A stretch of 64,000 bases of DNA from Naegleria gruberi. Taxonomy: Eukaryota. How positions within the stretch are numbered: position 1 is the stretch's first letter; every line of letters begins with the position of its first letter. Of the stretch, positions 1 through 64,000 are shown piece after piece. Location of the stretch: the NCBI GenBank assembly GCA_000004985.1, contig GG738871.1; one strand, written 5' to 3'. The translations under genes were made by a program, and so were the position numbers. The notes beneath the pieces were generated by a model that was not told the DNA's origin, searched no databases, and worked only from the letters and a program-made list of their open reading frames with translations.

Positions 1-142
1 AAGAGAGTTTTATTAGGACTTATCCATAATTCTAACAATGGTTGTTGCAAAATGTCAAATTCAGTGTATTATTTTGATGTGCATCCAGTTCAGAAGGTAT
101 CTTGTTGAGCCAGACACAATATTTCTGTGTTATTTTATAATT

Positions 143-611
143 TTACAATTGTCCACAAACCTCAATCTTAACTACACGGGCTGGGGTGGTACCACGGAGA
201 GGAACCGTGTTAATAGCAGTCACAACGTTAGTTCCTGAAACAACTTCACCAACAACTACTTGATTGTGACCAAAACTTGGCATTGGTGAGACAAGAATAC
301 CAAGTGTGCTGAAACGAAAAATTTCAAGTGGAGAACTCAATTTTCCAAATAGCACCTAGTTCCTTAATATTTCATTCCAAATTTTTTGGGTGCTATTCGC
401 GAACCTAAGGTTTTGCACACGCTGCAGCCTTTCTATTAATACGGAACAGATTACCTCATTTGTAGGCACAAAGTTCATTGATATTGCGTAGTGCATTGAA
501 TACAAGTTCTTTAATCATTTTTTCAGACTTGAGAAGCATGAAGAAGTACGCTTAATAAATCTGTTCAATCATTGTTAAATTGATCAATTATTGTGCTATG
601 AAAGAGTCTCT
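143..611 (-). pseudogene. Cyclophilin-like remnant: intact-looking C-terminal exon (143-355) plus decayed upstream sequence
   Basis: Minus-strand ORF 143-355 translates to ...PSFGHNQVVVGEVVSGTNVVTAINTVPLRGTTPARVVKIEVCGQL*, which matches a cyclophilin C-terminus ([10 protein letters not shown]...CGQL). The non-AT-rich stretch 356-611 gives only a degenerate LRFANSTQ-like trace of the LSMANAGPNTNGSQFF motif, and no intact upstream exons. It lies in tandem with the complete cyclophilin gene at 612-1284. Confidence 0.35.
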
Positions 612-1284
612 TTATTTACATTGACCACAATTTGTAATTTTAACCTCAAGAGTTGGATTGTGAACATTGTTGGTTCCTCTCTTTGTTGGAACTCCTTGTT
701 CAATATGTGTGATGACATCCATTCCGTCAATGACTTCACCAAAAACAACATGTTTTCCATCCATATCCTTATGAGCATTGGTCATGATGAGAAAGAGAGA
801 ACTATTGGTATTGGGACCAACATTGTACATTGACAAGAGACCAGGCTTTGTGTGACTGACCTTAAAGTTTTCATCAGCAAATTTTCCTCCATAAATTGAT
901 TTACCTCCTTTACCATTATGAGAACTGGTATCAGTTACATCACCTCCATTGATGAATAATCCTTTAACAACTGGTAGACACTACGTTAGCATCATTCGAT
1001 CAAACAAGAAACCTACTTCTATGAATGACTGTATCCTTATATCCAAACCCATGTTCACCAGTGCAGAGTGCTCTGAAATTTTCTGCTGTTTTTGGAACAA
1101 TATCACTGTACAATTCAAATGTTACCTTACCAACACTATTACCTCCAACTGAAAATTCGAAAAACACTTTTGGTCTTTTAACAGCTGGTGTTTTTGCTGC
1201 TGGAGCTGTGGAAGTTTTAGCTGTGGTTGTTGCTGTTTTGCTAGCAGAACTTGCTGGTTTGGTTGTGGTTGTTGGGGGAGCCAT
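612..1284 (-). CDS. Peptidyl-prolyl cis-trans isomerase (cyclophilin) with Thr/Ala/Pro/Lys-rich N-terminal extension; exons 1008-1284 and 612-970, 37-nt intron 971-1007
   Basis: Exon 1 reads MAPPTTTT...[54 protein letters not shown]. Exon 2 reads [60 protein letters not shown]...[17 protein letters not shown]...NCGQCK*. The donor is GTAGGT and the acceptor ctaccag. These are classic cyclophilin motifs. Confidence 0.85.
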
Positions 1285-1619
1285 GTGATTGATTTTATTT
1301 ATTAAGTAAATTAAGTTCAAGTGAGGGGGAGAGCAAACTTTGATACTAGTATGTGAGAGCCTTTTTTGATAAAAATTACCTCAAACACTTTGAAAGCATA
1401 GTTGCCCCGGCTCGGTGTAATTACAGGTATTAAAAGTTATTGCCTCGGATTTTCAAGTTTTTCACTTGTTCCTCAATAGGTGGGGAAAGTTAAACTTGAA
1501 AGTTAAAAGTGAAATTGAAGTAAAAGTCACAATTGAATGCCACATCACTTGACAATATTAATTTCGGAACTGAGAGGTGAATAATTTTCAAACATCTAAA
1601 AATTACCACAACATCAAAA

Positions 1620-3620
1620 ATGAACCGCGTCCAACATCAAACCAAGAAGAAGAAAGTCTTTGTGGACAATAAAAACTCTGCCTTCTCTCAAAGAAACACT
1701 GACGATGCTGCATCCACTGAATCAAGTAATACTAGTGGTGCACCACCACCATCCGAACATCAACAACAAAAGCAACAAAAAAAGATGGCTTTTAAAAAGG
1801 TGAACAATAATAACAACAACAACACTGCTACATCAACAAGTGCTAGTGGCAGTGTAAGTAATAGTGCCATTAGCAAATTTACTTGTTGTATTTGTTGTGA
1901 AGAATCAAGTGTTAGAACAATTTTCCAAACTTGTAACCATAGTGATGTCTGTCACAAATGTTCCTTGAGATTGCGTGTTTTAAACAATGACAATCGTTGT
2001 TGCATTTGTAAGAACGCTTCAGAATGTGTCATTTTCTCACAGAGGCAAAACATCAAGTCATTCTCGGAATATACAAAAGATGACTTGGTCTATGATGAAA
2101 CATGGAAGGTTTATACAGATGATTATTTATTAATGAATGATATAACTTCTCTGAGAAGAATAGAATGTAGGCTGTGTAAGGAAAGCGGTGTTACACTTGC
2201 TTTTGAAAATTCCAACCTTTTAAACAACCACATGAACGAGGTTCACAAACTCAACTATTGTGCATATTGTTTAGCGAGTAGAAAAGTATTTTTGTGTGAA
2301 CAGAAGCTTTATAATTGGAGCAATTTAATGAAGCATATTAGATTTGGTGAAGAGGATCCAAACTATGGTAAAATTGAAGGACATCCTCTCTGTAAATTCT
2401 GTAATGTTAGATTCTATTCCGATGACGAAATCTTTGATCATATGTATAAGAGACACGAAAGATGTTTTATTTGTCAAAAACATGGTGTTCAATTCGAATT
2501 CTATCATGATTATAAGCATTTGGAACGTCACTTTGATCAAAAGCACTTTTTATGTCCTCACAGTGAATGTAAAGAGGACGGGTTCAAAGTTTTTGAGAAT
2601 GAATTGGAATTGATGGCCCACAAAAATAGATATCACTCTTCGACCACTAGTACCTCTAAGAAATCCAAGACTCAAAAATTGGATCTTTCAACACTTTCCA
2701 CAACAACTCACCTTCCAACAGATGATGAAAGAAGGCAAGTAAGAACAGGTGAAATCAATTCATCTATCATTAGATTTGTCGACACTGCTGGTGATGGTTA
2801 TCACAATGACAATATTCATAAGAAACAACCAGGTGAATCATCTAACAATAAGAAGCAAAAACAAAAGAAGGAAAAGGAATCTAGCTCTGACTTTAAGGAG
2901 AAGAATAATCAACTTGTAAAAAAGATGAAAGAATTATTATCCGAGAATCAATTCCAGGATCTTAAGGTTCTGAGCAGTCAATTTTTGCGAGGTGACACAC
3001 TTGCTAGCGAATACTACTCAAAGGTAATCTCAATGCTGGGTGAAGAAAAGACGAAGGATATTTTTGATTTGATGGTTGAAGCAATTCCACCACAAGACGA
3101 AAATAAGAAGAAAGCTCTTCTCTTAGCTAAGAATACCTATCATTCTGCTGAATTTAATCCAAATTTGGGTAAGGAGGATGCTAACACTACCTCTTCTCCT
3201 CAATCTTCATCTGATGCTACACCTCAAAATTGGCCAACCTTGAATAATGGCAATGGTAATGGCAATAATAACAAGTCCAAATCATCAGATCCAAATTGGA
3301 ATCCTCAAAATCCTCAACCAACTCCAAATCAACAATCAAAAAAGAAGAATAAGGGACCAATTGCTCACAATATTACAAGAAATCCTGATCTGTTATGGGG
3401 TGTTCAAACATCTACTGCTCCATCAGGATTGAATAAGGAAATGGAATTCCCAACATTACCAACAGCACCATCATCTTCTAAGAGTTCAAAGAAAGCAAAT
3501 TCTAATTGGACCAAACCTCTCAAAGAAGAAAAGAAAAATAGTAACAGTCCATACTCTGAATTCGGAAACATCAAGGTTTATAAATTCAGTGAGAGTAAGA
3601 AGAAAAATAAGAATAAATAA
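1620..3620 (+). CDS. ZNF598/Hel2-like RING + C2H2 zinc-finger E3 ubiquitin ligase (ribosome quality control family)
   Basis: Single 666-aa ORF from ATG at 1620. It has an N-terminal RING (CCICCEE...CNHSDVCHKCSLRLRV...CCICK) followed by C2H2-like fingers (CKFCNVRFYSDDEIFDHMYKRHERCFICQ...HFLCPHSECK...HKNRYH), the ZNF598 architecture. The C-terminal region is K/N/S-rich and low-complexity. Confidence 0.8.
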   Translation: MNRVQHQTKKKKVFVDNKNSAFSQRNTDDAASTESSNTSGAPPPSEHQQQKQQKKMAFKKVNNNNNNNTATSTSASGSVSNSAISKFTCCICCEESSVRTIFQTCNHSDVCHKCSLRLRVLNNDNRCCICKNASECVIFSQRQNIKSFSEYTKDDLVYDETWKVYTDDYLLMNDITSLRRIECRLCKESGVTLAFENSNLLNNHMNEVHKLNYCAYCLASRKVFLCEQKLYNWSNLMKHIRFGEEDPNYGKIEGHPLCKFCNVRFYSDDEIFDHMYKRHERCFICQKHGVQFEFYHDYKHLERHFDQKHFLCPHSECKEDGFKVFENELELMAHKNRYHSSTTSTSKKSKTQKLDLSTLSTTTHLPTDDERRQVRTGEINSSIIRFVDTAGDGYHNDNIHKKQPGESSNNKKQKQKKEKESSSDFKEKNNQLVKKMKELLSENQFQDLKVLSSQFLRGDTLASEYYSKVISMLGEEKTKDIFDLMVEAIPPQDENKKKALLLAKNTYHSAEFNPNLGKEDANTTSSPQSSSDATPQNWPTLNNGNGNGNNNKSKSSDPNWNPQNPQPTPNQQSKKKNKGPIAHNITRNPDLLWGVQTSTAPSGLNKEMEFPTLPTAPSSSKSSKKANSNWTKPLKEEKKNSNSPYSEFGNIKVYKFSESKKKNKNK

Positions 3621-3730
3621 TCAATTTGTTTTTTAAAATCCAATCAATTTTTGCTTATTTCATCACCACTTAAAGCTGCCTTGTTCGGACATTTTACATC
3701 AATTTTTCACCAAAATCAGATTTAAAAAAA

Positions 3731-5367
3731 ATGTTCGAAAGAGTTGATGAGAATATTAATGCTTTTTCTTGGCGTCAACAGGCTGAGTATTTTAAAGTGT
3801 TTGTTCCTCTTCCGAATCCAAACCTTAAATCCAAGGATTTAATTGTAGATATTTCATCAAAACATATTAGAGCAAGCATAAGGGGAGGTGCTGTTTTTGT
3901 TGATGTACGTTAATTTAAAATGTTTTGAAAAAACTAAACCGAAACTATCGGAAATGTTATTTGTTATTATAGATTGATTTGGCAATAGAGATTGTACCAA
4001 CTGATAATGATTGGACATTAAAAAGAGGACACATTGTTTTTAAATTAACAAAACAATCTCCTATCGATCTTAAATTCTCCTTCTATTCACCAATACAATT
4101 TTCTAATGAAGAATGCACAGAATTTAAAGATCAACCTGCTCCACTTCAAAATGAAACAAAGAGTGATTATTTCAATTTGGTCCGTAGTGATATTATTGAT
4201 TGTCATGCAAAATATGTAACAATGTGTGAGGAGTTTGAAAAGTCAACATATCCACAGGACATGGATGAACAAACCAGAGAACAAAAAGCAGAGGAATTAT
4301 TTAAAATTGCAACAAAGGAAGAGGAAGATACAGATAACCTTTTGGAAGTTTTTAATATGTATAGGGAAGCAGCAGATTTAGGACATGGGCCTTCTAGAGA
4401 AAAATTTGCAAGACTTTGTCTTATTGATGAAAATAATGAATTCGGAATTGATTCATCTCCTGAATTAGCATTTAATTATATGAAAAAGGCAGCTATTGAA
4501 AATGGTTCTCATACAGCCTTATTCCAACTCGGAAATTACTTTATGAAGGGAATAGGAACAGAAAAGAATTATGAAAATGCTTTAATTTGTTTTGTTGAGC
4601 ATACAATTATTGACGGAAATCCAACATCAATGTTTAATATTGGAGTTCTTTATCATGAAGGAGGTTCGGGTGGAAATGGACAATCATTCAAAAAGGATTA
4701 TAAAAAAGCATACGTGTGGTGGAAAATTGCATTAAACCGTGGTCATGCATTATCAGCTTACAATATTGGAATTTTATTAAAAAGTGGAGATGGAGTTGAT
4801 AAGAGCTTAGTGAAAGCATTTCAATATTTTAAACTTGCCAATTTCATGAGTGAAAAAATTCAAATTCCAACTGATGTTCTAATTGCAATTCAAGAACAAC
4901 AATTTAATGTATTTAAAGGAGAAGAAGAAATAGAACATGATTCCCCAACAGATAGCAATCAAATAGACGAGAATGAAGAAACTAGAAATATGGATTTCAT
5001 GGATGAAAAGCCATTTAAAGAATTGGAAAAGAACCTAGTTTCAGAAGAGGAAGAAGATGAGGAATACGTCGATGAAGAACTAGATATTACCTCTAAATCA
5101 AGTCAAAGAAGTAGATCACCATTCAATCCACAAAGCCAAGATGCAACTCTTGAACAAGATAATGAGGACATGGAAGAAATTCTAAGACAATTATCAGAAA
5201 GTAATGGAAAAGTTTCTCCAAAAACAACATCAAGGAATAATAATGAAACAACTACTTCAACCAATCCTGAACCAAGCATTGGGTGGAAGGTAGCAGAATA
5301 TGCTCTGACAATAGGTGCTGTTATTGGAATGGGCTTTTTACTAAAGAAATCCACAGAATTTCACTAA
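3731..5367 (+). CDS. CS (p23/NudC-like) domain + Sel1-like repeat protein with C-terminal transmembrane anchor; exons 3731-3904 and 3973-5367
   Basis: Exon 1 reads MFERVDENINAFSWRQQAEYFKVFVPLP...DISSKHIRASIRGGAVFVD. A GTACGT donor lies at 3905 and a ttattatag acceptor ends at 3972. Exon 2 continues the CS fold (IDLAIEIVPTDNDWTLKRGHIVFKL). Sel1-type repeats follow (AADLGHG..., GNYFMKGIGTEKNYENAL, YNIGILLKSGDGVDKSLVKAFQYFKLA). The C-terminus has a hydrophobic anchor, AEYALTIGAVIGMGFLLKK. Confidence 0.7.
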
Positions 5368-5572
5368 ACTAAAAACTGAGGGACTTTGAAAGGACAACAA
5401 CAAGGCACACATTTTTGAAAGAAGAGTATCTTCTGATTATCAGGCTATATTCTACACAATAAATTTTACCATTAATATTATCCAGTCATTGGACATAAGT
5501 CCTGGAAATTCATCAACATGCTTTCGTGTTATTTGTTTTTCGATCATTTACAAAAAAAATAGCAACACCAGA

Positions 5573-7372
5573 ATGTCTTCTTCCCTTCTCTCATCAAATA
5601 AAAACACCATTTCCTTGTACGATTGTAATGATGATGGAGAGGATGTACTCTACAATATGATCAGACAAAACAAACCAAAAGAATTTTACAAATTATTATT
5701 CTATCATGCAGTACAAACAAATTTTAAATATTCAGCTGCCATCAGTTATTTAAAACAATTAATTAAATTATTAAATAATAATACTATATTTACTAAACCT
5801 ACTACGCCTAGTAAAAGTGCACCATCGGAAAATGATGTTTTTGACCAAACAATGAATTTGGAGAAGATAATCTATTTGAATAGGAATATTACTTTTGACT
5901 TTAAAGTTAAAAATTTGAATTTTCTAAATAGTATTGTGTATTTCCTATTTTTAAATTATTATAGTAAAACAGCATTGATCTTGTTTTTGGAAGCAATTAT
6001 GGAAAGTATTGAAAAACATAAACATACTAGTGTTGATTATTTAATTATTGGTCAAGGATTAAGAACAAATTATCAAAATAAGAAGGCAAAATATTATTTC
6101 AAGTTGTCACACCAATTAGACAAACTAAACTTTATATTGTACTTGTATTTATCAAATGTGAATAGATCTAAGGGTTATAGTATTTATCAGAATAGATATA
6201 TTGAACTTGGATTATTCAAAATATCACAAGAGATTAGACTGATTGAACAATATAAAAATAGTGGAGACTATTTACAAAATTATATAATTAATCAATACGA
6301 AAAACAATTGAATGAGATATACAATATTCTATACTTAAACAAGTGTGTAAATCTTAAAACTGAGCCCTTGTCAAAGGTTATGGAAATATCTCACAAGTTA
6401 GTTTTTCAATCCAATGACTCATATCTTGCATGGTTTTATATTGCATTCTTTTATGGATTTGAAATATGGGATTTGATTAAACCAACTGATGGACATGATG
6501 ATATCAAGGATGTACCACTTACTGATGGAAATGTTACTCTGAAGGGTATTTCTGATATTCAAAATATATCAGAAATTTATGAAATTTCATTGTATTATTT
6601 TAGAAAGTCCTTCAAACATTTATATTATCCACATGCAGACATTTATTTACCACTTATCTTTGAAAATATTGGTATGATTTATGAGAATGATGATAATTTC
6701 GAAAAAGCAGCCAAATATTACAACAGTGCATGTGTTATTGGAGAACAAACACAACATTATTGGGCTTTTTCTTCTCGTCTTTCATTCAACATTTATAGAA
6801 TTAATAACTTTGCACATGCCTATTATGATGCAGTAGTTATATTGGAAAATTGTATATTAAACAGACCAATAGAAGACATGTCATTTGCATCTCATCACTT
6901 ACTTAAATTATTGGAGTGTTTCTTAACTATTGCAAATGTTGAGGATGTCAAGAAGGTTATAAAATCAACCAGAGAACCACTCAATATTTTGGATATGGTT
7001 AATAATATACAAATAGAAGAGCATGAATTGGACGATGAAAATATCTTGATTAAGAAATATCCAAATTTAATGGTTTATTCACCTCCAAACATTACTGGTA
7101 CTGCCAATATTTCTAGTGAGGAAGATATTTATAAGATATTGAGTAATATCAAGGCAAATGAATATTTTTTGAGAATTCCATTGTATAGCACCAGAAGTAG
7201 ATTAACTGAACAAGAAAAAGTTAAAATAATTCAAGATTGTAAATATATTGAATCAGAGGAATTGGAATGGTTTATTTCAGAAGATGCCGACTTTAGAGAT
7301 GTCAATGATAATATCAGGAAGGAATATAGTGAATGGCTTTACCATTCACAGAAAACGAACAGATCTAATTAA
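5573..7372 (+). CDS. Hypothetical protein (~600 aa), Asn/Tyr/Ile-rich, possible TPR-like helical region
   Basis: Long uninterrupted ORF. The first plausible ATG is at 5573 (MSSSLLSSNKN...); the track start at 5489 is an alternative codon. No recognisable catalytic motifs. Its stop lies about 12 nt from the stop of the convergent gene at 7385. Confidence 0.5.
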   Translation: MSSSLLSSNKNTISLYDCNDDGEDVLYNMIRQNKPKEFYKLLFYHAVQTNFKYSAAISYLKQLIKLLNNNTIFTKPTTPSKSAPSENDVFDQTMNLEKIIYLNRNITFDFKVKNLNFLNSIVYFLFLNYYSKTALILFLEAIMESIEKHKHTSVDYLIIGQGLRTNYQNKKAKYYFKLSHQLDKLNFILYLYLSNVNRSKGYSIYQNRYIELGLFKISQEIRLIEQYKNSGDYLQNYIINQYEKQLNEIYNILYLNKCVNLKTEPLSKVMEISHKLVFQSNDSYLAWFYIAFFYGFEIWDLIKPTDGHDDIKDVPLTDGNVTLKGISDIQNISEIYEISLYYFRKSFKHLYYPHADIYLPLIFENIGMIYENDDNFEKAAKYYNSACVIGEQTQHYWAFSSRLSFNIYRINNFAHAYYDAVVILENCILNRPIEDMSFASHHLLKLLECFLTIANVEDVKKVIKSTREPLNILDMVNNIQIEEHELDDENILIKKYPNLMVYSPPNITGTANISSEEDIYKILSNIKANEYFLRIPLYSTRSRLTEQEKVKIIQDCKYIESEELEWFISEDADFRDVNDNIRKEYSEWLYHSQKTNRSN

Positions 7373-7384
7373 AAATTACACAAT

Positions 7385-8716
7385 TTACTTTTTTTTCTTG
7401 AAAACATAGTGAACAAACAACATTTGATCTTGAATTTCCTTCTCAAGAACTTCAAATAAAGAGCTAGGCAAATTGATTTCATTCATATCTGATCTAACAT
7501 TAAGAGTATTGTTAATTTCATCGAGTGTAGAGCAAATATAATTCTTTGCAGAGCTGTCAATCACACTACTTGTAGATTCTTGCATATCACCAAGAATTTC
7601 GAATGCAATTTCAATCTTGGTTTTCTCCAATTTTTGAGTTTCGTCAATGACAGTTGAACCCTTCTTTGGAAGCTTTGCAATGAGTTCACAACATTCCCTG
7701 TAAAAGATACATTTCTCCAATACACTATACTGTTCACCCATATTATTCTTTTCACAATGTTCTCTGAAAAGTTGTCTCTTTGTTGGATCTTTCATTGTTT
7801 CTGCTAATAATTGTGAGTTGAGTGATTGAAGTGTATTCTTTGCTAATCCATCCTTTCTAACCATCATTATAAACACAACTATAGTCACTGGAATAATGAT
7901 AATCAATGAAATTGAAATAATTATCAAATTTGCAATACTTGATCTCACAACATAATCATCGAGAAATTGACCAACTGAAGTAACCGATTGATGAAACTTT
8001 TCATACTGAGCATTCCAATCATTGAGTGCAGCTTGATACTCTGCCGAATAAAACAAACTCTGAGCTAGTTCAAATTGATTGTTTTTCGTATAATTCATCA
8101 ACATTTCATAATAGGGAAACATTGGAACATTCGAAGTCGAATCAGTTCCATTCAATATAGTCCACTTGAACCCAGTTGGCAAATTAGTTAAGATATTCTT
8201 GAAAGAGTTCTTGAAATTCTTGAGATTTGACGTAAATCTCGAATTGGTGGAATTATCTCTTCCAAGCACTGACCACTTCATCGTATCCCATAAAACTGTA
8301 TTGAAATACTTGGCATCACCACGAGCTATGAGAATTTCAATAGAAGTATTATTGGAAGTCAAATAGGTATTGATTGTGAGGCCAATCAAGGCAAAGAATG
8401 CAATAATATTGAAAAATAAACTTCCCAATGTAATAATTCTGAAATAGTTACATGATCTTTTCAATTTTTTAGTGTTTTGGGAAACTATCATGGGAAGCTG
8501 GTTGTTATTGGTGGAGGAAGATTGGATTTTAGACATGTCAGCTGTTGTGGTGTCCAAAGTTTTGGGAGATGTTGGATCAAAGTTTGCTTCATCTTTTAAT
8601 TCAATTGCTTCATAGTCCATTTCGTCTACTGCCACACAACTGGCATTGTCATCATTGTCTTGTTGAGTTGTGTCATCTTGATTGTGTTGTGGAGATTCTT
8701 CCATTTCCTGAGACAT
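7385..8716 (-). CDS. Two-TM sensor-like membrane protein with glycosylatable ectodomain (LIARGDA motif) and C-terminal RGS-like domain; paralog A
   Basis: ATG at 8716. TM1 is ITLGSLFFNIIAFFALIGLTI. A ~150-aa ectodomain follows, with many NxS/T sites and the motif ILIARGDAKYFNTVLWDTM...GRDNS. TM2 is IANLIIISISLIIIIPVTIVVFIMMV. The C-terminal stretch LFREHCEKNNMGEQYSVLEKCIFYRECCEL resembles the RGS-domain core (F..F...E.S.EN..F). It is paralogous to the gene at 9013-10155. Confidence 0.7.
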   Translation of the reverse strand: MSQEMEESPQHNQDDTTQQDNDDNASCVAVDEMDYEAIELKDEANFDPTSPKTLDTTTADMSKIQSSSTNNNQLPMIVSQNTKKLKRSCNYFRIITLGSLFFNIIAFFALIGLTINTYLTSNNTSIEILIARGDAKYFNTVLWDTMKWSVLGRDNSTNSRFTSNLKNFKNSFKNILTNLPTGFKWTILNGTDSTSNVPMFPYYEMLMNYTKNNQFELAQSLFYSAEYQAALNDWNAQYEKFHQSVTSVGQFLDDYVVRSSIANLIIISISLIIIIPVTIVVFIMMVRKDGLAKNTLQSLNSQLLAETMKDPTKRQLFREHCEKNNMGEQYSVLEKCIFYRECCELIAKLPKKGSTVIDETQKLEKTKIEIAFEILGDMQESTSSVIDSSAKNYICSTLDEINNTLNVRSDMNEINLPSSLFEVLEKEIQDQMLFVHYVFKKKK

Positions 8717-9012
8717 ATTTTTTTAAAGTTATTCGAAAGGGCTTTTATTAATATTAATGAATGACTTGTGGATGTAAACACCCAGAAATGTGCATGATTA
8801 TTTCTGTCATCACTTGCCATTAAGAGAAAGCACCTTACTTTGATGTTTTTTATTACGCTCGATAGTTTCGTATGAAATCTTAATTTGTATCTGCACTGTC
8901 TTTAGTTTGCCCATTTTTCTGACACTTTGATAACATCAAGGGCTTTAGATTCTTCACATCTCCCACAATTGACCATTTCATTGCATCTCAAAAAAAAAAC
9001 AAATCAAAAAGA

Positions 9013-10155
9013 ATGGCTCAAACTATTGGCGGGAAATCTGCAGCTGCTTTCACACAAACCTCCAGAACATCAAAATTTAGTAAAGGAACAATTTCTTCAT
9101 TGAGTTTTAAAATTCGATTGTGTTGTGGGGTTTTAGAACTTGACTGCATGCGATTACTGTCTCTAATTAGTTTATTTATTAACATTTCAGCATTTATTAT
9201 TGTTGCTGGTGTAACCATTGACATGTTTTCGATAACTAATCAATCCTATTCGAAAGTATTAATTGCGAGGGGAGATGCTTTAAATTCAAATGAACTAATG
9301 ATTGATATTGTAAGAGTTGGAGCATTATCCAGAAATAATTCAGAGATTGACAAGTGGTATTCGTATAGAGATCAGACAATTGAGGCATTGAATCGATTTT
9401 TCAAATATGTTGATCCATCTGTCAATACTACAAATTTCAATTCTGGAAGTAGAAATGGACGAGACATGTATACGATTCCATTGATGGAGGAAATTATTTC
9501 ACACCTGAAAAATCAACAATACGAAAGTGCACTAACTTTGTATCAGGGATTTACTTATCAGAATTTAACTGCCACCTGGTTTAAACAACAATCGGCTGTG
9601 TTTAATTTGGTAAAAACAGAAGGAAGAGGACAAGATGATTTAGTTTTGAATTCGTCTACTTCAAATTTGGTGGTGGTTAGTGTTTGTCTTGCAATTGTTA
9701 TTCCAATTGTTGTTCTAATGACTTGTTTGAATATTCGAAGGGAATCAACCATATCCGAAACTCTTCATAATTCTAGAGCTATTCAATTATTGGATACAAT
9801 GAATGATCCAATGTATTCTAAATTCTTCAAACAAGCATGTGTTTCAGAGAAAATGTTGGATTCGTACATGTTACTTTCTCAAATTCTGGAATTTAATCAA
9901 ATTCAAGACGAAACTGAGCAGAGAAATAAGGCTCAGTATATTTATCAAACCTATCTTGCAACTACAAGAAGGGTTCCATTCAAGTTTGTAAGCAAAACAC
10001 TAATTGCCAACATTTACAAGGATTTACAGGAATCATCATTGCCAGAAAAGGCAATTCGAGTCAGTGTGTTTAGAGAACTTGAGGCGTGCATTTGTGAGGA
10101 ATTAATTCCGGTTCATAGGATGTTTATGAAGACAATTAAGGATACTGGTAAATAA
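9013..10155 (+). CDS. Two-TM sensor-like membrane protein with RGS-like C-terminal domain; paralog B, divergent to 7385-8716
   Basis: ATG at 9013. TM1 is LLSLISLFINISAFIIVAGVTI. The ectodomain contains VLIARGDALNSNELMIDIVRVGALSRNNS, the same LIARGDA...R.NS block as paralog A. TM2 is LVVVSVCLAIVIPIVVLMTCL. The C-terminal LLDTMNDPMYSKFFKQACVSEKMLDSYMLL...YIYQTYLA is RGS-like. Confidence 0.7.
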   Translation: MAQTIGGKSAAAFTQTSRTSKFSKGTISSLSFKIRLCCGVLELDCMRLLSLISLFINISAFIIVAGVTIDMFSITNQSYSKVLIARGDALNSNELMIDIVRVGALSRNNSEIDKWYSYRDQTIEALNRFFKYVDPSVNTTNFNSGSRNGRDMYTIPLMEEIISHLKNQQYESALTLYQGFTYQNLTATWFKQQSAVFNLVKTEGRGQDDLVLNSSTSNLVVVSVCLAIVIPIVVLMTCLNIRRESTISETLHNSRAIQLLDTMNDPMYSKFFKQACVSEKMLDSYMLLSQILEFNQIQDETEQRNKAQYIYQTYLATTRRVPFKFVSKTLIANIYKDLQESSLPEKAIRVSVFRELEACICEELIPVHRMFMKTIKDTGK

Positions 10156-10232
10156 TCTTGTAAAAACTCCATTCACTCGTTTTGGTTTTATTACTTTCTT
10201 TTATGGTATTATACTTTTTTGGTAACTAGTTA

Positions 10233-11389
10233 TCACTTGAAATTGAAAACCATATCAGTCAACCGCCTGTCTGTTTTCATTCGTGACATTTTTTGAGTTG
10301 AAAACTTTTTATGGATTGGCAATGGGAGAATAAACGTCTTGTCAACTGAAATGGTTTCTGAAATACTTTCACTATCCGTATTAAATCCAACAATTAATCC
10401 TCGATTCAACAAACAAAAGTGAAGATTTCTTGATAAAGCTAAAAATTTCAAGAATTTTGCTCCTTTCAAGTTTTCAAACTTGTTCTCCAAGCTTTGAATT
10501 GAGATTTCTTGAATGCGTCGATCTTCATCTTGTGAGCAAGTGATTAGTTCAGATTCAGTCAATATAAGAACATGATATCTCATTTCACTAAAGCCAATTG
10601 CTATTACTATTTCACATTGATCAATTAGAATGCATAAGAACAAACCTCCTTACCTTCTTCTTTTGGATTCTTATATTCTATTGGCTTTGTGAAAAATGAA
10701 ATATTTGTTAAAACCATTCCTTCATGTTGGTTTTCTTTAACAGTAAATGTAGTTAATCCAGCTGATGATATGGCATGGAGTTTTGCATCCAAGGACCAAC
10801 AATCCAAACATTTGACATCTGGCATGGTTTTAAAAATTGACATACCCTTCCCGGTCCATGCTATGCAGAAAAGAAGGGACATTCTTGGACAGGTCACAAA
10901 TTTCACTTTGCCCACACGTTCTCGATACTCTTGAGGAAGGAGGTCTATAAGTGACAAGTCTCCTCTATGTGTTATTGTAAATTGATCTCCAAGTCTTATT
11001 ACTACAACTCTTCCACTCTCCATAATCACTAACAATGTGTGCTGGTAAGTATTCAGAAGAACTTTACAAATATTTCCACAATTCGAAACATGACTTGATA
11101 AATCTGCAAATATCTTCAAATCACTATTTGCAACGACTTTCAATTCATTTCTACTCCAAGAAATCACGAAATCTGAATTATATTCCAAAAAACCAAACAC
11201 TTTATCGGAATGTATCTGTTCAATATAAAGATTATATTTTAAATTTTCTAATTGACCAGAAATATTGTGGCAAGCAATACACGATACTGAACCATCTTCA
11301 TGTCCAATAAATAAATAACAATTTTTATCATCTGTTATTTTAGTGGCAAAGAATTGAGTGATTGGAGAGTGTGGTGGTGATTCGAACAT
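10233..11389 (-). CDS. Hypothetical conserved protein (~370 aa); exons 10654-11389 and 10233-10606, 47-nt intron 10607-10653
   Basis: The two minus-strand ORFs (10625-11389 and 10233-10643) join through GTAAGG...gaaatag, which restores the frame (...KNPKEEG|VIAIGFSEMRYHVLILTE...). No confident family assignment; Cys/His-poor and possibly beta-rich. Confidence 0.55.
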
Positions 11390-11432
11390 TTTTTAACAAA
11401 TCATCTTCCAGTACAACCAATCATGAACAAGC

Positions 11433-12015
11433 TTATTGGTTATTATTGGCTACATTTCCTCCATTTTGAACTGCCAACATATTGATGTAGTTAATGTAAT
11501 TGATTTTTCCTGTATTTTCTGGGTCAACATTAGCAAGCAATTCGGTTGCTTCCTGTAGAGTGATTGGGTTGTCTCCATAAGTTGTCAGAGCATGTTCCAA
11601 AGTTTTGGTTCTTACTACACCATAAGGGCAATCCTCGGTTTCAAAAGTTTTAAATGCATTAATATATTGATCAACTGTGTATTGTGATTGAACACTTCTC
11701 GACATGACAGCAACAAATTCCTCAAAATCAATAGCTCCTGAATTATCAGCATCACTATCAACATAATAAATAAAATAATAATAAGGAAACCTACGCTTCC
11801 TTCATCATTTCCTGAATTTCTTCCTCCGAAGGCTTCAATCCCAATGTTCTCATTAATGTACCTAATTCTTCCTGTTCGATTGATCCACCTCCATCTCTAT
11901 CGACAAGTTGAAAAATTTCTCTATATCTTCTTACATCTTCGTCCGAAACTTGATGACCAAGCACCGTTGATTCAGCTTTTGAAGTTGGTGCAATGTAGCT
12001 TTGTTTTTTCTTCAT
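11433..12015 (-). CDS. EF-hand calcium-binding protein (calmodulin/myosin-light-chain-like); exons 11795-12015 and 11433-11754, 40-nt intron
   Basis: Exon 1 reads MKKKQSYIAPTSKAE...YREIFQLVDRDGGGSIEQEELGTLMRTLGLKPSEEEIQEMMKEA. Exon 2 begins DADNSGAIDFEEFVAVMSRS..., so two canonical 12-residue EF loops are reconstituted across a GTAGGT...ttgatag intron. Confidence 0.8.
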
Positions 12016-12045
12016 TTTTTTTCTAATTTTATTTCTGTAATTTGA

Positions 12046-12058
12046 ATGGCGCCAAAAC
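12046..12058. promoter_or_regulatory. GC-palindrome promoter motif ATGGCGCCAAAAC, 33 nt upstream of EF-hand gene ATG (minus)
   Basis: GGCGCC core at 12048-12053, embedded in AT-rich spacer between the EF-hand gene start (12015) and the 3' end of the gene at 12142. Confidence 0.55.
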
Positions 12059-12141
12059 TCCCATATTCTTAATATTTTCTTTAGCAATACTTGTATTTAC
12101 AAAATTTTCGTTAGTGATTATTTATTAAATACTCGGTTAAT

Positions 12142-13809
12142 TTACTTGAAGAGCTTTTCGAAGGTTTCGAAACCACCAGCAAGATTCTTAACATTTTCCA
12201 AACCATTTTCGTTCAAAATTCTTTGGGCCATATATCCTCTCATACCAATTTTACAATATGTTACAATAGTCTTATCCTTTGGAAGTTCAGAAATCTTTTC
12301 TCTCAATTGTTCAATTGGGATATGGATAGCACCTTCAAAGTGACCAGATTGGAATTCTCTTGGAGTTCTAACGTCAACCAAAGCATATTGATCTCTGTTA
12401 GCCAAAACTTCTGGAATGTGAACCATTCTTTGTTCACCTCGCAAGAGACCACTAGCAATGAAGCCAATCATGTTGACTGGATCCTTAGCAGAACCATATT
12501 GTGGTGAGTAGGCAAGTTCTGATTCTTCCAAATCAAAGACAGTCATACCACCTTGAATAGCCATGGCGATAGCATTAATTCTATTGGCAATACCATTGTG
12601 TTCACCAACAATTTGAGCACCCAAAATCTTACCATAATTTTCCTTAGAAGTGTCGAAAATCAATTTGAGAATCATTCTCTTAGCACCTGGATAATAACCA
12701 GCATGGTCATTGACAGGAGTGTAAACCTTTTCATAAGTTGTGTATCCAACTCTTTGGAGACTCTTTTCACTGGCACCAGTACCAGCAATAGTATAGTTGA
12801 AACCACCCATAATACTTGTACCTTGGGCACCTCTGAATGAATCTGGAGTCTTACCAAACATATGGTTGACTGCAATTCTTCCTTGTCTGTTAGCAATACC
12901 TGCCAATGGAATTTGAGTCCTATTCTTCAAAACGAAATCTTCAATTTCAGTGTTGTCACCACAAGCATAAATATCAGGATCAGAAGTTTGACAGTTTTCA
13001 TTAATTACAATACCACCTCTTGGACCAACCTTCAAACCAGATTCGACAGCCAATTTGTTTTCTGGCTTAACACCAACAGATAAAAGGACGAAATCAGCAT
13101 TAACAACCTTTCCACTTTCAAGATGAACATTAACAGTTCCATTTTCACCTTCTCCGAATTTAACACACTTTTCTTTCAATAATAAATTAACACCACTAGC
13201 CTTATAATCTTCCATCAATGGTTGAACCATTTCCTTATCCATTGGTGGCATAATTTGATCCAATAATTCAATAATGCTGACATTGACACCAGCATGAGTG
13301 ATAGCTTCAGCAACTTCACATCCAATGAAACCACCTCCGATGATAACACCCTTCTTTCCTGGAACAATGTGTTGCTTAATCTTGTCCATATCTTCCAATG
13401 AACGTAAAATGTGAATAAGTGGATTATTAATACCTTCCCATGGTGGAATAATTGGTTCAGCACCAGTTGAAAGAACTAGCTTATCATAATTTTCGGAATA
13501 TTCAGATTCCTTAGCCTTGCAAATAACTTGCTTGTTGGCTCTATCGATTTTGATGACTTCAGTTTCAACTCTGACATCAATGTTGTATCTTTTTTTTAAA
13601 GTATCAACTCCGGTAACAATCAAACTGTCTCTGGAAGCAATTTGACCACCAAGAAAATATGGCATACCACAGTTAGCAAATGAAGGATTCTTTCCCTTTT
13701 CGAACAAGACAATAGAAACCTTTTCGCAAATTCTTCTAAGTCTAGTGGCAGCAGAAGCACCTCCAGCGACACCACCAACAACTACAACTTTGTGAATCAA
13801 TGATGACAT
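12142..13809 (-). CDS. Bacterial-type pyridine nucleotide-disulfide oxidoreductase (CoA-disulfide reductase/NADH oxidase family) fused to C-terminal rhodanese domain
   Basis: Intronless 555-aa ORF. It has an FAD-binding GGVAGG motif and the hallmark redox cysteine motif SFANCGMPY of the CoADR/Nox/Npx family. A second dinucleotide-binding motif GGGFIGCE follows. The C-terminal rhodanese module carries active-site YCKIGMRG. Codon usage matches the host. Confidence 0.85.
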   Translation of the reverse strand: MSSLIHKVVVVGGVAGGASAATRLRRICEKVSIVLFEKGKNPSFANCGMPYFLGGQIASRDSLIVTGVDTLKKRYNIDVRVETEVIKIDRANKQVICKAKESEYSENYDKLVLSTGAEPIIPPWEGINNPLIHILRSLEDMDKIKQHIVPGKKGVIIGGGFIGCEVAEAITHAGVNVSIIELLDQIMPPMDKEMVQPLMEDYKASGVNLLLKEKCVKFGEGENGTVNVHLESGKVVNADFVLLSVGVKPENKLAVESGLKVGPRGGIVINENCQTSDPDIYACGDNTEIEDFVLKNRTQIPLAGIANRQGRIAVNHMFGKTPDSFRGAQGTSIMGGFNYTIAGTGASEKSLQRVGYTTYEKVYTPVNDHAGYYPGAKRMILKLIFDTSKENYGKILGAQIVGEHNGIANRINAIAMAIQGGMTVFDLEESELAYSPQYGSAKDPVNMIGFIASGLLRGEQRMVHIPEVLANRDQYALVDVRTPREFQSGHFEGAIHIPIEQLREKISELPKDKTIVTYCKIGMRGYMAQRILNENGLENVKNLAGGFETFEKLFK

Positions 13810-14127
13810 TTTGAGCTATTTTGTTTGTATAATTTTTGGGTAGAGTTGTATGATGCTTGTTGGCTATTTATTCAAACCATGACGAGGCCACTTGGAGAAC
13901 TAAAAAGGTGAAATTAGTGTCGGCGAAAAATATTGGGGCCGAAATGTTGAACGTAATGATGGGAGAGAAGGCACAATTGCCTGGTTTCTCCATTACTCAA
14001 AAGACACCTCAAGACAAGGATGGAAATTACATGTATCTTGAGTTGTCTGGATAATAAAATGACAAACATTTTTTTAATTGAAAAAACCACAATAAATTAA
14101 GCATCACATGGAGGGAAAGAGCAAGAC

Positions 14128-14300
14128 ACTCTTACCTTGCATGAATAGTTAGATTTTTGTTACGTTAATCACTCCTGGGTACTACTCTCGAATATCATCT
14201 TTAATGATACAAGACACGGACTTGGGATAATAATTTGGAATGCTCCTACGGCTGTATGTGACCGAAATCGGATACAGTGATTCATATGCGTCCCAAATCT
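14128..14300 (+). ncRNA. Candidate small structured RNA (U1-snRNA-like 5' end, Sm-like site, terminal stem-loop)
   Basis: GC-elevated island within AT-rich spacer. The 5' segment ACUCUUACCUUG is complementary to the GTAAGT/GTAAGA donor consensus seen in local introns. An AUCAC loop-like element is present. AUAAUUUGGAA lies where a Sm site would sit before a terminal hairpin, CUGUAU-GUGA-CCG-AAAU-CGG-AUACAG. No ORF. Strand and ends are uncertain. Confidence 0.25.
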
Positions 14301-14370
14301 TTCTGGTTTTTCTTTTGGTTCTGTTGTAAAAGATTTAACTGTTTGAGTTTTGGATTCTAAAGTTTTAATT

Positions 14371-15557
14371 TTATCCATTTAAATCATATTTACAACATGG
14401 ACAAGTGTGGTTTTCCTCTAACCACTTGTCAATACAGTCTCTGTGAAAAATGTGTAAGCAAGGTAATCTCCTTAACTGCTCTCCATTCTGATATTCTTCC
14501 ATGCAAAATGTACAATTATTATCATCAAAATTATGTTGATTATTGTTAAATATTGTTATTGGAAGATTAGTCAATAAATCCTTATTGACACCAATTTTGA
14601 TATTAGCCTCATCCAATCTTAATAACTCCTCATAAGACTCCTCTCCTGTAAAGTTTTGAACACTTGAGCTAAGGGGATTAGCAGTACGAATATTTGATGC
14701 GAAGGAAGGAGCACTATAGTTTCCTCCAAGATTATTAGAAATTAATTCATCAAAGTTTGTAACTCTAGATTGATAGCTAGCAAATTCTTCTTGTTGCAAT
14801 CTTCTGGCTAAGATTTCATCCTCAGAAAGGTTATGTTGTGTAGACGCTGATGCTCGAGAATTATTGGATGAGGAAGATGCTTCTGATGAGCTACTACTAG
14901 TCGTAGTAGTAGATCTTGGAAGAAGTAGTCTCGATTGTGCAGTCTTGGACTTTGAAGCTATTGAGGGTCTCAGTGAGGGATTTCTAACAGGCTTAATTTC
15001 AGAAACTCTCTGAGTGGTCGATGTTGTTGACCCAACCTCTATTGCTCTTTTTACTGCTGATGTTGATGATGTTGGGGTAGCAGATTTTGTTGATGATGAC
15101 GAGGTGTTAGTTTTTGTTAATATAGAGGAAGAGTGTGGAATTCTTGTTGGAGTTAGAGTAGATGGTGGTTTGTATAATGATGGTTGAACTGTGGCAATAG
15201 TTGGTGGTGAATCTTTGTTTTTTCCTATTATTGCAAGATCATCATTTCCAGAGTTTAAATGTACTGCTGATCCACTTGGAGATTTGTCCTTTGCTCGTAA
15301 TTGTCTTTTCAGAGCATCATTACTAGCCTCTAATTGTTTAATCAATTCTTTAGCTCGCCCTAATTCATCTTCCAAATATTTGATCTTTTTATCCTTTTCT
15401 TGTGTTTCCCTGCAGAATTTTATAATAAATTATTACTAATAATTACTAGTACATACACCTCAAAACCACTGATTTTAATGGCTGCCTCCTCTAAAGCTAA
15501 CTCCAAGGCATAAGAGTTGGTGTTCGGATTTCCAAAGTCGTGGAAGGTATTTTGCAT
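14371..15557 (-). CDS. RING-H2 finger E3 ligase-like protein with N-terminal coiled coil and Ser/Thr-rich middle; exons 15457-15557 and 14371-15409
   Basis: The C-terminus is CTFCMEEYQNGEQLRRLPCLHIFHRDCIDKWLEENHTCPCCKYDL, a RING-H2 finger. A 47-nt GTATGT...ctgcag intron (15410-15456) joins the upstream exon (...ALELALEEAAIKISGFEV) in frame to ETQEKDKKIKYLEDELGRAKE. The ATG was chosen at 15557 (MQNTF...) because the earlier in-frame codons overlap the Vps45 stop. Confidence 0.65.
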
Positions 15558-15600
15558 TTTTATTTTTGTTGGTTTGCAATTTTCGTTGTTGAGCGGTAAA

Positions 15601-15614
15601 TTTTGGCGGCAAAC
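15601..15614. promoter_or_regulatory. Motif variant TTTTGGCGGCAAAC ~50 nt upstream of RING-H2 gene ATG (minus, 15557)
   Basis: GGCGGC core at 15605-15610. Same A/T-flanked architecture as the GGCGCC sites. Confidence 0.45.
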
Positions 15615-15672
15615 AATAGTTTCCTCAATCAACACCACTTTCTTTGGTAATGAGGATGATCTTTTGGTGTTG

Positions 15673-17598
15673 TTAATCTTTTTCATACATTCTTTTTAAT
15701 TCTTTGAGGTAGGTAGTACTATTTACAATACAAGTTCCTCCAAGAATGACAGATTTGAAATTGTCATCAAGTTGATTAAGTGAGCTAATAACACCTAACT
15801 GAAGTGATTTTTGTTCCTCTTCCTTTCTTCTTGATTTGTTATTGAATAACTCTACAGTAGACGCTTCCTCATAAGTGATACCTCCAACAATAAATACAAT
15901 TACTTCTTGTGGAACTTCTCTTGATGTCAATCCCATAAATGGATAATCTGTGAGGGATAACTTTCCTTTAAATAATTGATCCAATGTATCATAAAGACGA
16001 GGTTTGTGTTGAGTGAAAACATTTAAAACTTCCTGATCTTTGAATTCATTGGCCACCTTTTTAAATAACTCTTTGAAAGAAATAGAGGTTGGCTCCTCAT
16101 CGAACAAACCTTTGGTACGTTTTGCCTTACCTCCGTGTTCAATAGCATTGTCAATCAAACCAATGTCCTCAACACCATTTCTACGAAGAATAGTCTTTAA
16201 GGTTCTTATATTATCAATATTATCTTCATATCTCAAAGCATAAAGAATTACCAAACGAAGAGCATCCTTTTCAGATGTTGTTTCTCTACTCAATATGTCT
16301 TTCAAAGCTTCAAAATTTTTGTTATGATTTTTTCCACAAACAATCTCCTGCTCAACCTCACTAACATCTAAGAGTTTACGCTTAGCCACAATAGATCTCA
16401 ATTCTGTAACCATAGTGACATGCTTCTCTGTTTCTTGTTGTTGCTTCTTAAATGATGGGAAATTTTGCATAAAATTGGCCAAATCCTCAATTGTCTGGAT
16501 GCTTTCCTTCATGTTGTGATTTTCTTGGAAGACTTCTACAACCTGCTTTACATTTTTACACAAATCTCCCCAGTTTTCATACATATTGTTCGAGTAAAAT
16601 TCGTCATATTGAGCTGAAAATACTTCCTCTCTCTTGGTTGATGGATATTTGATAACATTGTTTTTAAGGCCAATCAACTCATGAATCATAGCTTGATACG
16701 TCCATTGCATTAAAAGAGGTGTCACTGGATCATCTCTACGATCAATTATTAGTACAATTGGTTGAGGAGGGGCTTTAGTATGGTATCTTGTTTCGTAATC
16801 CATTTTGAAATCAAAAATGCCATTATCATGACTATTTGTTGAGATTTTTTCACCAAGCTCGGTAGCAATCTTTTTACAAATATCTGATGATTGTTGAAAT
16901 CTAATAATTGGTCTCTTTTTTAGTGAAATTAATGAACTTGACAAGCCATCAATAATTCTACGAAAGGCAATGTCATCCCATGAATTATTCAGTATTGATG
17001 CTGTACTTGAAATATTGAGGGAAAATATTGATTTATCCACAGCTAAATAATCTGTAAAATATTCAAATACATTCTTAACTAGTTCATGTTTGTCACTTGA
17101 GGCAAGTTTTTCTAACAAGTGTTGACTAATTACATTTGAAAAATCTTTTTTGCATAATGTTTAAAATTTTCAACTTGAATAAAACTTACAAATATTATAT
17201 GATTGATACTTTGGATTAACAAGTTCTGCCTTAAGTAATTCCACATTACCATTCGTTGGCCTGACAAATACTATTGCTCTCATATTCTTGAGTGATTGTC
17301 TTGCTTCATTTTGCAGCACATCAACGAGAAAGACATTCTTTTGCATGATGGAGCTGAATGGTGTGACCACAGAAATTATATCTTTCTATCATCGGAACAC
17401 ATAGTTGATCAGAATTCTATTATTCTATTCTACTAGTACACTTACTGTAAATTCATCAAGAATTAATACTTTCACTCCACTCACACTGTCAACCATATCT
17501 AAAATATATTCGTTAATTGACTTGGCAACATTCATTCTCCTTTGATCCTCTGCTGTTTGTACAGCATTATTTGATGATGGATTATTGTTGTTGAGCAT
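15673..17598 (-). CDS. vps45: Vacuolar protein sorting 45 (Sec1/Munc18 family); exons 17444-17598, 17200-17385, 15673-17144
   Basis: Exon 1 reads MLNNNNPSSNNAVQTAEDQRRMNVAKSINEYILDMVDSVSGVKVLILDEFT. Exon 2 reads ...VTPFSSIMQKNVFLVDVLQNEARQSLKNMRAIVFVRPTNGNVELLKAELVNPKYQSYNI. Exon 3 reads YFSNVISQHLLEKLASSDKHELVKNVFEYFTDYLAVDKSIFSLN.... This aligns position-for-position with the Vps45 N-terminus (KAICFLRPTKENV...PKY..YFIYFSNVIS). Introns are 58 and 55 nt with GTAAGT donors. Confidence 0.85.
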
Positions 17599-17830
17599 TT
17601 TTATTTGATGTTGTTTTCAAATTGTTTTCTATTTGTATCACTTTCCATGTTTATGAAACAACGGATCGATAGAAGCCCTTTCAACGTTTATTGATGACAA
17701 ATCAAACTCTTCCTGTTACAATAAATCTAGGAGTGAAAAGAATGATTGAATCCTATTTTAATCTTCTACAATTAAAAATTGATTAACTTTGAGGGTTGAG
17801 AAACAGCAGCAATCAAAATCTTAAAAAAAA

Positions 17831-19067
17831 ATGAGCGTAAAAACCAAGGCTTCTCTGCCTTCACAAGAATCATCGAATTCTTCCTCTCAAAAATTTCTCA
17901 TCATCTCTGGTTTATTGTTGGGATTTTCGATTGTTTTTCGCTTTGTTAATAGACAATTGGATTCCGAAACGAATCAATCCTTCTTCGGAGATATTATTAA
18001 TGTTTTCTCCTCCTTTTTATTTACAGTTTTATTGATTATGTTTTCTCTCTGTATATTAATGTGCTCTATATTATTCTTGTTACTTTTCCGTAAAGGAAAA
18101 CCAACACATATTCAATCATCAAATGCTGGTATTGATATTTCTAGTAAAGTAATTGTTAGTGAGAAGGCAATTAATGATATCAATGACGAAAGTGTATTTT
18201 TCGTTAGAGAACAAGAAAGTGATGACGGAGATTGCAAATGGTTGAACATTATTCTCAATAGAGTTTTACAACAATATTTCTATAAGAATGCTTCTAAAAT
18301 CAAAAAACAAATTTTACAAAAAGTTTCAGAGGAAATGAAATTACCAGATTTTGTTGGAGATTTACAAATTAAAGATTTGAATTTTGGATCAAAATCACCA
18401 TATTTTAAGACCATTTCTGCAAAGGAAGATAGAAATGGATTGCAAGTTGATATTGCTGTAGTTTATGATGATCCAAAAACAAAGATTCACCTCGGAACTG
18501 AAATTTGGATTAATTATCCAGTTAAGAGATTTGCCTCATTCCCAATTCAATTTGCCATTGAAAATATTTTCCTTGATGCTAAGGTATGTTAAATTTAGGA
18601 ATATGATTCAGATCTTACCTTGTGCTAAATAGATGAGAGTAATTTTATCACCAGATTTCAAATTGCTCAAGTTCTGTTTCCTCAAACAACCAAACTTTGA
18701 TTTGATCTTTTCTAATGAATTTGGACATCATTCTTCACTTCAAAACTTGCCAATCTTGACTGACATTATTAATAGACAAATTTACCTCTTATTGAGTGAA
18801 ACATTGGTAGCTCCTAACTTTATTGAAATACCAATCCCAGAACCAAGTGAAAAAAAGACTAAGAAGAGTGAACAAGAAGATGAAGCTGATGTTCAAGCTG
18901 ATAATGGAGAATACTCTAGTGATGATTTAGAAAGTAATAATGACGATGAATTATCTTCAAGAGGAAGTGATGATGAAGATACAATTGAAGAGGATCAATC
19001 AAGACAAAGAATAACAAATAGAAAGACTAAACGTTCTACTACTAGGCCAACATCCAACAAGAAGTAA
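17831..19067 (+). CDS. SMP-domain (synaptotagmin-like mitochondrial lipid-binding) membrane protein, TEX2/Nvj2-like; exons 17831-18583 and 18633-19067
   Basis: N-terminal TM segments (LIISGLLLGFSIVF; LFTVLLIMFSLCILMCSILFLLLF). The SMP core is CKWLNIILNRVLQQYFYKNASKIKKQILQKVSEEMKLPDFVGDLQIKDLNFGSKSPYFKTI. A 49-nt intron has GTATGT at 18584 and an acceptor ending at 18632. The C-terminus is an acidic Ser/Asp/Glu tail. Confidence 0.7.
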
Positions 19068-19184
19068 ATATCCATTATTTAAAAAACAATAAATCAATAA
19101 TATAATTTTAAATAATAATTGTTATTAATATATGTCGAATTTTACAATCTGTTAAATACTCCGCTATCCAAGAAAAGCTTTCAT

Positions 19185-19484
19185 CTATTGATCCTTTGTT
19201 GATTCAATAACATCTACAATTTGTTTCACTTTCTTGCTCAAACGGGCAAGATTTGTTGTTGATGTAGTGATTTGAGAACCTTGTTCGGATGATTGTTTTT
19301 CAAGGGCAGCAATTCTCTTTTCCAATTGTTCAGCTTCACTAACAGCTTGTTTAACAAAATTATGTGTATCCATTATAGTACTTTCCAAAGCACGGGATGT
19401 GTTATAAACATCTCTACGAAGATAATAATAAGAAAATGTTGTGCCGGTAATAGCTCCCAAAGCGAATGGTAATAATCTGCTCAT
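19185..19484 (-). CDS. Small (100 aa) protein with N-terminal TM helix and coiled coil; hypothetical
   Basis: ATG at 19484. MSRLLPFALGAITGTTFSYYYL is followed by a helical EQLEKRIAALEKQSSEQ segment. The ORF track begins upstream with an alternative start. Confidence 0.4.
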   Translation of the reverse strand: MSRLLPFALGAITGTTFSYYYLRRDVYNTSRALESTIMDTHNFVKQAVSEAEQLEKRIAALEKQSSEQGSQITTSTTNLARLSKKVKQIVDVIESTKDQ

Positions 19485-20020
19485 TTTTTGTTGTTGGTGT
19501 GCTTTTTGATTGTTGTTGTTTGATAAACAAAGTAATTTTAATAATATCAATATTTGGTCATGTTGAGGATTGGTATTAACCTTCAACTGCTCTAATAACT
19601 TGTCGTGAAAATTAATAGTATTATTTGAAATTAAATTGTATAGAATTTTTCATCAGTTTTCTATTTATTTTCTCCTTCAAACTGCAAATTGAACTGTAAA
19701 ACAGAACACGGTTTTCAGAAATTAATTGACAAGAATAAATTTTGTTTGGTGTAATCATGAGTATGTTAGCCATTAATACAACCAACATTCTAATATCGAT
19801 TGACGAATTAATTATCAGAATTGAGTCCAACATTTTGAGGTTGAAGGCTTTTCTCTCTTAAAAATGGCTGGTAAAATTCTCATTGTAAACAGATATATGA
19901 CTTGGTAAACCACTGAATGCCATAAATTTTGTTGAAAAAAAATCGCAAAAAGGTAACTATAGCTCGCATTTTTTATTGCTCACTCTAAACTCTAACTTGT
20001 TTGACAAACAAAAAACAGAG

Positions 20021-20446
20021 ATGAACTCAAATAAGCAAGCTTTCAAGGTTTTCACCTACAGAGGTCACAATTTGGACGCCCTCATGGCCATGGAAAATGA
20101 CGAATTGAAGAATTTGTTCACTTCTGCTCTTAGAAGAAGAATTGGTAAGGGTATCTCCAAGAAGTACAAGACTTTGATCGAAAAGGCTCAAAAGAAGAGA
20201 GACACTGCTCCATACGGTGAAAAGCCAGACGCTGTCAAGACTCACTTGAGAGATATGATCATCTTGCCAAGCATGATTGGTTGTGTTATTGGTGTTTACC
20301 AAGGAAAGGACTACGTCTCCGTTGAAATCAAGCCAGAAATGGTTGGTATGAAGTTGTCTGATTTCTCCCTCACTTACAGACCAGTTAAGCACGGTAAGCC
20401 AGGTATCGGTGCTACTTCTTCATCTAAGTTCGTCCCATTGAAGTAA
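20021..20446 (+). CDS. rps15: 40S ribosomal protein S15 (uS19)
   Basis: ...KVFTYRGHNLDALMAMENDELKNLF...VKTHLRDMIILPSMIGCVIGVYQGKDYVSVEIKPEMVGMKLSDFSLTYRPVKHGKPGIGATSSSKFVPLK is near-identical to eukaryotic rpS15. GC3-rich codons fit a highly expressed gene. A possible 5' micro-exon ATGGCTG lies at 19863-19869 (see findings). Confidence 0.9.
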   Translation: MNSNKQAFKVFTYRGHNLDALMAMENDELKNLFTSALRRRIGKGISKKYKTLIEKAQKKRDTAPYGEKPDAVKTHLRDMIILPSMIGCVIGVYQGKDYVSVEIKPEMVGMKLSDFSLTYRPVKHGKPGIGATSSSKFVPLK

Positions 20447-20544
20447 ATCATTTATCATAATAAATTAAATATTAAAAAAAACAATTATAAAAATTGGGAT
20501 TTTATTTTGTTATTAAAATTCATTTTGAAAGTTATTTTTGTAAA

Positions 20545-21189
20545 TTAAACAAGGGATTTTACTTTTTCAAAATAGGGAGAAATACTCCAAGATTGAGAAT
20601 AGAAAGCCAGAGTGGTGTTGCTGAGAGAAGTACTTCCTTGTGAATCGTCTTTCTTCTTTGATTGATTTTCATTCAAAAATTCCTTTCGGTCTGTTGTTGT
20701 CATTCGTTTGCATTCTGAAAGTATGAGTTCTTTCATGGTGTAATCCTTTTGTAACAATTCTATTATTGATTGAAGATACAGATTTTGTTTCTCAGTTGTG
20801 CAGGTTGACAGTAAAGTAATCAATTCCTGTAAATATCCATTCATTGTGACATGTATTAAATTATTCAATCTGGTAACAAGATTAAGAATTTCCGAATATA
20901 CTTTTCTGGTCACATTCTGTTTTAAAACATCTCCTATTACCATTGGACATTGTTGAAATACTCCCCAGTAAGGACTCTCCATATAGTCTTCTTCAATTAA
21001 TGATTTTTCCAGACCCGATAAAATATCATTTCCATCCAAAATCGTTTCTCCCCATTTTTGAATTATTAATTTAACTTTTGGTAGTATCAACCCGAGTGGA
21101 TTTAAACTTGATGTATTGTTATTCTTACTATTTACATATTGTTCCGATTGTTTGTGTTGTTGCTGATTATTGTTGGCTTTTAAACTCAT
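20545..21189 (-). CDS. Hypothetical protein (214 aa) immediately downstream of, and overlapping by ATGA with, the Cir_N ORF; may be the C-terminal part of one fused gene
   Basis: MSLKANNNQQQHKQ...LPKVKLIIQKWGETILDGNDIL.... Its ATG overlaps the TGA of the upstream ORF (AAAAAATGAGT). No recognisable domain. Confidence 0.45.
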   Translation of the reverse strand: MSLKANNNQQQHKQSEQYVNSKNNNTSSLNPLGLILPKVKLIIQKWGETILDGNDILSGLEKSLIEEDYMESPYWGVFQQCPMVIGDVLKQNVTRKVYSEILNLVTRLNNLIHVTMNGYLQELITLLSTCTTEKQNLYLQSIIELLQKDYTMKELILSECKRMTTTDRKEFLNENQSKKKDDSQGSTSLSNTTLAFYSQSWSISPYFEKVKSLV

Positions 21190-21755
21190 TTTTTCTTTTC
21201 TTTCAAAAACTTTTTTGTCTTTTCATCTTCTCTTTTACTTCTTTCTAAATATTCTTTCATGAGATCTTCATCCATGGATGATGATTTTGTGGAGTTGTTA
21301 GAGGATGATTTCTTCTTTTCTGATGATTTTTGAGTGGCTTGATCTACTACTTTGGATTGACTTGGTGTTATAGGAGTATTGGTAATAATATTATTTTGAG
21401 AATTTACCACTTTGTGAAATAATGATTTTGAGTCATAGTTCAATACATCTTTAAAGGTGGTAATTTTAGAGTTGTTAATCAATGATTCTTCAGTTTTCTT
21501 CTTTTCAATATTTAAATTTGAAGGTGAAGTAGTGGTAGGATCCTTCCGAGAGTGATCAATCACCTTAACTTGTTCAATTGTTGAATTTGATTTTACTTTT
21601 TTAAATTGTTCATAATTTTCTTCCGATTGTTCCTTCTTTCTCTTTCGTTCTTGTTCTTTTTGTTTTTCATTTTCAATAGATTTAATCTTGTTTACTTTTT
21701 CTCTGTTTTTTTCTGAAGAGATGTGCCACGATTTTTTAGAGAGCAAATCAGACAT
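21186..21755 (-). CDS. Cir_N-domain protein (CIR1/Cwc25/LENG1-like pre-mRNA splicing-associated family)
   Basis: ATG at 21755. The N-terminus MSDLLSKKSWHISSEKNREKV matches the Cir_N signature (KKSWHP...N.EKVW). The rest is K/E/S-rich. It ends in KEKKK* directly overlapping the next ATG. Confidence 0.6.
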   Translation of the reverse strand: MSDLLSKKSWHISSEKNREKVNKIKSIENEKQKEQERKRKKEQSEENYEQFKKVKSNSTIEQVKVIDHSRKDPTTTSPSNLNIEKKKTEESLINNSKITTFKDVLNYDSKSLFHKVVNSQNNIITNTPITPSQSKVVDQATQKSSEKKKSSSNNSTKSSSMDEDLMKEYLERSKREDEKTKKFLKEKKK

Positions 21756-21807
21756 TTTTTTATTATTTAAATTCAATAAATATTACAATTTCCTTAATTT
21801 ACAATAC

Positions 21808-22748
21808 TTAATTCAATTTGATATTGTTACTTTCCTTTTCATAGACAGCATCTTCATCAGATCCTCTCAAAATTAAACGATCATCACTATCTGGAATGTC
21901 AACAATTAAAGAGTGGAATGTGAAACGATTTCTAATAATATTTAAAATTCCACTCTTTCTAGAAGCATCACAAGAAATCATGGCAGTCTTTTTGTTTGGA
22001 TCTTGAAGTTGGAAAATGAGTTGAACTCTTTTTGGTTTCCAGAATTGAAGCTTTCTAATAAGTGGAACATCGTGAGCATTATTAAAATCTGGATAAGTGT
22101 ATGAGTAAGCTCTGAATTTTCCAGGAGTGAGTGGAGTGAGCATATTATCTCTGACACTCTTATTGGCTAAAACCTTTTTAACAGCAGCTTTATAAACAGC
22201 TGATGGACTAATACTGAATGAAACAACTGCCAAATAACTAAGTCCACATGAAATTAAACCAGTGAAGAAACCAGTGTAAAATGAAACTGTAGCAACATTC
22301 TTAAATGTGATAGAACTCAACCAATCAGTAATTTCCCAAACTATTCAACTATTTAATATTAAAATCCAATATACATACCAATCCACAAAACACCAAATAT
22401 TGCTGTTGAAATGATGGCATATCTTACAAAGTACATTTTCCAAAATTTAACAAGAAGTGGAATGTTAATATCTGGTCTATCTTCATCCATAATACGTTCC
22501 TTATCGTTGAAAACTTCAACAGGGACAATTTCCTTTTCCAAATCCCTTTCTTCTTCATAAATAAATAATTTTTCATCCTTCTTTTGTGGAGTTTTATTTT
22601 CTTGTTTTACTTGATTATTCTTTGAATGGAATGAAGCCACAATAAAAGATCTGTTATTAATATGTACAGATGTAATTTTTGTTGTTGGTGATGAAAAGAG
22701 TGATGGCTTGGCTGTTTTATGGGCCAAGGAAATTACACGTTTGAACAT
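21808..22748 (-). CDS. Hypothetical two-TM protein with mitochondrial-presequence-like N-terminus; exons 22379-22748 and 21808-22340, 38-nt intron
   Basis: The N-terminus MFKRVISLAHKTAKPSLFSS is basic and hydroxylated. TM helices are YAIISTAIFGVLWIG and FYTGFFTGLISCGLSYLAVVSF. A GTATGT...ttgaatag intron restores the frame (WIG|VWEITDWLSSITFKNV...). Confidence 0.55.
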
Positions 22749-22856
22749 TTTTTTTGATTGAATAAAGTTCAATGATCTTAAATTATTAAATTGATAATAA
22801 TAATATTTGCATTGCAATGATATAAATTATTTAATTTCCTATTAGTTTAAACAAAA

Positions 22857-23850
22857 TTATTCAGTCTTCTTAGCTTTTTCAGCCTTCTTCTTAGCAATTG
22901 CTCTAGCATTTTGTTGTCTCAAATTAAAGAACAAAATAAAGAATGAAATAACAATGAAATCACCTGACAATGAACCAATCAATGAACCAGTACAAGTGTT
23001 TCCCTTAGGTCTTTCCCAGAAGATTTCAACATATGAGTAAGCAGTGAAAGCAGCAGCATCAAAAATGAATTGAGTTAATTGAATATCAGTCAAATACATC
23101 TTCCACCAGACATCAAAACCTAAAGTGACCTTCATGTAGTAATAGTACATAACAATGTGAACAAAAGTATTCAAAATAATTGGAATCCATTGTCCAGTAC
23201 CTCCACTGTACAATCCATAATAACAAATTGACATTGTGGTGACATGGTGATAGGTGTGAATAAATCTGAGTCTAGATCTTCTGATAACAAGGAGGAAAGT
23301 ATCAAAAAGTTCTACATATTTAGACAAGTAATACTATTATTTAAAATTTAAAAATTCAATTTAAAAATTCAATCATGTGAAAACATACCATGTAGGTCCA
23401 GAATGGAATATAACCAACGTTATACTTATGTTCAGGGTCACACAACAAACTGTAGAAACCATCCTTCAATCCAATAGAAGTAACTTCAAACAACAATCCA
23501 AAGAAACAGACAAGGGAAATAACAGTCATATTCAAATTATGTAAAAAGGCTAAAACCTTCAAAATCTTTTGTACAAAGGTTGGATTCTTATGTTCTTGTT
23601 CCATTTCCTCTCTGGACTTGGTACCAAGAATAAAACTAAGAGTATAGGAAACAACAAGATATCCGACCAAAGTCAAACCAATAGATGGTAAACTGGAGAG
23701 AGGAGCAGCATCTTGGTCCCAGTTAAATTTGCCACCAACTTCGAGGTAGGTTTCATGAATAGAATTCAATGAAGTAATATCGAGCTTGTGATAAGCATCA
23801 ACAAAAGTCTGCAATGTTGTGAGTGGTAACTCTGGATGTGTGGAAGACAT
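22857..23850 (-). CDS. Fatty-acid elongase (ELO/ELOVL family); exons 23389-23850 and 22857-23333, 55-nt intron
   Basis: Multi-TM protein with the ELO histidine box HTYHHVTTM and YYLSKYVELFDTFLLVIRRSRL (the ELO signature F.SK..EL.DT.F..LRK). It ends in a lysine-rich ER-retention-like tail, KKKAEKAKKTE. Confidence 0.85.
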
Positions 23851-23920
23851 TTTTTTGTGCTGAGTTTTTTTGTACGCTGTTAAAAAGTCGAAAAGCTAAC
23901 GGTACTTGAAAGTTACGATT

Positions 23921-23936
23921 TTTAGGCGGCAAACTT
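23921..23936. promoter_or_regulatory. Motif variant TTTAGGCGGCAAACTT ~75 nt upstream of ELO gene ATG (minus, 23850)
   Basis: GGCGGC core at 23925-23930, in the intergenic spacer between the ELO and AP-4 epsilon genes. Confidence 0.45.
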
Positions 23937-24336
23937 CCTTTTACTGGTATTGTTACCAATAACACTCTTGGTGTTGTGGTAATCCTCCTCAATGATTGTT
24001 ATGGAGTTTGAGACGTTGAGGTTTCTTCTTGCTGAATTGTGCTTGATGATTCTTTTAAAAAGAAAATGGAAGATTGGTATCCTATCGTTATCATTCTATG
24101 AGGATTCAAATTCAGTGTTGATGAAGTGATTGAGTTTTTTTTTGAGGGAAGATTTAAGATTTGTTTCTTGGCTGTAGATACAATAGTAGAGACAAACGGT
24201 CCTTGTAACAAGATAAATCGAGTCATTAGTGAATATCACACCTAAACTACTGCTGCAAGTGTTACAGCTAAACCAAATACTCTGTATGACTCAGGTCATG
24301 CGTTGGCAAAAACTATTTTTCATCATTAAATAAAAA

Positions 24337-27300
24337 ATGTCTAATCATTCAAAGGGTGCGTTGTCGATTTTATTTAGATTCTAAAAACTGTTTTTTAATT
24401 GTATCTGTGATTACCGATCCGTGGTTATTATATTGTACAAAACTTAAATCATCGGATGAATATATTGTGATGGTTGGAAAATAGAATTTTTCGAGCTTAT
24501 CCGTGGAATTGGTGAAGCCAAATCTAAACAAGAGGAAGATAAACTCATCCTCAAGGAAATGGCTATTCTCAAAACAGGAATGGAAAATCCAAAAGTTACT
24601 TTGGTACGTTTAATCTATTTTACTTTCCGTTCGAAAATTTTCATTTAGAAATTGATGAAGGAATATATGGTTAGACTTTTATATTGTGAAATGCTCGGAC
24701 ATGATGCATCATTCGGATATGTTAATGCTATTAAACTCACATCAAGTAAGGAAATGTTGGAAAAGAGAATGGGTTATTTGGCTGTTACTCTCTGTTTACC
24801 TCCAGACCATGAATTATTATTATTATTGATTTCAAATTTACAAAACGATATGAAATCTACTAATTTTGTATCTGCTTGTTGTGCTTTAACAGCAGCAGCT
24901 AAGATTGTAAATGAGGAAACAGTACCTGCTCTTCTTCCACAAGTACTTGAATTGAGAAAACACGCTAAACCAATAGTAAGAAAGAAGGTTATTTCAACCC
25001 TCCAAAGATTTTATCAAATCAGTCCTTCATCAGTGCCAGACATTGTTGAATACGCTAAGGAATCACTTTGCGATAGAGATCCATCTGTTATGGGTGCTTC
25101 ACTTTGCTTAATTTATGATCTTTTAGTCTCACAAGAATATACAAGACAACTCAAGGATCTTGTACCAGGTCTTGTTGCTATCCTTAAACAAATTATTGAA
25201 AGAAGATTATCAAGAGATTTTGATTATCACAGACTTCCTGCTCCTTGGATTCAAATTCATGTATTGAAATGTTTGGCTTTACTTTGTGCTGATGATAGAC
25301 AATCTTCTGAGTTGGTTTATGAAGTTTTACGTGATGGTATGCAAAGAGCTGATACTGGTCTTAACATTGGACATGCTGTGGTTTTTGAATTTGTGAAAAC
25401 AATTACAACTATTTATCCAAATAACTTACTATTGGAAAGTGCTGCTAGTGCTATTAGTAGATTTATTACAAGCTCAAATCATAATCTCAAGTATTTGGGT
25501 ATTCAATCCCTTACTCAAATTGTTAAAATCAATCCAAAGTACGCCATTCAACATCAAATGGTAGTTATTAATTGTTTGGAAGATACTGATGAAACTTTGA
25601 GAAGAAGAACATTGGAATTACTTTTCACCATGACAAATGCTAACAACGTTACTGTTATTGTGAAGAGACTTTTGGAATTTGCTAAAAAGTCTATTGATGC
25701 TCACATGAGAAAGGATCTTATTGAAAGAATTTCAATTCTTGCTAAGAATTTCTCACCAAGTATTCCTTGGTACCTTGACACTATGAATAGCCTTTTTGAG
25801 ATTGATCCACAATATATTCCTCAAGAATCTCTCCAAAATATGATGAGTGTTATTGGTGAAGGAGTTGGTGTTGAAGAAGATGATGCTGAAATGAGAAGTC
25901 ACTGTGTTGAAACTTTCTGTAATGTTGTAGATTCAAAGAATGTTATTCACGATCTTCACATGCAAGTTATTGCTTGGGTTTTGGGAGAATATAGTTATAT
26001 GAATGAATCTTATGATTCTTCTGATATTTTGGCTAAGTTATGCGAATTAGTTGAAAGACAGTTGGAATTTGAGGAAACTAGATGTTGGATTATTACAGCT
26101 ATGCTCAAGATTATCGCTCAATGTAAATATGCTTCTCCTGAAATTGTTGAATACTTTAGAAAGTACAAAGATTCCAAGAATGTTGATTTACAACAACGTT
26201 GTTATGAAGGTATTGCTCTTGTTGATGCATGTGAAAGATGTGGATGGGATGATATCATGGATGCAGTTCTTCCACTTGATGGAGCTTATGAGGATATTGA
26301 AGTTGATTCCAAATTGAGCTTTGGTCAAGAGTATGTTAATGGTTTATTGAGAAAGGGAGCTAAAAAGTATTTGAGCACTGATGATCAACGTCAAGTTCTT
26401 TCTGATGTTGCCACAAAGCCTGCTAAACGCCAACTCAAGTTTGACAAATATGAAAATCCAACTTCTTCAGTACCAGTTAGCACTAATATTATTGAAAACG
26501 CTCCTATTGATCTTGCTTCTGCTAGAGCCAACACCAACACCATGAATAATTCGACAATTAGCACTTCTCTTCCAAAGAAGAAGGGAGGCAAATGGGGTTC
26601 AGAAGATACTATTCCTGAAGAGCCTGTCAAGGAACCTACACCTTCTGTTGTGACTCCAAGTGAACCAAAGCATACTTCTCCATACTCTGATTCTCATTCA
26701 CCTGTTACAAAACCATCAGCTGAGCCAAAGGTTGACACCAAGACTATGAAGAAGCTTAATCAATTTGGAGGTATGTTTTTGGGTATGGATGGTGGTTCTG
26801 GTGCTGCAGGCGGTTCTTCAACTGCTAAACCAAAGAAGCAACCAGCTAAACCTGCTCAAAGAAAATTATCAAAGGGACATACTCACAAGCCACAACCTTC
26901 TCTCTTTGAAGAAGAAATTGTTCCTTCCAATTCACAATCAACCAAAGTATCTACACCTGGTGATATTTTCAATGATTTTGAAACAATGACTATTCACACA
27001 CCTTCTCAACCACAACAAACACGTCAACAACCTGTTGTTCAAAAATCATCAAATCCATTGGATGATTTCTTTGATTTGACATCAGCACCTGTTCTTACTC
27101 CATCTCAACCTGCTAAGAGTAATGACCTCTTAGATTTTGGACAAATTCTTGAACCAACAAAGGCGGTTAAGAATCAACCAAGACCAATGGATACTCTTCA
27201 ACCACAAAATAAGTTGAAAAAGACTACCAATCTCATTCAACAAATTTCCTCAACTTATCCAAGTTCCTTCAAGGATTTGACACAATTAGCAAGAGATGAT

Positions 27301-27966
27301 CGTTTGGTTGTAGATTATAACAAATTTTGGAAGGATGATTCATTGATTATTGCATTGATGGTTTCGACTGATAGAGGTTTCACACTTTCTCAAATTTCTT
27401 TCCAATTTTCCCCACCTTCTAACTTTGCTATGAGCCTTCAAACTGATTGTGAATCCAGACCAAAGCAAAATGGTCTTACATTTGCTAGTTTGGATCAAAC
27501 AAGACCAGCTTCAATTATTATTTCATTGTCTCCTCAAGATATTGTTTTGGGAACTCGTTTGGTTGGTCAAGTCACTTACTCTAATGAAAATAATGCACCA
27601 TCTTACTTTAGTTTGAATATTCCAATCGATACTGTTGATATTTTATCTGAATATCCAGATTTTGGTTCTACAAAACAATTTGCTGATGGTTGGAAGAAAT
27701 ATACACAAGAAAAGAAGAACTCTATTAAGGTTTCTGGCATTTTTGATATTAATCGTTGTATTCAAATTTTGAAAGAAAAGGCTAAAGTTTCTGTGATTCA
27801 AATTATTGACCTTGAAGTTATTGGTGTATGTAAGGTGGTTGGAAGAAACGATGTTGTTTTAATCCACAGCAAGTTTAATCCATCTGGTACAGCAATGATT
27901 ACTGTAAGAACTGCCAATCCAACTCTTACAGGAAACGTTTCTGTATTAATTAATTCAATTTTCTAA
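24337..27966 (+). CDS. ap4e: AP-4 adaptor complex subunit epsilon; exons 24337-24355, 24485-24603, 24649-27966
   Basis: Exon 2 (FFELIRGIGEAKSKQEEDKLILKEMAILKTGMENPKVTL) and exon 3 (KLMKEYMVRLLYCEMLGHDASFGYVNAIKL...RMGYLAVTLCLPPDHELLLLLISNLQNDMKSTN...) align with AP4E1 (LVRGITALTSKHEEEKLI...LKMMKECMVRLIYCEMLGYDASFGYIHAIKL...RVGYLAVSLFLHESHELLLLLVN). A 19-nt first exon ATGTCTAATCATTCAAAGG was inferred from phase. The 45-nt second intron has a GTACGT donor. Confidence 0.85.
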
Positions 27967-28016
27967 ACTAAAATAAACATGTACTTGTAAACCAGCTTAT
28001 ACAATTATTGTTGATT

Positions 28017-29383
<1,367 letters not shown>

Positions 29384-29414
29384 TTTTTTTAATATTTTAT
29401 TCAATTTTTAATTT

Positions 29415-29429
29415 ATTTTTGGCGCCAAA
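29415..29429. promoter_or_regulatory. Perfect palindrome TTTTTGGCGCCAAAC at the centre of the 70-bp bidirectional RBBP4 (minus ATG 29383) / CWC27 (plus ATG 29453) promoter
   Basis: GGCGCC at 29420-29425. It lies 37 nt from one ATG and 28 nt from the other. The flanks are otherwise pure A/T. Confidence 0.6.
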
Positions 29430-29452
29430 CAATTTAATTTTTCCACTTAAAA

Positions 29453-30629
29453 AATGAGTCAAGTTTATTCTTCCCTCCCAAAAACTCAAGGTAAGCAAAT
29501 CATCATTTATTTTGATTCGGAATGAAAATAATATTAAATTGAAATTATTATAGGAAAGGTTATTGTAGTCACTGATTGTGGTGATATTGAAATTGAATTA
29601 TTTGCTAGAGAAACACCAAAGGCTTGTAAAAATTTTGTACAGTTATGTCTTGAGGATTTTTATAATGGATTACATTTTCATAGAATTGTTTCGGAGCAAT
29701 TTGTTCAAACTGGTGATCCAACTAATAATGGTGATGTTGGCGAATCTATTTATGAATTGGATGAATCAGGAAAAGGAAAAGCTTTTGAAGCAGAATATCA
29801 TTCAAGATTGAAATTTTCTCAAAGAGGATTAGTAGCTTGTGCCTCTCAGAATAACATGTCTGATTCTAGGTTTTTTATAACACTTAATAGATTGGATGCT
29901 TTAAATTTTAAACATACAATATTTGGACAAATAGTAGGAAATACTATTTACAATGTTCTGAAAATTGCTGAATTGGAAGTTGACGATAATGACAGGCCTG
30001 TTTATCCTCCAAAAATAATAAGAACTGAGGTAATTGTAAATCCATTTCCTGATATTGTACCAAGGAAAAAAACAGTATCAGATTCGAATATCAAAAAGAG
30101 AAAAAAGAAAGAAAATAAGAATGTTCTCTCATTTTCTGATGAGATTGAGGAAAACAGTGAAGAAATTAAACCAAGAAAGAAGGATAAAAAAGAGCATACA
30201 GATTCACAACAACATAAAGACGAGAAAAATAAGGTCATTGAACCTGTTGAAATTCCAAAAGACAGCAATCCACCAAAAATAGAGTCCAAAGAAATTCCAA
30301 TAGACAAAAATTCAAGAGAAACAAATAGGAAAGAAGAAACTGATCCTACCACCTCCACAGAAAATGAAAACACATTTGATGATGTTGCAAGCAGATTTTC
30401 CTCTTTAAGAAAGCAAAAGGAAGAACAAATCAAAACTGATTCTGAAAATAAGACGAAACAAGATGCCAAACAATATTTAAGTAATCAACTCCAAAAGTAC
30501 AAAAAGAAGTCATCTAAAGAGGACAGAGAAGCCAAAGCTTTAGAAAAGTTTGAAAGTTTCTCTAAATTGTTAAAATCCACTAACTCTGAATCATGGAAGA
30601 AACATGAGTTGAATTATAAAAAAGAATAG
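29453..30629 (+). CDS. CWC27-like spliceosome-associated cyclophilin-type PPIase; exons 29453-29489 and 29554-30629
   Basis: MSQVYSSLPKTQG | KVIVVTDCGDIEIELFARETPKACKNFVQLCLEDFYNGLHFHRIV...GESIY...EYHSRLKFSQRGLVACA...SRFFITL...KHTIFGQIVGNTIYNVLKIAELEVDDNDRPVYPPKI matches CWC27/SDCCAG10. It has a K/E-rich tail. The 64-nt intron has a GTAAGC donor. Confidence 0.8.
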
Positions 30630-30637
30630 GATTGTCT

Positions 30638-31670
30638 TTATTTCAAAGTTTTTTTCCGATTTTTGGAAGTTGGAGACCTATATCTATCCCTTTCGGTTGT
30701 TGGCCTGGAGTTTGATTCATTCCCCATTCTTTTAATGGATGAAATTAAGGAAGTATTGGATTTGATTAATGATGAACGAGCCTTTGATTCGAATTGGCTA
30801 TGATGTATCTGTGCTGTATTTTTAAGATTGCTATATCTTAGTGAGACTTGCTCAACCTCTCGATTTCTTTGTTGAATTGTTTCACTTCTTTCTCTTCTTA
30901 TTTTAATATCGAAACTATCAAGTTCTTGTTGTTGCTTTTTAAGTAAATGACTTTTCTTTTTTTCGAATGATGAGCTGTATTTAAGCATGAGCTTTCTCAT
31001 CTCTTCTTCTTGCAGCTTTTCAGCCTTCTTTTTTACCTATTTATAATTATTTAAGGTTTTTTGCTCGGAATGATGATGAACTACTTACAGATATTGCTTC
31101 GAAATAAAATTCTTGTCTTGCTAGAGTTTCCTCCATCATTTTCAAGGTAATTAAATCTCTCGTCTTTGGATTGTATTTACGTTCTATTTCATCAAAGAAT
31201 TTTTGTTCAAAATCCTCTAATTCTTTAGCATGCTTTTCAGCAAGTCTTTGTTTTGTATCGTCAAAGGATTGTTCCAGACCATTGATCTTTTCTTCCCATC
31301 GATCTTTTACTTCTCTTACTTCTTGTTCAAATGCTGAATCTATTTCTTCTCTTTCCTTTAATTGTATTCGCTTAATATTATCTATATGTCTCTTCTCATT
31401 TTGAAATTTTAATAATAACATTGCTTTCTTTCCTATTTCGCATTGTTCATATTCACCTCTAGCAAAACACATCCTATGATATTCTTTTAAAATTCTGATA
31501 GCCATCTCGTAAGTCATCTCTTGCGGTAGAGGTTCATGACTAAACGTTAGACTAATAATACCTTTTGCTTCCTCTTCCACCATCTCGAGTCCTTCATCAA
31601 ATTTATCAATTGATGATGCAACCAAGCTCCCCGAGAGCTTATTACTACGAAGTGAACTCGAAAAAGACAT
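30638..31670 (-). CDS. Coiled-coil protein, hypothetical; exons 31089-31670 and 30638-31036, 52-nt intron
   Basis: MSFSSSLRSNKLSG... is followed by long heptad-like E/K/R-rich segments. A GTAAGT...ataaatag intron joins ...FYFEAIS to VKKKAEKLQEEEMRKLM... in frame. Confidence 0.6.
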
Positions 31671-31707
31671 TCTCGTAATTTTTTATATTTTATTTCTGCT
31701 CAGAAAA

Positions 31708-31725
31708 CTTTTGGCGCCAAAAATA
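31708..31725. promoter_or_regulatory. Palindrome CTTTTGGCGCCAAAAATA 43 nt upstream of coiled-coil gene ATG (minus, 31670)
   Basis: GGCGCC at 31713-31718. Confidence 0.55.
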
Positions 31726-31979
31726 ATCAACATGTGTCAATTAAGGATGAAAATTTTAAGTTTTATGGAAGAGACATATTCAACAAACATCATTCTCTTG
31801 GTTTGACAAAAGTAAGAAAAATTATAATAACGGTCAAACTATAAGTTCTATTCAATGGTTCGTTCTATCCATCTCAATCAACACTAATATCACTCGCCTG
31901 GCAATTACATAAAAAAAAACGAATATTCAATCTCCTGTTATTATCAAGTTTAAACCATATTTACAGTAAATACTGTATC

Positions 31980-34082
31980 TTATTTTTGTAAATTCTTAAT
32001 TTCAGCCTCAGTCAACTCTAATTTTTCAAGGAATTGTTGTTGTTGAGAATTTAAGAGTGTTTCAGTACCGAAAATTTGCAAAGCTACTGATATAAACCAT
32101 GATTGAACAGCCATTATAAACAATCTAAACTCAAAATAGAGTTGACTTCTCCAGAATTTGAATTTTTGAGACCATGTGTTCAAATCTTGGTAATTTTCAA
32201 CAGATACTCCTTTGGCAGCACATCTAGCCATAACAGAAAATCTATTCACCTTAGCGCCAAGCTCTCTATTTAAAGATCTAAGAATGTTATCGGTTCTTGA
32301 GATGAGCAACATTTCTTTTGGCATATTTCTGTAAATGTCCATAAATTCAGCCCTTCTAGACTCAAAGAGCTTACTGAATTTTTCAAAATCTTCTTCAGTA
32401 ATTTGCTGTTCAAATGCTGCACTCAAGTCTCCATTTTGATCCAGACCTTGCAACATAATCATTGAGGTATATAGTCTGTAATCTTTGATGCCAATGGATT
32501 TACAATAATCATCCATGCCCTTTTTATCGTTTAAAACTATGCTGACCCAGAATTTAGCATAGTTAATTCTGAAATGGTCATCCAAATCTTTGTATAAACC
32601 ATGGTCTAAGATGACGATTTGTGGTTCTGATGGATTATTTGGGTTTTGCTTTACCATAACATTACTTTGATGTGCATCTGCATGCATGTGTCCGTGAATA
32701 AACAGTTGCTCTGCAAACGCAGAAATGATTCTAGCTGCGACATCACCTTCATCAAATCCCATAGCTCTAATTCTCTTTATGTCATTTGAGTTGCATGCAT
32801 TATCAATGAATTCCATTGTTAAAACTCTTGAGCTAGTGTAATCATCATAGATTTTTGGTATATAGACATCTGGTCTTGAAGTACCAAATCTTTGAGCTGC
32901 CATCTTGGCATTTTCGGCTTCATGTAAGAAATCAAGCTCTGAATTAAGACTGCTCTTGATTTCATCACTAAATTGTTGATTAACTTCAAGTAATTCATCA
33001 ATGCTCTTGGAATCTTCTTGCATGTAATATAATCTTATGCTTAATTTAGTTGCAGCATCTCTAGTGTACATATCACCAGCAAAAAAGAATCTCACATAGT
33101 GATATTGAACCTTTACAGCTACAGACTGACCTTCTTTTGTTCTAGCTCTATGTACTTGAGCTATTGACCCACTGGCAATTGGTGTTGGATCAAAATATTC
33201 AAATAATTCCTCAACTGTTTTTCCAAAATCTTGATAAACAATCTTCTTTACTTCCTCAAAAGAAATTGTTGGAGCTCTATCTCTCATAACTGAAAGTGTT
33301 TCAATATATTCATCTGGAAGGAATCCTGAAAGTGAAGCAATATGTTGTCCAAGTTTAACATATATACCCTTGTTTTCCGAGCATAAACGTAGCAATCTCT
33401 TAGCTGACTTGACATGCAACTCCTTCTTTTTAGCAATAAATTCAGTTGATTTTTTGTCTGGTTTCTCTTGAAACCAATAATTTGGGTTAAAAGAACTAGT
33501 ATTCAGAAGGACTAAGTATTCAACTCCAATAATTAAAATTGTTGACATTGTCTTTACATATCTGTCAATTCCTTCAAATAATTGAATAATTGGTGTTAGT
33601 GCATCTAAAAGAAATGGATTATAGAGTTTACTGTATGGATTTTCAATGTCGGATGCATGAAACAGCCATATAGAAAATTTCATTGCAGCATAAGAAAGTG
33701 CACTAATTGTTATTGCTCCAAGTTGAAATAAGCACAAGTATTTTAATATTTTGAGAATCCTTTTAAATAGAGAGGCTGTTTCCTCCTGTTCATTATTAGT
33801 ATTTCCTTGTTGATTTGTAAATGTAGAATATTTGTTAAATTGATGATTTTCCTTTTGGTAATTTAACAAAATAGAGGATGATCCTACTTGTTTGTTAAAA
33901 TCCAATTTACTTTTTTCCACCACTTGTCCAGTAAGATGATTCCTAATATTGCTAATATGAAATGATCGTCTATTTGATAAATTTAAATTATTCCGAGTGA
34001 GTATTGGTGTAGTAGTAGCAATACTACTAGTCATAACCAGAGGCTTGCCTCTTTTCAATGACTTTAAAAGAATAGTCATCAT
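31980..34082 (-). CDS. ABC1/ADCK (aarF domain-containing) atypical kinase, mitochondrial-type
   Basis: The 700-aa ORF opens with a presequence-like N-terminus (MMTILLKSLKRGKPLV...RRSFHISNIRNH). The ABC1 signature is ...LCSENKGIYVKLGQHIASLSGFLPDEYIETLSVMRDRAPT...FEYFDPTPIASGSIAQVHRARTKEGQSVAVKVQ.... A downstream kinase-like region contains ILDHGLY. Confidence 0.8.
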   Translation of the reverse strand: MMTILLKSLKRGKPLVMTSSIATTTPILTRNNLNLSNRRSFHISNIRNHLTGQVVEKSKLDFNKQVGSSSILLNYQKENHQFNKYSTFTNQQGNTNNEQEETASLFKRILKILKYLCLFQLGAITISALSYAAMKFSIWLFHASDIENPYSKLYNPFLLDALTPIIQLFEGIDRYVKTMSTILIIGVEYLVLLNTSSFNPNYWFQEKPDKKSTEFIAKKKELHVKSAKRLLRLCSENKGIYVKLGQHIASLSGFLPDEYIETLSVMRDRAPTISFEEVKKIVYQDFGKTVEELFEYFDPTPIASGSIAQVHRARTKEGQSVAVKVQYHYVRFFFAGDMYTRDAATKLSIRLYYMQEDSKSIDELLEVNQQFSDEIKSSLNSELDFLHEAENAKMAAQRFGTSRPDVYIPKIYDDYTSSRVLTMEFIDNACNSNDIKRIRAMGFDEGDVAARIISAFAEQLFIHGHMHADAHQSNVMVKQNPNNPSEPQIVILDHGLYKDLDDHFRINYAKFWVSIVLNDKKGMDDYCKSIGIKDYRLYTSMIMLQGLDQNGDLSAAFEQQITEEDFEKFSKLFESRRAEFMDIYRNMPKEMLLISRTDNILRSLNRELGAKVNRFSVMARCAAKGVSVENYQDLNTWSQKFKFWRSQLYFEFRLFIMAVQSWFISVALQIFGTETLLNSQQQQFLEKLELTEAEIKNLQK

Positions 34083-34490
34083 CACAAGGAATAATAAAAT
34101 TGGTTATTTTTTCTTGATTGAATCATCAACTGGAACATGTTTAACTTTGCAATTGGTATCATTGAAGTTTTTGAATTGATCAATTCCACTGACAAAATAA
34201 TGCAATAAATGATGAACAATACAATTCCGAGACTTTTGATTGTCAATTAATGAATTATTGATCATTAATTGACAGAAATGAGTTCAACTTCAATATTCTT
34301 AAGGAACTTATCTCACACTTAATATGAACGTGGTATGGTAGGTACCTAAGAAATATCCCATGAAAGTATTAAGGAATTGAAAGAGATGAATGGGATGTAG
34401 GCACTAAGAAACAGCCATTGTTCCAAATACAACAAATCACAATGTGTCCGTGTTTCGTTATTAATTCACCACTTGTCTGAGAATAGTTGT

Positions 34491-34540
34491 AAAGGCGCCA
34501 AATCATCATTCACAACGAACAACTTCAAGGCGCCCAAAAT
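34491..34540. promoter_or_regulatory. Two copies of the motif (AAAGGCGCCAAATC and CAAGGCGCCCAAAAT) 35 bp apart in the spacer between the ABC1 kinase (minus) and Ser-rich gene (plus)
   Basis: GGCGCC at 34494-34499 and 34529-34534. They lie ~235-270 nt upstream of ATG 34769 and ~410-450 nt upstream of ATG 34082. Confidence 0.45.
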
Positions 34541-34768
34541 AATTTAATAATAGATAAAAAAATTGACCGAATTTGCTAGGAATTTACTTTGGTGTATCAG
34601 CCAATTTTGATAAAGATTAGGATTGCCGTTGTTATCACAAGAGGCTTCTTCATACGACTCACGAGTGTATTATTAATAGAAGAGAGTAGACTACTTCACT
34701 TTCCAATCACTACTACAACTACCATTAGAAAAAAAAGAATACAATATTAACCCGAGTTAAATTACTCC

Positions 34769-35608
34769 ATGAAGAGATTGTTCATTACAACTTTCTTTCC
34801 TTCTTCAAATGTCCCATCATCAACAAGTTGTTCCAAAAGTTTACCATCATCATCTGCTGGTGGATTCGATTTCCTAGTACAAATTCTTAGAAACAAGGGA
34901 ATTACTGATTCATTCTTACTGGAAATCAATGATGTTTCCACACTTCAAACATTAGCGCGAGACTATGGTTTACCATTTGAACCATTACAAAAATACCATC
35001 AAAATCTGTTAAAAAACAAACCTTCCAACTTTGAACCAATTAGACATAATAGTAATCAAGCTAGCATTCTAACATCTCCTTCCAGATCCTCATCATTACT
35101 TTCCTCTCTAATGAATGATAGTTATTTAGAAGAGGGTTTAGATGATGAGTCAACTTCCTATTCTTCTAGATCGGCCTCAATTTCTATTCCCTCCTCTCAT
35201 TCTTCATCCGCCTCGATTGTTAAATCATTTGGTACAATCAGTTCCTCAATTGACGAACACTTCTTTGATGATGATAAGGAAAAGATGAGAAAACCAATTA
35301 CCACTAACGATAACCGCCCAACAACTCCTGTAAATTATGAAGCTGCCACCACATCTTGTTTATCACAAGAAGAAAAAGCGAAAAAAGAGTTGGAAAACAT
35401 TCTAGATATTATTCACGACAATAATTATAACTTTCCAAAGTCTGCACTTGTTGCTGCATTCAGAAAGACAATTAATGAAGGTCGTTTACCATCCAGTCCT
35501 GCTTTGAATCCAACCTCTCCTTCTTCCCCCAGTTATAAATCATTCATGTTCAATGATGTTGACTCTGATTCTGAATATGATGATTCTCCAACCTCACCTG
35601 TATTATAA
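34769..35608 (+). CDS. Hypothetical Ser-rich protein (279 aa)
   Basis: ATG at 34769. It has Ser/Thr-rich low-complexity segments and an acidic DSDSEYDDSPTSPVL tail with potential phospho-sites. No recognised domain. Confidence 0.45.
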   Translation: MKRLFITTFFPSSNVPSSTSCSKSLPSSSAGGFDFLVQILRNKGITDSFLLEINDVSTLQTLARDYGLPFEPLQKYHQNLLKNKPSNFEPIRHNSNQASILTSPSRSSSLLSSLMNDSYLEEGLDDESTSYSSRSASISIPSSHSSSASIVKSFGTISSSIDEHFFDDDKEKMRKPITTNDNRPTTPVNYEAATTSCLSQEEKAKKELENILDIIHDNNYNFPKSALVAAFRKTINEGRLPSSPALNPTSPSSPSYKSFMFNDVDSDSEYDDSPTSPVL

Positions 35609-35838
35609 TAACAGATCACTTGTACAATATTCTTAACTATTCAATTTTGAAAAGAAAATGAATAAACCATTCGTTTTCAAATCCTAAACTCAATGACTCA
35701 ATAAACCAACCTATTCGAAATAAACGAAAAAATTATTAACGATATGAATTTATTGTAAAAAAGAGTGCCTTAAATGAGTGTTCTATTAGAGTTCAATGAA
35801 GTGAAAAGGAATTAGTGAACATTTCTCAACTTTAAAAA

Positions 35839-36894
35839 ATGTCAAAGTGGTCACTCTCTCAAACCATCACCAATGAACAAAAACTCTTTGCTTGCCCATC
35901 AAGTGTAGCCCTTTCCCATCGCTATAACAAACTTTTTGTTGCTACCTACGATGATATTGAATGTTGGATGAATAATTGTTGCATTCAAGTATTTGATATT
36001 AAAAAGAATGGAGAAGAAACAACCTATTCCTATCAGGGAAGAATGCTCATTCCGGCCAATCCAAACAATTTACTTCTTGTCAGTGATGATAATGATGATT
36101 CTCTTCTTGTCAGTTGTAGTGCAAGAAATGCTTTGTTGAGATTTCAAGTTTCTGATTTATTGGAAAATGCTGTTGATGATGATGACTATTCAACTCAACC
36201 TATTTGGAGAGTTGAAAGTAAATTTGGATATCCATGTGGAATGGCTGAGGCAACAGATGAAAATGGTGAGAAGATTATTTTTGTTTGTGATGAAAGCAAG
36301 AATAGAATTGCAATTCTTTCATTTAAGGATGGAAAAATTATGAGATCACTATATGGACAACTCAATGAAATAGAAAGTTCAGAAGGTAAAGGTGATGATG
36401 AAACAGAAACTCCGCAGGAAGTTGAAAATTCGGAGCCAGTAGAAACTGCTGAAACTAGTTCAGAAGAAATTCCTCAAGCTGAAAACAAATCAGATGAAGA
36501 AGAGTTACCAACAAATAGATATTCATTCACAAAAATTGCATCTGTTTCAGTCAATCAGAATGGTAGCCAGTACACTATTATTGTCTCAGGATATAGAACT
36601 AGTCACAAAATTATTTTGAATGGCTTAATGTCAACTGAGATTATTGAAACTGAATTGAAAAGTTGTGGAACTCACTCAACTTTGGATAGCTTGAAAAATC
36701 AACAAATATTTGTTGGCTGTTCCAGTAATGAAGTTAGTATTCTTGATTTGGAAAGCGAACAAGTGGTATTTACTACAAATGAATTTAATCTTGATCGTCC
36801 TGTTCACGTATTGTTAGATAATACTACCAGAACATTATTCATTGTAAATGATAATTGTCCAAGTATTACAATTTTAACAGAAAGAGTTGAATGA
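35839..36894 (+). CDS. Hypothetical protein (351 aa), possibly beta-propeller/NHL-like
   Basis: ATG at 35839. Repeated hydrophobic-Gly-Asp blocks (IIFVCDESKNRIAILSF; IFVGCSSNEVSILDL; LFIVNDNCPSITIL) suggest propeller blades. It has an acidic middle linker. Confidence 0.5.
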   Translation: MSKWSLSQTITNEQKLFACPSSVALSHRYNKLFVATYDDIECWMNNCCIQVFDIKKNGEETTYSYQGRMLIPANPNNLLLVSDDNDDSLLVSCSARNALLRFQVSDLLENAVDDDDYSTQPIWRVESKFGYPCGMAEATDENGEKIIFVCDESKNRIAILSFKDGKIMRSLYGQLNEIESSEGKGDDETETPQEVENSEPVETAETSSEEIPQAENKSDEEELPTNRYSFTKIASVSVNQNGSQYTIIVSGYRTSHKIILNGLMSTEIIETELKSCGTHSTLDSLKNQQIFVGCSSNEVSILDLESEQVVFTTNEFNLDRPVHVLLDNTTRTLFIVNDNCPSITILTERVE

Positions 36895-37031
36895 GAAAAC
36901 ATAATAATATATTGTGGGGTGAATGTTACTATTTTTTGGTTCTATTCCACAGTAATAAATATATTCTACTTTTGTAATACACAGTGTGTAAATTTTATAA
37001 TACTAGTAGTGAAATAACTTTACTATGTTGT

Positions 37032-38353
37032 TTACAACAATGAAGCAATGAAAGAAATCAAAGCAATCAAAAGTACAGAGAATGAAGAAACAGAGCTAGA
37101 ATTAATCTTACTTGATTTTGGTGAGGCCTTTGGTGAAATAGTTGGAGTGACAACATCAGCAGCTGGAGCAGGATCAACACAAGCATCATTTGGAGAGGAC
37201 AATGAAATAGCTGAAGGATTTGGAATACCAATAGCAGCAACAGCAATTCTACCACCAGCATTACCAGTAGCAGAAGTTGAAGTACCATCATCTCTAGTGG
37301 TGTGAAGAACCAAACCACGTCCAATAATATTTCTAACACCAGTCAATTCAATCAAATCAACATTGAAATCAAAAGTAGCAATACCACTATCATCAGCAGT
37401 AACGTTACCTAAATCACCAACGTGTCTTTCAGTAGATCCTGGATAACCGTGTGTCTTATTGAATGGATTGAAATGGCCACCAGTTCTAGTACCATCTGTT
37501 AAATCAAGTTCACCATAAGTGTGAATATGCAAACCATGAGTTGATTGAGCAGTCAATCCACAAATTTTACCATAAACTCTAGTCAATCCACTACCTGAAT
37601 TATATGAGAAAATAACTCTACCAGTAACATTACCAGTTGCAGCAGCAGTCTTTTGGAAAACAGCAACACCAATATTATCAGTATAAACATCATTATAAGT
37701 CATAGTATTAGCAGCATTATTTGCAATACCAATTACACAATGAGCTGCAGGATTACTGGCATTACCAGTTGGTTGAGCAATTTTACCCAAATCAGCTGCC
37801 ATATGTAAACGAATAGCTCTACCAACAACACTAATACTTCCATTAAATTGTGGAAGAGTTGAAGTAATAACACCTGAATATCCCTTTGATAAATCAATAT
37901 TACCCAAATCACCAATGTGAATATCACTTCCTGTATTATCAGATGGAAGTGCATGATTCTTACCATATGGATTATAATGTCCACCAGTTGCAGTAGCATC
38001 AGCTAATTTATCATCATTATTATTATTATTATTATTATTAATATATTTGTTACAATATTAAATATATTTGTTACAATTAATATTAAAAGTATTTAAAACA
38101 TACCAATATAACCATATTGATGAATGTGGAATCCTAATGTTTTACCTTGCAAAGCAGTTGGTACAGTTGATTGATCCAATGACCAAGCAACACTTGTAGT
38201 TCCATCACTTGATTGTGTGAAATAAACTGCTCCTTTTAATCCTTTAGCATAGGTTGTACCTCTCAAGAGACAATGAGCAATTTGACCATTAATTGATGAA
38301 ATTAATGAAGCAATGAGAACAAGCAATGTAATTAATAGTAATTTAGAATTCAT
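37032..38353 (-). CDS. Secreted/GPI-anchored protein with two tandem Cu/Zn superoxide dismutase domains; exons 38104-38353 and 37032-38002, 101-nt intron
   Basis: Signal peptide MNSKLLLITLLVLIASLISSINGQ. Domain 1 has GFHIHQYG...GGHYNP...KNHALP...DIHIGDLGN...IRLHMAADLG...GNASNPAAHCVIGI. Domain 2 has HGLHIHTYG...GGHFNP...KTHGYP...ERHVGDLGN...LVLHTTRDDG...GNAGGRIAVAAIGI. The C-terminal hydrophobic tail SVSSFSVLLIALISFIASLL is GPI-signal-like. The intron has a GTATGT donor, contains an (AAT)n run and a 17-bp direct repeat, and uses the only AG available (aaattag). Confidence 0.85.
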
Positions 38354-38514
38354 TTTGTTGTTTTTTTTATAAAGCTGATTGTTGCAACTTTCAACGTTCA
38401 ACAACAACTAATTGGCATTGATTGACATTATGAATTGGTTCGATGTTGTTCATTCACACAAATATTCAATTCAACTTGTTGAAAATTATCGAGCTGGTAA
38501 GTTGGATTCTCAAA

Positions 38515-38537
38515 GAGGCGCGAATTTTGGCGCTCTC
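38515..38537. promoter_or_regulatory. GC cluster GAGGCGCGAATTTTGGCGCTCTC ~165-180 nt upstream of tandem-SOD gene ATG (minus, 38353)
   Basis: GGCGCG plus TTTTGGCGC half-palindrome. E2F-like TTTSGCGC. Confidence 0.4.
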
Positions 38538-39396
38538 AATTTTTCACCAATTATTAGACCTGACATTTGGCAGATTGATGCTTCCAAATCGGGTATGTGA
38601 GGTCAAGGAGGAAAATTGATACTGTTGTTTTGGATTTAATAGTGCATTAATAAGCCTACTAGTTTCTGGTAGTGAACAGACAATCAAATATTTCACATTC
38701 AATAGTTAATATTTAACATTATTCGAAAGTGAAATGAGCTTTGAATTTCTAATAAAAATGATGGAATATGAATAAGAAACTCTAGTGATATGATTGTAAT
38801 GATGTTGAAGAAACTAGAAGTGATGGTCTCATCAATTTTTTCTCAAATGGCAACAAAGAATTTCTAATAACATATTCGAACGAAAGATTCTCATATTATT
38901 ATTTATTTCCTATGTTGTATAAAAATTACAATCACACTAGATCTTTACAACACTTACAGTTTTTTTTTTACCATACCTCCTCAATAGTTAGTCAACCAAA
39001 TTCTAATAACTTACTTGAGGTCGTGCTATTTAATTTCCAATTAGAAAGTTGAGCAATAGAAAGGCGCACAATTATACATTTGATCCGACACCTCATTGCA
39101 GGGTGTAATTGTCCATTCTTTATTATCAACATGTTTTTGACATCCAACTTGAAAAAATTGTTGTCATATATTATCTATATTATTAGAAAGCAAAAAAGTC
39201 ACTAAATTTGTTTTTGATATAGAGAATTGGTACCCTATAAAAGTGACATCTTTAAAATTATTCAAGAAAATACATCATCATCATTATCAGCAGAATCATT
39301 AATTTATTATCATCATCATTGTCATCATCAATAATTTTATAATTGAAATTAATAATAATAATAATAATCGGTAGTGATTGTCGGAGTTAATAATTC

Positions 39397-42300
39397 ATGT
39401 CTTTAAAAAAAAATATTCAGATATTGGTGGATCGTTTAGATTCAACACTCTCTGTGAATTCATCCTCCGATCATCATCAAGATCTTAGTAATTATCCTCT
39501 TCATATTGAAGATCAATCAGAGGATAACAATAATATTGAACAAGAATTAATAACAGAGAGTCCAACATCTATTTCAAGACATCAACTCATGTTTAATAGT
39601 GGTGGTGCTAATAATAATCACAATCATAATCATAATGGTATGGATCATGATGATGAATTTGATGAAGATTCATTATTATTATCCAACAATAATGGAAGTG
39701 TAAATAATTATCAAGATGACGACGTTGTGTTAAATTCCTATTTGAATGAAAGGACAATTGGTGATTTAACAAAGAAACCCTATATTCCATTAAAACAAGA
39801 TAGAAAGAAAATGACTCGATTACAAAATATTTATTACATGTTTTTACAATACATGATGTTTACTTGGAAGGAAGTTTCAAAACGTAAAGTTTCATATTTG
39901 ATTGGAACTGCGAGTTGTTTTGTTGTAGTTTGGATGATTATGGTTTCAGTTTCTGCACTTTCACAAGTTCCTTTGGTGTTTATTCGTTTGGCAGAGTTAC
40001 AAGTTGGTGAATTTGATTTTAAATTGAAAACTGGCATTAATATGGCAGGTATTTCACTAAATTATACAAGAATTAATTTACAAATTCAAAATGCTACAAG
40101 AGGTAATCCTGAAATGACTCAACAATTTTCATATCATTCACCTAGATTTACATTTAGTACAAGGGCATTTACAAATTGTGAAAGTATAACACAAGATTTA
40201 TCTATTTTTAAATATCAAGATTTTAAATGGATGTATAATTCAACAAGTAGTTCATGTGGTTTGAGAGAAAATCAAAAATCCATTCAATCATCCGATTATA
40301 ATAATGGACAATATTGTGTTCCAATTGATTGTAAAAAAGTTGCTGAAAGATTATCACTTTATTTAATTGATACTGATAAAGAACGTAGAATGCAATTCGG
40401 AAGAACTTATCCATATTCAAAATTGGAAAAGGGGAAGGCAATTATTGGTTCTGGTCTTGCTGAAACATTATCTGTTAAAAAAGGTGATACTATTCTATTG
40501 AATATTCAAACAATGAATAGCTTTACTGGACCATATCGTGATTCTCACATGATTGGTTATGTCTATCCAAAGGCAAAAGGATCATTGGAAAAATTAATAC
40601 CAAAACAAATACAAGAGCTATTGGATAGTAATGAATTTCATGAATTTGAAAGAAAGAATATAAGATCACAAGCAATTCTCAATGAAATACTTGAAGAGAA
40701 ATATTCTGATTTATTCGATGAGGATCAAGCATTGAAAAATAGAAGACTTACATTCAATGGTGGTGCCACTTACATTCCAGTAATTGTTGAAGATGTTGCC
40801 AATAATGCATATGGAAAATATCAATCAACGAATTTGGAAAATGCAATTATTATGGAATATGATTCATTACTTGCTCATGTTGCAGAGTTTTTGAATGAAG
40901 ATCTCTTTTCCAAATCAGAAAAGTCAACTCTTTCACAATTAGATTTGTATGATTATGCCAGTGAAGTTTATGTTAATTATCCACCAAATAGATTAACTGC
41001 CTATAATGAAAATGATTACAAAGTGATTAGAGAAAAGATTACAAAATTTGCTTCCACTTCAATGTATTTAATGGGTTTTAATCAACTTTCATCAAGTTTC
41101 CCAATATTGGAAATGATGGAAGTTACACAATTTTTTGCCCTCTTTGTTGGTTTAATTATTTCAATCATTTTAATTGTTTTGTGTTTACTTTCTGTTGTAT
41201 TAATTTACAGTTTGTTAATGATTAATGTTGAAAATAGAAGATATGAAATGGGTTTATTGAGAATGATTGGTTTAAAGAGAAGAAATCTTGTTGAACTCAT
41301 TCTAGTTCAAGCCATGTGGTATGGTATTCCAGCTTGGATTTTAGGGTTAATCATTGGTCAATTATCTTATTCTGTAGTTGCAATTTTGCTTAGTACTCAA
41401 TTGGAAGCAAACGTTTCATATATTGTCTCTGGTGAAGCTTTTGCATTGGCAACATTCCTTGGCTTGACTGTTCCTGTTTTATCTGCCATTTTACCAATCA
41501 AGACAGCCCTCGGTCAAAATTTACACGATTCACTCGATACTCAAAGATCAGGAACAGCAGCTGTTAAATATTCAATTGAAAGAGCTGAGGGAGAATCCAT
41601 CTCATGGACATCTATTGTTATGGGTGTTGTTGGTATAATTTTTGGTTTTTCAGTTTATTATGTCATGCCACTCAGTATGCTTACATTTAATATTACAATT
41701 ATGATGTACATGTTTATGGCTGTTATTTTGGCCATGTTATTGGGTTTAGTTTTATTGAGTTTGAATTTTGAAAATATTATTGAATTTATTGTAGTTTTAT
41801 TTACCATTAGAATATTTGAAAAAGTATCAGTTATTGATCTAGTTGAAAAGAATCTAATTGCTCATCGTGAGAGAAATAGAAAGACAACTCTAATGTTTTC
41901 ATTGAGTTTGGGTTTTATTATATTTTCATCTGTTTTATTCAATACACAAATTACAGCATTCAAATATAATGTAATGAGAGGTGCAGGAACAGAACTCATT
42001 GTTGGTACCAGTAGATTGAATGCATTTGCTCAGAATCCAAATATCATTGGAACTATACAGGAATTTGCTGATAATAATCCTAATTGGTTTGTTGGATCCA
42101 CTTATTGGACATTTGATTTAACAAGAGTTACATCACCAATTGATAATACTAAAATAAGAACTGATGGTGGTCTTGTTAATAATGATATTTATATTCGTGC
42201 CATTGCTCCAAACTTTTTTAATATTACAAATTCAAAGTTTTTAAGAATTGATGAAAGAATTCAACCTGAAAATAAGACAGTATTTACAAAATATAAGAGT

Positions 42301-43167
42301 AATTTAGATGAATATTTATATACTGTTGAAGGAAGTAGTCAATTAATATTAGGAACTTATTTTAAATCAAATTTAGGAGTTAATATCAAAGATACAGCTG
42401 TTCTTCAAATTACTGAATCAACTTCAAGAATGCCAAATTATAGATATGAATTATTCCAAGTTGGTGCTTTTTTGAGTGCATGTCCAGTAGCTCTCTATTC
42501 TGAATTTCCAAGATTTGGAACACAAAATTTACTTGTCAGTGTTCCAACCTATTTACGTCTCCTTGGAAAGAATTCAAATTATACAGCAACAAGTCTTCCA
42601 ATTGATGCTGTCTTTTTAAAATTAACTGAAAATGCAAAGAATAATAAGGCTGAATTTAGAAAGTTGAGATCTACTCTCCAACGTGTCATTAGTCCATTCC
42701 CAGGACTATTCATTAGAGATATTAGTCAAGAATTAGATCCAGTTGAAATTGCAGTTTCAGTCATGAACTTTTTCTTCCTCTTCACAGCAGCAGTTGCCCT
42801 CGTCATTTGTTTCTTTAGTTTAATTTCTAGCATGTATAGTAATATTAATTCACAAGCAAAGGAAATTGGAATTTTAAGAGCTATTGGAATGAAGAAATTT
42901 GCAATTATTAGAGTTTACATTTATGAGGCATTTGTTTTGATATCAGCTGCTGCAGTTTCTGGTGTGGCCATTGGTTTGGCTATTGGACAAACTATGGCTA
43001 TGCAAAATACCTTAATTACAGAATTACCAATTGATTTTGTATTTCCTTATCAAATTGTTGCACTTGTACTTGGAAGTGCAATTATTTTTAGTTTCTTTTC
43101 TTCCTTCTTCCCTATTTATTCACTTGTTAATATGCCAATTGTTAGCGTTTTGAAAAAACTTAATTAA
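39397..43167 (+). CDS. Large (1256 aa) polytopic membrane protein with two FtsX/MacB-type ABC-permease-like 4-TM modules and large extracytoplasmic domains
   Basis: ATG at 39397. The N-terminal 110 aa are N/H/D-rich. TM at 170-190. First FtsX-like module: FFALFVGLIISIILIVLCLLSVVLIYSLLMINVENRRYEMGLLRMIGLKRRNLVELILVQAMWYGIPAWILGLIIG...ALATFLGLTVPVLSAILPIKTAL. Second module near the C-terminus: FFFLFTAAVALVICFFSLISSMYSNINSQAKEIGILRAIGMKKFAIIRVYIYEAFVLISAAAVSGVAIGLAIG.... No ATPase domain in the ORF. Confidence 0.75.
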   Translation: MSLKKNIQILVDRLDSTLSVNSSSDHHQDLSNYPLHIEDQSEDNNNIEQELITESPTSISRHQLMFNSGGANNNHNHNHNGMDHDDEFDEDSLLLSNNNGSVNNYQDDDVVLNSYLNERTIGDLTKKPYIPLKQDRKKMTRLQNIYYMFLQYMMFTWKEVSKRKVSYLIGTASCFVVVWMIMVSVSALSQVPLVFIRLAELQVGEFDFKLKTGINMAGISLNYTRINLQIQNATRGNPEMTQQFSYHSPRFTFSTRAFTNCESITQDLSIFKYQDFKWMYNSTSSSCGLRENQKSIQSSDYNNGQYCVPIDCKKVAERLSLYLIDTDKERRMQFGRTYPYSKLEKGKAIIGSGLAETLSVKKGDTILLNIQTMNSFTGPYRDSHMIGYVYPKAKGSLEKLIPKQIQELLDSNEFHEFERKNIRSQAILNEILEEKYSDLFDEDQALKNRRLTFNGGATYIPVIVEDVANNAYGKYQSTNLENAIIMEYDSLLAHVAEFLNEDLFSKSEKSTLSQLDLYDYASEVYVNYPPNRLTAYNENDYKVIREKITKFASTSMYLMGFNQLSSSFPILEMMEVTQFFALFVGLIISIILIVLCLLSVVLIYSLLMINVENRRYEMGLLRMIGLKRRNLVELILVQAMWYGIPAWILGLIIGQLSYSVVAILLSTQLEANVSYIVSGEAFALATFLGLTVPVLSAILPIKTALGQNLHDSLDTQRSGTAAVKYSIERAEGESISWTSIVMGVVGIIFGFSVYYVMPLSMLTFNITIMMYMFMAVILAMLLGLVLLSLNFENIIEFIVVLFTIRIFEKVSVIDLVEKNLIAHRERNRKTTLMFSLSLGFIIFSSVLFNTQITAFKYNVMRGAGTELIVGTSRLNAFAQNPNIIGTIQEFADNNPNWFVGSTYWTFDLTRVTSPIDNTKIRTDGGLVNNDIYIRAIAPNFFNITNSKFLRIDERIQPENKTVFTKYKSNLDEYLYTVEGSSQLILGTYFKSNLGVNIKDTAVLQITESTSRMPNYRYELFQVGAFLSACPVALYSEFPRFGTQNLLVSVPTYLRLLGKNSNYTATSLPIDAVFLKLTENAKNNKAEFRKLRSTLQRVISPFPGLFIRDISQELDPVEIAVSVMNFFFLFTAAVALVICFFSLISSMYSNINSQAKEIGILRAIGMKKFAIIRVYIYEAFVLISAAAVSGVAIGLAIGQTMAMQNTLITELPIDFVFPYQIVALVLGSAIIFSFFSSFFPIYSLVNMPIVSVLKKLN

Positions 43168-43498
43168 AATCTTTAATTTTCATTCATAGATTCTTTTTGA
43201 AAGTATTTGAAAATGAAGTGGACAAACTATTTGTCCATTCAATGAAACTCTAAATTGATCAACCACCATGAAAGAAACTCAGTAACTCAGCCGCTAAGTT
43301 TCGAATATGGAGGAATTTGATAGGGTTGAAATCAGTTGAATGTTAGAATAGTACGCACGAGAAGTTTTTCCAATATTTCCATCATGTCCACGTTCAAATT
43401 TCATAATTTAGAAAATGGAAACGCACATTAATTCAATATTTAAAATGTTTTAAGAAGATGGACAATTTCAACTGAACAGTTCAAAACAGAGAAAGAAA

Positions 43499-44557
43499 AT
43501 GAGTCAACAACAACAAGAAGAATATAAAAGTGTTATTATTACTGGTTGTAACAGTGGAATTGGTTTGGAAGCAGTGAGACAATTGTTGAGAGAAGAATGG
43601 GATTCGAATAGAAAAACTAAACATATTGTAATGGCATGTAGAGGTGTTGAGTTATCAAATAGTGAAATGGAAACGTTTATTCAAGATTATTTGAAGGAAC
43701 ATCCTGAAAGAAACGAAACTGAACTAAAGAGTCAAATTACAGCTTTGAAACTTGATTTGGCATCGTTCAAATCAATTCATCAATTTGTTTCAGAAATCAA
43801 ATCCTTAATTGACAGTTCCAAAATTCCACCTCTTCATTCACTTGTTTGTAATGCAGGTTTACAATATGCAAACAAATTAGTTTTGACAGAAGAAGGTTAT
43901 GAGGCCACATTTGGAGTCAACCATCTTGGACATTTCTTATTAATTAATTTGTTGCTTCCATTATTTACAAAGTCAACCAATTCAAAGAATAGAATTGTAA
44001 TTGTATCAAGTGATACTCACGATAGAACAAAATTTACAGGAATGCCAGTTCCAGAATTTGAAACCGCTGAAAAGTTAGCAATCATTTCCACTGATTCTGA
44101 TACAGAGCAAGATAATAGCAAATTGGGTAGAGTTAGATATACTACATCCAAGTTCTGTAATATTTTATGTGCCTATGAATTGGTTACTAGATTGCAATCT
44201 CATCCAATTTATAGAGATCAATTTACAGTCAATTCTTTTAATCCAGGTTTTGTTCCTACTACAGGTTTATCAAGAGATTATAACAAGTTTTTGAGAGCTA
44301 TTGCAAGAAATGTTTTACCTTTATTGAGATTTGTTCATAGTGGTGTTAGAACATTGGAAGTTTCTGGTTATGATTTGAAACAATTAATTATTGATAGAAA
44401 TCTTGAAAACGTAACTGGAAAATATTTTGATGGAAGTAATATGATTGATTCATCACCTGATACATATAATACTACAATTCAAAATGAATTGTGGGAAGAT
44501 AGTATCAAATTAATCATTGCAAAATCTGATATCATCTCAAAAACAAACTTCTTGTAA
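43499..44557 (+). CDS. Short-chain dehydrogenase/reductase (protochlorophyllide-reductase/retinol-dehydrogenase-like SDR)
   Basis: Rossmann motif VIITGCNSGIGLEAVRQLL, with ...HIVMACRGVE, NAG (LVCNAGLQ), a catalytic-region S...Y..K-like segment, and RTLEVSG. Intronless 352-aa ORF from ATG at 43499. Confidence 0.85.
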   Translation: MSQQQQEEYKSVIITGCNSGIGLEAVRQLLREEWDSNRKTKHIVMACRGVELSNSEMETFIQDYLKEHPERNETELKSQITALKLDLASFKSIHQFVSEIKSLIDSSKIPPLHSLVCNAGLQYANKLVLTEEGYEATFGVNHLGHFLLINLLLPLFTKSTNSKNRIVIVSSDTHDRTKFTGMPVPEFETAEKLAIISTDSDTEQDNSKLGRVRYTTSKFCNILCAYELVTRLQSHPIYRDQFTVNSFNPGFVPTTGLSRDYNKFLRAIARNVLPLLRFVHSGVRTLEVSGYDLKQLIIDRNLENVTGKYFDGSNMIDSSPDTYNTTIQNELWEDSIKLIIAKSDIISKTNFL

Positions 44558-44608
44558 AGAGCTAATACCTTAATATTTATATTTAATAAATTATTTATTT
44601 TACAAAAT

Positions 44609-47162
44609 TTAGAAGGTTGGTTCTTCTTCTTCAGCGTCAGCAGCTTTTTCATCATCAGTTGCATCAGCATCTTTTTCAGTCATTTTTACATCATTATCTT
44701 CATCCTTAGATTCTTCTGGTTTCTCAGCTTCTTCTTCCTCTCCCTCATCCTTCTTTTCTTCTTTCTTCTTACCCTCTTTCTTTTCTTCCTTCTTCTTAGT
44801 TTCTTTCTTCTTGGTATCTTTCTTTTCCTCCTTTTTAGTTTCCTTCTTTTCAGAAATTTTCTTTGTTTTCTTCTTTGTTGATTCAATTTTAGGAGATTCT
44901 TCAATTGGTTTAACTTCATAAGGAGTGAAATCTGAAGGTAATTGATAATTACTTATAGTATCAAGAAGCCATTTCTCATTTACCATATGACAAGATACAG
45001 ATGATTTTGCACTTTCAGGTTCACTAACAATACAATATTGAGCTGCTCTTAAAGTATTTACACATTTTCCACCTAATAATTCAATTAATCTCTTTAAATG
45101 TTTAGCAGGAGGTTTACAATTACTTGAAACATGAATAATTAAACCAGATAATAAAAGAAGTGAACCTTTCTTCTTTTCTTCTGTATCATCACTTGTTTGT
45201 TCTTCAGCTTCTTCACCATCTATTGAACTTGAAGATTTTCTTGATTTTCTCTTCTTTTTATCTTCTTCTGATTGAATTAATGATCTTGATTTAGCTGAAA
45301 TTTCTGAAAAATCAACTGAATATGGTTCTTCATCAACTTTTTTACCTTCTTTTTCACATGCATAAAACCAATCAACTGTAACAATATAAGCACCAAAAGC
45401 AATTGCATAAAGTACTTTGAGTGTTCTTCTACATTTTTCATCTTTTGGAACAATTAAATGTGTAAAATATTGACCATTATAATCTTCAAAATTGAAATTT
45501 CTATCATGTGGAGTTGCCCATGAAAAATCATTCATAATTCTTTTTGGTAATTTCTTCTTAATTATACCTGTTTCTTCATTCTTTGAAATTTCAGGTTCAC
45601 TATCAATTCTTGATTGCATTGTATGAATCATTTTAAATTTATCTTCATCACCAACAGAAGACATTTCAATAATATATTTACCCTTAGTTGGTTTCTTAAT
45701 TGCTTCAACAGGTGATTGAACATCAAAACCAGTAAAATCAAATTTTAAAATATTTCCTTCTTCATCAATTGAATCTGCTTCATCGTTATCAAAATAATCA
45801 TCTTCATCATCTTCATCATCATCCCAAATTTCTGTTTCTTTCTTTGGTGTTGATTTTTTAGCTGCTTCTGGATGTAATTTTAAAAATTCTTCTTTTGCTT
45901 TTGTTGCTTTTTCATTATATGGTTTCTTTTCATCTTCTGATAAAGTTTTCCATAATTTACCTGCATCTGCAACTGATAAATCCTTACTTTCTTTTTTTTT
46001 CTCTGCAACAAAAATATTATATGCACTTGGAGGTCTCTTTGGTTCTTTCTTTTCACTTGATGATTCTTTCTTTTCTTTCTTTTTCTTTTCATCATCTTTC
46101 TTTTCTTTCTTCTTTTTATCATCTTTAGTTTTATCATCAGTTGATTTCTTTGTGGTTGTAGTCTTTTTCTTTTCATCATCATCTTTCTTTTTAGAATCTG
46201 AAGCCTTCTTTACAGTTGTTGTTTTACCAGTTGTTGTTGTCTTTGATTTATCATCAGTAGTTTTCTTCTTGTCATCTTTATCCTTTGATGAACTAGCCTT
46301 TGTAGCAGTAGTAGATTTTGATCCTTTTGATTTATCATCCTTTGATTCACTTTCTTCTTTATCTTCTTTTTCTTCTTCATCATTCTTATCGGAAGATTTC
46401 TTAGTTGTTGTTTTACCAGTTGTTGTCTTTGATTTGTTATCTGTTGTAGACTTTGTTGTTGTTTTTAGTCTTTTTCTTTGCAGGTTCACTATCTTCTTCC
46501 TTCTTTTCTTCTTCATCACCTTCCTTTGATGATTCTTTTTCTTCTTCATCTTCTTTTTCTTCACCTTTCTTCTTCTTATCGGAAGCTTTTGTTGTTTTAG
46601 TACTAGTCTTTGATTTATCACTTGCAGCATCATCTCCTTTCTTTCTTTTACCTGATTCTGGTTCTTCTGGTTTATGTTTAGATTCAATTGAAATTACTTT
46701 CTTTTGTTTTACACAATCATTAACCCATGCAGGATTTACAATTTTGATCTTATCACTTTCAGAAGCCTTCTTATAATTTTGTGCTTTTCCTTTCAAGAAT
46801 ATTAAATGTGTAACCTTATCGGACCATCTTTTTAAAACTGATGCACCATCTTCTTCTAATTTTGATATAATTGCTTCACTTCCTTCATTACCAGTTGATG
46901 ATGAAATATCTAAATAAAAAGTAAGACCTTTAAATAAACCATCTTTCTTTTTTGTTGTTGTTTTCTTTTTATCATCTTTAGTTTCCTTTGATTTTGTTGT
47001 AGTTTTCTTTGAAGAAGCCTTTGATGATGATGATTTTTCTGTTGATTCTTCGTCATTTTCACTTGTAATAACAACTTCTTCCATTTCATCAGTAGTTTCT
47101 GTTGCTGTCATTTCTTCGTCTTGTTCGTCCTTTTTGTTTTTTGTTTGTTTCTTTGGAGCCAT
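44609..47162 (-). CDS. Nuclear-type protein with three BRCT-like domains, an HMG box and long K/E/D/T-rich low-complexity linkers; reading frame interrupted by an apparent 1-nt indel near 46440-46470
   Basis: N-terminal ORF (ATG 47162): MAPKKQTKNKK...LFKGLTFYLDISSSTGNEGSEAIISKLEEDGASVLKRWSDKVTHLIFLKGK...KIVNPAWVNDCV (BRCT). After the frame change: ...EPKRPPSAYNIFVAEKKKESKDLSVADAGKLWKTLSEDEKKPYNEKATKAKEEF (HMG box); ...THLIVPKDEKCRRTLKVLYAIAFGAYIVTVDWFYACE (BRCT); ...LLLLSGLIIHVSSNCKPPAKHLKRLIELLGGKCVNTLRAAQYCIV...WLLDTIS (BRCT). No GT...AG intron can reconcile the two frames. Confidence 0.6.
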
Positions 47163-47246
47163 TTTCTAGATCAATTTAACTCTATTTTTTTTCGTTTGTT
47201 TTGTGGAATCCAGAGTGTTTTGGAAAACTTGTTATGAACGTTACAA

Positions 47247-47307
47247 CCAATTTGGCGCAACTTTTAAAAATCGAGTAAAAACTAGCCTTGAAAAGGCGCA
47301 AATTTTC
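47247..47307. promoter_or_regulatory. Two half-palindromes (CCAATTTGGCGCAACTTTT and GAAAAGGCGCAAATTTTC) 90 and 135 nt upstream of the BRCT/HMG gene ATG (minus, 47162)
   Basis: GGCGC at 47254-47258 and 47295-47299. TTTGGCGC-type half sites. Confidence 0.4.
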
Positions 47308-47726
47308 ATGTAAGAAAAACATAAAGAAAACATGCATTTATGTTCTCGTGAAAAGCTCATCATCATTAAATTGAACTTCTTTTGTTATTAGAGCGAGGAA
47401 ACACACTAGGTATTGGCAAAAGAATTGAACTACAGATTACGGATGTTGTGATCATCACTCCAATCTAGTCTCACAAATCATGATTTTAATTAATTTTAAT
47501 CTTCAAGTACACATTTGCAGCTCATTTTGATTGACCAAATAAATAGACACCATCAACAAACCAAATGGTTCCGAAAGTGCAATTACAATTTGAAGAGTCT
47601 GCAAAACTTACTATGCACTGAGGTGATAATCTCCTCAAGCTTGCTAATTAATATTGGACATTAATCTGAATAAAGCCTTTGCTTGGTGGTGATAATAATA
47701 TTTTCAAAAATTGCGAAGAAAAAAAA

Positions 47727-49989
47727 ATGAATACAATCTTCTTCAACGTTGAAAATAAGCCTATCGCAGCTTTTGCTGTTGTTTACTTGAGTGAACAAAA
47801 AGTAAACTTTAAAGTTTCAAAGAATCCAGGTATCACTTTGGCTGAATCTGCCAGTGGGTAGGTGTCTTTCTTTATTATTATTTTTATAATAATAATAATA
47901 ATTAATTTTATTATTGTTGTTGATGATGATTAAAAAGTGTGAGAGGAAACTTTAATGTTGCTCAAGTTCTTTCAAAGAATACTAAACTCGCAGCTCAAAA
48001 TACTGATGACGTTTTTGTTGCTTTTGAAACTGCTAGTGAAATTGCTAAATCAGGACTTATTGAAGAATTGGATGTTTGCATGCAAAGATTAGATGCTTTA
48101 CTTACAACCAAGACATATTTCTCTGGTGAAGATTTGTCTGTTTGTGATTTGTGTATTTATGAAAGTCTTAAACATCACAAATTAGTTATGGGATATTTGA
48201 AGAGATTTGAAAAATCAATTCCAAATGTTGTTCGTTATTTCTTCACTATTCATAGAAATCCAAAGATTCAACAAGTTGTTAAAATTTTGGATAATGCTGC
48301 TAAAGCTATGACTAGTACTGATGAAGTTTTAAATCCAACTCCTGCTGCAAGGATAACAAGTCAAATTGTGACAAGACTGAAAAGAAGGAATCTCAACCTG
48401 AAATTAATTTGGAACTTCCACATGCTCAAATGGGTAAAGTTGTTACCAGATTCCCACCTGAAGCATCTGGTTTCCTTCATATTGGTCACGCTAAGGCTGC
48501 TTTGATGAATAATTATTTTGCTAAGAAATATAATGGTAAACTTATTATGAGATTTGATGATACTAATCCAGATAAGGAAAGAGAAGAATATGAACATGCT
48601 ATTCTCTCAGATTTGGAAAGTTTAGGTGTTAAACCTGATATTCATGTTCGTTCATCTGATCACTTTGATAAGTGTATTGAATTTGCTGAACAATTGATTA
48701 GAGAAGGAAAGGCTTATATGGATGATACTGCAGTTGAAGAATTGAGAAGAATGAAAATGGAAGGTATTGAATCTGCTAACAGAAATAATTCTGTTGATAA
48801 GAATATGGAAATGTGGAAGGAATTACTTGCTGGTACTGAAAATGGAAAGAAGTCAGTCCTCAGAGCTAAGATTGATATGAAATCATTGAATAAGACTATG
48901 CGTGATCCTGTTCTTTTCAGAAGTAAGGATAAACCTCATCCAAAACTTGGTGATAAGTATAAGGCATATCCAACTTATGACTTTGTTTGTCCAGTTGTTG
49001 ACAGTTTGGATGGTGTTACTCATGCTTTGAGAACTTCTGAATATAACGATAGAAATGAACAATACTATTGGATTATTGATGCTTTGGGTATTAGAAAGCC
49101 ATTCTTGTACGATTTCAGTAGATTGAACTTTGCTAATACTGTCATGTCTAAGCGTAAATTGCAAAAGATTGTTGATATTGGAGTTGTTGAAGGATGGAAT
49201 GATCCTCGTTTCCCAACTGTTCAAGGTCTCTTACGTAGAGGTTTGACTGTTGAAGCTTTGTACAATTTCATTTTGGAACAAGGTGCTTCTCGTAACGTTG
49301 TTACTATTCAATGGGAAAAGTTGTGGGCTGAAAATAAGAAGGTTATTGATCCAAAGGTTCCAAGATATTGTGCTATTGAAAAGACTGATATTGTTAAATT
49401 CCATTTATCAAATGGTCCACAAACTATGGAATCAAAGGAAAATGCAAAGCACAAGAAGAATGATTCTCTTGGTAAGAAGACTACCTATTATACCAATACC
49501 ATTTATTTGGATAGAGAAGATGCTGCTGCCATTGAACAAAATGAAGAAGTTACTTTGATGGATTGGGGTAATGCTATTATTCAAGAAATTGTTAAGGATG
49601 ACAGTGGTAAGGTTGTTGAATTGAAGGGTGTTTTGCACTTGGAAGGTGACTTTAAGAAGACTAAGAAGAAGTTGACTTGGTTGCCAGTTAACCCAGAAGT
49701 TAATACTGAAAATGTTCAAATTGTTCATTTCGGTCATTTGATTAACAAGATTTCTTTATCTTCTGATGATAATATTGAAGATGTTGTTAATCGTAATTCC
49801 AAGACTGTTACTACTTCAATTGGTGATCATAATTTAAAGTCATTGAAGAAGGGTGATATTATTCAATTGGAAAGAAGAGGTTATTTCATTTGTGATGTTC
49901 CATTTGATGGAAAGTCATTGACTTTATTCAATATTCCAGATAGTGTTTCAACAAAGACAACTGCTGCTGCTGCTTCTACTTCTAAATAA
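47727..49989 (+). CDS. gluS: Glutamyl-tRNA synthetase (cytoplasmic-type, GST-like N-terminal domain + class I catalytic core); exons 47727-47857 and 47938-49989; apparent 1-nt frame shift ~48340-48400
   Basis: Exon 1 is MNTIFFNVENKPIAAFAVVYLSEQKVNFKVSKNPGITLAESASG, followed by an 80-nt GTAGGT...aaaaag intron. GST-C-like region: TKTYFSGEDLSVCDLCIYESLKHHKLV.... Then, in the +1 frame: KTEKKESQPEINLELPHAQMGKVVTRFPPEASGFLHIGHAKAALMNNYFAKKYNGKLIMRFDDTNP.... The HIGH motif and the rest of the GluRS core run to stop TAA at 49987. Confidence 0.85.
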
Positions 49990-49993
49990 AAAA

Positions 49994-52900
49994 ATGATAA
50001 ACTCTAAACCAAAGAGTTTACTTCAAATTGCTAAAGATCGGAAAAACAAATTATCATCACAATCTTCTCAATCATCTCAATCATCACAAACATCAAATGA
50101 TAATAATAACACTAATTCATCATCATCATTAACAATATTGAATCATTCTAGTAATACTAGTAGTAATAACAATGTTAATACTACTAATAATATTGGAAAT
50201 AATAGTACTACTACTTCTACTAATAAGACGACATCAACATGTAAATTAATAATTAAACCCAAATCTTCCATTAGACTCTATTCCGAAACTGTTGATTTAT
50301 CATTTGAATATTCAAGTGATAAAGAAAGTGACAATGACGATATTCAAATCATTCATACTCCAGTTAATAAGAAACTTTCAACTCCTTCATCATCACTAAC
50401 ATCACTATCATCAACTACTTCCACTCCATCATCACTTTTAAAATCACTATCATTACTACCAAATAATAATAATAACATGACCACTTTAAAAACCACAACT
50501 AAGAATGAAATATCAAATAATAATAATAATTTATCATCATCATTATCAACATCTACAAATTTAATAGTAGAAACATATAGTTCATTATTAGAAGATTTAA
50601 CTCAACAAGATGATGATATAAATAGTAATTCATTAAATATAAATAGTAATTCATTAAATATTAAAGAACCATTAATTAAAAAAAGAAAACAATTTAAAAT
50701 TCCAAGTTTTTACATGACAGATGAAGAAATTAAACATGACATTTCTTTATCTAAAACAATAATTCCAATTTTAAATATTCAAGATAAATTTTCAATTCAT
50801 TTTACAAAACCATTTTGGACAATTTATAAAGATGGAAATGAAATTCTATTATTAGATTTTAGAAAACCAATATTTACAAATTTATTATTTTTAAAATTAA
50901 TTTATTATTTTAATTTTAATAAAACTAAAATAATTGAAAAATCTAAATTTATACATTCAATTAAAGATTTAATTATTTTATTAAAACCATATAGTACTTT
51001 ATTAGTAAATAATGAAAATTTAGAACAATTAAAAAAGGAAATTGAAATTATTTTAAATGAAGATTTAAAAAATAATTTTATAGAAAATGAAAATGTAAAA
51101 TATGTAAATAATTTTCAATATTTAATTTTAGAATATTTAAATACAAATATTCATAAATTTAAAAATACTAAAAAATCTAGAAATTTAAGAAAATTAAGAA
51201 TGTGTGAAGAATTACTAAAAAAGGAATTTAATTCTAAATTTATAAAAAGTTTTGAAAAATCTGAAAATTCATTTTATTCAGATTTTAATTTTAATTTATA
51301 TGATTTCATGTCAATTTATTTTAATAAGGAAAAATTTGAATATTTAAATCTAAATGAAATTGATTTTAATAATTCCATAAAAGAATTTCATAAAATTTTA
51401 AATGAACTCATCATTTCAACTATATACTATAATAAGGGTCAATATATAGGTGATATTATAGCAACAAATTTATTAAAAAAATCCATAAAAAATAATACTA
51501 CTATATATGGCAGTGAATACCAAAATAGTAATAATGATGAAAAACAACACCAATATTATATTAATAGTGATAATAGTGATAATGATGATAGTGATGATAG
51601 TGATAGTGATGAAGAAGAAGAAGAAGAAGAAAATGAAATAATTCTAGATAGTCATATTCCACATGGATTTGGAAGTTGGAAATTTATAGAAGAAAATAAT
51701 GAAATTTTCTATAAAGGGGAATGGAAAAAAGGGAAAAAGGAAGGATTTGGTATTTTACAAACATTTGAAATATTATATGAAGGAGAATGGAAAGAGAATG
51801 AAATGAATGGATTTGGAATATTTAAAATATTAAATGGATATCATAAAGGTAGTATTTATTATGGTAATTTTAAAAAAGGAAAGAGAAATGGATTTGGAAT
51901 TCAATTTTATAAATATGAAGGAAATAATGAAATATTAAAAGATGATTTGAATGAATTTAATGAATTTTATAGAGGTGAATGGTTAAATGATGTTAGAAAT
52001 GGAAAAGGTGAATTTAAATCAAAATATGAATGGAAATTGGGAGAATGGAAAAAACATGAATTTAAAAATGGAATTTTACTAATTAAGGAATGTTTAGAAA
52101 TTCAAGATTCAATCATTACAAATTGTATTCATTCACAAATAGAAATTGAAAAATATTCAAAAAAAACAAAAAAATCTCAAATTCCTTCAACTATACTTCC
52201 ATTTATATTTTCATTAGATAATTTAGATAAATTAACAGTTGTAGATGCAATTATTGCATATGGTAATCAATCTAAATCACCTAAACGTACAATTTATAAT
52301 GGTTATTGTTTTAGATCAAAATTGGAAAGTCGTTGGGCTAAATTCTTTGAATGTTGTGGAATTGAATATCAATACGAATGTAAAACTTTTATTTTAAAAG
52401 ATGGAACATCATATACTCCTGATTTTTATTTACCTTTTCTCAATTTTTGGATTGAAATTAAACCAAATTATCCAAGTGAAGAAGAAAGAGTTAAAGCTCA
52501 ATTATTAAGTTTTGTTTTACAAAAACAGACTAGTAATAATAATCAACATAATGAATTGACAGAATTTGAAAAGAAATATGAAAGATATTTACAATCAAAT
52601 CCAAGAATTTTCATTTTATATGGAGATGTTAGTGCTCCATTTATTAAGAAATTTCAATCAGGAGGAATGGCAATTGAATTTTTCAAAACAGATCAACAAG
52701 AAAATTCTATTCAGAATAGAACAAATAAGAGAATTACACCTCCAAGGAGTGGCAATACTACTTCTACTACCAGTAATCCAATTAGAGAATCTGTTCTATT
52801 TAATACTACTGAACCATTGGGCTGGTGTCAATGTCATCATTGTGGTAAAATTTCACTTGAATATAGATGTAAACCCAAGTGTTGTACTAACAAGACAGCA

Positions 52901-53098
52901 GATAATAGTACTGCTTCGACAAGTTTAGTTGATTCAGTGGTGACATCAGAGCTTGGTCCAACTTTGAGTAATGCTTATTATGCAGTTACCAAATTATCGT
53001 TTGATGAATGGAGAGTGAGAAATGAAAATACATTCTTTAACAGTATAACACAAGAGATTGAAATTACAACAGAAAAGAAACGAAGTAAATTCTTTTAA
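49994..53098 (+). CDS. Large protein with S/N/T-rich N-terminal half, MORN repeats and a C-terminal PD-(D/E)xK-nuclease-like/zinc-binding region
   Basis: ATG at 49994, 4 nt after the GluRS stop. MORN repeats: YKGEWKKGKKEGFGIL, YEGEWKENEMNGFGIF, YYGNFKKGKRNGFGIQFY, YRGEWLNDVRNGKGEF, LGEWKKHEFKNGILL. C-terminal block: NGYCFRSKLESRWAKFFECCGIEYQYECKTF...GTSYTPDFYLPFLNFWIEIKPN (E...D...E-x-K order), then CQCHHCGKISLEYRCKPKCC. Confidence 0.6.
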   Translation: MINSKPKSLLQIAKDRKNKLSSQSSQSSQSSQTSNDNNNTNSSSSLTILNHSSNTSSNNNVNTTNNIGNNSTTTSTNKTTSTCKLIIKPKSSIRLYSETVDLSFEYSSDKESDNDDIQIIHTPVNKKLSTPSSSLTSLSSTTSTPSSLLKSLSLLPNNNNNMTTLKTTTKNEISNNNNNLSSSLSTSTNLIVETYSSLLEDLTQQDDDINSNSLNINSNSLNIKEPLIKKRKQFKIPSFYMTDEEIKHDISLSKTIIPILNIQDKFSIHFTKPFWTIYKDGNEILLLDFRKPIFTNLLFLKLIYYFNFNKTKIIEKSKFIHSIKDLIILLKPYSTLLVNNENLEQLKKEIEIILNEDLKNNFIENENVKYVNNFQYLILEYLNTNIHKFKNTKKSRNLRKLRMCEELLKKEFNSKFIKSFEKSENSFYSDFNFNLYDFMSIYFNKEKFEYLNLNEIDFNNSIKEFHKILNELIISTIYYNKGQYIGDIIATNLLKKSIKNNTTIYGSEYQNSNNDEKQHQYYINSDNSDNDDSDDSDSDEEEEEEENEIILDSHIPHGFGSWKFIEENNEIFYKGEWKKGKKEGFGILQTFEILYEGEWKENEMNGFGIFKILNGYHKGSIYYGNFKKGKRNGFGIQFYKYEGNNEILKDDLNEFNEFYRGEWLNDVRNGKGEFKSKYEWKLGEWKKHEFKNGILLIKECLEIQDSIITNCIHSQIEIEKYSKKTKKSQIPSTILPFIFSLDNLDKLTVVDAIIAYGNQSKSPKRTIYNGYCFRSKLESRWAKFFECCGIEYQYECKTFILKDGTSYTPDFYLPFLNFWIEIKPNYPSEEERVKAQLLSFVLQKQTSNNNQHNELTEFEKKYERYLQSNPRIFILYGDVSAPFIKKFQSGGMAIEFFKTDQQENSIQNRTNKRITPPRSGNTTSTTSNPIRESVLFNTTEPLGWCQCHHCGKISLEYRCKPKCCTNKTADNSTASTSLVDSVVTSELGPTLSNAYYAVTKLSFDEWRVRNENTFFNSITQEIEITTEKKRSKFF

Positions 53099-53117
53099 AT
53101 TTGTGTTTTTATATTCT

Positions 53118-55840
53118 TTACACCATTACAGATGTTTCACTCAAATCCTCTTCATTGAAAAACGAGTCATCCTCAAGCAGTCTATTCAATACTTGAATGG
53201 TTCTATCCTTATCTGCTACAACTTCGAATAATTTAGCATTCTCTAACTTTAACTGTTTGAGTTGCTCGTCTATCGACATGTTATCTCGTTTAAGGATATC
53301 CAATTTAGAGCTCACCTCTTCAGTTCCCTCTTTAATGCTTGCCAATCTGTCTTGATGATTTCTTTGAATTTCCTTTTCCTGATTACTTCTTTCTAATTCA
53401 AGCTTTACAAAAATGTTATCTAATAAATCAACAATTGAAATCATTTCATGATCTTGAGCAAATATTTCCTCAATTTCCTTTGAAGGTGTTAAAGAGAGGG
53501 AATAATAAATAGATTTAAGCTTATTGAATATTTCCTTTCTATCTTCTAACATTTTTGATTTTTCTTCAGAGTATAATTGTTTTGAGGCATCATATTCATG
53601 TTTATGAAATTCTTCCTTTTCCTCAAGATTTCTAATCAAAGTTCTTGCTTCTATTAATTCTAATTCTTTTGAATCTAATCTATCTGTTTTACTTCTCAAC
53701 TTGACTTTATATTTTGGAATTCTAGATGAAGCTTCTTGTAATTGTTTTCTCAACATTACAATTTCTCTTTCATAAGCTTCTTTCATTGCTTTGATAGAAT
53801 CATTATCCTCATCCTCTTCAGATGATGATTCATATTCAATTTCTTCTTTATGTTCTTTATGATCCTCAAGTGATAATTCATTCTTATCAATTATAATCTA
53901 TAAAGTTAGCTATTGAAAGAATAATTTACATACATTTGATTTTAAGAAATCATAGTGATCATTTCCAATTATTTTAGCAAGATCCATAGAGACACCCCTA
54001 GTGAACTTTGGTTTTGCCTTTGGTTGTGGTACAACAGATTTTGATTCAGTAATTGGTGCAGTTTGAGGTGGTGTTTGTGGTGTTGGTATTTGAGATGTGA
54101 TTGGTTTTTTAGGTGAATCTTCTCTCTTTGTTGGTGAAGTAGTACTATTAGTTAATAAGCTACCTATAGTATTTGGAATGTTGTTACTCGTTGGTGGTTG
54201 TTGATTAATTACAGATTGTTGTGAGTGTGTTGGTGTTGTAGTTGGTGTTGTTGAATTAGTTGTTGAGAAAGTCGTAGATATAGTTGGAGATACCTCAATG
54301 ACAGGTGTTGTTGTTGATTGAACATGAGTAGTTGGTTCAACATCTGATTGTAAATTAGTTTTTGGTTCTGGACTTGCTAAAGGTTCACCTTCACATTCCC
54401 AAATTCTAACCTTATTATCTGAACAAAAAGCAAATATTCTTTGATTGGGTAATTCAATCATATCAACAACTGAAACTGAATTTGCTTTAATCTTCTTGAT
54501 GGCTTTCAAAGTACTCGACTCAAATATATGAATTACCTTATCATCACCACAACTCCACACTTGCTTATTTGTTGCTAGTATTTTGTTAATGGTACTTTCG
54601 TGAGCTTTGATTTCCTTAATACATTTCATCTTTTCACAATCCCAAATTCTTAATTTACCCTCACTATTGCATGTCCAAATATTTAAACCAGAATTAATAA
54701 TCTGTTTTGAATTAATCATGGATGGCATATCTTTAACAATTTTACCATCTATGGAATCTCTAATTTTAATTTGGCCATCATCAGATAAAATCCAAACCTG
54801 ATTAAATTTTTCCAAATAAACCATACCAACTATTGGAGATTGTTCTGATAAAATTTGAATTGGTTGAAATGTGTCAGCATCTAAAATTCGAATAGTTCTA
54901 TCCATTGATGATGTCCAAATATATCTTTTAGATGTAATAGTATTTACAATGCATAATATTTGTGTAACAGTTGCTGAATGACAATCAAACTCGAATACCT
55001 TATTAATTGTAACTGCATCCCATATAATTATTTTACCATTACTGAAACCTGTCCAAACTGTACAATCAACTTGTTTAGAAAATGATTTTACAACTGTCAT
55101 GGCTGTAAATGTTAACTTGGATATTTCATTTAAAGGTCCATTAGTTGATACTCTTCTAAAATCTAAATTATTTAAATTACTTTTCACATCATAAATACAA
55201 AATTGTCCTTCAGATCCACCTGTCCAAATAGATCCTGTTTTTTCTACATAACAAACACAATTTACATCTCCTTGCTTGAATACATTCTTAAAGGTATTAA
55301 TTAATTCTCCTGTTCTTCCTATATTTATATTCGAATCTATTGTTGGTGATGAACATCTTGGTGTTGAAGGTGCAGAATTTTTTGATCCCTTTTCAGCTAA
55401 TAAGGGAATTCCCTTTTTTTGTTGTGGTGTTGGTATTGGTGATGCTGCAGAGATGAGATTTGATGAAGAATTATTATTACTATTGGTCAATGCTGTAAAT
55501 GGTTAATATTGAGAGAAATAATATAGATCCTTACTTTTCTTTGTTGTTGAAACCACTGGATTCGATTTGGTGACTTGAAAAGATCAATACTAAGAAATAC
55601 TGAGAAAATTACCTACCTCCAGGAGTTGAGAAAGGCTTTAATTTTGATGAAGGTGTTTTCGGAGTAACTTTTATAATGATAATAAGGCCATGACCATCAT
55701 CTATAAAACATACCTAAATTTGTTGATGATGAAACTCCTCCACTCGTCATTCCTGTTGTTGATGTCGCTGCTGCTGATGTCGTTGATGAATTTGATACGC
55801 CACTTAAATTACTTGTATTAAGGAGATGACGTCGATTCAT
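53118..55840 (-). CDS. WD40-repeat protein with Ser/Thr/Pro-rich N-terminus and C-terminal coiled coil; 5 exons (55714-55840, 55617-55667, 55535-55573, 53934-55492, 53118-53897)
   Basis: Exon 1 is MNRRHLLNTSNLSGVSNSSTTSAAATSTTGMTSGGVSSSTNL. Three micro-introns of 46, 43 and 42 nt (GTATGT, GTAGGT, GTAAGG donors) lead to ...TLTNSNNNSSS.... At least 7 WD blades follow (WTGGSEGQFCIYD; WTGFSNGKIIIWD; IWTSSMDRTIRILD; IWTCNSEGKLRIWD; VWSCGDDKVIHIF; FCSDNKVRIWE...). A 36-nt intron (AAT|GTATGT...ctttatag) joins to the coiled-coil exon ...EREIVMLRKQLQEASSRIPK...LKLENAKLFEVV.... Confidence 0.7.
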
Positions 55841-55848
55841 TTTTTTTT

Positions 55849-55868
55849 AAAATTGGCGCCAAAATTAC
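55849..55868. promoter_or_regulatory. Palindrome AAAATTGGCGCCAAAATTAC 15 nt upstream of WD40 gene ATG (minus, 55840)
   Basis: GGCGCC at 55855-55860, in the 140-bp spacer between the MTase-like remnant 3' end and the WD40 gene start. Confidence 0.55.
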
Positions 55869-55978
55869 ATTGACTGAAGTAGACGTTAAGGGTTTTAAAA
55901 TATCTCGTTGCAAAATTGGTCCTTTCGAGAATCTCTTTTTATTAATCATCATTAAATTATATAATACTCCAATGATGA

Positions 55979-56527
55979 TTAAACTCTTTTTTGAGCAATA
56001 TAATAATAACATGTACCTAATTGAAAAACTTCCTTCTTTACAACGTTTAAACCAGAATCTTGAACAATTTTTTCAATATCTCTATTCCACCAACATCCCC
56101 ATTTCTTAGCTCTATCAACACTCCATGCATCTAAATAGTTTGTTATCCATTGATATTTACTTGATTTCTATATTTATAATTAAAAAATTAAATAAAAATT
56201 AAAATTAAAATTAAAACAAAATTAATAAAAAAATTAAATAAAAAAATTAAATTAAATTAAATTAAATTAGTAAATATTAAAAATTATAACATACACCATG
56301 TTCTAATAATAAAATTTTACCACCTGGTTTAGTAACTCTATTAATTTCTTGTAAAGCCTTAACAGGATCTTCAAAAGAACATAAACCATAACCATATTAT
56401 CCCAATCACACAACAATTATAACATATATTTAAACTACTCTTATATAAATTGATAGAATAAAAACATACACTCCCATACCAAAAACACCCAATCCAAGAA
56501 AACCAAGTGAAAACTTTTTAAACATTT
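55979..56527 (-). pseudogene. Methyltransferase (METTL7/type-11-like) gene remnant: N-terminal TM exon + C-terminal half of MTase fold only, with an in-frame TAA at the exon edge
   Basis: Minus strand reads MFKKFSLGFLGLGVFGMG (56527-~56472). A segment (TAA)YGYGLCSFEDPVKALQEINRVTKPGGKILLLEHG follows (MTase post-II motif, VLKPGG..L.LE). Its coding frame is preceded immediately by a TAA stop, and no AG acceptor is available. After a ~130-nt AT-minisatellite intron comes KSSKYQWITNYLDAWSVDRAKKWGCWWNRDIEKIVQDSGLNVVKKEVFQLGTCYYYIAQKRV*. The SAM-binding motif I region is absent. Confidence 0.35.
56165..56290. repeat. AT-only minisatellite (AAATT/AAATTAAA-type units)
   Basis: Sequence aaaaattaaataaaaattaaaattaaaattaaaacaaaattaataaaaaaattaaataaaaaaattaaattaaattaaattaaattag. 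It lies inside the putative intron of the MTase-like remnant. Confidence 0.8.
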
Positions 56528-56543
56528 TTATTTAACATTGAAA

Positions 56544-58658
56544 TTAATAAGTGTTGGGAGAAATTGGTGGCGAAATTAAACTTGCTGATGTGGTTGGAGA
56601 TGGAAAATCATTTACTCCACCACTGTGTGCTCTAGGTGATGATTGTTCATTCAATTCTTCTTCGGATAATTCTGTCGTTTTCCTTGTAAGTTTTTCTTTT
56701 AAGGATTTTAATTGTAATTCCTTATCATAATTTGACATTGTTGATGAATTTAATTCATTCAGATCATCTTCATCGCTTCTTCTATCATCTTCATCATCTT
56801 CATCTGGATTGGATACATCATCTTCATCATACTCAATATTTGAAGAAGGTTCAGGAAGATCAATTGGTTCATCATCTTCGTCATCTTGATGTAAAAAATC
56901 ATCGTCCAATTCGTATCCATCTCCCATTGAGTATGAATCTTCTAAGGAATGATCAATTTCAGCATCAAAAGATTGAATTGATTTTTCTTGTTGTGATCTT
57001 CTAAATTGTTCTCTCAATTCATCTTCAAAACTTAATGGATTATCCAAATAATTTGAAGTATTCTTTTTCTTTTGAGAATTTTCAATCTTGTCATAAATTT
57101 CTTGTAATCTTTGTTCTATTGATTCTTCTTGATTTTTTTCATTGTTATCTTTTTTCAATTGATTTTCAAATTGTTTGCTATGTGTTAAATTTTCTAACAA
57201 ATCTTCAAGTGATAAATCTGTTAATTCTTGAGCTAAGCTTCCATTTGTATTGGTATTCTTATTTGGTTTTTTTGTTGAATCAGTTGAAAAATCACTCCTA
57301 TTCATGAATGAATTATCTCCAACTGATAATAACGATGAGGAGGTATTGAGAAAACTTGACATTAAACCATTTTCATCATTATAATTATCATCAAGTAAAT
57401 GCCTAATCTGTCTTTCATTTCTTCTTTGTTTCTTTGAATCTAACATTTCTGATTCAGTAACTAAATCAAAATAAGTTGGATCTGTTCTTCTTGTAATACC
57501 AGGTGGTGCATTAACTTCATCTCTGAGTTTTTTATCTGCTGAAACTCTAAAATTACTTGTTTCTCTTAAAACTATATATGGATGAAGATCCTTATTTCTA
57601 ACTCTATTATATGAAGGTACATCTTCTGCTAGTATTGTATAAAAATAGTATTGGTCATTTGAATTCTTTGATTCTCTAAACGCCTTATAATTAACAAGTA
57701 TTAAAATTAAATATTCATATAATTCTACTTTAGGTTCTTCTGCAAATAGATATGTCTTTTTAACAAAATCATTAGGTTTCTTATTCTTCTTCTTATTTTC
57801 TTCACATTCTTTCGTCTTTTTTGATATTAATTTTAATAATTCTCTTTTACAATTTTCAATTAATTGTCTTGGTTGATCTTTTAAAGATTTCTTAGTCAAG
57901 AAAGGAATTCTTGAAATTGGAACATAGTGAGGAACAACACCTAGTTTAACCTTCTTCTTTCTATTAACATATGGTATCTTATTACCTTCAACACATTCAT
58001 TAATAACTTGAGATCTACAATATAAAAAGAACATTAAATCCACTGCAGAATAATAAGGTGTTAAAAAAAGTCCAAATAATTCTAATTGTTTGCTAACATC
58101 CCTATAATATTTTACACATTCTAAAAGTTCTGATGTTGTTTGTTTAACTAAACTTTCCAATCCTAATCTTTTGCTTAAATGATTAAACACAAATGATGAA
58201 AATGTTTCCAGAGAACCATCTGGTGATACAATTTCTGCTAAAAAACATTGATATCTACTGTTATAAATATCATCAAGTAAACGTAATGCCCAATCTAAGG
58301 TTCTTACTGGCTTCTTTTCAATATTAGCAATATTACTATTAGATATGTTTGATATTCTTGAAGTATTCATTGATGAAGAAGAAGGAGTTTGTGGTTGGTC
58401 TGCTTTGTAAACAACTCTAACTTTTCGTTCCCCATCTTTTGAGAATGATAAATGATCATCAGGAACGGAACTTAATAAATTTAAAATTACCTCCTTTTCA
58501 CTTTCACTTAATGCACTAAAACTCATTGAAAGAGAAGAGAGAGGCTGAGGTTGTTGTTGCTGTTGAGGTTTTTCAATGGATGAAGGAGAACCATAGCCTT
58601 TTATATTGTCCAATTCATAACGGCTTGATGATCTTGGAGTTTCAGTTCTCTTGCTCAT
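56544..58658 (-). CDS. Hypothetical protein (~700 aa) with acidic Asp/Glu-rich C-terminal region
   Basis: Long minus-strand ORF. The ATG was chosen at 58658 (MSKRTETPRSSSRYELDNIKGYGSP...). The conserved-looking central region is ...RYQCFLAEIVSPDGSLETFSSFVFNHLSKRLGLESLVKQTTSELLECVKYYRDVSKQLELFGLFLTPYYSAVDLMFFLY.... The C-terminus carries DDEDDEPIDLPEP...DEDDEDDRRSDEDD. No family assigned. Confidence 0.5.
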   Translation of the reverse strand: MSKRTETPRSSSRYELDNIKGYGSPSSIEKPQQQQQPQPLSSLSMSFSALSESEKEVILNLLSSVPDDHLSFSKDGERKVRVVYKADQPQTPSSSSMNTSRISNISNSNIANIEKKPVRTLDWALRLLDDIYNSRYQCFLAEIVSPDGSLETFSSFVFNHLSKRLGLESLVKQTTSELLECVKYYRDVSKQLELFGLFLTPYYSAVDLMFFLYCRSQVINECVEGNKIPYVNRKKKVKLGVVPHYVPISRIPFLTKKSLKDQPRQLIENCKRELLKLISKKTKECEENKKKNKKPNDFVKKTYLFAEEPKVELYEYLILILVNYKAFRESKNSNDQYYFYTILAEDVPSYNRVRNKDLHPYIVLRETSNFRVSADKKLRDEVNAPPGITRRTDPTYFDLVTESEMLDSKKQRRNERQIRHLLDDNYNDENGLMSSFLNTSSSLLSVGDNSFMNRSDFSTDSTKKPNKNTNTNGSLAQELTDLSLEDLLENLTHSKQFENQLKKDNNEKNQEESIEQRLQEIYDKIENSQKKKNTSNYLDNPLSFEDELREQFRRSQQEKSIQSFDAEIDHSLEDSYSMGDGYELDDDFLHQDDEDDEPIDLPEPSSNIEYDEDDVSNPDEDDEDDRRSDEDDLNELNSSTMSNYDKELQLKSLKEKLTRKTTELSEEELNEQSSPRAHSGGVNDFPSPTTSASLISPPISPNTY

Positions 58659-59174
58659 TGTCCGTGTGTTTTCTACTAGAGTACAATTTTTCAAATATGA
58701 TGATGTAATATGCTGCTTATTGTTTTTAAAATGACAATATAGTTATGTGTGGTCCTAGAGTTGCAAACCTGTAATCGGGCCGTAGTTAGCAGCAAAGATT
58801 CACAAGTTGCGATTGTTGGGATGGTTGTGTGTCTTTTTTTTAATAACATAACGCTGCAATATTAAGGAAATTCAAGAGATGGAAAAATAGAGGAACAATT
58901 AAAAGGCTCATTGGTATACAATAAAATGTTTTATGAGGTTGCATAATTCAATTTTGTAGTTGTAAAAAAGTCTAGCTTACTCCATTCAAGATTCTCATCA
59001 ACATCATTACCACAACCACAATATCAAAGCCTTCAATTTTCATCACATAAAAAAAATCAACAACACTAACAATACTACCCTTGCTATTAATAAATATCTA
59101 GTCTAGTGTGAGTGAACATCCCAGTCTACTAACTAATCAATAACTCTAATCAACTAATCATCGTCATCATCATC

Positions 59175-59831
59175 ATGTCATCAACACCAGGTACTAAAAA
59201 AATCTATAGAGAAAATGATGAAGTGACTCAACTTGTACACCAAACCATACGAAATCATCAAAATTTTCTAAATACAAAATATGATACAGCTAACAAGGAT
59301 CATGAAAATTTACTACGAAGTATATTTAAAATAATATTTGCAACTAATTTAGCAAATGATGAAGTATTAAATCATGGACTTTGGACCAAAATAGGATTTC
59401 AAAATAAAGATCCAACATCAGATTTAAGATCACTTGGATTATTAGGATTATCAACAATGGAATATCAATGTAAATATCAAACAAGTATGGTAAAGAATGA
59501 ATTTATGAATAGAGAATATCCATATGCTTGTTGTATATTTGCAATTGTTAATTTTATGGTAAAGGAAATGAATATGAGAAATATAACATCAACTCCTATT
59601 GAAACTCCTATTATTTTATTAATGAAAAAGGAATTGTTTTTTAATTCAACAGTTATTAAACAAATGGATTTATTTGAAAGATTATTTTGTATATTATTCG
59701 AATATTTTGATAAATTATGGACAAAACACAAGGCTTCTTATATGGACTTTGCTATTATTTATGATTTATTTGTAAAGAATGTTACTAGTATTTTTAAAAA
59801 GGAACCTGGAAATTATAGGTATGTTTTTTAA
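59175..59831 (+). CDS. ELMO (CED-12) domain-containing protein, ELMOD-like
   Basis: ...NHGLWTKIGFQNKDPTSDLRSLGLLGLSTMEY... matches the ELMO-domain core (W..IGFQ..DP.TDFRG.G.LGL..L.YF). ATG at 59175. Confidence 0.7.
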   Translation: MSSTPGTKKIYRENDEVTQLVHQTIRNHQNFLNTKYDTANKDHENLLRSIFKIIFATNLANDEVLNHGLWTKIGFQNKDPTSDLRSLGLLGLSTMEYQCKYQTSMVKNEFMNREYPYACCIFAIVNFMVKEMNMRNITSTPIETPIILLMKKELFFNSTVIKQMDLFERLFCILFEYFDKLWTKHKASYMDFAIIYDLFVKNVTSIFKKEPGNYRYVF

Positions 59832-59977
59832 TAATTGATCAATTTTAGATGGAATTGGAATTTATAATCTTTTTTATTGATTGTATTCTTTTGATGGATT
59901 TGATAAATATATAATTATATATTATTGAAATATTTAATTGAAAAGTGTTTTTAAATTTTTATTACTGGAATGGTAAT

Positions 59978-62900
59978 TTAAAAATCAAATAAATCATTAT
60001 GGAAATCACCCTTCTTTTTCTTTGTTGTTGCAGGTGATGACTTGTTTTCATCAGAGGCAGCAGATGCATCAAATAATGATGATGATTTAGTAGTGGTGGT
60101 AGTCTTTTTCTTTGAAGAGGATGATGACATATCATCATCAAATAAACCACTACTTGTTGATTTACCATTTACAATTTCATCAATAACATTACCCTTCTTT
60201 GTTGGTTTTGGTTGAGAAGTTGTCTTTTCCTTAATTGGACCTCCAAGAATATCATCAACAAATGAGTCAATATCATTCTTTTGTTTCTTAACAACTTCTG
60301 GTTTTTTCTTTTTAGGTGGTGCACTTGTACCTGATAACATGGCATCAAGTGGATCATCTCCAAATAATGATGAAGATGATTTCTTCTTTTCAGTTGTTGG
60401 AGTTGATTGAGTTGTTGGAGTGGAAGTAGGAGTTACATTGCTTGTAGTGGTAGTGGTGGTAGTGGAGGTGGTAGAAAGAGTTGGAGTATTATTATTAACA
60501 GGAGTGGTAGTAGTGAGTGGTGAAGCAATTTCTTTCTTTTCAGCTGCTACTGGAGTAGTAGTAGTAGAAGTTGGAGTTGATTGAGTGGATGATGATTTCT
60601 TAGTATTACCTGAGGTCAATAAAGGATCATCAATTTCACCACCAAATAATTTAGTTGATTCAATCTTCTTTTCTCTATCAGCCATACGTTTACTCTTCTT
60701 ATCATCATTATTACTTGATTTAATGAAATTGAAATCATCGTCATCATCTCCAAATAATGAGCTAGTCTTTTTAGCTGGTTTTTTAACTTCTTTTGGTTGT
60801 TCAGCAGCAACAAGTGGTGTTACAATTGGTTCTTCCTTCTTAATTGGTTCTTCTTTAGTAATAATTGGTTCAACTACTGGTTTTGGAGTTTCTTCAACAG
60901 CTGGTTTTGGAGTTTCCTTCTTTACAATTGGTTTAAAATCATCACTTTCATCATTACCAAACAATGAACTAGTCTTTTTAACTGGTTTAGGTTCTTCAAC
61001 TTGTTTAGTTTCCTCAACTTTAGGAGTGGATGGTTTAACAATTGGTTTAAAATCATCACTTTCATCATTACCAAATAATGAACTAGTCTTTTTAACTGTT
61101 TTTGGTTCTTCCTTCTTAATTGGTTCTTCAGCAACAACTGCTGGTTTTGGAGTTTCCTTCTTTACAATAGGTTTAAATGTAAAATCATCATCAAATAAAG
61201 TTGATTTCTTTGTTTCCTTTTCAATAACAGCACTAATAGGTTCTTCCTTCTTAACTTGTTTTGGTTGTTCAAGAACTGGAGTAGTAGTAGAACTAGTTGA
61301 AGATGATTTAGTAGTAGTAGAACTAGTACTAGTATTACCATTAGAATTAGCACCACCTCTATTCTTTGATCTTTTTGGTCTACCAAGTGAAGCATGTTCT
61401 AATTTAACACCACTACTACCATCACGTGCATAATTAGCTTTAGTTGATTCAGTTGGAAGTGAAATTACTTCACTTGTTTCTTCCATTGTTGTTGATACTA
61501 CTGCTGGTTTAGGTTGAATAATTGGAATAATTGATTTTGGTTCTTCCTTCTTAATTGGTTCTTCAACTGTTGTTGGTTTTGGAGTTTCCTTCTTTACAAT
61601 TGGTTTAAATGTAAAATCATCATCTTCATCATCAAATAGAGATGATTTCTTTGTTACAATTGGTGATTGTTTAGGTGGAACAATAACTTCCTTCTTTGAT
61701 GGTTTGAATGAGAATTCATCTTGTTCTCCATCATTTTCATCATCAAACAATGATGATTTCTTTGTTGTAGCAGAAGCAGAAGTGGTAGTAGTAGTATTTG
61801 CAGCTGGTTTTGGTTGAATTGGTTCTTGTCTTGTAAATGTTAAATCACTTGTTGATTCTTCTTCAGCTGGTTGTTGTTTAACTTCAGGTTCTGTATTTGT
61901 TAATTTTCTAGTTGAAACATAAGATCCACTTAAATTAGCTTGTAAACCTTTCATAATTGAAGATCCAAGTTTAGATCTAATATCAGATGGTTTATCATCT
62001 GCATCTGCATCACTCTTAATTGGAATTGAATTTGTTGTTGTAGTTGGTTCAACAACTTTCTTTTCTTCAACAATTGGTTCAACAATTTTCTTAATTGGTT
62101 CTTCCTTCTTAACAATTGGTGATTCTTCCTTTTTAATAACTGGTTTGAATGCAAAATCTTCACCATCATCTTCAAATAGAGATGATTTCATTGAAACACT
62201 AGCTCTATTACCAGCAGTAGTAGTAGGTGTAGTTGTAGTCTTTGGTTTGAATGAGAATTCTTCTTCTTCATCATCAAATAGAGATGATTTCATAGCAACA
62301 CTAGCTCTATTACCAGCAGTAGATGAACTATTAGTGGTAGTAGTAGGAGTGTTGGTAGTGTTGGTAGTAGTGGATGGTGTTGTAGATGGTTTAGCAAATA
62401 AACTTTCCTCTTCTTCATCACCAAATAATGTTGAATTCATTGAAATCTTTGGAGCATTTGATTTCTTTGTTGTAACATTCTTACTTGTTGGTATAATACT
62501 AAAATCTTCATCATCATCAAATAATCCACTAGCAACTTTACTAGTTTCTTTTGGTTGTTGACTGCTAACAATAGTATTAACAATTGATGGTTGATTAGTT
62601 GGTTGTTTAGTTGTAATATTACCACCACCAAATAAACCACCTTCTTCTTCCTCTTCTTCATCAAAGAATGATTTCTTTGTTGCTTTAGGAATATTACTTG
62701 TAGCAGTATTATTATTTGCAGTAGTATTACTATTAGTATTGGTATTAGTATTATTAGAAGATGTAGTTAAACCAAAACCACCAAAACCAATATCCAAATC
62801 CTTTTCTAATTGATTCAAATCAAATTCATCAGAATTTCTTCTCTTATTATTAGTATTAGTATTTGATGAAAATCCAAATAAACCACTTCCAAATAATCCA

Positions 62901-64000
62901 TCATCTTCATTATTACCAAATATATTATCAAGTGATTGTGTATGATTATCATTACCACTAATATTAGCATTATTAGCACCAACACCATTATTATTATTAT
63001 CATTTGTTGTTGTTGTGGCTGCTGCTGTTGGATTATTTCTCTTCATTAATGCATTAGCCAATTGTGCACGAATATCACCACCACTACCATCATTATCATT
63101 TGATTGTTGTGATTGTTGTTGTGGTCTTTCAGTAGATCCAAAGAAATTATTAACATCTTGATCTTCATCGAATAAATTAACTTGATTATTAAATGTTTCA
63201 CCTCCTCCCAATGTAAATTCTTCATCATTAAATGATCCTAATTTAGGTTTTAATGAAGCATCAGGTGGTGGAGGTGGAATTGAAAATCCATTCATTCCAT
63301 TCATTGATGGTGGTGGAGGTGGAATGGAACCATTCATCATTGGTGGAGGTGGTGGAATTGAACCATTCATCATTGAAGGTGGTGGAGGTGGAATTGATCC
63401 ATTCATCATTGGTGGAGGTGGTACACCATTCATTGAATCAAATGTATTCATATTCATATTATTCATATTACTATTCAAATTACTATCAATGGTAGAACCA
63501 ACAAGTGTTGCATTATGATTTTCATGATGTGTCATTAATTTTAATTGTTCTTCTTCTTCATTTGGTATAATACCACATAAATCTGAATTATAAAATCTTG
63601 AAGAACCAATAATAAAAGGTAAAGTTCTCTTTTTCATAATCATTGGATCAATTTGTTGAACATAATCAACATTAGCAATTGTATTTTTCATAAATTCTTC
63701 TGCTTGTCTATTATGTTCTAATTCTTCTGCATCCATTGGTAATTCATCAATATCATCAATCATTTGAGAATCAACAAGATTCATATTTGTAAAATCATCA
63801 TTACCTTCTTCTAATGGTATTGTACATGAATCTAATACTGCATTTAATCCATATTTAATAGCTGTTGTAAAACGTTGTTGTTTTTCTTCAGGTGTTAATT
63901 CTTTAATTAAATCAATATTTGAATTATTATCATTTATATTATTAGAATTATTCATATTATTATTAGAATTCATATTAGAATTCATATTAATATTATTTGA
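59978..64000 (-). CDS. Very large low-complexity protein (partial; continues past window end) with poly-Pro (MNGSIPPPPP)n repeats, GLFG motifs and at least 15 acidic S-S-L-F-[DG]-D-[DE]...F-x-F-K-P repeats
   Basis: The minus-strand ORF (1335+ aa) ends ...GDFHNDLFDF*. The N-terminal part (near 63500-64000) is ordered: ...TTAIKYGLNAVLDSCTIPLEEGNDDFTNM.... Then come MNGSIPPPPPS x4-5, SGLFGFSS/GGLFGGG, and many repeats such as KKSSLFDDEDDDFTFKPIVKKETPKP, SSLFGNDESDDFKPIVK and SSLFDDEEEEFSFKP. The underlying DNA at 60580-62700 is internally repetitive. Confidence 0.7.
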   Translation of the reverse strand, partial: SNNINMNSNMNSNNNMNNSNNINDNNSNIDLIKELTPEEKQQRFTTAIKYGLNAVLDSCTIPLEEGNDDFTNMNLVDSQMIDDIDELPMDAEELEHNRQAEEFMKNTIANVDYVQQIDPMIMKKRTLPFIIGSSRFYNSDLCGIIPNEEEEQLKLMTHHENHNATLVGSTIDSNLNSNMNNMNMNTFDSMNGVPPPPMMNGSIPPPPPSMMNGSIPPPPPMMNGSIPPPPPSMNGMNGFSIPPPPPDASLKPKLGSFNDEEFTLGGGETFNNQVNLFDEDQDVNNFFGSTERPQQQSQQSNDNDGSGGDIRAQLANALMKRNNPTAAATTTTNDNNNNGVGANNANISGNDNHTQSLDNIFGNNEDDGLFGSGLFGFSSNTNTNNKRRNSDEFDLNQLEKDLDIGFGGFGLTTSSNNTNTNTNSNTTANNNTATSNIPKATKKSFFDEEEEEEGGLFGGGNITTKQPTNQPSIVNTIVSSQQPKETSKVASGLFDDDEDFSIIPTSKNVTTKKSNAPKISMNSTLFGDEEEESLFAKPSTTPSTTTNTTNTPTTTTNSSSTAGNRASVAMKSSLFDDEEEEFSFKPKTTTTPTTTAGNRASVSMKSSLFEDDGEDFAFKPVIKKEESPIVKKEEPIKKIVEPIVEEKKVVEPTTTTNSIPIKSDADADDKPSDIRSKLGSSIMKGLQANLSGSYVSTRKLTNTEPEVKQQPAEEESTSDLTFTRQEPIQPKPAANTTTTTSASATTKKSSLFDDENDGEQDEFSFKPSKKEVIVPPKQSPIVTKKSSLFDDEDDDFTFKPIVKKETPKPTTVEEPIKKEEPKSIIPIIQPKPAVVSTTMEETSEVISLPTESTKANYARDGSSGVKLEHASLGRPKRSKNRGGANSNGNTSTSSTTTKSSSTSSTTTPVLEQPKQVKKEEPISAVIEKETKKSTLFDDDFTFKPIVKKETPKPAVVAEEPIKKEEPKTVKKTSSLFGNDESDDFKPIVKPSTPKVEETKQVEEPKPVKKTSSLFGNDESDDFKPIVKKETPKPAVEETPKPVVEPIITKEEPIKKEEPIVTPLVAAEQPKEVKKPAKKTSSLFGDDDDDFNFIKSSNNDDKKSKRMADREKKIESTKLFGGEIDDPLLTSGNTKKSSSTQSTPTSTTTTPVAAEKKEIASPLTTTTPVNNNTPTLSTTSTTTTTTTSNVTPTSTPTTQSTPTTEKKKSSSSLFGDDPLDAMLSGTSAPPKKKKPEVVKKQKNDIDSFVDDILGGPIKEKTTSQPKPTKKGNVIDEIVNGKSTSSGLFDDDMSSSSSKKKTTTTTKSSSLFDASAASDENKSSPATTKKKKGDFHNDLFDF
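63270..63445. repeat. ~39-bp tandem coding repeat (4-5 units) encoding MNGSIPPPPP(S) on the minus strand
   Basis: ggtggtggaggtggaat(t/g)ga(a/t)ccattcatcatt... is reiterated head-to-tail with point differences. It lies within the large repeat-protein gene. Confidence 0.8.

Follow-up and report, generated by a model that had tools for sequence, protein, structure and literature searches.

A recurrent GGCGCC palindrome upstream of Naegleria gruberi genes, most likely a site for the amoeba's own E2F/DP factors

The closest described counterparts of the element discussed here are the E2F/DP sites of animals and plants (TTTSGCGCSAAA; E2F4-DP2-DNA structure 1CF7), in which a palindromic GC core with T- and A-runs lies close to the promoter and is independent of orientation. 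The HT-SELEX optimum of human E2F1 has been given as TTTGGCGCCAAA/ATTGGCGCCAAA (PMC5449588) and the consensus of the E2F family as GCGSSAAA (PMC4862756). E2F-like motifs (5'-TGGCGCCA-3', DTTGSCGCCH and TTTGGCGGGAAV) are the most abundant upstream motif in Cryptosporidium parvum (PMC3734150). For Naegleria, a literature search that reached only a minority of subscription journals turned up no study of its promoter elements or of its transcription start sites, and this E2F-type element, familiar elsewhere, seems to be undescribed in N. gruberi.

In this article, I compare these systems with a window of 64,000 nt of N. gruberi nuclear DNA, of which long open reading frames make up 83.7% and the noncoding remainder 16.3%. 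The GGCGCC palindrome, which an earlier note on this DNA had reported as recurrent in spacers, occurs six times (cores at 12048, 29421, 31713, 34494, 34529 and 55855) against 0.18 expected, every copy lying outside the long reading frames, and 0 of 100 dinucleotide-preserving shuffles of the window attain six matches, so the claim that chance would hardly produce them holds for this window. All of the cores listed in that note are present where it placed them, save that 29420 should read 29421. By the same kind of shuffle TTGGCGC has 11 strand-hits against 0.56 expected, and under an order-2 Markov model GGCGCC, TTGGCGCC and TTTGGCGC are the top 6-, 7- and 8-mers by noncoding over-representation. 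Two copies are perfect TTTGGCGCCAAA 12-mers (29418-29429 and 31710-31721), identical to the E2F1 optimum, and another four have one or two mismatches. The noncoding bias extends to shorter words (17 of 18 GGCGC strand-hits and 11 of 13 GCGC) and to sites of the GCGSSAA/TTSSCGC type, which form 11 loci in the window, nine of them noncoding (binomial p = 3e-6). Counted as a word alone, GGCGGC, the variant at 15605 and 23925, is not significantly enriched (2 against 0.5 expected); read along the gene strand, both copies (TTTGCCGC) fit the E2F consensus TTTSSCGC. Absent from the earlier note are one coding match at 32254 and a canonical E2F-type site, TTGGCGGGAAA, at 9026-9036, which falls 16 nt into the annotated RGS gene NAEGRDRAFT_49545 (ATG 9013) and about 310 nt upstream of a divergent RGS gene (ATG 8716).

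Position is the second line of evidence. Among about 35 provisional gene starts in the window, with a site counted if it falls within -300 to +30, 11 (31%) carry a site of the GCGSSAA/TTSSCGC type, seven of them 19-55 nt upstream of the ATG; and 10 of the 11 such loci lie at gene 5' ends, nearness here meaning distance to the ATG. The sites at the EF-hand gene (A), the RING-H2 gene (B), RBBP4/CWC27 (D, for both genes), the coiled-coil gene (E) and the WD40 gene (I) fall in the 15-55 nt band; the others lie at 75, 92/133, 164-176 and 235-270 nt, and the full range runs from +16 to -274, so the earlier figure of 15-140 nt upstream describes most sites and not those at 164-176 and 235-270 nt. In the four tandem spacers with a site it is on the promoter side in 4/4.

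Site D (29418-29429) is a perfect TTTGGCGCCAAA in a divergent spacer, with RBBP4 on the minus strand (ATG 29383) on one side and a CWC27-like cyclophilin gene on the plus strand (ATG 29454) on the other. Exactly 70 bp (29384-29453) separate the two ATGs, as had been claimed; the palindrome, described as exactly central, has its centre 5 bp off the midpoint. Without the motif the spacer has about 8% G+C, which fits the earlier picture of spacers that are almost pure A/T, a picture that does not extend to the noncoding DNA as masked, which has 30% G+C. RBBP4 (RbAp48/LIN-53), the best-conserved candidate target among the sites, itself partners both RB/E2F repressor complexes and CAF-1.

Site A, AATGGCGCCAAAA (12045-12057), precedes a two-exon EF-hand gene on the minus strand (ATG 12015) by 33 nt and is on the promoter side of a 126-nt tandem spacer; site B, TTTGGCGGCAAA (15602-15613; TTTGCCGC on the gene strand), lies 48 nt upstream of a RING-H2 ATG (15557, minus); site E, the second perfect TTTGGCGCCAAA (31710-31721), lies 43 nt upstream of the ATG at 31670 (minus strand) of a gene for a 207-aa coiled-coil protein without a Pfam family; and site I, ATTGGCGCCAAA (55852-55863), lies 15 nt upstream of a WD40 gene (ATG 55840, minus strand). 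Site C, TTAGGCGGCAAA (23922-23933; its gene-strand reading is again TTTGCCGC), which precedes the minus-strand fatty-acid elongase gene ELO (ATG 23850) by 75 nt, is the weakest member, its orthologous promoters having just the CCGCC core in common; the minus-strand region at 20.5-23.9 kb consists of several separate genes, not one.

Other copies are paired or more distal. F1 (AAAGGCGCCAAA) and F2 (CAAGGCGCCCAAAA) lie 35 bp apart (34491-34539) in a divergent spacer bordered by an ABC1 kinase gene (ATG 34082, minus) and NAEGRDRAFT_79976 (ATG 34769, plus), 235-270 nt from the nearest downstream ATG. Two adjacent half-sites, G1/G2 (GGCGCGAATTTTGGCGC, 38514-38535), are found 164-176 nt upstream of a Cu/Zn-SOD gene (ATG 38353, minus), and a non-canonical GGCGC element that the earlier list lacked, G3 (AGGCGCACAATT, 39062-39073, plus strand), 334 nt upstream of an FtsX-like gene. 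H1 (TTTGGCGCAAC) and H2 (AAAGGCGCAAAT), at 47251-47303, lie 92 and 133 nt upstream of a minus-strand gene (ATG 47162) encoding several BRCT domains and an HMG box, whose best BRCT match among solved structures is the BRCT of microcephalin. Neither H2 nor G3 has a T-run or fits TTTSSCGC.

Some of these sites are kept in other heteroloboseans. In the RBBP4/CWC27 promoter, 4 of 6 heterolobosean sequences fit a strict or near-strict E2F consensus, the RBBP4 promoter sites reading TTTGGCGCAAT in N. lovaniensis, TTTGGCGCCATT in the uncultured Naegleria sp. L010 and, in a weaker form, TTTCCGCCAAAA in Willaertia. In the N. lovaniensis orthologue of gene E, GTGCGCCAAAAT precedes the ATG by about 25 nt (the orthologue's site is also given as GCGCCAAAA), and at both promoters the site persists although the spacers are otherwise unalignable. 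Likewise, the G3 12-mer recurs, identical and in the same orientation, in the otherwise unalignable SOD-FtsX spacer of N. lovaniensis (L003, ~5714). Conservation is partial: the sites upstream of SOD and between ABC1 and NAEGRDRAFT_79976 are not kept, with no upstream site found at the ABC1 orthologues of N. fowleri and Willaertia and no counterpart of G1/G2 at SOD in N. lovaniensis. The N. lovaniensis E2F gene carries no site in the 600 nt before its start or in the rest of its upstream spacer, a point against the E2F/DP reading. In 173 kb from the relatives, the 33.6 kb that are intergenic hold 10 matches and the 139.9 kb that are genic hold 4 (Fisher p = 3e-5), the matches lying for the most part under 100 nt upstream of a gene start, and about 10% of gene starts in these sampled relatives carry a site, roughly threefold fewer than the 31% in the window.

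The factors that would read such a motif are encoded in the genome. Medina et al. (2016) supply sequences for NgruE2F, NgruDP, NgruDEL and NgruRB in their source data, and an N. gruberi protein at NCBI with PF02319 and PF16421 matches NgruE2F at 100% identity. The DNA-binding domain of NgruE2F matches the E2F4 chain of 1CF7 with E = 7e-25, and in that alignment NgruE2F and human E2F4 have identical recognition helices. The expected Pfam domains (E2F_TDP, DP) are found in NgruDP and in NgruDEL, an E2F7/8-like two-domain protein. Naegleria thus resembles the animal and plant systems in having E2F, DP, an E2F7/8-like protein and RB, with RBBP4 among the putative targets, and in a palindromic GC core with T- and A-runs that lies near gene starts and occurs in either orientation. 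It differs in its setting, the sites lying in spacers of 70-300 bp in a CpG-depleted genome of 31% G+C as opposed to CpG-island promoters, and in that the sampled candidate targets are mostly not classical G1/S genes: RBBP4 and the BRCT/HMG-box gene fit a cell-cycle picture, the EF-hand, RING-H2, ELO, Cu/Zn-SOD and uncharacterised genes have no obvious fit, and none of the canonical S-phase genes (MCM, PCNA, RNR), which would have provided a positive control, is within the window.

Cryptosporidium, also a protist with a compact, AT-rich genome, has the same palindrome as Naegleria at the top of its over-represented upstream words; both have GGCGCC and GGCGGGAA variants, and many functionally mixed genes carry them. 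The two lineages are unrelated, however (Alveolata against Discoba/Heterolobosea), RB is present in N. gruberi and absent in Cryptosporidium (PMC3734150), and 2,379 Cryptosporidium genes have the motif (PMC3734150) as compared with about 10-30% of gene starts sampled in Naegleria and its relatives.

Taken with the E2F1 optimum, the family consensus, the encoded factors, the unchanged helix, the position and the two conserved promoters, the E2F/DP identity proposed in the earlier note is well supported, and the palindromes and their variants in the window are probably N. gruberi E2F-family sites, predicted for the E2F-DP heterodimer and possibly for DEL too; judged from sequence, the motif is most likely bound by the amoeba's own E2F/DP cell-cycle transcription factors. 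One winged-helix domain would contact each half of the GGCGCC/GCGC core through the RRxYD helix, and the flanking T-run and A-run would raise affinity. Since the spacers are very short and the start codon is only a few tens of bases away, the sites presumably lie at or beside the transcription start, and with orientation-independent function one site could serve both genes where they diverge from a common spacer, as RBBP4 and CWC27 do. If animals and plants are a guide, occupancy may be switched by the RB pocket protein together with CDK activity, and the timing of expression of some genes, about 10-30% of the sample, would thereby be coupled to proliferation.

As a first alternative, AT-rich Naegleria promoters may use the motif as a general core-promoter or TSS-positioning element, serving housekeeping genes regardless of the cell cycle and bound either by E2F/DP as a broad activator, as suggested for Cryptosporidium, or by another factor. 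The narrow band of seven sites at 19-55 nt from the ATG, the functional mixture of the site-bearing genes, the 70-bp divergent promoter with one site and little room for anything else, and the lack of a particular expression pattern among the C. parvum genes with E2F-like motifs (PMC3734150) all suit it. However, the motif is missing at 24 of the 35 window gene starts, including RPS15, AP4E, Sec1 and MMM1, and at all but about 10% of starts in the relatives, the non-palindromic copies face both ways relative to the gene, and the distances spread from one end of the range given above to the other; because of these motif-free starts and the use of either orientation, the general TSS-proximal element that the earlier note had offered is unsupported, and I regard it as unlikely.

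It is also improbable that a different Naegleria DNA-binding protein with a GGCGC(C/A) core merely resembles E2F in its preference. Such a protein would account for the forms that misfit TTTSSCGC, namely AGGCGCACAATT, conserved between N. gruberi and N. lovaniensis, AAAGGCGCAAAT, and the GTGCGCC of N. lovaniensis, but the dominant form is the exact E2F optimum, T- and A-runs included, and N. gruberi has kept the E2F recognition helix unaltered. No family besides E2F is known to prefer TTTGGCGCCAAA. NFI sites have the same inverted TTGGC/GCCAA halves; NFI requires TTGGC-N5-GCCAA and its family is known only from animals, and an NFI site was rejected because the halves in Naegleria are contiguous (spacing 0 against 5), while isolated Naegleria half-sites keep GGCGC and not TTGGC alone.

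Finally, it is very improbable that the pattern is a compositional artefact, as when CpG persists in noncoding DNA alone, or that it belongs to a dispersed repeat or a mobile element: CpG is indeed depleted across the window (observed/expected 0.36) and about twofold denser in noncoding than in coding DNA, but GCGC is about 28-fold denser, the enrichment holds against dinucleotide-preserving shuffles and against the order-2 Markov model of the noncoding DNA itself, the sites are kept at orthologous promoters of other species, and the 40-nt flanks on each side of 11 sites do not align (MAFFT; 32% mean column identity, with conservation confined to the core), so that the window sites are no repeat family, which the earlier note had named as a possible refutation.

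Within the E2F/DP interpretation, a bolder version is conceivable, if on present showing doubtful: in Naegleria, and independently in Cryptosporidium, E2F/DP may be a broad promoter-defining activator of a tenth to a third of genes, housekeeping genes included, and not of G1/S genes only, with a single palindrome nucleating bidirectional transcription in spacers too short for other elements. More speculatively, part of such a regulon could fall within the amoeba-to-flagellate programme, an echo of E2F4/5 in the multiciliated cells of animals.

With a named, conserved factor to match it, the motif provides a concrete entry point to Naegleria promoters and predicts RB-E2F pathway targets in a free-living species related to N. 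fowleri, the brain-eating amoeba, and the 70-bp RBBP4/CWC27 spacer is a putative minimal regulated bidirectional promoter for expression tools. It also adds a discoban data point for E2F/RB control and DNA specificity dating to the last eukaryotic common ancestor. If the broad-activator version is true, it would suggest an ancestral, wider role of E2F in that ancestor, and RBBP4/LIN-53 would be a regulatory target across the sampled Heterolobosea.

The cores listed in the earlier note, which had described a GGCGCC palindrome as either an E2F-like or a general core-promoter element, are all present in the window, with one coordinate corrected from 29420 to 29421, and the observation is correct and useful. 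GGCGCC has 6 matches against 0.18 expected, a number that none of 100 dinucleotide-preserving shuffles reached, and TTGGCGC has 11 (both strands counted) against 0.56, whereas the GGCGGC variant, taken as a word by itself, is not significant (2 against 0.5). The DNA outside long open reading frames (ORFs), 16.3% of the window, holds all six GGCGCC, 17 of 18 GGCGC strand-hits and 11 of 13 GCGC tetramers. An unbiased k-mer survey of the noncoding DNA, with an order-2 Markov model of the same DNA as background, returned GGCGCC, GGCGCCA/TTGGCGC and TTGGCGCC/TTTGGCGC/TGGCGCCA as the top 6-, 7- and 8-mers. The published E2F consensus GCGSSAA(A) was found at 11 loci, nine of them noncoding (binomial p = 3e-6); a tenth, TTGGCGGGAAA at 9026-9036, falls within an annotated gene but just 16 nt in.

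The sequence in which these words occur is gene-dense, with long ORFs over 83.7% of its length, a G+C content of 31.5% and short introns (40 nt in the EF-hand gene, for example). CpG is strongly depleted across the whole window (observed/expected 0.36) while GpC is not (0.83), which suggests methylation-driven or mutational CpG loss; CpG density outside long ORFs is about twice that inside, and the remaining GCGC sits almost wholly within E2F-type sites. A second palindrome, TACTAGTA, is also over-represented, with 7 matches (1344, 15444, 17431, 37001, 50155, 59783 and 61327) against 0.44 expected; on the minus strand, at least two copies closely follow a 5' splice site (GTATGTACTAGTA in the intron of the RING gene, GTAAGTGTACTAGTA near 17431), and two others fall within AGT/ACT-rich coding repeats. 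TACTAGTA could be an intronic signal. The window holds no tRNA genes, and a scan for sigma-70 promoters and terminators, irrelevant to a eukaryote, gave no enrichment.

Window gene models are approximations from ORFs and homology, and the neighbors of each site were assigned by Pfam and homology searches. An NCBI 'predicted protein [Naegleria gruberi]' matches the ABC1-kinase ORF (31980-34082, minus strand) with 100% identity, and seven more ORFs match NAEGRDRAFT proteins exactly, on the same scaffold as that match. A minus-strand ORF run at 20545-23850 resembles one multi-exon gene and is actually four or five separate tandem genes, judging from N. lovaniensis and Willaertia gene calls: ELO, a ~300-aa unknown, a Cir_N-like protein and a ~208-aa unknown.

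Measured from the ATG, site A (AATGGCGCCAAAA) lies 33 nt upstream of the two-exon EF-hand gene, B (TTTGGCGGCAAA) 48 nt upstream of a RING-H2 gene, C (TTAGGCGGCAAA) 75 nt upstream of the ELO elongase, E (TTTGGCGCCAAA) 43 nt upstream of a gene for a 207-aa coiled-coil protein and I (ATTGGCGCCAAA) 15 nt upstream of a WD40 gene. Farther out are F1/F2 (AAAGGCGCCAAA, CAAGGCGCCCAAAA), 235-270 nt upstream of NAEGRDRAFT_79976 with the ABC1 kinase on their other side, G1/G2 (GGCGCGAATTTTGGCGC), 164-176 nt upstream of Cu/Zn-SOD, and H1/H2 (TTTGGCGCAAC, AAAGGCGCAAAT), 92 and 133 nt upstream of a multi-BRCT/HMG-box gene. Directly before half-site H1 there is a single CCAAT (ACAACCAATTTGGCGC, 47240-47258); animal cell-cycle promoters typically pair a CCAAT box with an E2F site. 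Site D, a perfect 12-mer like E (TTTGGCGCCAAA), is shared by the divergent genes for RBBP4 and a CWC27-like cyclophilin, whose ATGs are 35 and 28 nt from the GGCGCC core; the spacer is indeed exactly 70 bp, but the palindrome, described as exactly central, has its center 5 bp off the midpoint. PDB sequence searches gave only generic WD40 matches for gene I and only a marginal coiled-coil match for gene E, the exact 207-aa product of which is not in the N. gruberi protein set.

All four head-to-tail spacers (A, B, E and I) carry their site on the promoter side, and a consensus site falls within -300..+30 at 11 of 35 provisional gene starts, seven of these at -19..-55. The other 24 starts, including RPS15, AP4E, Sec1 and MMM1, have no site, and non-palindromic copies occur in both orientations relative to the gene; with the motif absent from two thirds of promoters and variable in orientation, the general core-promoter reading does not fit. 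Nor is the motif a dispersed repeat, since the sites aligned with 40-nt flanks on each side have 32% column identity and nothing is conserved beyond the core.

The E2F side of the proposal fares better. For human E2F1 the tabulated motif is ATTGGCGCCAAA/TTTGGCGCCAAA (PMC5449588), the E2F family consensus being GCGSSAAA (PMC4862756), and N. gruberi E2F, DP, DEL (E2F7/8-type) and RB sequences are present in published source data (Medina et al., 2016). NgruE2F matches, with 100% identity, an NCBI N. gruberi protein that carries E2F_TDP and E2F_CC-MB domains, and orthologues exist in N. lovaniensis, N. fowleri, Willaertia magna and Acrasis kona. Its DNA-binding domain can be aligned to the E2F4 chain of crystal structure 1CF7 (E2F4-DP2-DNA; E = 7e-25), and the two proteins have the same recognition helix; NgruDP has E2F_TDP and DP domains and NgruDEL two E2F_TDP domains. 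N. gruberi thus has the factors that would read exactly this motif, unaltered in the parts that count.

Sites are conserved at the RBBP4 and gene E promoters. The window and N. lovaniensis locus L003 are syntenic (FtsX, SOD, gene E, CWC27, RBBP4, AP4E and ELO), and the Willaertia locus L004 keeps RBBP4, AP4E and ELO. Upstream of RBBP4, N. gruberi has TTTGGCGCCAAA at 35 nt, an uncultured Naegleria (metagenome contig L010, divergent CWC27 also kept) TTTGGCGCCATT at ~55 nt, N. lovaniensis TTTGGCGCAAT on the CWC27 strand at 11 nt in a spacer just 38 bp long, Willaertia TTTCCGCCAAAA at 36 nt and Acrasis TCTCCCGCG at ~40 nt; a second metagenomic Naegleria (L009) has only TTTCCCTCCAAA, the CpG lost, within 96 nt of upstream sequence. 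The N. lovaniensis gene E orthologue carries GTGCGCCAAAAT ~25 nt before its ATG. Because the surrounding spacers are unalignable, the matches are footprints and do not reflect a similarity of the spacers in general, and of only three GCGCCAA/TTGGCGC words in 64.7 kb of N. lovaniensis, two are at the RBBP4 and gene E promoters. Public annotation at L003 7538-8614 is probably wrong: the gene model 'unk170' (8058-8614) mismatches the gene E orthologue, for which tblastn gives 7636-8174 and an ATG near 7540-7590. In Willaertia, ARAGORN calls a tRNA-Pro gene (anticodon AGG; L004 9831-9920) ~80 nt upstream of the RBBP4 start, directly preceding the TTTCCGCCAAAA site.

In 173 kb of sequence from relatives (N. 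fowleri, N. lovaniensis, Willaertia and Acrasis), 33.6 kb of intergenic DNA yields 10 consensus matches and 139.9 kb of genic DNA 4 (Fisher p = 3e-5), most intergenic matches lying <100 nt upstream of a start. Intergenic matches include TTGGCGCCAA, 22 nt ahead of a RING gene in Willaertia, AGCGCCAAAA, 27 nt ahead of a WD40 gene, and TTTGCCGC, which has an MGMT-like gene on one side and a BTB/WWE gene on the other. Of the gene starts in these relatives only ~10% have a site; in the window the figure is 31%. The Willaertia RING gene was dropped as a gene B orthologue, as tblastn gave no match, and orthology of Willaertia WD669 to gene I was not established.

At other loci neither the SOD sites (G1/G2) nor F1/F2 are conserved, ELO orthologues have only CCGCC in common, and ABC1 is probably not a target of F1/F2, since its orthologues in N. 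fowleri and Willaertia have no upstream motif. The N. gruberi and N. lovaniensis SOD-FtsX spacers are essentially random in global alignment; yet the two share, in matching orientation, one identical 12-mer, the non-canonical AGGCGCACAATT (39062-39073; L003 ~5709-5720), which lies outside the E2F consensus and may be a variant site or another factor's site. The N. lovaniensis E2F gene has no upstream site and no sign of autoregulation. The called E2F gene of Willaertia contains, 47 nt in, a perfect TTTGGCGC followed by GAAAATG (L007 10040-10061); were that ATG the true start, the gene would have its own site ~14 nt upstream, a hint of autoregulation.

The motif, the factor family and the E2F/DP/RB genes of N. 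gruberi were already known, and a search covering few subscription journals found no paper on promoter elements in Naegleria, this motif or any other. The statistics, position, partial conservation and factors observed here are best explained if the sites belong to E2F/DP (or DEL) and serve as promoter-proximal regulatory elements that work in either orientation; by analogy with what is established for the E2F family, they would be bound by these factors, controlled through RB and timed to the cell cycle. No upstream motif of Cryptosporidium parvum is more abundant than this palindrome, found at 2,379 genes that share no expression pattern (PMC3734150). Given the similar functional mix of targets in the Naegleria window, the role may be broad and not strictly tied to the cell cycle. 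RBBP4 (RbAp48/LIN-53), the best-conserved target, itself belongs to RB/E2F repressor complexes and to CAF-1, the replication-coupled chaperone, and as such fits the expected E2F regulon.

Follow-up and report, generated by a model that had tools for sequence, protein, structure and literature searches.

The locus considered here raises the question of whether a eukaryotic nuclear genome carries a bacterial-type flavoprotein fused to a rhodanese domain and, if so, where the gene came from and what its product may do. The window, a 64,000-nt stretch of DNA from Naegleria gruberi, which is a heterolobosean and not an amoebozoan, contained on its minus strand (nt 12142–13809) an uninterrupted open reading frame with an ATG start and a TAA stop. 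Its 555-aa translation was an exact match to XP_002676667.1 (NAEGRDRAFT_68286), which is encoded on a 417-kb scaffold and annotated as "predicted protein" and nothing more. The features identified in the gene and its upstream region are listed in Table 1.

Table 1. Features of the N. gruberi gene and its upstream region (positions in the window)
Feature	Position (nt)	Strand	Basis
Complete intronless coding sequence, 555 aa plus stop	12142..13809	-	Exact protein match; end-to-end alignment with Npsr, CoADR-RHD and CoAPR of solved structure
FAD/NAD(P)-binding oxidoreductase module, Pyr_redox_2, residues 7-310	12880..13791	-	Pfam, E 5e-65
FAD-binding GxGxxG motif, G12-G-V-A-G-G17	13759..13776	-	Invariant alignment columns
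SFANCGMPY, residues 43-51, with redox-active Cys47 (codon 13669-13671)	13657..13683	-	Alignments; PMC9405070
NAD(P)H-binding GGGFIG motif, residues 158-163	13321..13338	-	Alignments
Glu181 codon	13267..13269	-	Aligned to Glu183 of A. fulgidus Npsr (6PFZ); PMC7969121
Dimerisation domain, Pyr_redox_dim, residues 338-437	12499..12798	-	Pfam, E 7e-14
C-terminal rhodanese domain, residues 471-551	12157..12399	-	Pfam, E 1e-19; sequence and structure alignments
Rhodanese active-site loop CKIGMRG, residues 519-525, with Cys519 (codon 12253-12255)	12235..12255	-	Alignments; PMC9405070, PMC7969121
Bipartite element TTCGGCcccaatatttTTCGCCgac, 111-135 nt upstream of the ATG	13919..13943	-	Conserved in N. 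fowleri and Willaertia

The CoADR-RHD architecture originally predicted for the protein was borne out: Pfam recognized Pyr_redox_2, Pyr_redox (4e-19) and Pyr_redox_dim followed by Rhodanese, both GxGxxG motifs of the PNDOR core were present, and so were both catalytic cysteines. Cys47, invariant across both multiple alignments, corresponded to Cys43 of Shewanella loihica Npsr (SlNpsr) and Cys42 of Enterococcus faecalis CoAPR (EfCoAPR), while Cys519, likewise invariant across the alignments, corresponded to Cys531 of SlNpsr, Cys508 of EfCoAPR and Cys519 of AfNpsr. Glu181, following the NAD-binding strand, aligned with E183 of AfNpsr (6PFZ), for which a role in preferring NADH to NADPH has been proposed (PMC7969121). 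[quoted passage not shown] As judged from sequence, the protein is a full-length member of the Npsr/CoADR-RHD/CoAPR family, in which a PNDOR module is joined to a C-terminal rhodanese domain.

Thousands of bacterial homologues sharing 40% to 54% identity were found, with eukaryotic sequences embedded among them, in agreement with the proposal of a bacterial-type gene. The nearest bacteria were not the Firmicutes, Proteobacteria or archaea named in that proposal but Planctomycetota (Pirellulales/Gemmatales). All named best matches were planctomycete proteins (51% to 54% identity), and the first bacterial clade joined consisted of at least 70% Planctomycetota in about 80% of neighbor-joining (NJ) bootstraps. 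Maximum-likelihood (ML) placement on a 197-taxon, bacteria-only backbone put a total likelihood weight of 1.00 on the stem of, or within, Pirellulales/Gemmatales (0.994 on the stem; RELL 0.84), a position on the clade stem obtained with simple methods and long branches, no bacterial homologue exceeding 54% identity. Gene neighbourhoods in planctomycetes were not conserved and gave no clue to function, with only sporadic DsrE and DsbD_2 neighbours. Orthologues, the search for which had been suggested with the prediction, were detected in N. fowleri (85% identity), other Naegleria and Willaertia (72% to 85% identity overall); together with host-like codon usage (see below), they upheld the view of an old, domesticated acquisition. 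By sequence comparison the gene appears bacterial in origin and is most similar to those of Planctomycetota, and it predates the split between Naegleria and Willaertia.

A transfer specific to Naegleria was not supported, as the closest relatives of the heterolobosean gene were jakobid genes. In NJ trees, Heterolobosea grouped with Andalucia plus the eukaryotic sequence P0122 with 73% bootstrap support, and the sister of Heterolobosea was eukaryotic in 97% of the replicates. ML re-attachment gave a RELL value of 0.96 for the jakobid branches, the best planctomycete branch being 32.6 lnL units worse (SE 18), a gap of only about 1.8 SE. Three small insertions were common to Heterolobosea, Andalucia and P0122; none of the 37 named planctomycetes had them, and the three-insertion combination occurred in none of 248 bacteria. 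These phylogenies were built by NJ and by a home-made ML procedure (Gonnet-derived matrix, four gamma rate categories, fixed backbones), and all eukaryotic branches were long (0.4 to 0.7 substitutions per site), so that the grouping with jakobids and the position on the long stem of the planctomycetes could both owe part of their support to long-branch attraction. Most likely, as far as these comparisons reach, the heterolobosean gene shares a more recent ancestor with the genes of jakobids (Andalucia godoyi, Stygiella and one relative) than with that of any sampled bacterium. Such an ancestor would mean that the gene was acquired before Heterolobosea diversified, either by an early discobid or through a later eukaryote-to-eukaryote transfer; the NJ bootstrap, shared indels and ML placement together suggest that acquisition probably predates Heterolobosea or that the gene moved between discobids.

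A separate transfer from a planctomycete-like donor to the Naegleria-Willaertia ancestor, apart from the jakobid and ciliate copies and with the jakobid grouping as a long-branch artefact, appears rather doubtful. It would agree with the higher identity of the heterolobosean proteins to planctomycete (51% to 54%) than to jakobid (44% to 47%) proteins, and each eukaryotic group placed alone landed on the same planctomycete stem, a pattern also expected if a single donor lineage had given the gene repeatedly. Rare residues common to Heterolobosea and other eukaryotes were discarded as evidence, as the signal in favour of jakobids was weak: the count was 5 for Andalucia and P0122, while bacteria averaged 1 and reached 6 at most. 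Against separate transfers stand the NJ and RELL values and the three shared insertions given above, and equally long branches, those of Entosiphon, Mastigamoeba and a fungus, were not drawn to this group.

The protein is most likely, judging from its relatives, a flavoenzyme that reduces reactive sulfur (persulfides) to hydrogen sulfide. The preference for persulfides over disulfides and the mechanism have been described for characterized members (PMC9405070, PMC7969121), and by analogy with the solved bacterial and archaeal enzymes the following cycle may be proposed. FAD would be reduced by NADH and would in turn reduce a Cys47-S-S-CoA mixed disulfide formed from tightly bound coenzyme A; Cys519 of the rhodanese domain would take up sulfane sulfur from its substrate, either a persulfide or a polysulfide; the bound CoA would swing its pantetheine arm between Cys519 and Cys47; and the sulfane sulfur would leave as H2S. 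In a bacterivorous, facultatively microaerophilic amoeba, such an enzyme may serve to clear reactive sulfur species or to repair CoA persulfide. Substrate range varies between the characterized BaCoADR-RHD, SlNpsr, EfCoAPR and AfNpsr, and a full-text literature search retrieved no paper on this gene in any eukaryote and no biochemical, expression or localisation data for any eukaryotic member.

It is unlikely that the chemistry in vivo is instead that of a true CoA-disulfide reductase or of an NADH oxidase/peroxidase detoxifying oxygen. Naegleria copes with microoxic conditions, and bacterial-type NADH oxidases are used by many microaerophilic protists, which would suit an oxidase. The top NCBIfam models were indeed those of CoA-disulfide reductase (equivalog TIGR03385) and H2O-forming NADH oxidase (NF046103), but both curated cut-offs were missed (422.8 versus 578.8 bits and 223.4 versus 600 bits, respectively), as were those of NF007123 (337.5 versus 458) and NF010037 (305.9 versus 394). 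Because the score lay below the CoA-disulfide reductase cut-off, function was assigned only by similarity to the rhodanese-containing subgroup. The rhodanese domain with its catalytic Cys was strictly kept in every heterolobosean copy, whereas canonical CoA-disulfide reductases and NADH oxidases lack this domain. AfNpsr acts as an NADH oxidase in vitro, yet AfNpsr and the bacterial Npsr enzymes had no detectable activity on CoA disulfide and reduced persulfides and polysulfide (PMC7969121), and turnover of EfCoAPR requires both cysteines (PMC9405070). Reduction of persulfides remains the preferred assignment.

No N-terminal extension preceded the first Rossmann strand in the proteins of N. gruberi, N. 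fowleri and Willaertia. A 5′ exon encoding a targeting peptide was also considered and found no support, as an in-frame TAG lay 9 nt upstream of the ATG and the gene models of the orthologues shared this start. The Naegleria enzyme is therefore taken to be cytosolic, as an inference only, since the Andalucia protein is annotated as mitochondrial and that of Stygiella has a presequence-like extension.

The fusion had been described as uncommon in eukaryotes, which should be amended to patchy rather than absent: besides Heterolobosea, at least eight eukaryotic lineages carry it, with copies in Andalucia, Stygiella, Entosiphon, Muranothrix, Trimastix, Mastigamoeba, a fungus and two further eukaryotes. 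In total, only about ten eukaryote lineages were identified, at no fewer than two separate positions in the bacterial tree. Vertical inheritance from the last eukaryotic common ancestor or the mitochondrial endosymbiont, followed by massive loss and with no later horizontal transfer, might be read from the occurrence of the fusion in Discoba, ciliates, Preaxostyla, Archamoebae and a fungus, from the mitochondrial annotation in Andalucia, and from the clustering of non-fungal eukaryotes in a sparse 45-taxon tree. It is nevertheless very improbable. With 261 sequences, monophyly of all eukaryotes received at most 1% NJ bootstrap support, and four lineages fell elsewhere in the bacterial tree, Trimastix, Entosiphon, Mastigamoeba and Violaceomyces being placed outside the planctomycete clade, whose likelihood weight was 0.001 or less; a broadly eukaryotic, vertically inherited clade, the finding that would have spoken against the original prediction, was thus not recovered. 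As the clade of the sparse tree was reproduced neither with 261 sequences nor by separate ML placements, it was treated as a sampling or long-branch artefact. Furthermore, the nearest bacteria were Planctomycetota and not Alphaproteobacteria, and no other EukProt member was present among the 120 best matches in searches with Naegleria or Stygiella as the query.

The gene was well integrated into its host. Its codon usage had been described as fully host-like and GC3-rich. The first part held, since the RSCU correlation with the other ORFs of the window (r = 0.86) fell within their own range (0.76 to 0.98), whereas the second was overstated, since 24 ORFs of the window with at least 250 aa ranged in GC3 from 0.10 to 0.33 (median about 0.24), an interval that includes its own value of 0.27. 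What stood out was a strong preferred-codon bias (Nc 31.7; AAG for 78% of Lys, TTC for 72% of Phe and GGT for 78% of Gly), resembling that of the window's genes for Glu/Gln-tRNA synthetase and Cu/Zn-SOD. Genes of eukaryotic type, encoding an EF-hand protein, a RING finger protein and Sec1, flanked it on both sides, and the order Sec1-RING-gene-EF-hand was common to N. gruberi and the independently assembled N. fowleri. The statement that most neighbours carry micro-introns was confirmed directly for the adjacent EF-hand gene (40-nt GT..AG intron, nt 11755–11794) and indirectly from the N. fowleri locus, where nine of 15 complete gene models need introns. About a third of N. gruberi genes contain introns. 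Absence of an intron, offered in the prediction as a sign of transfer, lost that value, because many neighbouring genes are intronless too and the N. fowleri orthologue contains a 105-nt spliceosomal intron (gtaagt..tag). Neither intron lack nor GC3 is evidence for transfer. Contamination, i.e. bacterial DNA or an assembly artefact within a eukaryotic scaffold, might be suggested by an unbroken ORF for a bacterial-type protein, but is refuted by the host-like GC content (0.375) and codon usage, the eukaryotic flanking genes, the gene order and intron of N. fowleri, the presence of the gene among eukaryotic neighbours in Willaertia magna, and the limit of 54% identity to any bacterial homologue.

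The GC-rich element predicted upstream of the gene was real, with TCGGCGAAAAATATTGGGGCCG located at nt 13920–13941 when read on the plus strand, 111 to 132 nt upstream of the ATG. It conformed to the bipartite motif TTCGGC-N10-KTCGSC, which occurred once in the 64-kb window and was also observed upstream of the orthologues of N. fowleri (L001, nt 9820–9844) and, in inverted orientation, Willaertia (L002, nt 9845–9866); an error-ridden, low-coverage metagenome contig of a N. fowleri-like species (L087) was left out of this comparison. The element is a candidate transcription-factor site. A role as RNA structure was rejected: a weak 5-bp stem was seen in N. gruberi only, and since there was none in N. 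fowleri or Willaertia and no Rfam match, a DNA-level motif is preferred. Scanning for bacterial promoters and terminators was uninformative for a eukaryote.

Taken together, this is a genuine N. gruberi nuclear gene, probably for a homodimeric, FAD-dependent, NADH-preferring and likely cytosolic persulfide/polysulfide reductase, and probably of Planctomycetota-like bacterial ancestry and sharing a more recent ancestor with jakobid genes. It adds a eukaryotic member to an enzyme family already known and is not a new kind of system; current views are not overturned, and it is a familiar observation that microaerophilic protists possess redox enzymes of bacterial type. A broader scenario may be put forward tentatively: an early discobid could have received a CoA-dependent NADH:persulfide reductase in one ancient transfer, the donor being a stem planctomycete-like bacterium, with a ciliate lineage perhaps a recipient then or later. 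Heterolobosea (in the cytosol) and jakobids (in mitochondria) would have kept the enzyme over hundreds of millions of years, and in Naegleria and Willaertia it would have come under dedicated control by TTCGGC-N10-KTCGSC. If this scenario is true, a previously unrecognized eukaryotic pathway of reactive-sulfur and H2S homeostasis would be present in the pathogen N. fowleri and absent in animals. Persulfide and H2S handling in eukaryotes is usually credited to SQR, ETHE1, stand-alone rhodaneses and thioredoxin/glutathione systems, and a CoA-dependent NADH:persulfide reductase common to Naegleria, Willaertia and jakobids would be a further route of another kind; as the N. fowleri orthologue has no human counterpart, it is a conceivable selective drug target. 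The gene also offers a clean, well-integrated case of a planctomycete-type gene in Discoba, in which the heterolobosean-jakobid link and lineage-specific intron gain are useful for dating transfers and for studying the domestication of acquired genes.

Among known systems, the best solved sequence match was Npsr of S. loihica PV-4 (3NTA, 3NTD, 3NT6), colinear over residues 6–551 with a TM of 0.87 and about 42% identity in the Foldseek structural alignment. Both proteins possess the SFANCG(L/M)PY cysteine, a C-x-x-G-x-R-G loop that contains the rhodanese Cys, and a Glu that follows the NAD-binding strand. They differ in an insertion of about 20 residues near residues 211–240 of SlNpsr, which the Naegleria protein lacks, and in a heterolobosean-specific 3-residue insertion, KEN, at residues ~388–390; moreover, SlNpsr is proteobacterial and tied to sulfur respiration, whereas the activity of the Naegleria protein is predicted. 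B. anthracis CoADR-RHD (3ICR, 3ICS, 3ICT) and EfCoAPR (8A56) share with it the two-domain architecture, the dimeric PNDOR fold and both catalytic cysteines (TM 0.85 to 0.88; structural-alignment identity about 41% to 44%), and the swinging-pantetheine mechanism proposed for them (PMC9405070) fits all conserved residues of the Naegleria protein. In Firmicutes, these genes belong to CstR-regulated sulfide-stress operons, whereas the genes around that of Naegleria are eukaryotic and unrelated to it, and it has its own conserved upstream motif; in phylogeny Planctomycetota are closer to Naegleria than either enzyme.

The planctomycete proteins annotated as FAD-dependent oxidoreductase or CoA-disulfide reductase (Anatilimnocola floriformis, Lignipirellula cremea and Gemmataceae MAGs), none of which is characterized, are the closest bacterial sequences and have the same short form of about 550 aa free of extra TusA or DsrE domains, but they have none of the three small insertions common to the heterolobosean and jakobid genes. 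With canonical CoA-disulfide reductase (S. aureus Cdr, 1YQZ) and NADH oxidase/peroxidase, the Naegleria protein shares the PNDOR fold and the single redox cysteine in its motif (TM 0.68 to 0.72 over the N-terminal 450 residues), whereas the substrates of those enzymes are CoA disulfide or O2/H2O2 and not persulfides. Beyond Heterolobosea, the closest eukaryotic relatives, with the same fusion, are the "mitochondrial CoA-disulfide reductase" of A. godoyi (P0420) and the homologue of Stygiella incarcerata (P0126). Both group with Heterolobosea in trees in spite of their low identity, and the Andalucia protein has the Naegleria indels, while Andalucia and P0122 carry extra, longer insertions. The presequence-like extension of Stygiella comprises 22 residues, whereas the Naegleria and Willaertia proteins begin at the Rossmann fold.

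NAEGRDRAFT_68286 consists of one open frame without introns, as originally predicted, and its product is identical end to end to N. gruberi XP_002676667.1 (EFC43923.1), which is annotated as a "predicted protein" only and whose gene lies on a 417-kb scaffold. The motifs SFANCGMPY and CKIGMRG, the Pfam domains of the rhodanese fusion, and the GC-rich string said to precede the ATG (found at nt 13920-13941, 111-132 nt upstream) were all located, and the earlier description of the gene is therefore accurate. N. gruberi, the host, is an amoeboflagellate of the Heterolobosea (Discoba) and does not belong to the Amoebozoa.

Features of NAEGRDRAFT_68286, its surroundings and its homologues (nucleotide positions refer to the window; residues are those of the Naegleria protein)
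Feature	Position	Strand	Description
CDS	12142-13809	minus	single ORF, 555 codons, ATG to TAA
SFANCGMPY	residues 43-51		Cys47 codon 13669-13671
CKIGMRG	residues 519-525		Cys519 codon 12253-12255
Pyr_redox_2	residues 7-310		Pfam, E 5e-65
Pyr_redox_dim	residues 338-437		Pfam, E 7e-14
Rhodanese domain	residues 471-551		Pfam, E 1e-19
Upstream element, N. gruberi	13943 down to 13919	gene orientation	TTCGGCcccaatatttTTCGCCgac
Upstream element, N. fowleri	about 157-180 nt before ATG		TTCGGCccaaagataaTTCGGCgac
Upstream element, Willaertia	about 135-156 nt upstream	opposite orientation	ATTTCGGCgctgttggtgGTCGCCt
Intron of EF-hand (calmodulin-like) gene directly downstream of the reductase	11755-11794	minus	40 nt, GT..AG, gtaggt...gatag
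Indel	Q399-R410		9 residues in 242/248 bacteria, including 37/37 named planctomycetes; Heterolobosea 10, Stygiella 10, Trimastix 10, P0122 11, Andalucia 11
Indel	E348-P374		24 residues in 36/37 planctomycetes; Heterolobosea 25, P0122 27, Andalucia 29
Indel	G536-G545		7 residues in 37/37 planctomycetes; Heterolobosea 8, P0122 8, Andalucia 10

Contamination can be dismissed for this reading frame. At 0.375, its GC content is in line with the surrounding DNA; its relative synonymous codon usage is host-like, as had been proposed (r = 0.86 against the window's other long ORFs taken together, inside the range of 0.76 to 0.98 that those ORFs show among themselves); and it is flanked by eukaryotic genes, an EF-hand gene on one side and, on the other, a RING-finger gene with Sec1 beyond it. 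Excision of the 40-nt intron of the former restores the EF-hand loop ...KEA|DADNSGAIDFEEF. To call the gene GC3-rich was an overstatement, since its GC3 of 0.27 just slightly exceeds the median of about 0.24 (range 0.10-0.33) of the 24 ORFs of at least 250 aa. The preferred-codon bias is strong (Nc 31.7; AAG 78% of Lys, TTC 72% of Phe, GGT 78% of Gly, GCT 73% of Ala) and compatible with high expression; similar bias was observed in the Glu/Gln-tRNA synthetase (nt 48430-49989) and Cu/Zn superoxide dismutase (nt 37032-37802) genes of the window. The latter, a minus-strand ORF of 256 aa, shows the strongest bias in the window (Nc 26.9) and carries an N-terminal extension of about 58 residues ahead of the SOD domain. 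A very AT-rich stretch with large GC-skew swings (50-52 kb, GC 0.19-0.22) and short tandem repeats (nt 50616-50661 and 51564-51831) sits within a 1034-aa MORN-repeat ORF (nt 49994-53098, plus strand); a weak, below-threshold Pfam match to phage endonuclease I (E 2.6e-4) was also seen there.

Absence of introns, taken originally as a sign of transfer, is uninformative, since intron-free neighbours are common and the N. fowleri orthologue itself has an intron. Introns were needed in 9 of 15 complete gene models at the syntenic N. fowleri locus (L001), the other 6 requiring none, and in 3 of 11 at the Willaertia locus. The N. fowleri intron (L001 nt 10568-10672; 105 nt, gtaagt...tag, GT..AG, phase 0), required for an open reading frame, falls between Met189 and Asp190, at a position matching nt 13240-13245 of the window. 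The same exon split was found in an N. fowleri-like metagenome contig (L087), and no such intron in N. gruberi, Willaertia and two further heterolobosean contigs; by parsimony, it looks like a gain specific to the N. fowleri lineage in a gene of bacterial ancestry. Both Naegleria species share the order Sec1, RING, reductase, EF-hand, with a TPR-repeat gene (630 aa) between RING and reductase in N. fowleri only (L001 nt 7712-9655), the N. gruberi gap (nt 13810-14370) being just 560 bp of intergenic DNA.

The upstream elements of the three species conform to the consensus TTCGGC-N10-KTCGSC. Within the 64-kb window, the heptamer TTCGSCS is found at just two places, each of them part of the element, and the full pattern has a single match (0.05 expected with one mismatch allowed). 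When the upstream regions of the two Naegleria species, N. gruberi and N. fowleri, were aligned locally, the top-scoring alignment was centred on this element, with a score of 21 (14.1 ± 1.7 in shuffled controls, reached in 1 of 300 shuffles). As the upstream neighbour differs among the three species (RING, TPR, and Beclin/APG6), the motif travels with the reductase gene. No hairpin conserved across species was found in the element, nor any Rfam match; it is a candidate transcription-factor site.

Orthologues were present in related amoebae, namely N. fowleri (85% identity), two environmental heteroloboseans (82% and 74%), and Willaertia magna (72%). Beyond these, identity did not exceed 54%, and the named matches among the 120 best were all from Planctomycetota. 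A scan of species-representative genomes gave Gemmataceae, Planctomycetaceae, Stieleria, and Bythopirellula at 48-51%, followed by other phyla at 42-50%. Within the planctomycete clade, the sole named non-planctomycete was a Bdellovibrionota MAG (L014), reflecting either a binning error or transfer between bacteria. Through 50%-identity cluster representatives and cluster look-ups, the fusion was also found in Stygiella incarcerata (with a presequence-like N-terminus), Andalucia godoyi (annotated "mitochondrial CoA-disulfide reductase"), Entosiphon sulcatum, the ciliate Muranothrix gubernata, Trimastix marina, Mastigamoeba balamuthi, and the fungus Violaceomyces palustris. Two environmental proteins with this fusion come from sources of which one is eukaryotic and the other probably so: P0161, closest to Muranothrix, on a 34-kb contig (L088) with an adjoining PA28 proteasome-activator gene, and P0122, whose nearest match is the Andalucia protein, on a contig (L084) of 60% GC with polypyrimidine-rich spacers.

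A broadly eukaryotic, vertically inherited clade, named originally as the alternative to transfer, was not recovered: eukaryotes took several placements, and an all-eukaryote clade appeared in at most 1% of neighbour-joining replicates (261 sequences, 546 columns, 300 bootstraps). In the same analysis, support was 100% for Heterolobosea, 98% for P0122 with Andalucia, and 73% for the union of these two, falling to 37-48% once Stygiella was added; the sister of Heterolobosea was eukaryotic in 97% of replicates. The combination of the three indel states was seen in no bacterium examined, and the indels offer independent support for a heterolobosean-jakobid link. Likelihoods were computed under a simple model (Gonnet-derived rate matrix, four gamma rate categories) with a small self-written program on neighbour-joining backbones. 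When each branch of a 42-taxon backbone was tried in turn as the attachment point of the heterolobosean clade, all branch lengths being optimised, the top three positions were all inside the jakobid group (RELL sum 0.96), the best planctomycete branch being 32.6 lnL units worse with an SE of 18, that is, less than 2 SE. Placing eukaryote groups one at a time on a bacteria-only backbone (197 taxa) removed attraction between eukaryote sequences; Heterolobosea, Andalucia with P0122, Stygiella, Muranothrix, and P0161 each fell on the stem of or inside a Pirellulales/Gemmatales clade (likelihood weight 0.99-1.00, RELL 0.70-0.88), a result limited by the long planctomycete stem, to which a long branch could also be drawn artefactually. 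Trimastix, Entosiphon, Mastigamoeba, and Violaceomyces were placed elsewhere (weight in that clade at most 0.001). The eukaryotic branches, at 0.4-0.7 substitutions per site, are long, and each eukaryote sequence resembles planctomycete proteins (45-54% identity) more closely than those of other eukaryote groups (38-47%).

These comparisons place the Naegleria gene in a planctomycete-type group with jakobids and a ciliate lineage, related genes of other eukaryotes appearing to have been obtained separately. The heterolobosean and jakobid copies most likely stem from one common acquisition, implying either that an early discobid gained the gene, which was later lost in some descendants, or that it passed from one discobid to another. 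This well-integrated gene appears to be of bacterial, planctomycete-like ancestry; the picture of a private donation to the amoeba by Firmicutes, Proteobacteria, or archaea is not upheld. A literature search for this gene in any eukaryote found no publication. Of note are the putative persulfide-reductase activity in eukaryotes, including the pathogen N. fowleri, the heterolobosean-jakobid link, the conserved candidate promoter motif, and the intron gain in the N. fowleri lineage.

By its sequence, the protein is a eukaryotic member of the known Npsr/CoADR-RHD/CoAPR family. Its best solved relatives, colinear over residues 5-551, are Shewanella loihica NADH-dependent persulfide reductase (3NTA, E 2e-146), Bacillus anthracis CoADR-RHD (3ICR, E 4e-143), Enterococcus faecalis CoA-persulfide reductase (8A56, E 3e-131), and Archaeoglobus fulgidus Npsr (6PFZ, E 1e-98), whereas CoADR lacking a rhodanese domain, NADH peroxidase, and NADH oxidase gave far weaker matches. 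An AlphaFold model (pLDDT 80.3, pTM 0.73) superimposed on the four enzymes over the whole chain (TM 0.83-0.88), but on rhodanese-less enzymes across the first 450 residues only. NCBIfam scores lay below the curated cut-offs for the equivalogs of CoA-disulfide reductase (423 versus 579 bits) and H2O-forming NADH oxidase (223 versus 600 bits); the protein is therefore filed with the rhodanese-containing subgroup and not with canonical CoADR or Nox. About one third of bacterial homologues are long forms of about 820 aa (e.g., L013, L015, L020, P0121, and P0514) that carry additional sulfur-relay domains of the TusA and DsrE types at the C-terminus, fitting a sulfur-trafficking family; every eukaryotic copy, like the planctomycete clade, is of the short form (about 550 aa).

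Across alignments that included homologues from Heterolobosea, other eukaryotes, and planctomycetes, both GxGxxG motifs (G12-G17 and G158-G163), Cys47, Cys519, G522, R524, and many surrounding residues were invariant. Glu181 occupies the exact column of AfNpsr Glu183, which modelling suggests excludes the 2'-phosphate of NADPH (PMC7969121). The N. gruberi, N. fowleri, and Willaertia proteins start four to six residues ahead of the first Rossmann strand, from which we infer a cytosolic location. By analogy with characterised relatives (PMC9405070, PMC7969121), the enzyme would be a homodimer in which NADH reduces FAD and FAD in turn reduces a mixed disulfide of Cys47 with tightly bound CoA; Cys519 of the partner subunit's rhodanese domain would take over sulfane sulfur from a substrate persulfide or polysulfide, and the pantetheine arm of CoA, swinging about 25 Å between both cysteines, would carry this sulfur to the flavin site for release as H2S. 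Activity of EfCoAPR needs both cysteines (PMC9405070), and AfNpsr and bacterial Npsr reduce persulfides and polysulfide, their activity on CoA disulfide being undetectable (PMC7969121). Like these characterised members, the Naegleria enzyme is expected to reduce persulfides or polysulfide, with a role in removal of reactive sulfur species or repair of CoA persulfide.

What the first reader, a model, noticed from the sequence alone, without database searches (positions are those of the whole stretch)
39397..43167. Eukaryotic 1256-aa protein built from two bacterial FtsX/MacB-type permease modules, without an ATPase
Two 4-TM modules match the FtsX/ABC3 permease pattern (amphipathic helix, then a conserved xGxLRAIG(M/L)K(K/R)xxI motif, then 3 further TMs). 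Each follows a large predicted extracytoplasmic domain, as in MacB/LolCE/YknZ-type mechanotransmission permeases. In bacteria these partner with a separate or fused ABC ATPase; none is encoded in this ORF or its immediate neighbours. The N-terminus is Asn/His/Asp-rich low complexity. This is a rare architecture for a eukaryote and could mark an extracellular-substrate extrusion or lipoprotein-handling system of bacterial ancestry.
Basis: partly seen in the sequence, partly recalled or inferred. Interest (0 to 1): 0.55.

Follow-up and report, generated by a model that had tools for sequence, protein, structure and literature searches.

The report
Eukaryotic YbbP-like type VII ABC permease
This Naegleria gruberi gene encodes a 10-helix membrane protein with the same fold as bacterial MacB/FtsX/YbbP "mechanotransmission" permeases; it belongs to a widespread, catalogued but functionally unstudied protist family, so it is real and only mildly surprising.

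Summary
The 1256-aa ORF (39397-43167, +) is real and is a true FtsX/MacB-superfamily (ABC3, type VII) permease: Pfam FtsX scores 98.8 bits in two copies. A confident AlphaFold model (pLDDT 87.9) matches only type VII permeases. E. coli YbbP is the best full-length match.

- The topology is 10 TM (4 + 2 linker + 4), as in YbbP, not 2x4.
- The "xGxLRAIG" motif is the cytoplasmic coupling helix between TM2/3 and TM8/9.
- The architecture is not rare. 784 cluster representatives score at E<=1e-30. Named members span Discoba, Metamonada, Amoebozoa, a chytrid, a stramenopile, a ciliate and a glaucophyte. TCDB already lists a Eukaryotic ABC3 family (3.A.1.207).

The window is N. gruberi chromosome with ordinary eukaryotic neighbours. 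No ABC ATPase lies in the window, beside nine relatives, or fused to 13 long relatives. This fits the bacterial rule that fused permeases use a separate ATPase. Strong conservation of both coupling helices suggests an unlinked ATPase partner; I could not test this.

Side finding: a surface-anchored tandem Cu/Zn SOD gene sits head-to-head with this gene in four heterolobosean genomes, including reshuffled Willaertia.

Verdict: new member of a known kind; moderate-low interest.

The parts
39397..43167 (+). Complete uninterrupted ORF, 1256 aa plus stop: fused double-FtsX (type VII / ABC3) permease of N. gruberi
   Evidence: Wherever they align it is identical to the annotated N. gruberi 'predicted protein' P0001 (1017 aa). 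That model lacks the N-terminus and two internal segments.
39397..39813 (+). Cytoplasmic N-terminal extension (residues 1-139), Asn/His/Asp-rich low complexity, with a short motif YLNERTIGDLTKKPY shared with other heteroloboseans
   Evidence: Sequence. Motif conserved in P0002-P0005. Not conserved in the wider family.
39817..40005 (+). Pre-TM1 cytoplasmic helix (residues 141-162) and TM1 plus stalk helix (164-203)
   Evidence: AF2 model helices H2-23 and H25-64; hydropathy.
40018..41097 (+). Extracytoplasmic domain 1 (residues 208-567). It has a conserved LNYT sequon (N222), four semi-conserved Cys (261, 287, 307, 312) and a lineage-specific helical insert at about 380-445
   Evidence: Periplasmic-domain fold hits for MacB, YknZ, LolC and LolE; the tables do not show which ECD was matched.
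41101..41514 (+). FtsX domain 1: stalk+TM2, coupling helix 1, TM3, TM4 (residues 569-706)
   Evidence: Pfam FtsX best stretch 590-708; AF2.
41239..41268 (+). Coupling helix 1 (residues 615-624, RYEMGLLRMI). R622 is 98% and G625 100% conserved across the family
   Evidence: The position between TM2 and TM3 matches the YbbA-binding coupling helix of YbbP (PMC12646458).
41605..41808 (+). Linker hairpin TM5 (737-763) and TM6 (766-804), highly conserved (G750 98%, P758 100%, G783 99%, N790 95%)
   Evidence: Equivalent to the two linking TMs of YbbP and BceB.
41824..41886 (+). Pre-TM7 cytoplasmic helix carrying the family hallmark KNLIAHRERNRKT (H823 and N827 invariant in 121 sequences)
   Evidence: Hallmark patterns found no relative in prokaryotic species genomes.
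41866..41985 (+). TM7 plus stalk helix (residues 824-863)
   Evidence: AF2 H685-724.
41995..42720 (+). Extracytoplasmic domain 2 (residues 867-1108), mixed alpha/beta
   Evidence: The profile match to Spr0695 (5xu1_M) runs from this domain into the TMs. Fold hits.
42721..43128 (+). FtsX domain 2: stalk+TM8, coupling helix 2, TM9, TM10 (residues 1109-1244)
   Evidence: (MacB 5lil E=3.3e-6 over residues 1069-1240).
42856..42885 (+). Coupling helix 2 (residues 1154-1163, AKEIGILRAI). E1156 is 95% and G1164 96% conserved. It aligns residue for residue with the MacB and YtrF motif TERTKEIG..AIGA
37032..38353 (-). Divergently transcribed neighbour, possibly linked: a two-exon gene (intron 38003-38103, GT..AG) for a 406-aa protein with signal peptide, two Cu/Zn-SOD domains, a Pro/Ser-rich stalk and a hydrophobic C-terminal tail
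   Evidence: The head-to-head pairing with the FtsX gene is conserved in N. lovaniensis, Willaertia magna and a metagenomic heterolobosean.

Best explanation
The gene encodes the membrane subunit of a eukaryotic type VII (MacB/FtsX-fold, 'ABC3') ABC system built like E. coli YbbP. Two duplicated 4-TM modules are joined by a 2-TM hairpin, giving 10 TM. N- and C-termini and both coupling helices face the cytosol. Two large domains with conserved N-glycosylation sequons and cysteines face the cell exterior or an organelle lumen. 

Shown: the fold, the topology, family membership, the eukaryotic chromosomal setting, the wide protist distribution, and the absence of a cis or fused ATPase. 

Inferred: two copies of an ABC ATPase encoded elsewhere in the genome dock on the coupling helices (residues 615-624 and 1154-1163). 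ATP binding and hydrolysis would then move the stalk helices and ECDs (mechanotransmission). That motion would either extract a hydrophobic or lipid-like substrate from the outer leaflet or act on an extracellular partner protein, as in YbbAP-TesA, LolCDE-LolA and FtsEX-EnvC. The substrate is unknown.
For: - Sequence and profile: Pfam FtsX x2 at 98.8 bits. A profile of 68 family members hits YtrF (2.7e-15), MacB (2.7e-14) and LolF/E/C in the PDB.
- Topology: K/R-rich loops 2-3, 8-9 and post-TM6; K/R-free loops 3-4, 5-6 and 9-10; conserved sequon N222 and four semi-conserved Cys in ECD1.
- Coupling elements: the most conserved 20-residue blocks in 121 family members are those at 820-839 (0.73, pre-TM7 hallmark and start of TM7), 600-619 (0.72, TM2 into coupling helix 1) and 1140-1159 (0.69, TM8 into coupling helix 2). 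ECD blocks mostly score 0.1-0.45. The coupling motif matches the bacterial E..(K/R)EIG..(R/K)A.G. In YbbAP these two helices bind the two YbbA ATPases (PMC12646458).
- Trans ATPase precedent: in bacteria, fused double permeases always have the NBD as a separate protein (PMC5985334). None of 13 long eukaryotic members carries a fused NBD.
Against: - No ATPase partner was identified. None is in the 64 kb window or in 142 kb around nine relatives, and none of the tools could search the rest of the N. gruberi genome.
- Conservation of the coupling helices could reflect a structural role in the fold rather than NBD docking.
- The best-conserved elements (TM5-TM6 hairpin, invariant H823 and N827) found no relative in prokaryotic genomes with the two hallmark patterns. 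They may serve a eukaryote-specific partner that is not an ABC ATPase.
- All NCBIfam hits (ADOP, LolCE, MacB, YbbP) are far below curated cutoffs, so no bacterial function can be transferred.
- No experimental study of any eukaryotic member turned up.
Confidence: 0.6

Rival explanations
1. ATPase-independent 'orphan' permease. The eukaryotic family has lost ABC energisation. It would act as a passive scaffold or receptor, as a lipid-handling membrane protein, or be driven by a different cytosolic partner that binds the eukaryote-specific conserved elements (TM5-TM6 hairpin, KNLxAHRxRNRKT helix).
For: - No NBD in cis, nearby or fused in any member examined.
- The most conserved and invariant residues (P700, P758, H823, N827) lie in the linker and pre-TM7 region. 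Patterns built from that region found no prokaryotic relative.
- The closest NCBIfam model by hit frequency is ADOP (40 of 41 members). From memory, not tested here: ADOP is named a 'duplicated orphan permease' because no adjacent ATPase is found.
Against: - Both coupling helices keep the bacterial NBD-docking motif under strong purifying selection across eukaryotic supergroups.
- Eukaryotic genes are not organised in operons, so lack of linkage says nothing.
- No type VII member that works without an NBD came up in the papers read here (PMC5985334, PMC12646458).
Confidence: 0.25
2. Regulator or platform for an extracellular enzyme rather than a transporter. In Naegleria and Willaertia the permease would work with the divergently transcribed, surface-anchored tandem Cu/Zn SOD, holding or allosterically controlling it as FtsEX does EnvC or YbbAP does TesA.
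For: - The head-to-head SOD/FtsX pair is conserved in N. gruberi, N. lovaniensis, Willaertia magna and a metagenomic relative.
- In Willaertia these are the only two genes in 19.5 kb that are shared with the 64 kb window.
- The SOD has a signal peptide, two ligand-complete SOD domains, a P/S-rich stalk and a hydrophobic tail. That places it on the same side of the membrane as the ECDs.
- Type VII systems typically pair with an extracytoplasmic partner (PMC12646458).
Against: - The pairing is absent for the Naegleria paralogue P0010 and for more distant members P0006, P0007, P0008, P0009 and P0012, so it cannot explain the function of the family as a whole.
- Conserved adjacency of a divergent pair can persist through a shared promoter without any physical interaction.
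- There are no interaction or co-expression data.
Confidence: 0.1
3. Bacterial contamination of the assembly, or a very recent horizontal transfer of a bacterial YbbP/ADOP-type permease.
For: At superfamily level, every relative with a solved structure is a prokaryotic type VII permease.
Against: - The gene sits between eukaryotic genes: AP-4 epsilon, WD40, cyclophilin, ADCK kinase, an intron-containing SOD, HMG/BRCT, and Glu/Gln-tRNA synthetase.
- Its GC content matches the rest of the window.
- It is syntenic with N. lovaniensis.
- All 23 named relatives among the 30 clusters looked up are eukaryotic or IMG metagenome auto-names; none is a named prokaryote.
- Two scans of prokaryotic species genomes with family-specific patterns found no relative.
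Confidence: 0.01

Closest known systems
E. coli YbbP (YbbAP-TesA complex; PDB 9GE6/9GE7/9GE8; NCBIfam NF041854)
   Same: - Single-chain fusion of two FtsX/MacB-type 4-TM modules joined by two linker TMs, 10 TM in all.
- Two large extracytoplasmic domains, between TM1/2 and TM7/8.
- Coupling helices between TM2/3 and TM8/9.
- NBD not fused.
   Different: - Only 11-13% sequence identity.
- The NF041854 score is 18.4 bits against a 999-bit cutoff.
- The protein is about 450 residues longer, with bigger ECDs, a helical insert and a low-complexity N-terminus.
- The TM5-TM6 hairpin and pre-TM7 helix are the most conserved parts and carry a eukaryote-specific hallmark.
- No adjacent ybbA-like ATPase or tesA-like esterase.
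TCDB Eukaryotic ABC3 (E-ABC3) family, TC 3.A.1.207, and database entries such as Tetrahymena thermophila 'efflux ABC transporter, permease domain protein' (XP_001012585) and UniRef 'ABC3 transporter permease C-terminal domain-containing protein' (N. lovaniensis, Planoprotostelium)
   Same: Eukaryotic FtsX/ABC3-type permeases of about 1000-1100 aa. The Tetrahymena, N. lovaniensis and Planoprotostelium entries are full-length hits of the family profile.
   Different: I could not retrieve TCDB's own member list, so identity with 3.A.1.207 is inferred from its name and definition (PMC7997004). No function, structure or ATPase partner is reported for that family in the searchable literature.
MacB / LolC-LolE / FtsX / YtrF / HrtB (canonical 4-TM type VII permeases)
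   Same: - Same TM fold, stalk helices and periplasmic-domain fold.
- Same coupling-helix motif E..KEIG..RA.G.
   Different: - These are homo- or heterodimers of separate 4-TM chains, and MacB carries a fused NBD.
- They are encoded in operons with their ATPase and with partners such as MacA/TolC, LolA or EnvC.
- All are bacterial.
- Curated cutoffs are not met.
BceB-type permeases and the ADOP family (TIGR03434)
   Same: - BceB: 10-TM fused topology with two linker TMs.
- ADOP: duplicated FtsX permease; it is the NCBIfam model that most family members hit (40 of 41, best 2e-20).
   Different: - BceB lacks the first ECD and works with the BceS kinase.
- The ADOP score is 44 bits against a 622-bit cutoff, and the matches cover only the C-terminal FtsX region.

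Membership tests
FtsX / ABC3 / type VII ABC permease superfamily (Pfam PF02687) | FtsX domain HMM above the gathering threshold | tested here: met
   98.8 bits against a 25.5-bit cutoff, E=2.8e-28, two stretches.
FtsX / ABC3 / type VII ABC permease superfamily (Pfam PF02687) | 4-TM module with a large extracytoplasmic domain between TM1 and TM2, raised on stalk helices | tested here: met
FtsX / ABC3 / type VII ABC permease superfamily (Pfam PF02687) | Cytoplasmic coupling helix between TM2 and TM3 carrying the E..(K/R)EIG..(R/K)A.G motif | tested here: met
   Helices 615-624 and 1154-1163. The motif aligns to MacB and YtrF. R622 is 98%, G625 100%, E1156 95% and G1164 96% conserved.
FtsX / ABC3 / type VII ABC permease superfamily (Pfam PF02687) | Extracytoplasmic domain of MacB type (Porter/Sabre; Pfam MacB_PCD PF12704) | tested here: inconclusive
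FtsX / ABC3 / type VII ABC permease superfamily (Pfam PF02687) | Works with a cognate ABC ATPase (NBD dimer) | not testable with these tools
   No NBD in the window, near nine relatives, or fused in 13 long members. The rest of the N. gruberi genome could not be searched.
YbbP-type fused permease (NCBIfam NF041854) | Single chain, 10 TM (4+2+4), two ECDs | tested here: met
   AF2 topology; best full-length structural match is YbbP; description of YbbP.
YbbP-type fused permease (NCBIfam NF041854) | Equivalog HMM above the curated cutoff | tested here: not met
   18.4 bits against 999. Only 8 of 41 family members hit the model at E<=1e-3.
YbbP-type fused permease (NCBIfam NF041854) | Genomic association with the YbbA ATPase and the TesA esterase | tested here: not met
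   Neither is in the window.
ADOP duplicated permease (TIGR03434) | Subfamily HMM above the curated cutoff | tested here: not met
   44 bits against 622.3; the match covers only the C-terminal FtsX region.
MacB (NF007826) and LolCE (TIGR02212) | Equivalog HMM above the cutoff; for MacB, also an N-terminal fused NBD | tested here: not met
   MacB 22.6 against 966; LolCE 39 against 362. There is no NBD in the ORF.
TCDB 3.A.1.207 Eukaryotic ABC3 (E-ABC3) | Eukaryotic protein homologous to ABC3-type porters | not testable with these tools
This protein fits the definition: it is eukaryotic and ABC3/FtsX-type.

The most novel reading that the evidence does not exclude
Type VII 'mechanotransmission' ABC machines are treated in the literature as a feature of the bacterial cell envelope. 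On this reading they also exist as an ancient family, possibly dating to the last eukaryotic common ancestor, with a conserved eukaryote-specific TM5-TM6 and pre-TM7 module. In heteroloboseans this YbbP-like machine would be co-regulated from a bidirectional promoter with a surface-anchored tandem Cu/Zn superoxide dismutase and would physically partner with it. That would make it a eukaryotic counterpart of YbbAP-TesA or FtsEX-EnvC, coupling cytosolic ATP hydrolysis to an extracellular enzyme.
Probability: 0.1. Interest if true: 0.7.

Novelty: new member of a known kind. Interest (0 to 1): 0.33.

Why it matters
Reviews and the consensus ABC classification present type VII ABC systems (MacB, LolCDE, FtsEX, BceAB, YbbAP) as bacterial. 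The classification's table of prokaryotic transporters lists type VII, and its text places the mammalian ABC subfamilies in types IV and V only (PMC8386196; PMC12646458).

This gene shows that a YbbP-like version is conserved in many free-living and parasitic protists, including a chytrid fungus, a ciliate and a glaucophyte. No function, location or energy source is known for any member. If an ATPase partner and a substrate were found, that would extend mechanotransmission to eukaryotic membranes. It would also give an experimentally tractable entry point, since Tetrahymena (family member P0151) and Naegleria are culturable.

As it stands, this is a correct but unsurprising annotation of a catalogued, uncharacterised family.

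Tried and rejected
1. The first AF2 run, on a 7-sequence alignment, gave an unusable model (pLDDT 46.5). It was replaced by a run on 68 sequences.
Scans with A1 and with the linker alignment A5 found pattern matches but no prokaryotic relative. The Asgard homologues reported for E-ABC3 could therefore be neither confirmed nor placed.
3. The search for homologous proteins with the full ORF scored only six proteins above threshold among its 8000 scored candidates, probably because N-terminal low-complexity words crowded the candidate list (my inference). With the linker alignment it returned only short unnamed metagenomic fragments, so it gave no taxonomy.
4. The afdb50 fold library was unavailable.
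5. A search for the ATPase partner in the rest of the N. gruberi genome was considered and dropped. The third homologous-protein search was left unused for this reason.
6. The Dictyostelium ABC inventory (Anjard and Loomis 2002) is not held in the library.
7. Literature searches for any functional study of a eukaryotic FtsX, DUF214 or ABC3 protein found nothing relevant.
8. The 'ABC1' hit at 31980-34085 is an ADCK-type atypical kinase, not an ABC ATPase.
9. The SDR next to the gene looked recurrent because adh_short genes also lie near relatives in L003 and L006. The Willaertia SDR has no detectable similarity to the window at E<=1e-5, so this was rejected as a linked gene.

Full report
**Observation.** The window holds an uninterrupted ORF at 39397..43167 (+) of 1256 aa. 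Its ATG lies two codons after an in-frame stop.
- Pfam FtsX (PF02687) matches at E=2.8e-28, 98.8 bits against a 25.5-bit gathering cutoff, in two stretches.
The two halves still recognise each other by BLASTP (E=3.5e-6, 27% over 86 aa).
- The first ~139 residues are Asn/His/Asp-rich low complexity.

**Organism and gene model.** The closest database protein is the N. gruberi 'predicted protein' P0001. Wherever they align it is identical to the window ORF; it only lacks the N-terminus and two internal segments. The window is therefore N. gruberi itself.

The uninterrupted ORF is the better gene model, for three reasons:
- The first segment missing from P0001 holds residues conserved in relatives: the WMYN motif (W278, Y280), shared by the other full-length sequences in the alignment, and C287, present in 61% of 121 family members.
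- The second missing segment is retained in N. lovaniensis.
- The N-terminal motif YLNERTIGDLTKKPY is shared with N. lovaniensis, Willaertia and metagenomic relatives.

The neighbours are ordinary eukaryotic genes: AP-4 epsilon adaptin, WD40 proteins, cyclophilin, an ADCK/ABC1 atypical kinase, Cu/Zn SOD, an SDR, an HMG-box/BRCT protein, a Glu/Gln-tRNA synthetase and a MORN protein. GC content is uniform across the window, and the locus is syntenic with N. lovaniensis. Contamination is excluded.

**Anatomy.** A first AlphaFold run on 7 sequences failed (pLDDT 46.5). With 68 family members the model reached pLDDT 87.9 and pTM 0.81. In ORF numbering the elements are:

| Element | Residues |
|---|---|
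| Cytoplasmic helix | 141-162 |
| TM1 + stalk | 164-203 |
| ECD1 | 208-567 |
| Stalk + TM2 | 569-613 |
| Coupling helix 1 | 615-624 |
| TM3 | 628-669 |
| TM4 | 679-706 |
| Disordered cytoplasmic loop | about 714-736 |
| TM5 | 737-763 |
| TM6 | 766-804 |
| Cytoplasmic helix | 810-822 |
| TM7 + stalk | 824-863 |
| ECD2 | 867-1108 |
| Stalk + TM8 | 1109-1152 |
| Coupling helix 2 | 1154-1163 |
| TM9 | 1167-1208 |
| TM10 | 1218-1244 |

- The protein therefore has 10 TM (4+2+4), not 2x4.
- Charge distribution supports an N-in topology. Loops 2-3, 8-9 and post-TM6 are K/R-rich, while loops 3-4, 5-6 and 9-10 have no K or R.
- A conserved N-glycosylation sequon (N222, 85%) and four semi-conserved cysteines in ECD1 support ECDs that face the exterior or a lumen.

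**Fold comparison.**
- Foldseek against the PDB ranks E. coli YbbP first (9ge7_A, E=1.7e-17, aligned over the whole chain, TM-score 0.57 on the target). LolE, BceB, MacB, Spr0695, YtrF and HrtB follow, along with the isolated periplasmic domains of LolE and LolC.
- YbbP is described as two MacB-like units fused through two linking TMs, with two periplasmic domains, coupling helices between TM2/3 and TM8/9, and a separately encoded ATPase, YbbA (PMC5985334; PMC12646458).
- By sequence, no bacterial family model comes near its curated cutoff: ADOP 44/622, LolCE 39/362, MacB 22.6/966, YbbP 18.4/999. Across 41 members the pattern is the same.

**Distribution.**
- An exhaustive profile search of 1.84 billion representatives found 14,010 hits at E<=1e-3 and 784 at E<=1e-30. 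The top 150 are almost all full-length proteins of about 1000-1100 aa.
- Named members come from N. lovaniensis (orthologue and a paralogue), Willaertia, Ploeotia, Euglena, Rhabdomonas, Diplonema, Trimastix, Mastigella, Rhizamoeba, Planoprotostelium, the chytrid Fimicolochytrium, the stramenopile Cantina, Tetrahymena ('efflux ABC transporter, permease domain protein') and the glaucophyte Gloeochaete.
- No named prokaryote appeared among the 30 clusters looked up; 23 of them carried a name.
- Two pattern-based scans of 185,579 prokaryotic species genomes, one using the family hallmark KNL[IV]AHRxRN, found no relative.
- TCDB already lists a 'Eukaryotic ABC3 (E-ABC3) family', TC 3.A.1.207 (PMC7997004).
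- The architecture is therefore not rare in eukaryotes. It is a widespread, probably ancient protist family, catalogued but uncharacterised. I infer the age from the distribution; I did not build a tree.

**The missing ATPase.**
The same is true of nine loci around relatives, about 206 kb in all with the window.
- No ABC_tran gene was called next to any relative.
- None of 13 long family members carries a fused NBD.
[quoted passage not shown] Eukaryotic genes are also not organised in operons.
- Across 121 members, the three most conserved 20-residue blocks start at residues 820 (0.73, pre-TM7 hallmark and start of TM7), 600 (0.72, TM2 into coupling helix 1) and 1140 (0.69, TM8 into coupling helix 2). 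ECD blocks mostly score 0.1-0.45.
- The coupling-helix motif aligns residue for residue with those of MacB and YtrF.
- I therefore infer that an unlinked ABC ATPase docks there. Dictyostelium and Tetrahymena possess stand-alone single-NBD 'ABCH' genes, which are possible counterparts. None of the available tools could search the rest of the Naegleria genome, so this step remains inference.

**Family-specific features.** The TM5-TM6 hairpin and the pre-TM7 helix are more conserved than either FtsX core: P700 and P758 are 100%, G750 98%, G783 99%, N790 95%, and H823 and N827 are invariant. Patterns built from this region found no prokaryotic relative. This module could mark a eukaryote-specific partner or substrate site, and it is the main reason I keep an ATPase-independent rival at about 0.25.

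**Unexpected side finding.**
- Immediately upstream, on the opposite strand, lies a two-exon gene (38353-38104 and 38002-37032; GT..AG intron). It encodes a 406-aa protein with a signal peptide, two Cu/Zn-SOD domains that keep the SOD metal-ligand sequence motifs (my reading of the sequence), a Pro/Ser-rich stalk and a hydrophobic C-terminal tail.
- The same head-to-head SOD/FtsX pair occurs in N. lovaniensis, in a metagenomic relative and in Willaertia magna. In Willaertia these are the only two genes in 19.5 kb that are shared with the whole 64 kb window.
- The pairing is absent for the Naegleria paralogue and for more distant members.
- Type VII systems usually work with an extracytoplasmic partner, so a functional link is conceivable. 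A shared promoter with no physical interaction is at least as likely.

**Verdict.**
The homology and the lack of a cis ATPase hold, but the rarity claim does not.
- The protein is a new member of a known kind: a YbbP-like, 10-TM type VII/ABC3 permease of the eukaryotic ABC3 family.
- Most likely (about 0.6) it is driven by an unlinked ABC ATPase and uses mechanotransmission on a lipid-like substrate or an extracellular partner.
- Interest is moderate-low. The family is catalogued and the gene is already in databases. The field's bacterial-only view of type VII systems, the complete lack of functional data in eukaryotes, and the conserved SOD pairing leave some room for discovery.

Noticed in passing
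window 37032-38353 (-), intron 38003-38103; L005 5586-6860; L006 6134-7462; L002 536-1933: A surface-anchored tandem Cu/Zn SOD gene (signal peptide, two SOD domains, P/S-rich stalk, hydrophobic tail) is divergently paired with the FtsX gene in four heterolobosean genomes. In Willaertia the two are the only genes in the locus shared with the window.
   Followed up: partly
window 39397-43167 compared with P0001: The public N. gruberi gene model (1017 aa) omits the N-terminus and splices out two in-frame segments. One of them contains family-conserved residues (W278, Y280, C287), so the uninterrupted 1256-aa ORF looks like the correct model.
   Followed up: yes
window 41605-41886 (residues 737-830): The linker hairpin TM5-TM6 and the pre-TM7 helix (KNLxAHRxRNRKT; H823 and N827 invariant in 121 sequences) are the most conserved part of the eukaryotic family. 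Patterns built from the hallmark found no relative in prokaryotic species genomes.
   Followed up: partly
window 31980-34085 (-): This ORF hits Pfam 'ABC1', an ADCK/UbiB-type atypical kinase. The name is a coincidence; it is not an ABC ATPase and not a candidate partner.
   Followed up: yes
window 20545-23850 (-): Six consecutive ORFs of 150-214 aa lie on the minus strand, separated by short gaps. They may be exons of one gene or a tandem array.
   Followed up: no
window 49943-53098 (+), GC dip at 50001-52000: A 1051-aa ORF with MORN repeats and a weak, sub-threshold Phage_endo_I hit spans the lowest-GC stretch of the window (GC 0.204).
   Followed up: no
P0130 (family member, 1277 aa), residues 36-92: There is a weak EF-hand pair hit (E=7e-4, below the Pfam cutoff) in the N-terminal cytoplasmic extension of one family member. 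It may hint at lineage-specific regulation.
   Followed up: no
window 43499-44557 (+); L006 2856-3734; L003 2346-2738: Short-chain dehydrogenase genes lie near the FtsX gene in three loci. The Willaertia one shows no detectable similarity to the window at E<=1e-5, so this is probably coincidence.
   Followed up: yes

Follow-up and report, generated by a model that had tools for sequence, protein, structure and literature searches.

The locus analyzed here raises the question of how a MORN-repeat protein of a eukaryote came to end in a nuclease-like module, and what that module does there. It lies in a 64-kb stretch of Naegleria gruberi DNA (contig GG738871.1), referred to below as the window. 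The protein is encoded by a single unbroken open reading frame (49943..53098, + strand) in the ORF list of the window, and its start ATG is located 4 nt 3' of the stop codon of an upstream gene for glutamyl-tRNA synthetase (GluRS), the product of which is 86% identical to the GluRS of Naegleria lovaniensis. The original prediction had placed the feature at 52200-53098. This interval correctly covers the linker, nuclease and Cys cluster, but the whole gene begins ∼2.2 kb further upstream (Table 1), and the longer extent is backed by orthologs that align over the middle domain, the MORN array and the nuclease. As for the C-terminal end, the last ∼270 residues represent a three-part module known mainly from phage proteins, in which a nuclease core with complete catalytic residues is followed by a Cys hairpin and a short helix.

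Table 1. Layout of the MORN-nuclease gene in the window.
Feature	Coordinates	Strand	Remarks
Complete CDS	49994..53098	+	first ATG at 49994, stop at 53098; 1,034 aa, no intron necessary
N-terminal region	49994..50704	+	N/S/T-rich low complexity, not conserved
Middle domain	50705..51427	+	motifs F-x-I-x-F-T-x-P-F-W-T and KPIF...FLK (alignments A2, A3, A5)
MORN array	51428..52084	+	about five full units and one split unit
Linker	52085..52288	+	conserved motif KKSQIPSTILP (alignment A2; BLASTP against W. magna)
PD-(D/E)xK nuclease core, T7-endonuclease-I type	52289..52684	+	
Catalytic codon E778	52325-52327	+	
Catalytic codon D810	52421-52423	+	
Catalytic codon E821	52454-52456	+	
Catalytic codon K823	52460-52462	+	
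Insert between nuclease core and Cys cluster	52685..52822	+	low complexity; missing in most relatives (A1); pLDDT ∼55
Cys cluster WCQCHHCGKISLEYRCKPKCC	52823..52885	+	C945, C947, C950, C959, C963, C964; predicted beta-hairpin
C-terminal helix LSNAYYAVTKLSFDEW	52964..53011	+	homolog of phage motif L-x-x-A-Y-x-A-A-R-x-A-R-F-E
Basic/aromatic terminus KKRSKFF	53075..53095	+	alignments A1 and A4, second ORF of N. lovaniensis

The relationship of the module to phage proteins was evident from profile searches. PHROG family 21138 was matched (E=9e-21, 76.4 bits) over the full length of its profile, and PHROG 9019 ('Holliday junction resolvase') was also matched (E=4e-10). An exhaustive search recovered 12,502 representative proteins (50%-identity clusters) at E≤1e-3, most of them 170–250 aa long, and a search with a family profile recovered 7,994 proteins at E≤1e-10. 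A single-sequence word-index search gave only two relatives, and thus under-reported the family relative to the exhaustive search. In phages, the module is a stand-alone protein of ∼200 aa encoded within replication/recombination gene blocks; the gene for the Mycobacterium phage Beakin homolog gp74 lies directly behind those for a RepA-like initiator, a helicase loader and a DnaB-like helicase. GenBank names the homologs 'Holliday junction resolvase' or 'T7-like endonuclease', labels that themselves rest on homology. The best matches in BFVD were likewise from phages and annotated as either endonuclease I or Holliday junction resolvase (top E=7.9e-10, 256 alignment columns), with no giant-virus protein among the matches. 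A giant-virus origin was rejected because the BFVD and IMG/VR matches were all tailed-phage proteins or phage-sized contigs.

Homology to the phage Cys-cluster proteins (PHROG 21138, 9019 and 945; Beakin gp74; APQ42460 of Pasteurella phage PMP-GADVASU-IND) extends over the entire three-part module, with a C-x2-C...C(-x-C/H) cluster and a terminal A-Y..A..F helix found behind the nuclease core. Whereas the phage proteins stand alone at ∼170–250 aa, the eukaryotic copies share one polypeptide with a middle domain and MORN repeats and are also set apart by their sequences. Clustering of the cores in the analyzed set separated 15 eukaryote-type cores from all prokaryote/phage-type cores, and the Y-T-P-D-F signature, in the form Y-T-[PI]-D-F, was exclusive to these 15, while 235 of the 236 others have Y-L-P-D-F. 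Other features that distinguish the eukaryotic copies from the phage proteins are the segment PF-x-KK...AIEF and, at the C-terminus, S-K-F-F.

Only one family in the PDB was matched by sequence, that of T7 endonuclease I (E=0.0036 with the single sequence, E=1.4e-6 with the family profile). This enzyme (gp3; PDB 1M0D, 1FZR, 2PFJ; Pfam PF05367, Phage_endo_I) shares the motifs F-R-S-x-L-E, Y-T-P-D-F and E-x-K with the Naegleria protein in identical order and spacing, and the following helix and strand align too (EEERVKAQLL...RIFILYG with SDDRKKHLLI...IRIVFSS). In HMMER alignments to 1M0D and 2PFJ, T7 residues E20, D55, E65 and K67 pair with the query E, D, E and K, which follow the order E...D...ExK of the PD-(D/E)xK superfamily. 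Among 258 relatives, these four positions are invariant in all aligned nuclease cores except for two substitutions of the D, one of the E and one of the K, and E778, D810, E821 and K823 are invariant in alignment A1 even when deeply diverged eukaryotic copies are included. The matches to PHROG 21138, to the 12,502 representative proteins and to T7 endonuclease I place the motif well outside what chance would produce. The proposal of a PD-(D/E)xK-type module behind the MORN repeats was thus borne out, and the strings on which it was built are all present: LESRWAKFFE with E778, YTPDFYLP with D810, WIEIKPN with E821 and K823, and WCQCHHCGKISLEYRCKPKCC.

The relationship to the T7 enzyme has its bounds. 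Against Phage_endo_I the query scored 21.0 bits (E=2.7e-4), below the gathering cut-off of 29.1 bits, with orthologs at 16–23.5 bits and phage relatives at 11–21 bits, and the query belongs to a sister family of PF05367 and is not a curated member of the latter. T7 gp3 lacks both the Cys-rich hairpin and the terminal helix, and, unlike gp3, the query nuclease is the C-terminal part of a eukaryotic protein of 1,034 aa with several domains. In a 2012 survey of the PD-(D/E)xK superfamily, the T7 endonuclease I family was recorded for 'Prokaryota & phages' only (PMC3424549).

An AlphaFold model of the nuclease module (pLDDT 79.4, pTM 0.76) is a compact, unswapped monomer with the alpha-beta-beta-beta-alpha-beta core of restriction-endonuclease-like folds. 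The predicted fold resembles Hjc, TnsA and restriction-endonuclease-like structures, in agreement with the outcome anticipated for structure prediction. The earlier description of the domain as Hjc/Vsr/DUF559-like therefore holds at the level of fold but not of sequence, where the nearest characterized relative is T7 endonuclease I. Archaeal Hjc (PDB 1GEF, 2WCW, 1HH1) is similar in fold at 12–17% identity, gave no sequence-level match to Hjc models at E≤10, and has neither a zinc ribbon nor MORN repeats. In endonuclease I, two domain-swapped subunits form an obligate homodimer, the active sites of which are composite. The enzyme was absent from a Foldseek search of the model against the PDB, which returned no match at E≤1e-3, and we suspect that it was missed due to its domain-swapped chains, as opposed to the compact monomer of the model.

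In the Naegleria protein, the series E778...D810...E821-x-K823 is followed by the cluster CQCHHCGKISLEYRCKPKCC. The Cys cluster noted earlier behind the nuclease is well conserved: C947, C950 and C964 (C187, C190 and C204 in A1 numbering) are invariant from phage to eukaryotic copies in alignment A1, and Cys is kept at the conserved cluster positions in 190–194 of the ∼204 aligned family sequences that carry the C-terminal module (∼93%). Its strands are modeled with high confidence (residues 177–186 and 193–197, pLDDT ∼94), and the cluster is probably a zinc ribbon, as predicted from sequence and model. It belongs to the ancestral phage module and is not a separate addition. In the C-terminal helix (residues 229–239, pLDDT ∼96), A234 is invariant and F243 nearly so in alignment A1. 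Most of the eukaryotic orthologs retain the KKRSKFF terminus in the form [KR]-S-[KR]-[FY]-[FW], while the phage proteins lack the motif. The continuity of the Naegleria module is broken by two low-complexity inserts, one of them Naegleria-specific and located inside the nuclease core (roughly 52515-52600) and the other between the core and the Cys cluster.

The regions preceding the nuclease are of eukaryotic type in the case of the MORN array and without detectable relatives in the case of the middle domain. The array scored 41.2 bits against Pfam PF02493 (cut-off 22.5, E=1.1e-10, four scored stretches) and was modeled as a beta-hairpin array (pLDDT 80–95, model residues 317–491). By eye, five complete YxGxWxxGxxxGxG units can be counted, as originally proposed, plus one that is broken by a species-specific acidic insert (51569-51637), and the Gly, Trp and Tyr columns of the units are invariant in the alignment. 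MORN1, MORN4, junctophilins and SETD7 have the same repeat, but none of them has a nuclease. Membrane tethering by the repeats, which had been taken for granted, is an assumption and an unsafe inference, because the arrays of such proteins mediate dimerization or partner binding, and a structural study saw MORN proteins dimerize but could not reproduce lipid binding in vitro (PMC7725318). Binding to membranes or lipid is thus not a settled property of the repeat. In the present protein, the repeats probably act in dimerization or in binding a partner, and not as a membrane tether. The middle domain is common to all eukaryotic orthologs (alignments A2, A3, A5) but poorly modeled (pLDDT 25–65). 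It had no match in Pfam, its profile found nothing under E=0.2 among PDB sequences, and a search of a 5.8-billion-protein collection with the profile gave zero matches, missing the known orthologs as well, and is therefore uninformative.

The original prediction held that the combination of MORN repeats and a nuclease had not been described, and literature searches indeed turned up no description. The fusion is apparently undescribed, yet it represents a conserved protist gene family that extends beyond the window: the middle domain, MORN array, nuclease and zinc cluster are also joined in N. lovaniensis, Willaertia magna and several uncultured eukaryotes, and the middle domain/MORN/nuclease architecture was found in at least seven further eukaryotic sequences. 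The order GluRS, MORN-nuclease gene and convergent WD40 gene is identical in the window, N. lovaniensis and W. magna, and these conserved neighbors in three heterolobosean loci argue that the gene is a vertically inherited cellular host gene. The ortholog at locus L001 is split by a spliceosomal-type intron (GTAAGT...AG). In the N-termini of non-heterolobosean orthologs an F-box was considered and dropped, as the match was sub-threshold (E=0.018) and the window protein has nothing similar.

Public gene models for both heterolobosean orthologs appear to be wrong and are open to correction. XP_044552706 of N. lovaniensis ('hypothetical protein', 776 aa; 67% identity over the N-terminal half of the nuclease) is truncated within the nuclease domain by a 1-nt frameshift in a T5 homopolymer, beyond which the reading frame stays open for 175 codons with all conserved motifs intact. 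The frameshift could be a sequencing or assembly error, or it could mean that the gene is dispensable. KAL9645842 of W. magna ('hypothetical protein', 1,443 aa; 43% identity from the MORN array through the nuclease by BLASTP) is modeled as a fusion to GluRS despite the differing reading frames. Programmed frameshifting or readthrough from GluRS into the downstream frame was rejected because the two loci differ in their frame offset (+1 in the window, -1 for W. magna).

We favor, with moderate confidence, the view that the protein is a Mg-dependent, branched-DNA-selective endonuclease acquired from phage and now part of a vertically inherited host protein, with the MORN array and middle domain providing recruitment or self-association. 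One phage-type copy would have been acquired by a eukaryote and fused behind the middle domain and the MORN beta-hairpin array. The site formed by E778, D810, E821 and K823 would bind Mg2+ and cleave phosphodiester bonds, and its substrates may be DNA with branches or distortions, for example four-way junctions, forks or flaps. The nuclease would work as a dimer, like endonuclease I, with the putative zinc ribbon and the helix supplying extra contacts to DNA or between the subunits. Self-association or partner recruitment through the MORN array and middle domain may in turn control the place and time of cleavage. The site of action is probably the nucleus; a basic KKRK patch (50672-50695), with the counterparts KRKK in N. 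lovaniensis and KKLKKLK in W. magna, closes the N-terminal region and is a candidate nuclear localization signal. A more specific proposal is offered only tentatively, as we find it possible but doubtful: that the domesticated endonuclease-I-type enzyme serves heteroloboseans and several uncultured protists as a cellular resolvase of Holliday junctions and branched DNA, unrelated to GEN1/Yen1, MUS81-EME1, SLX1-SLX4, Cce1 and MOC1, and is controlled by a MORN-mediated dimer or partner and by the S-K-F-F sequence acting as a docking motif.

An active nuclease might instead degrade foreign or unwanted DNA, either that of bacterial prey, phages or giant viruses or that removed by programmed DNA elimination, and would be targeted to a compartment or partner by its middle domain and MORN array. 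We consider this unlikely. The sequence of the window protein shows neither a signal peptide nor a hydrophobic N-terminus, and the conserved gene order and single copy in the window look like those of a housekeeping gene, unlike a fast-evolving defense gene. A role in anti-phage defense was rejected in particular, as no PADLOC model matched either the full protein or a phage relative. It is improbable that the domain acts on RNA in organellar or nuclear processing, as some proteins with the PD-(D/E)xK fold do, among them RAP domains and tRNA-splicing endonucleases, since matches to RNA proteins are at fold level only (3–15% identity), sequence homology is solely to DNA junction nucleases, and the full metal-binding E/D/ExK site is kept. 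Catalysis by tRNA-splicing endonucleases relies on another set of residues and is independent of metal.

The truncated N. lovaniensis annotation and the long low-complexity inserts of the Naegleria copies would fit a module that is vestigial, retained for DNA binding or as a scaffold only, or a gene in decay. Such an interpretation is nevertheless very improbable given that even deeply diverged copies from eukaryotes all retain the four catalytic residues together with C947, C950 and C964, and that the N. lovaniensis frameshift, with its homopolymer position and the open frame past it, fits an assembly error. Least probable of all is a selfish or recent insertion, whether a homing endonuclease, a fragment of an endogenous phage or giant virus, or phage DNA present as contamination. 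The 1,034-codon reading frame has a host-like base composition and joins the module in frame to MORN and low-complexity regions of eukaryotic type, three heterolobosean genomes share the flanking genes, and the intron of the L001 ortholog is of spliceosomal type; moreover, there is no second copy of the gene within the 64-kb window and, as noted above, no giant-virus match in BFVD.

The phage module is very abundant (>12,500 clusters at 50% identity), yet it is without a Pfam family, and naming and testing the phage family would lead to better annotation across thousands of phage genomes. For the eukaryotic protein, a soluble nuclease that bears MORN repeats would allow a direct test of MORN as a dimerization or recruitment device versus a membrane anchor. 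If active, it would join the few eukaryotic nucleases that process junctions, as a phage-derived enzyme of the T7-endonuclease-I type, and would clearly exemplify the single capture of a phage gene and its incorporation into a large protein with several domains in a eukaryote.

The nuclease module lies at the 3′ end of a single long ORF on the + strand (49943..53098), which is open under the standard code in an AT-rich window (~28–36% GC). Translation from the first ATG, at 49994, yields a protein of 1,034 residues; this start is uncertain, as the ATG is just 4 nt past the stop codon of the upstream glutamyl-tRNA synthetase (GluRS) gene and opens a low-complexity, unconserved stretch of ~235 residues. 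The catalytic strings and Cys cluster quoted in the original prediction were all found in this ORF, behind a MORN array scoring above the curated Pfam cut-off of 22.5 bits and modelled by AlphaFold as a regular beta-hairpin array (pLDDT 80–95). A conserved basic KKRK patch, and the lack of any signal peptide or hydrophobic N-terminus visible in the protein sequence, suggest a nuclear or cytosolic location.

Positions of sequence features in the ORF encoding the MORN-nuclease protein
Feature	Position	Strand	Remark
KKRK basic patch, conserved	50672-50695	+	sequence
MORN array	51428-52084	+	upstream of catalytic motifs; Pfam 41.2 bits, E=1.1e-10
LESRWAKFFE	E778 codon 52325-52327	+	in target ORF
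YTPDFYLP	D810 codon 52421-52423	+	in target ORF
WIEIKPN	E821 at 52454, K823 at 52460	+	in target ORF
Cys cluster WCQCHHCGKISLEYRCKPKCC	52823-52885	+	in target ORF

Three species-specific low-complexity inserts with low pLDDT, missing from most orthologs, break up domains that are otherwise conserved. One, an acidic D/E/S run, falls within the first MORN unit (51569-51637); the second lies inside the nuclease core (52515-52600) and the third directly after it (52685-52822). The protein ends in KKRSKFF (53075-53095), and a basic/aromatic [KR]-S-[KR]-[FY]-[FW] motif closes most eukaryotic orthologs (as SKFFQ, SKYF, SRYF, SRFF or SKYW in others) while being missing in phage relatives and in the P0006/P0011 clade of uncultured eukaryotes; it looks like a candidate short docking motif.

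Among characterised enzymes, T7 endonuclease I is the nearest in sequence. As a single query, the protein matched Pfam Phage_endo_I at 21.0 bits (E=2.7e-4), under that family's 29.1-bit threshold, and T7 endonuclease I was the only PDB family matched (E=0.0036); PHROG 21138 (E=9e-21) and PHROG 9019, named 'Holliday junction resolvase' (4e-10), were also hit. A profile built from A1, our alignment of the nuclease, Cys cluster and helix module in 10 eukaryotic and 11 prokaryotic or phage members, again had T7 endonuclease I as its sole PDB match (E=1.4e-6), with E20, D55, E65 and K67 of the phage enzyme aligned to E778, D810, E821 and K823. In all nuclease cores that could be aligned among 258 family proteins these four residues are invariant apart from two exceptions at D, one at E and one at K. 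With a cut-off of E<=1e-3, an exhaustive HMMER search retrieved 12,502 representative proteins (3,585 at E<=1e-10), nearly all of them metagenomic, stand-alone and ~170–250 aa long. A profile search at E<=1e-10 gave 7,994 clusters, of which hardly any has a name or Pfam domain. Homologs are present on at least 569 IMG/VR viral contigs; in GenBank phages they bear the names 'Holliday junction resolvase', 'T7-like endonuclease' or 'endonuclease I', and in Mycobacterium phage Beakin the gene follows those for a replication initiator, a helicase loader and a DnaB-like helicase. The protein is best described, from its sequence, as a member of a large uncurated sister family of endonuclease I with a probable zinc ribbon. 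The phage and metagenome family, in which nuclease, probable zinc ribbon and helix span ~200 aa, is itself abundant and uncurated: it comprises >12,500 clusters at 50% identity, has no above-threshold Pfam family and is annotated 'hypothetical protein' almost everywhere.

The predicted structure matched the folds of BpuSI (7.3), a restriction-endonuclease-like protein (7.1), TnsA (7.0) and Vsr (5.6), and among predicted viral structures the best matches came from phages, under the names endonuclease I or Holliday junction resolvase (top match E=7.9e-10 over 256 alignment columns). Foldseek against the PDB returned no significant match, and T7 endonuclease I was not among the matches, an absence that we suspect reflects its domain-swapped chains. 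In its fold the protein also resembles Hjc. The likeness to Hjc and Vsr proposed originally therefore stands at the level of fold (Vsr at 5.6), while T7 endonuclease I replaces them as the nearest enzyme by sequence. Checked against the refuting outcomes named originally, a non-nuclease fold or catalytic residues that fail to superimpose, the module came out in favor of a nuclease, with moderate support from fold and strong support from sequence.

Conservation in A1 extends beyond the core. C947, C950 and C964 are invariant from phage to amoeba, with a neighboring Cys or His as the presumed fourth ligand; Cys is kept at the conserved positions in 190–194 of ~204 aligned family sequences, and AlphaFold places these residues on a confident beta-hairpin (pLDDT about 94), which fits a probable zinc ribbon. 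Past the cluster lies a conserved helix, L-x-x-A-Y-x-A-A-R-x-A-R-F-E in phages and LSNAYYAVTKLSFDEW in the N. gruberi protein. Judging from this conservation, the Cys cluster is part of an ancestral module, and eukaryotes would have acquired core, probable zinc ribbon and helix as one unit.

The fusion is, on the sequences compared, conserved and no one-off. Orthologs from Willaertia magna, Naegleria lovaniensis and uncultured eukaryotes (the last represented by at least seven proteins: P0001, encoded at L001, P0005, P0006, P0008, P0009, P0011 and P0073) share a variable N-terminus, a middle domain with F-x-I-x-F-T-x-P-F-W-T ... KPIF ... FLK motifs, the MORN array, a linker and the nuclease/zinc-ribbon module; the L001 gene is split by a GTAAGT...AG intron. 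Among the family sequences gathered, 15 eukaryote-type cores form an exclusive cluster with the signature Y-T-[PI]-D-F; of the other 236, all but one read Y-L-P-D-F (235 of 236). This pattern is consistent with the module having been acquired once, from a phage or bacterium. In another eukaryotic relative, P0126, the N-terminal region joined to the module is a different one and lacks MORN repeats; the module has therefore been joined to at least two such regions in eukaryotes. P0126 is a 973-aa protein on an AT-rich eukaryotic metagenome contig (L007 4001-6922), with the eukaryote-type nuclease and Cys module at its end and no Pfam domain in the N-terminal region. Close to their N-terminus, the non-heterolobosean orthologs have an F-box-like motif (...ICEFI...L..INHHWY...; P0009 residues ~85-135, L001 ~8150-8300, P0005 N-terminus), sub-threshold for Pfam F-box (E=0.018, 15.4 vs 20.5 bits); in the window protein its place is taken by low-complexity sequence.

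The nearest full-length relatives are the 'hypothetical proteins' KAL9645842 of W. magna and XP_044552706 of N. lovaniensis. Since the order GluRS (86% identical to its N. lovaniensis counterpart), MORN-nuclease gene, convergent WD40/coiled-coil gene is the same in the window and both these species, and no second copy occurs elsewhere in the 64-kb window, the gene belongs to the host and has been inherited vertically; it is neither a contaminant nor a mobile insertion. GluRS and the nuclease gene are tightly packed on the same strand, with a stop-to-ATG gap of 4 nt in the window (49987-49996), an ATGA overlap in W. magna (L003 8316-8319) and a gap of ~60 nt in N. lovaniensis (L004 5938-6001). 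Either the two are co-transcribed, or the nuclease gene must have its promoter and 5′ end inside GluRS coding sequence. The public W. magna model (1,443 aa) fuses them despite their differing frames. Annotated XP_044552706 ends ...AQLLADF at a 1-nt shift in a T5 run (L004 8320-8335, PYSW02000009.1), past which the remaining nuclease, Cys cluster and ...KSKFF end are intact in the next frame (ORF 8328-8855); the frameshift is probably an assembly error and the annotation truncated. Downstream, the coiled-coil ORF (53118-53786, −) and WD40 ORF (53910-55490, −) probably form a single convergent gene as its two exons, with a stop just 19 nt from that of the nuclease gene; the two parts are contiguous in one W. 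magna ORF (L003 10520-11893), and N. lovaniensis has a single 759-aa model.

The comparisons show that the protein is homologous to junction-resolving nucleases, that its metal-binding catalytic residues are intact, and that both its probable zinc ribbon and its multidomain architecture are conserved in a host gene. The nuclease module would most likely act as a Mg2+-dependent endonuclease selective for branched DNA, working as a dimer like endonuclease I, and the MORN array and middle domain may serve self-association or partner recruitment. In the one systematic structural study (PMC7725318), MORN repeats formed dimers and showed no lipid binding, so the membrane tethering suggested at the outset should not be assumed. 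A degradative or defensive DNase and an RNA-directed enzyme are rival readings of the same module. Two further rivals, an inactive scaffold and a selfish element, are disfavored by the conservation of residues and of gene order.

In a survey of the PD-(D/E)xK superfamily from 2012, endonuclease I is entered as a family of 'Prokaryota & phages', and MORN repeats and Naegleria go unmentioned (PMC3424549). Nothing relevant on MORN repeats combined with Holliday junctions, endonuclease I or nucleases of Naegleria appeared in the full-text literature searched, within which the MORN-nuclease fusion is, as originally proposed, undescribed. The protein may stand for a lineage of junction-processing enzymes new to eukaryotes, and it highlights an abundant unnamed phage family.
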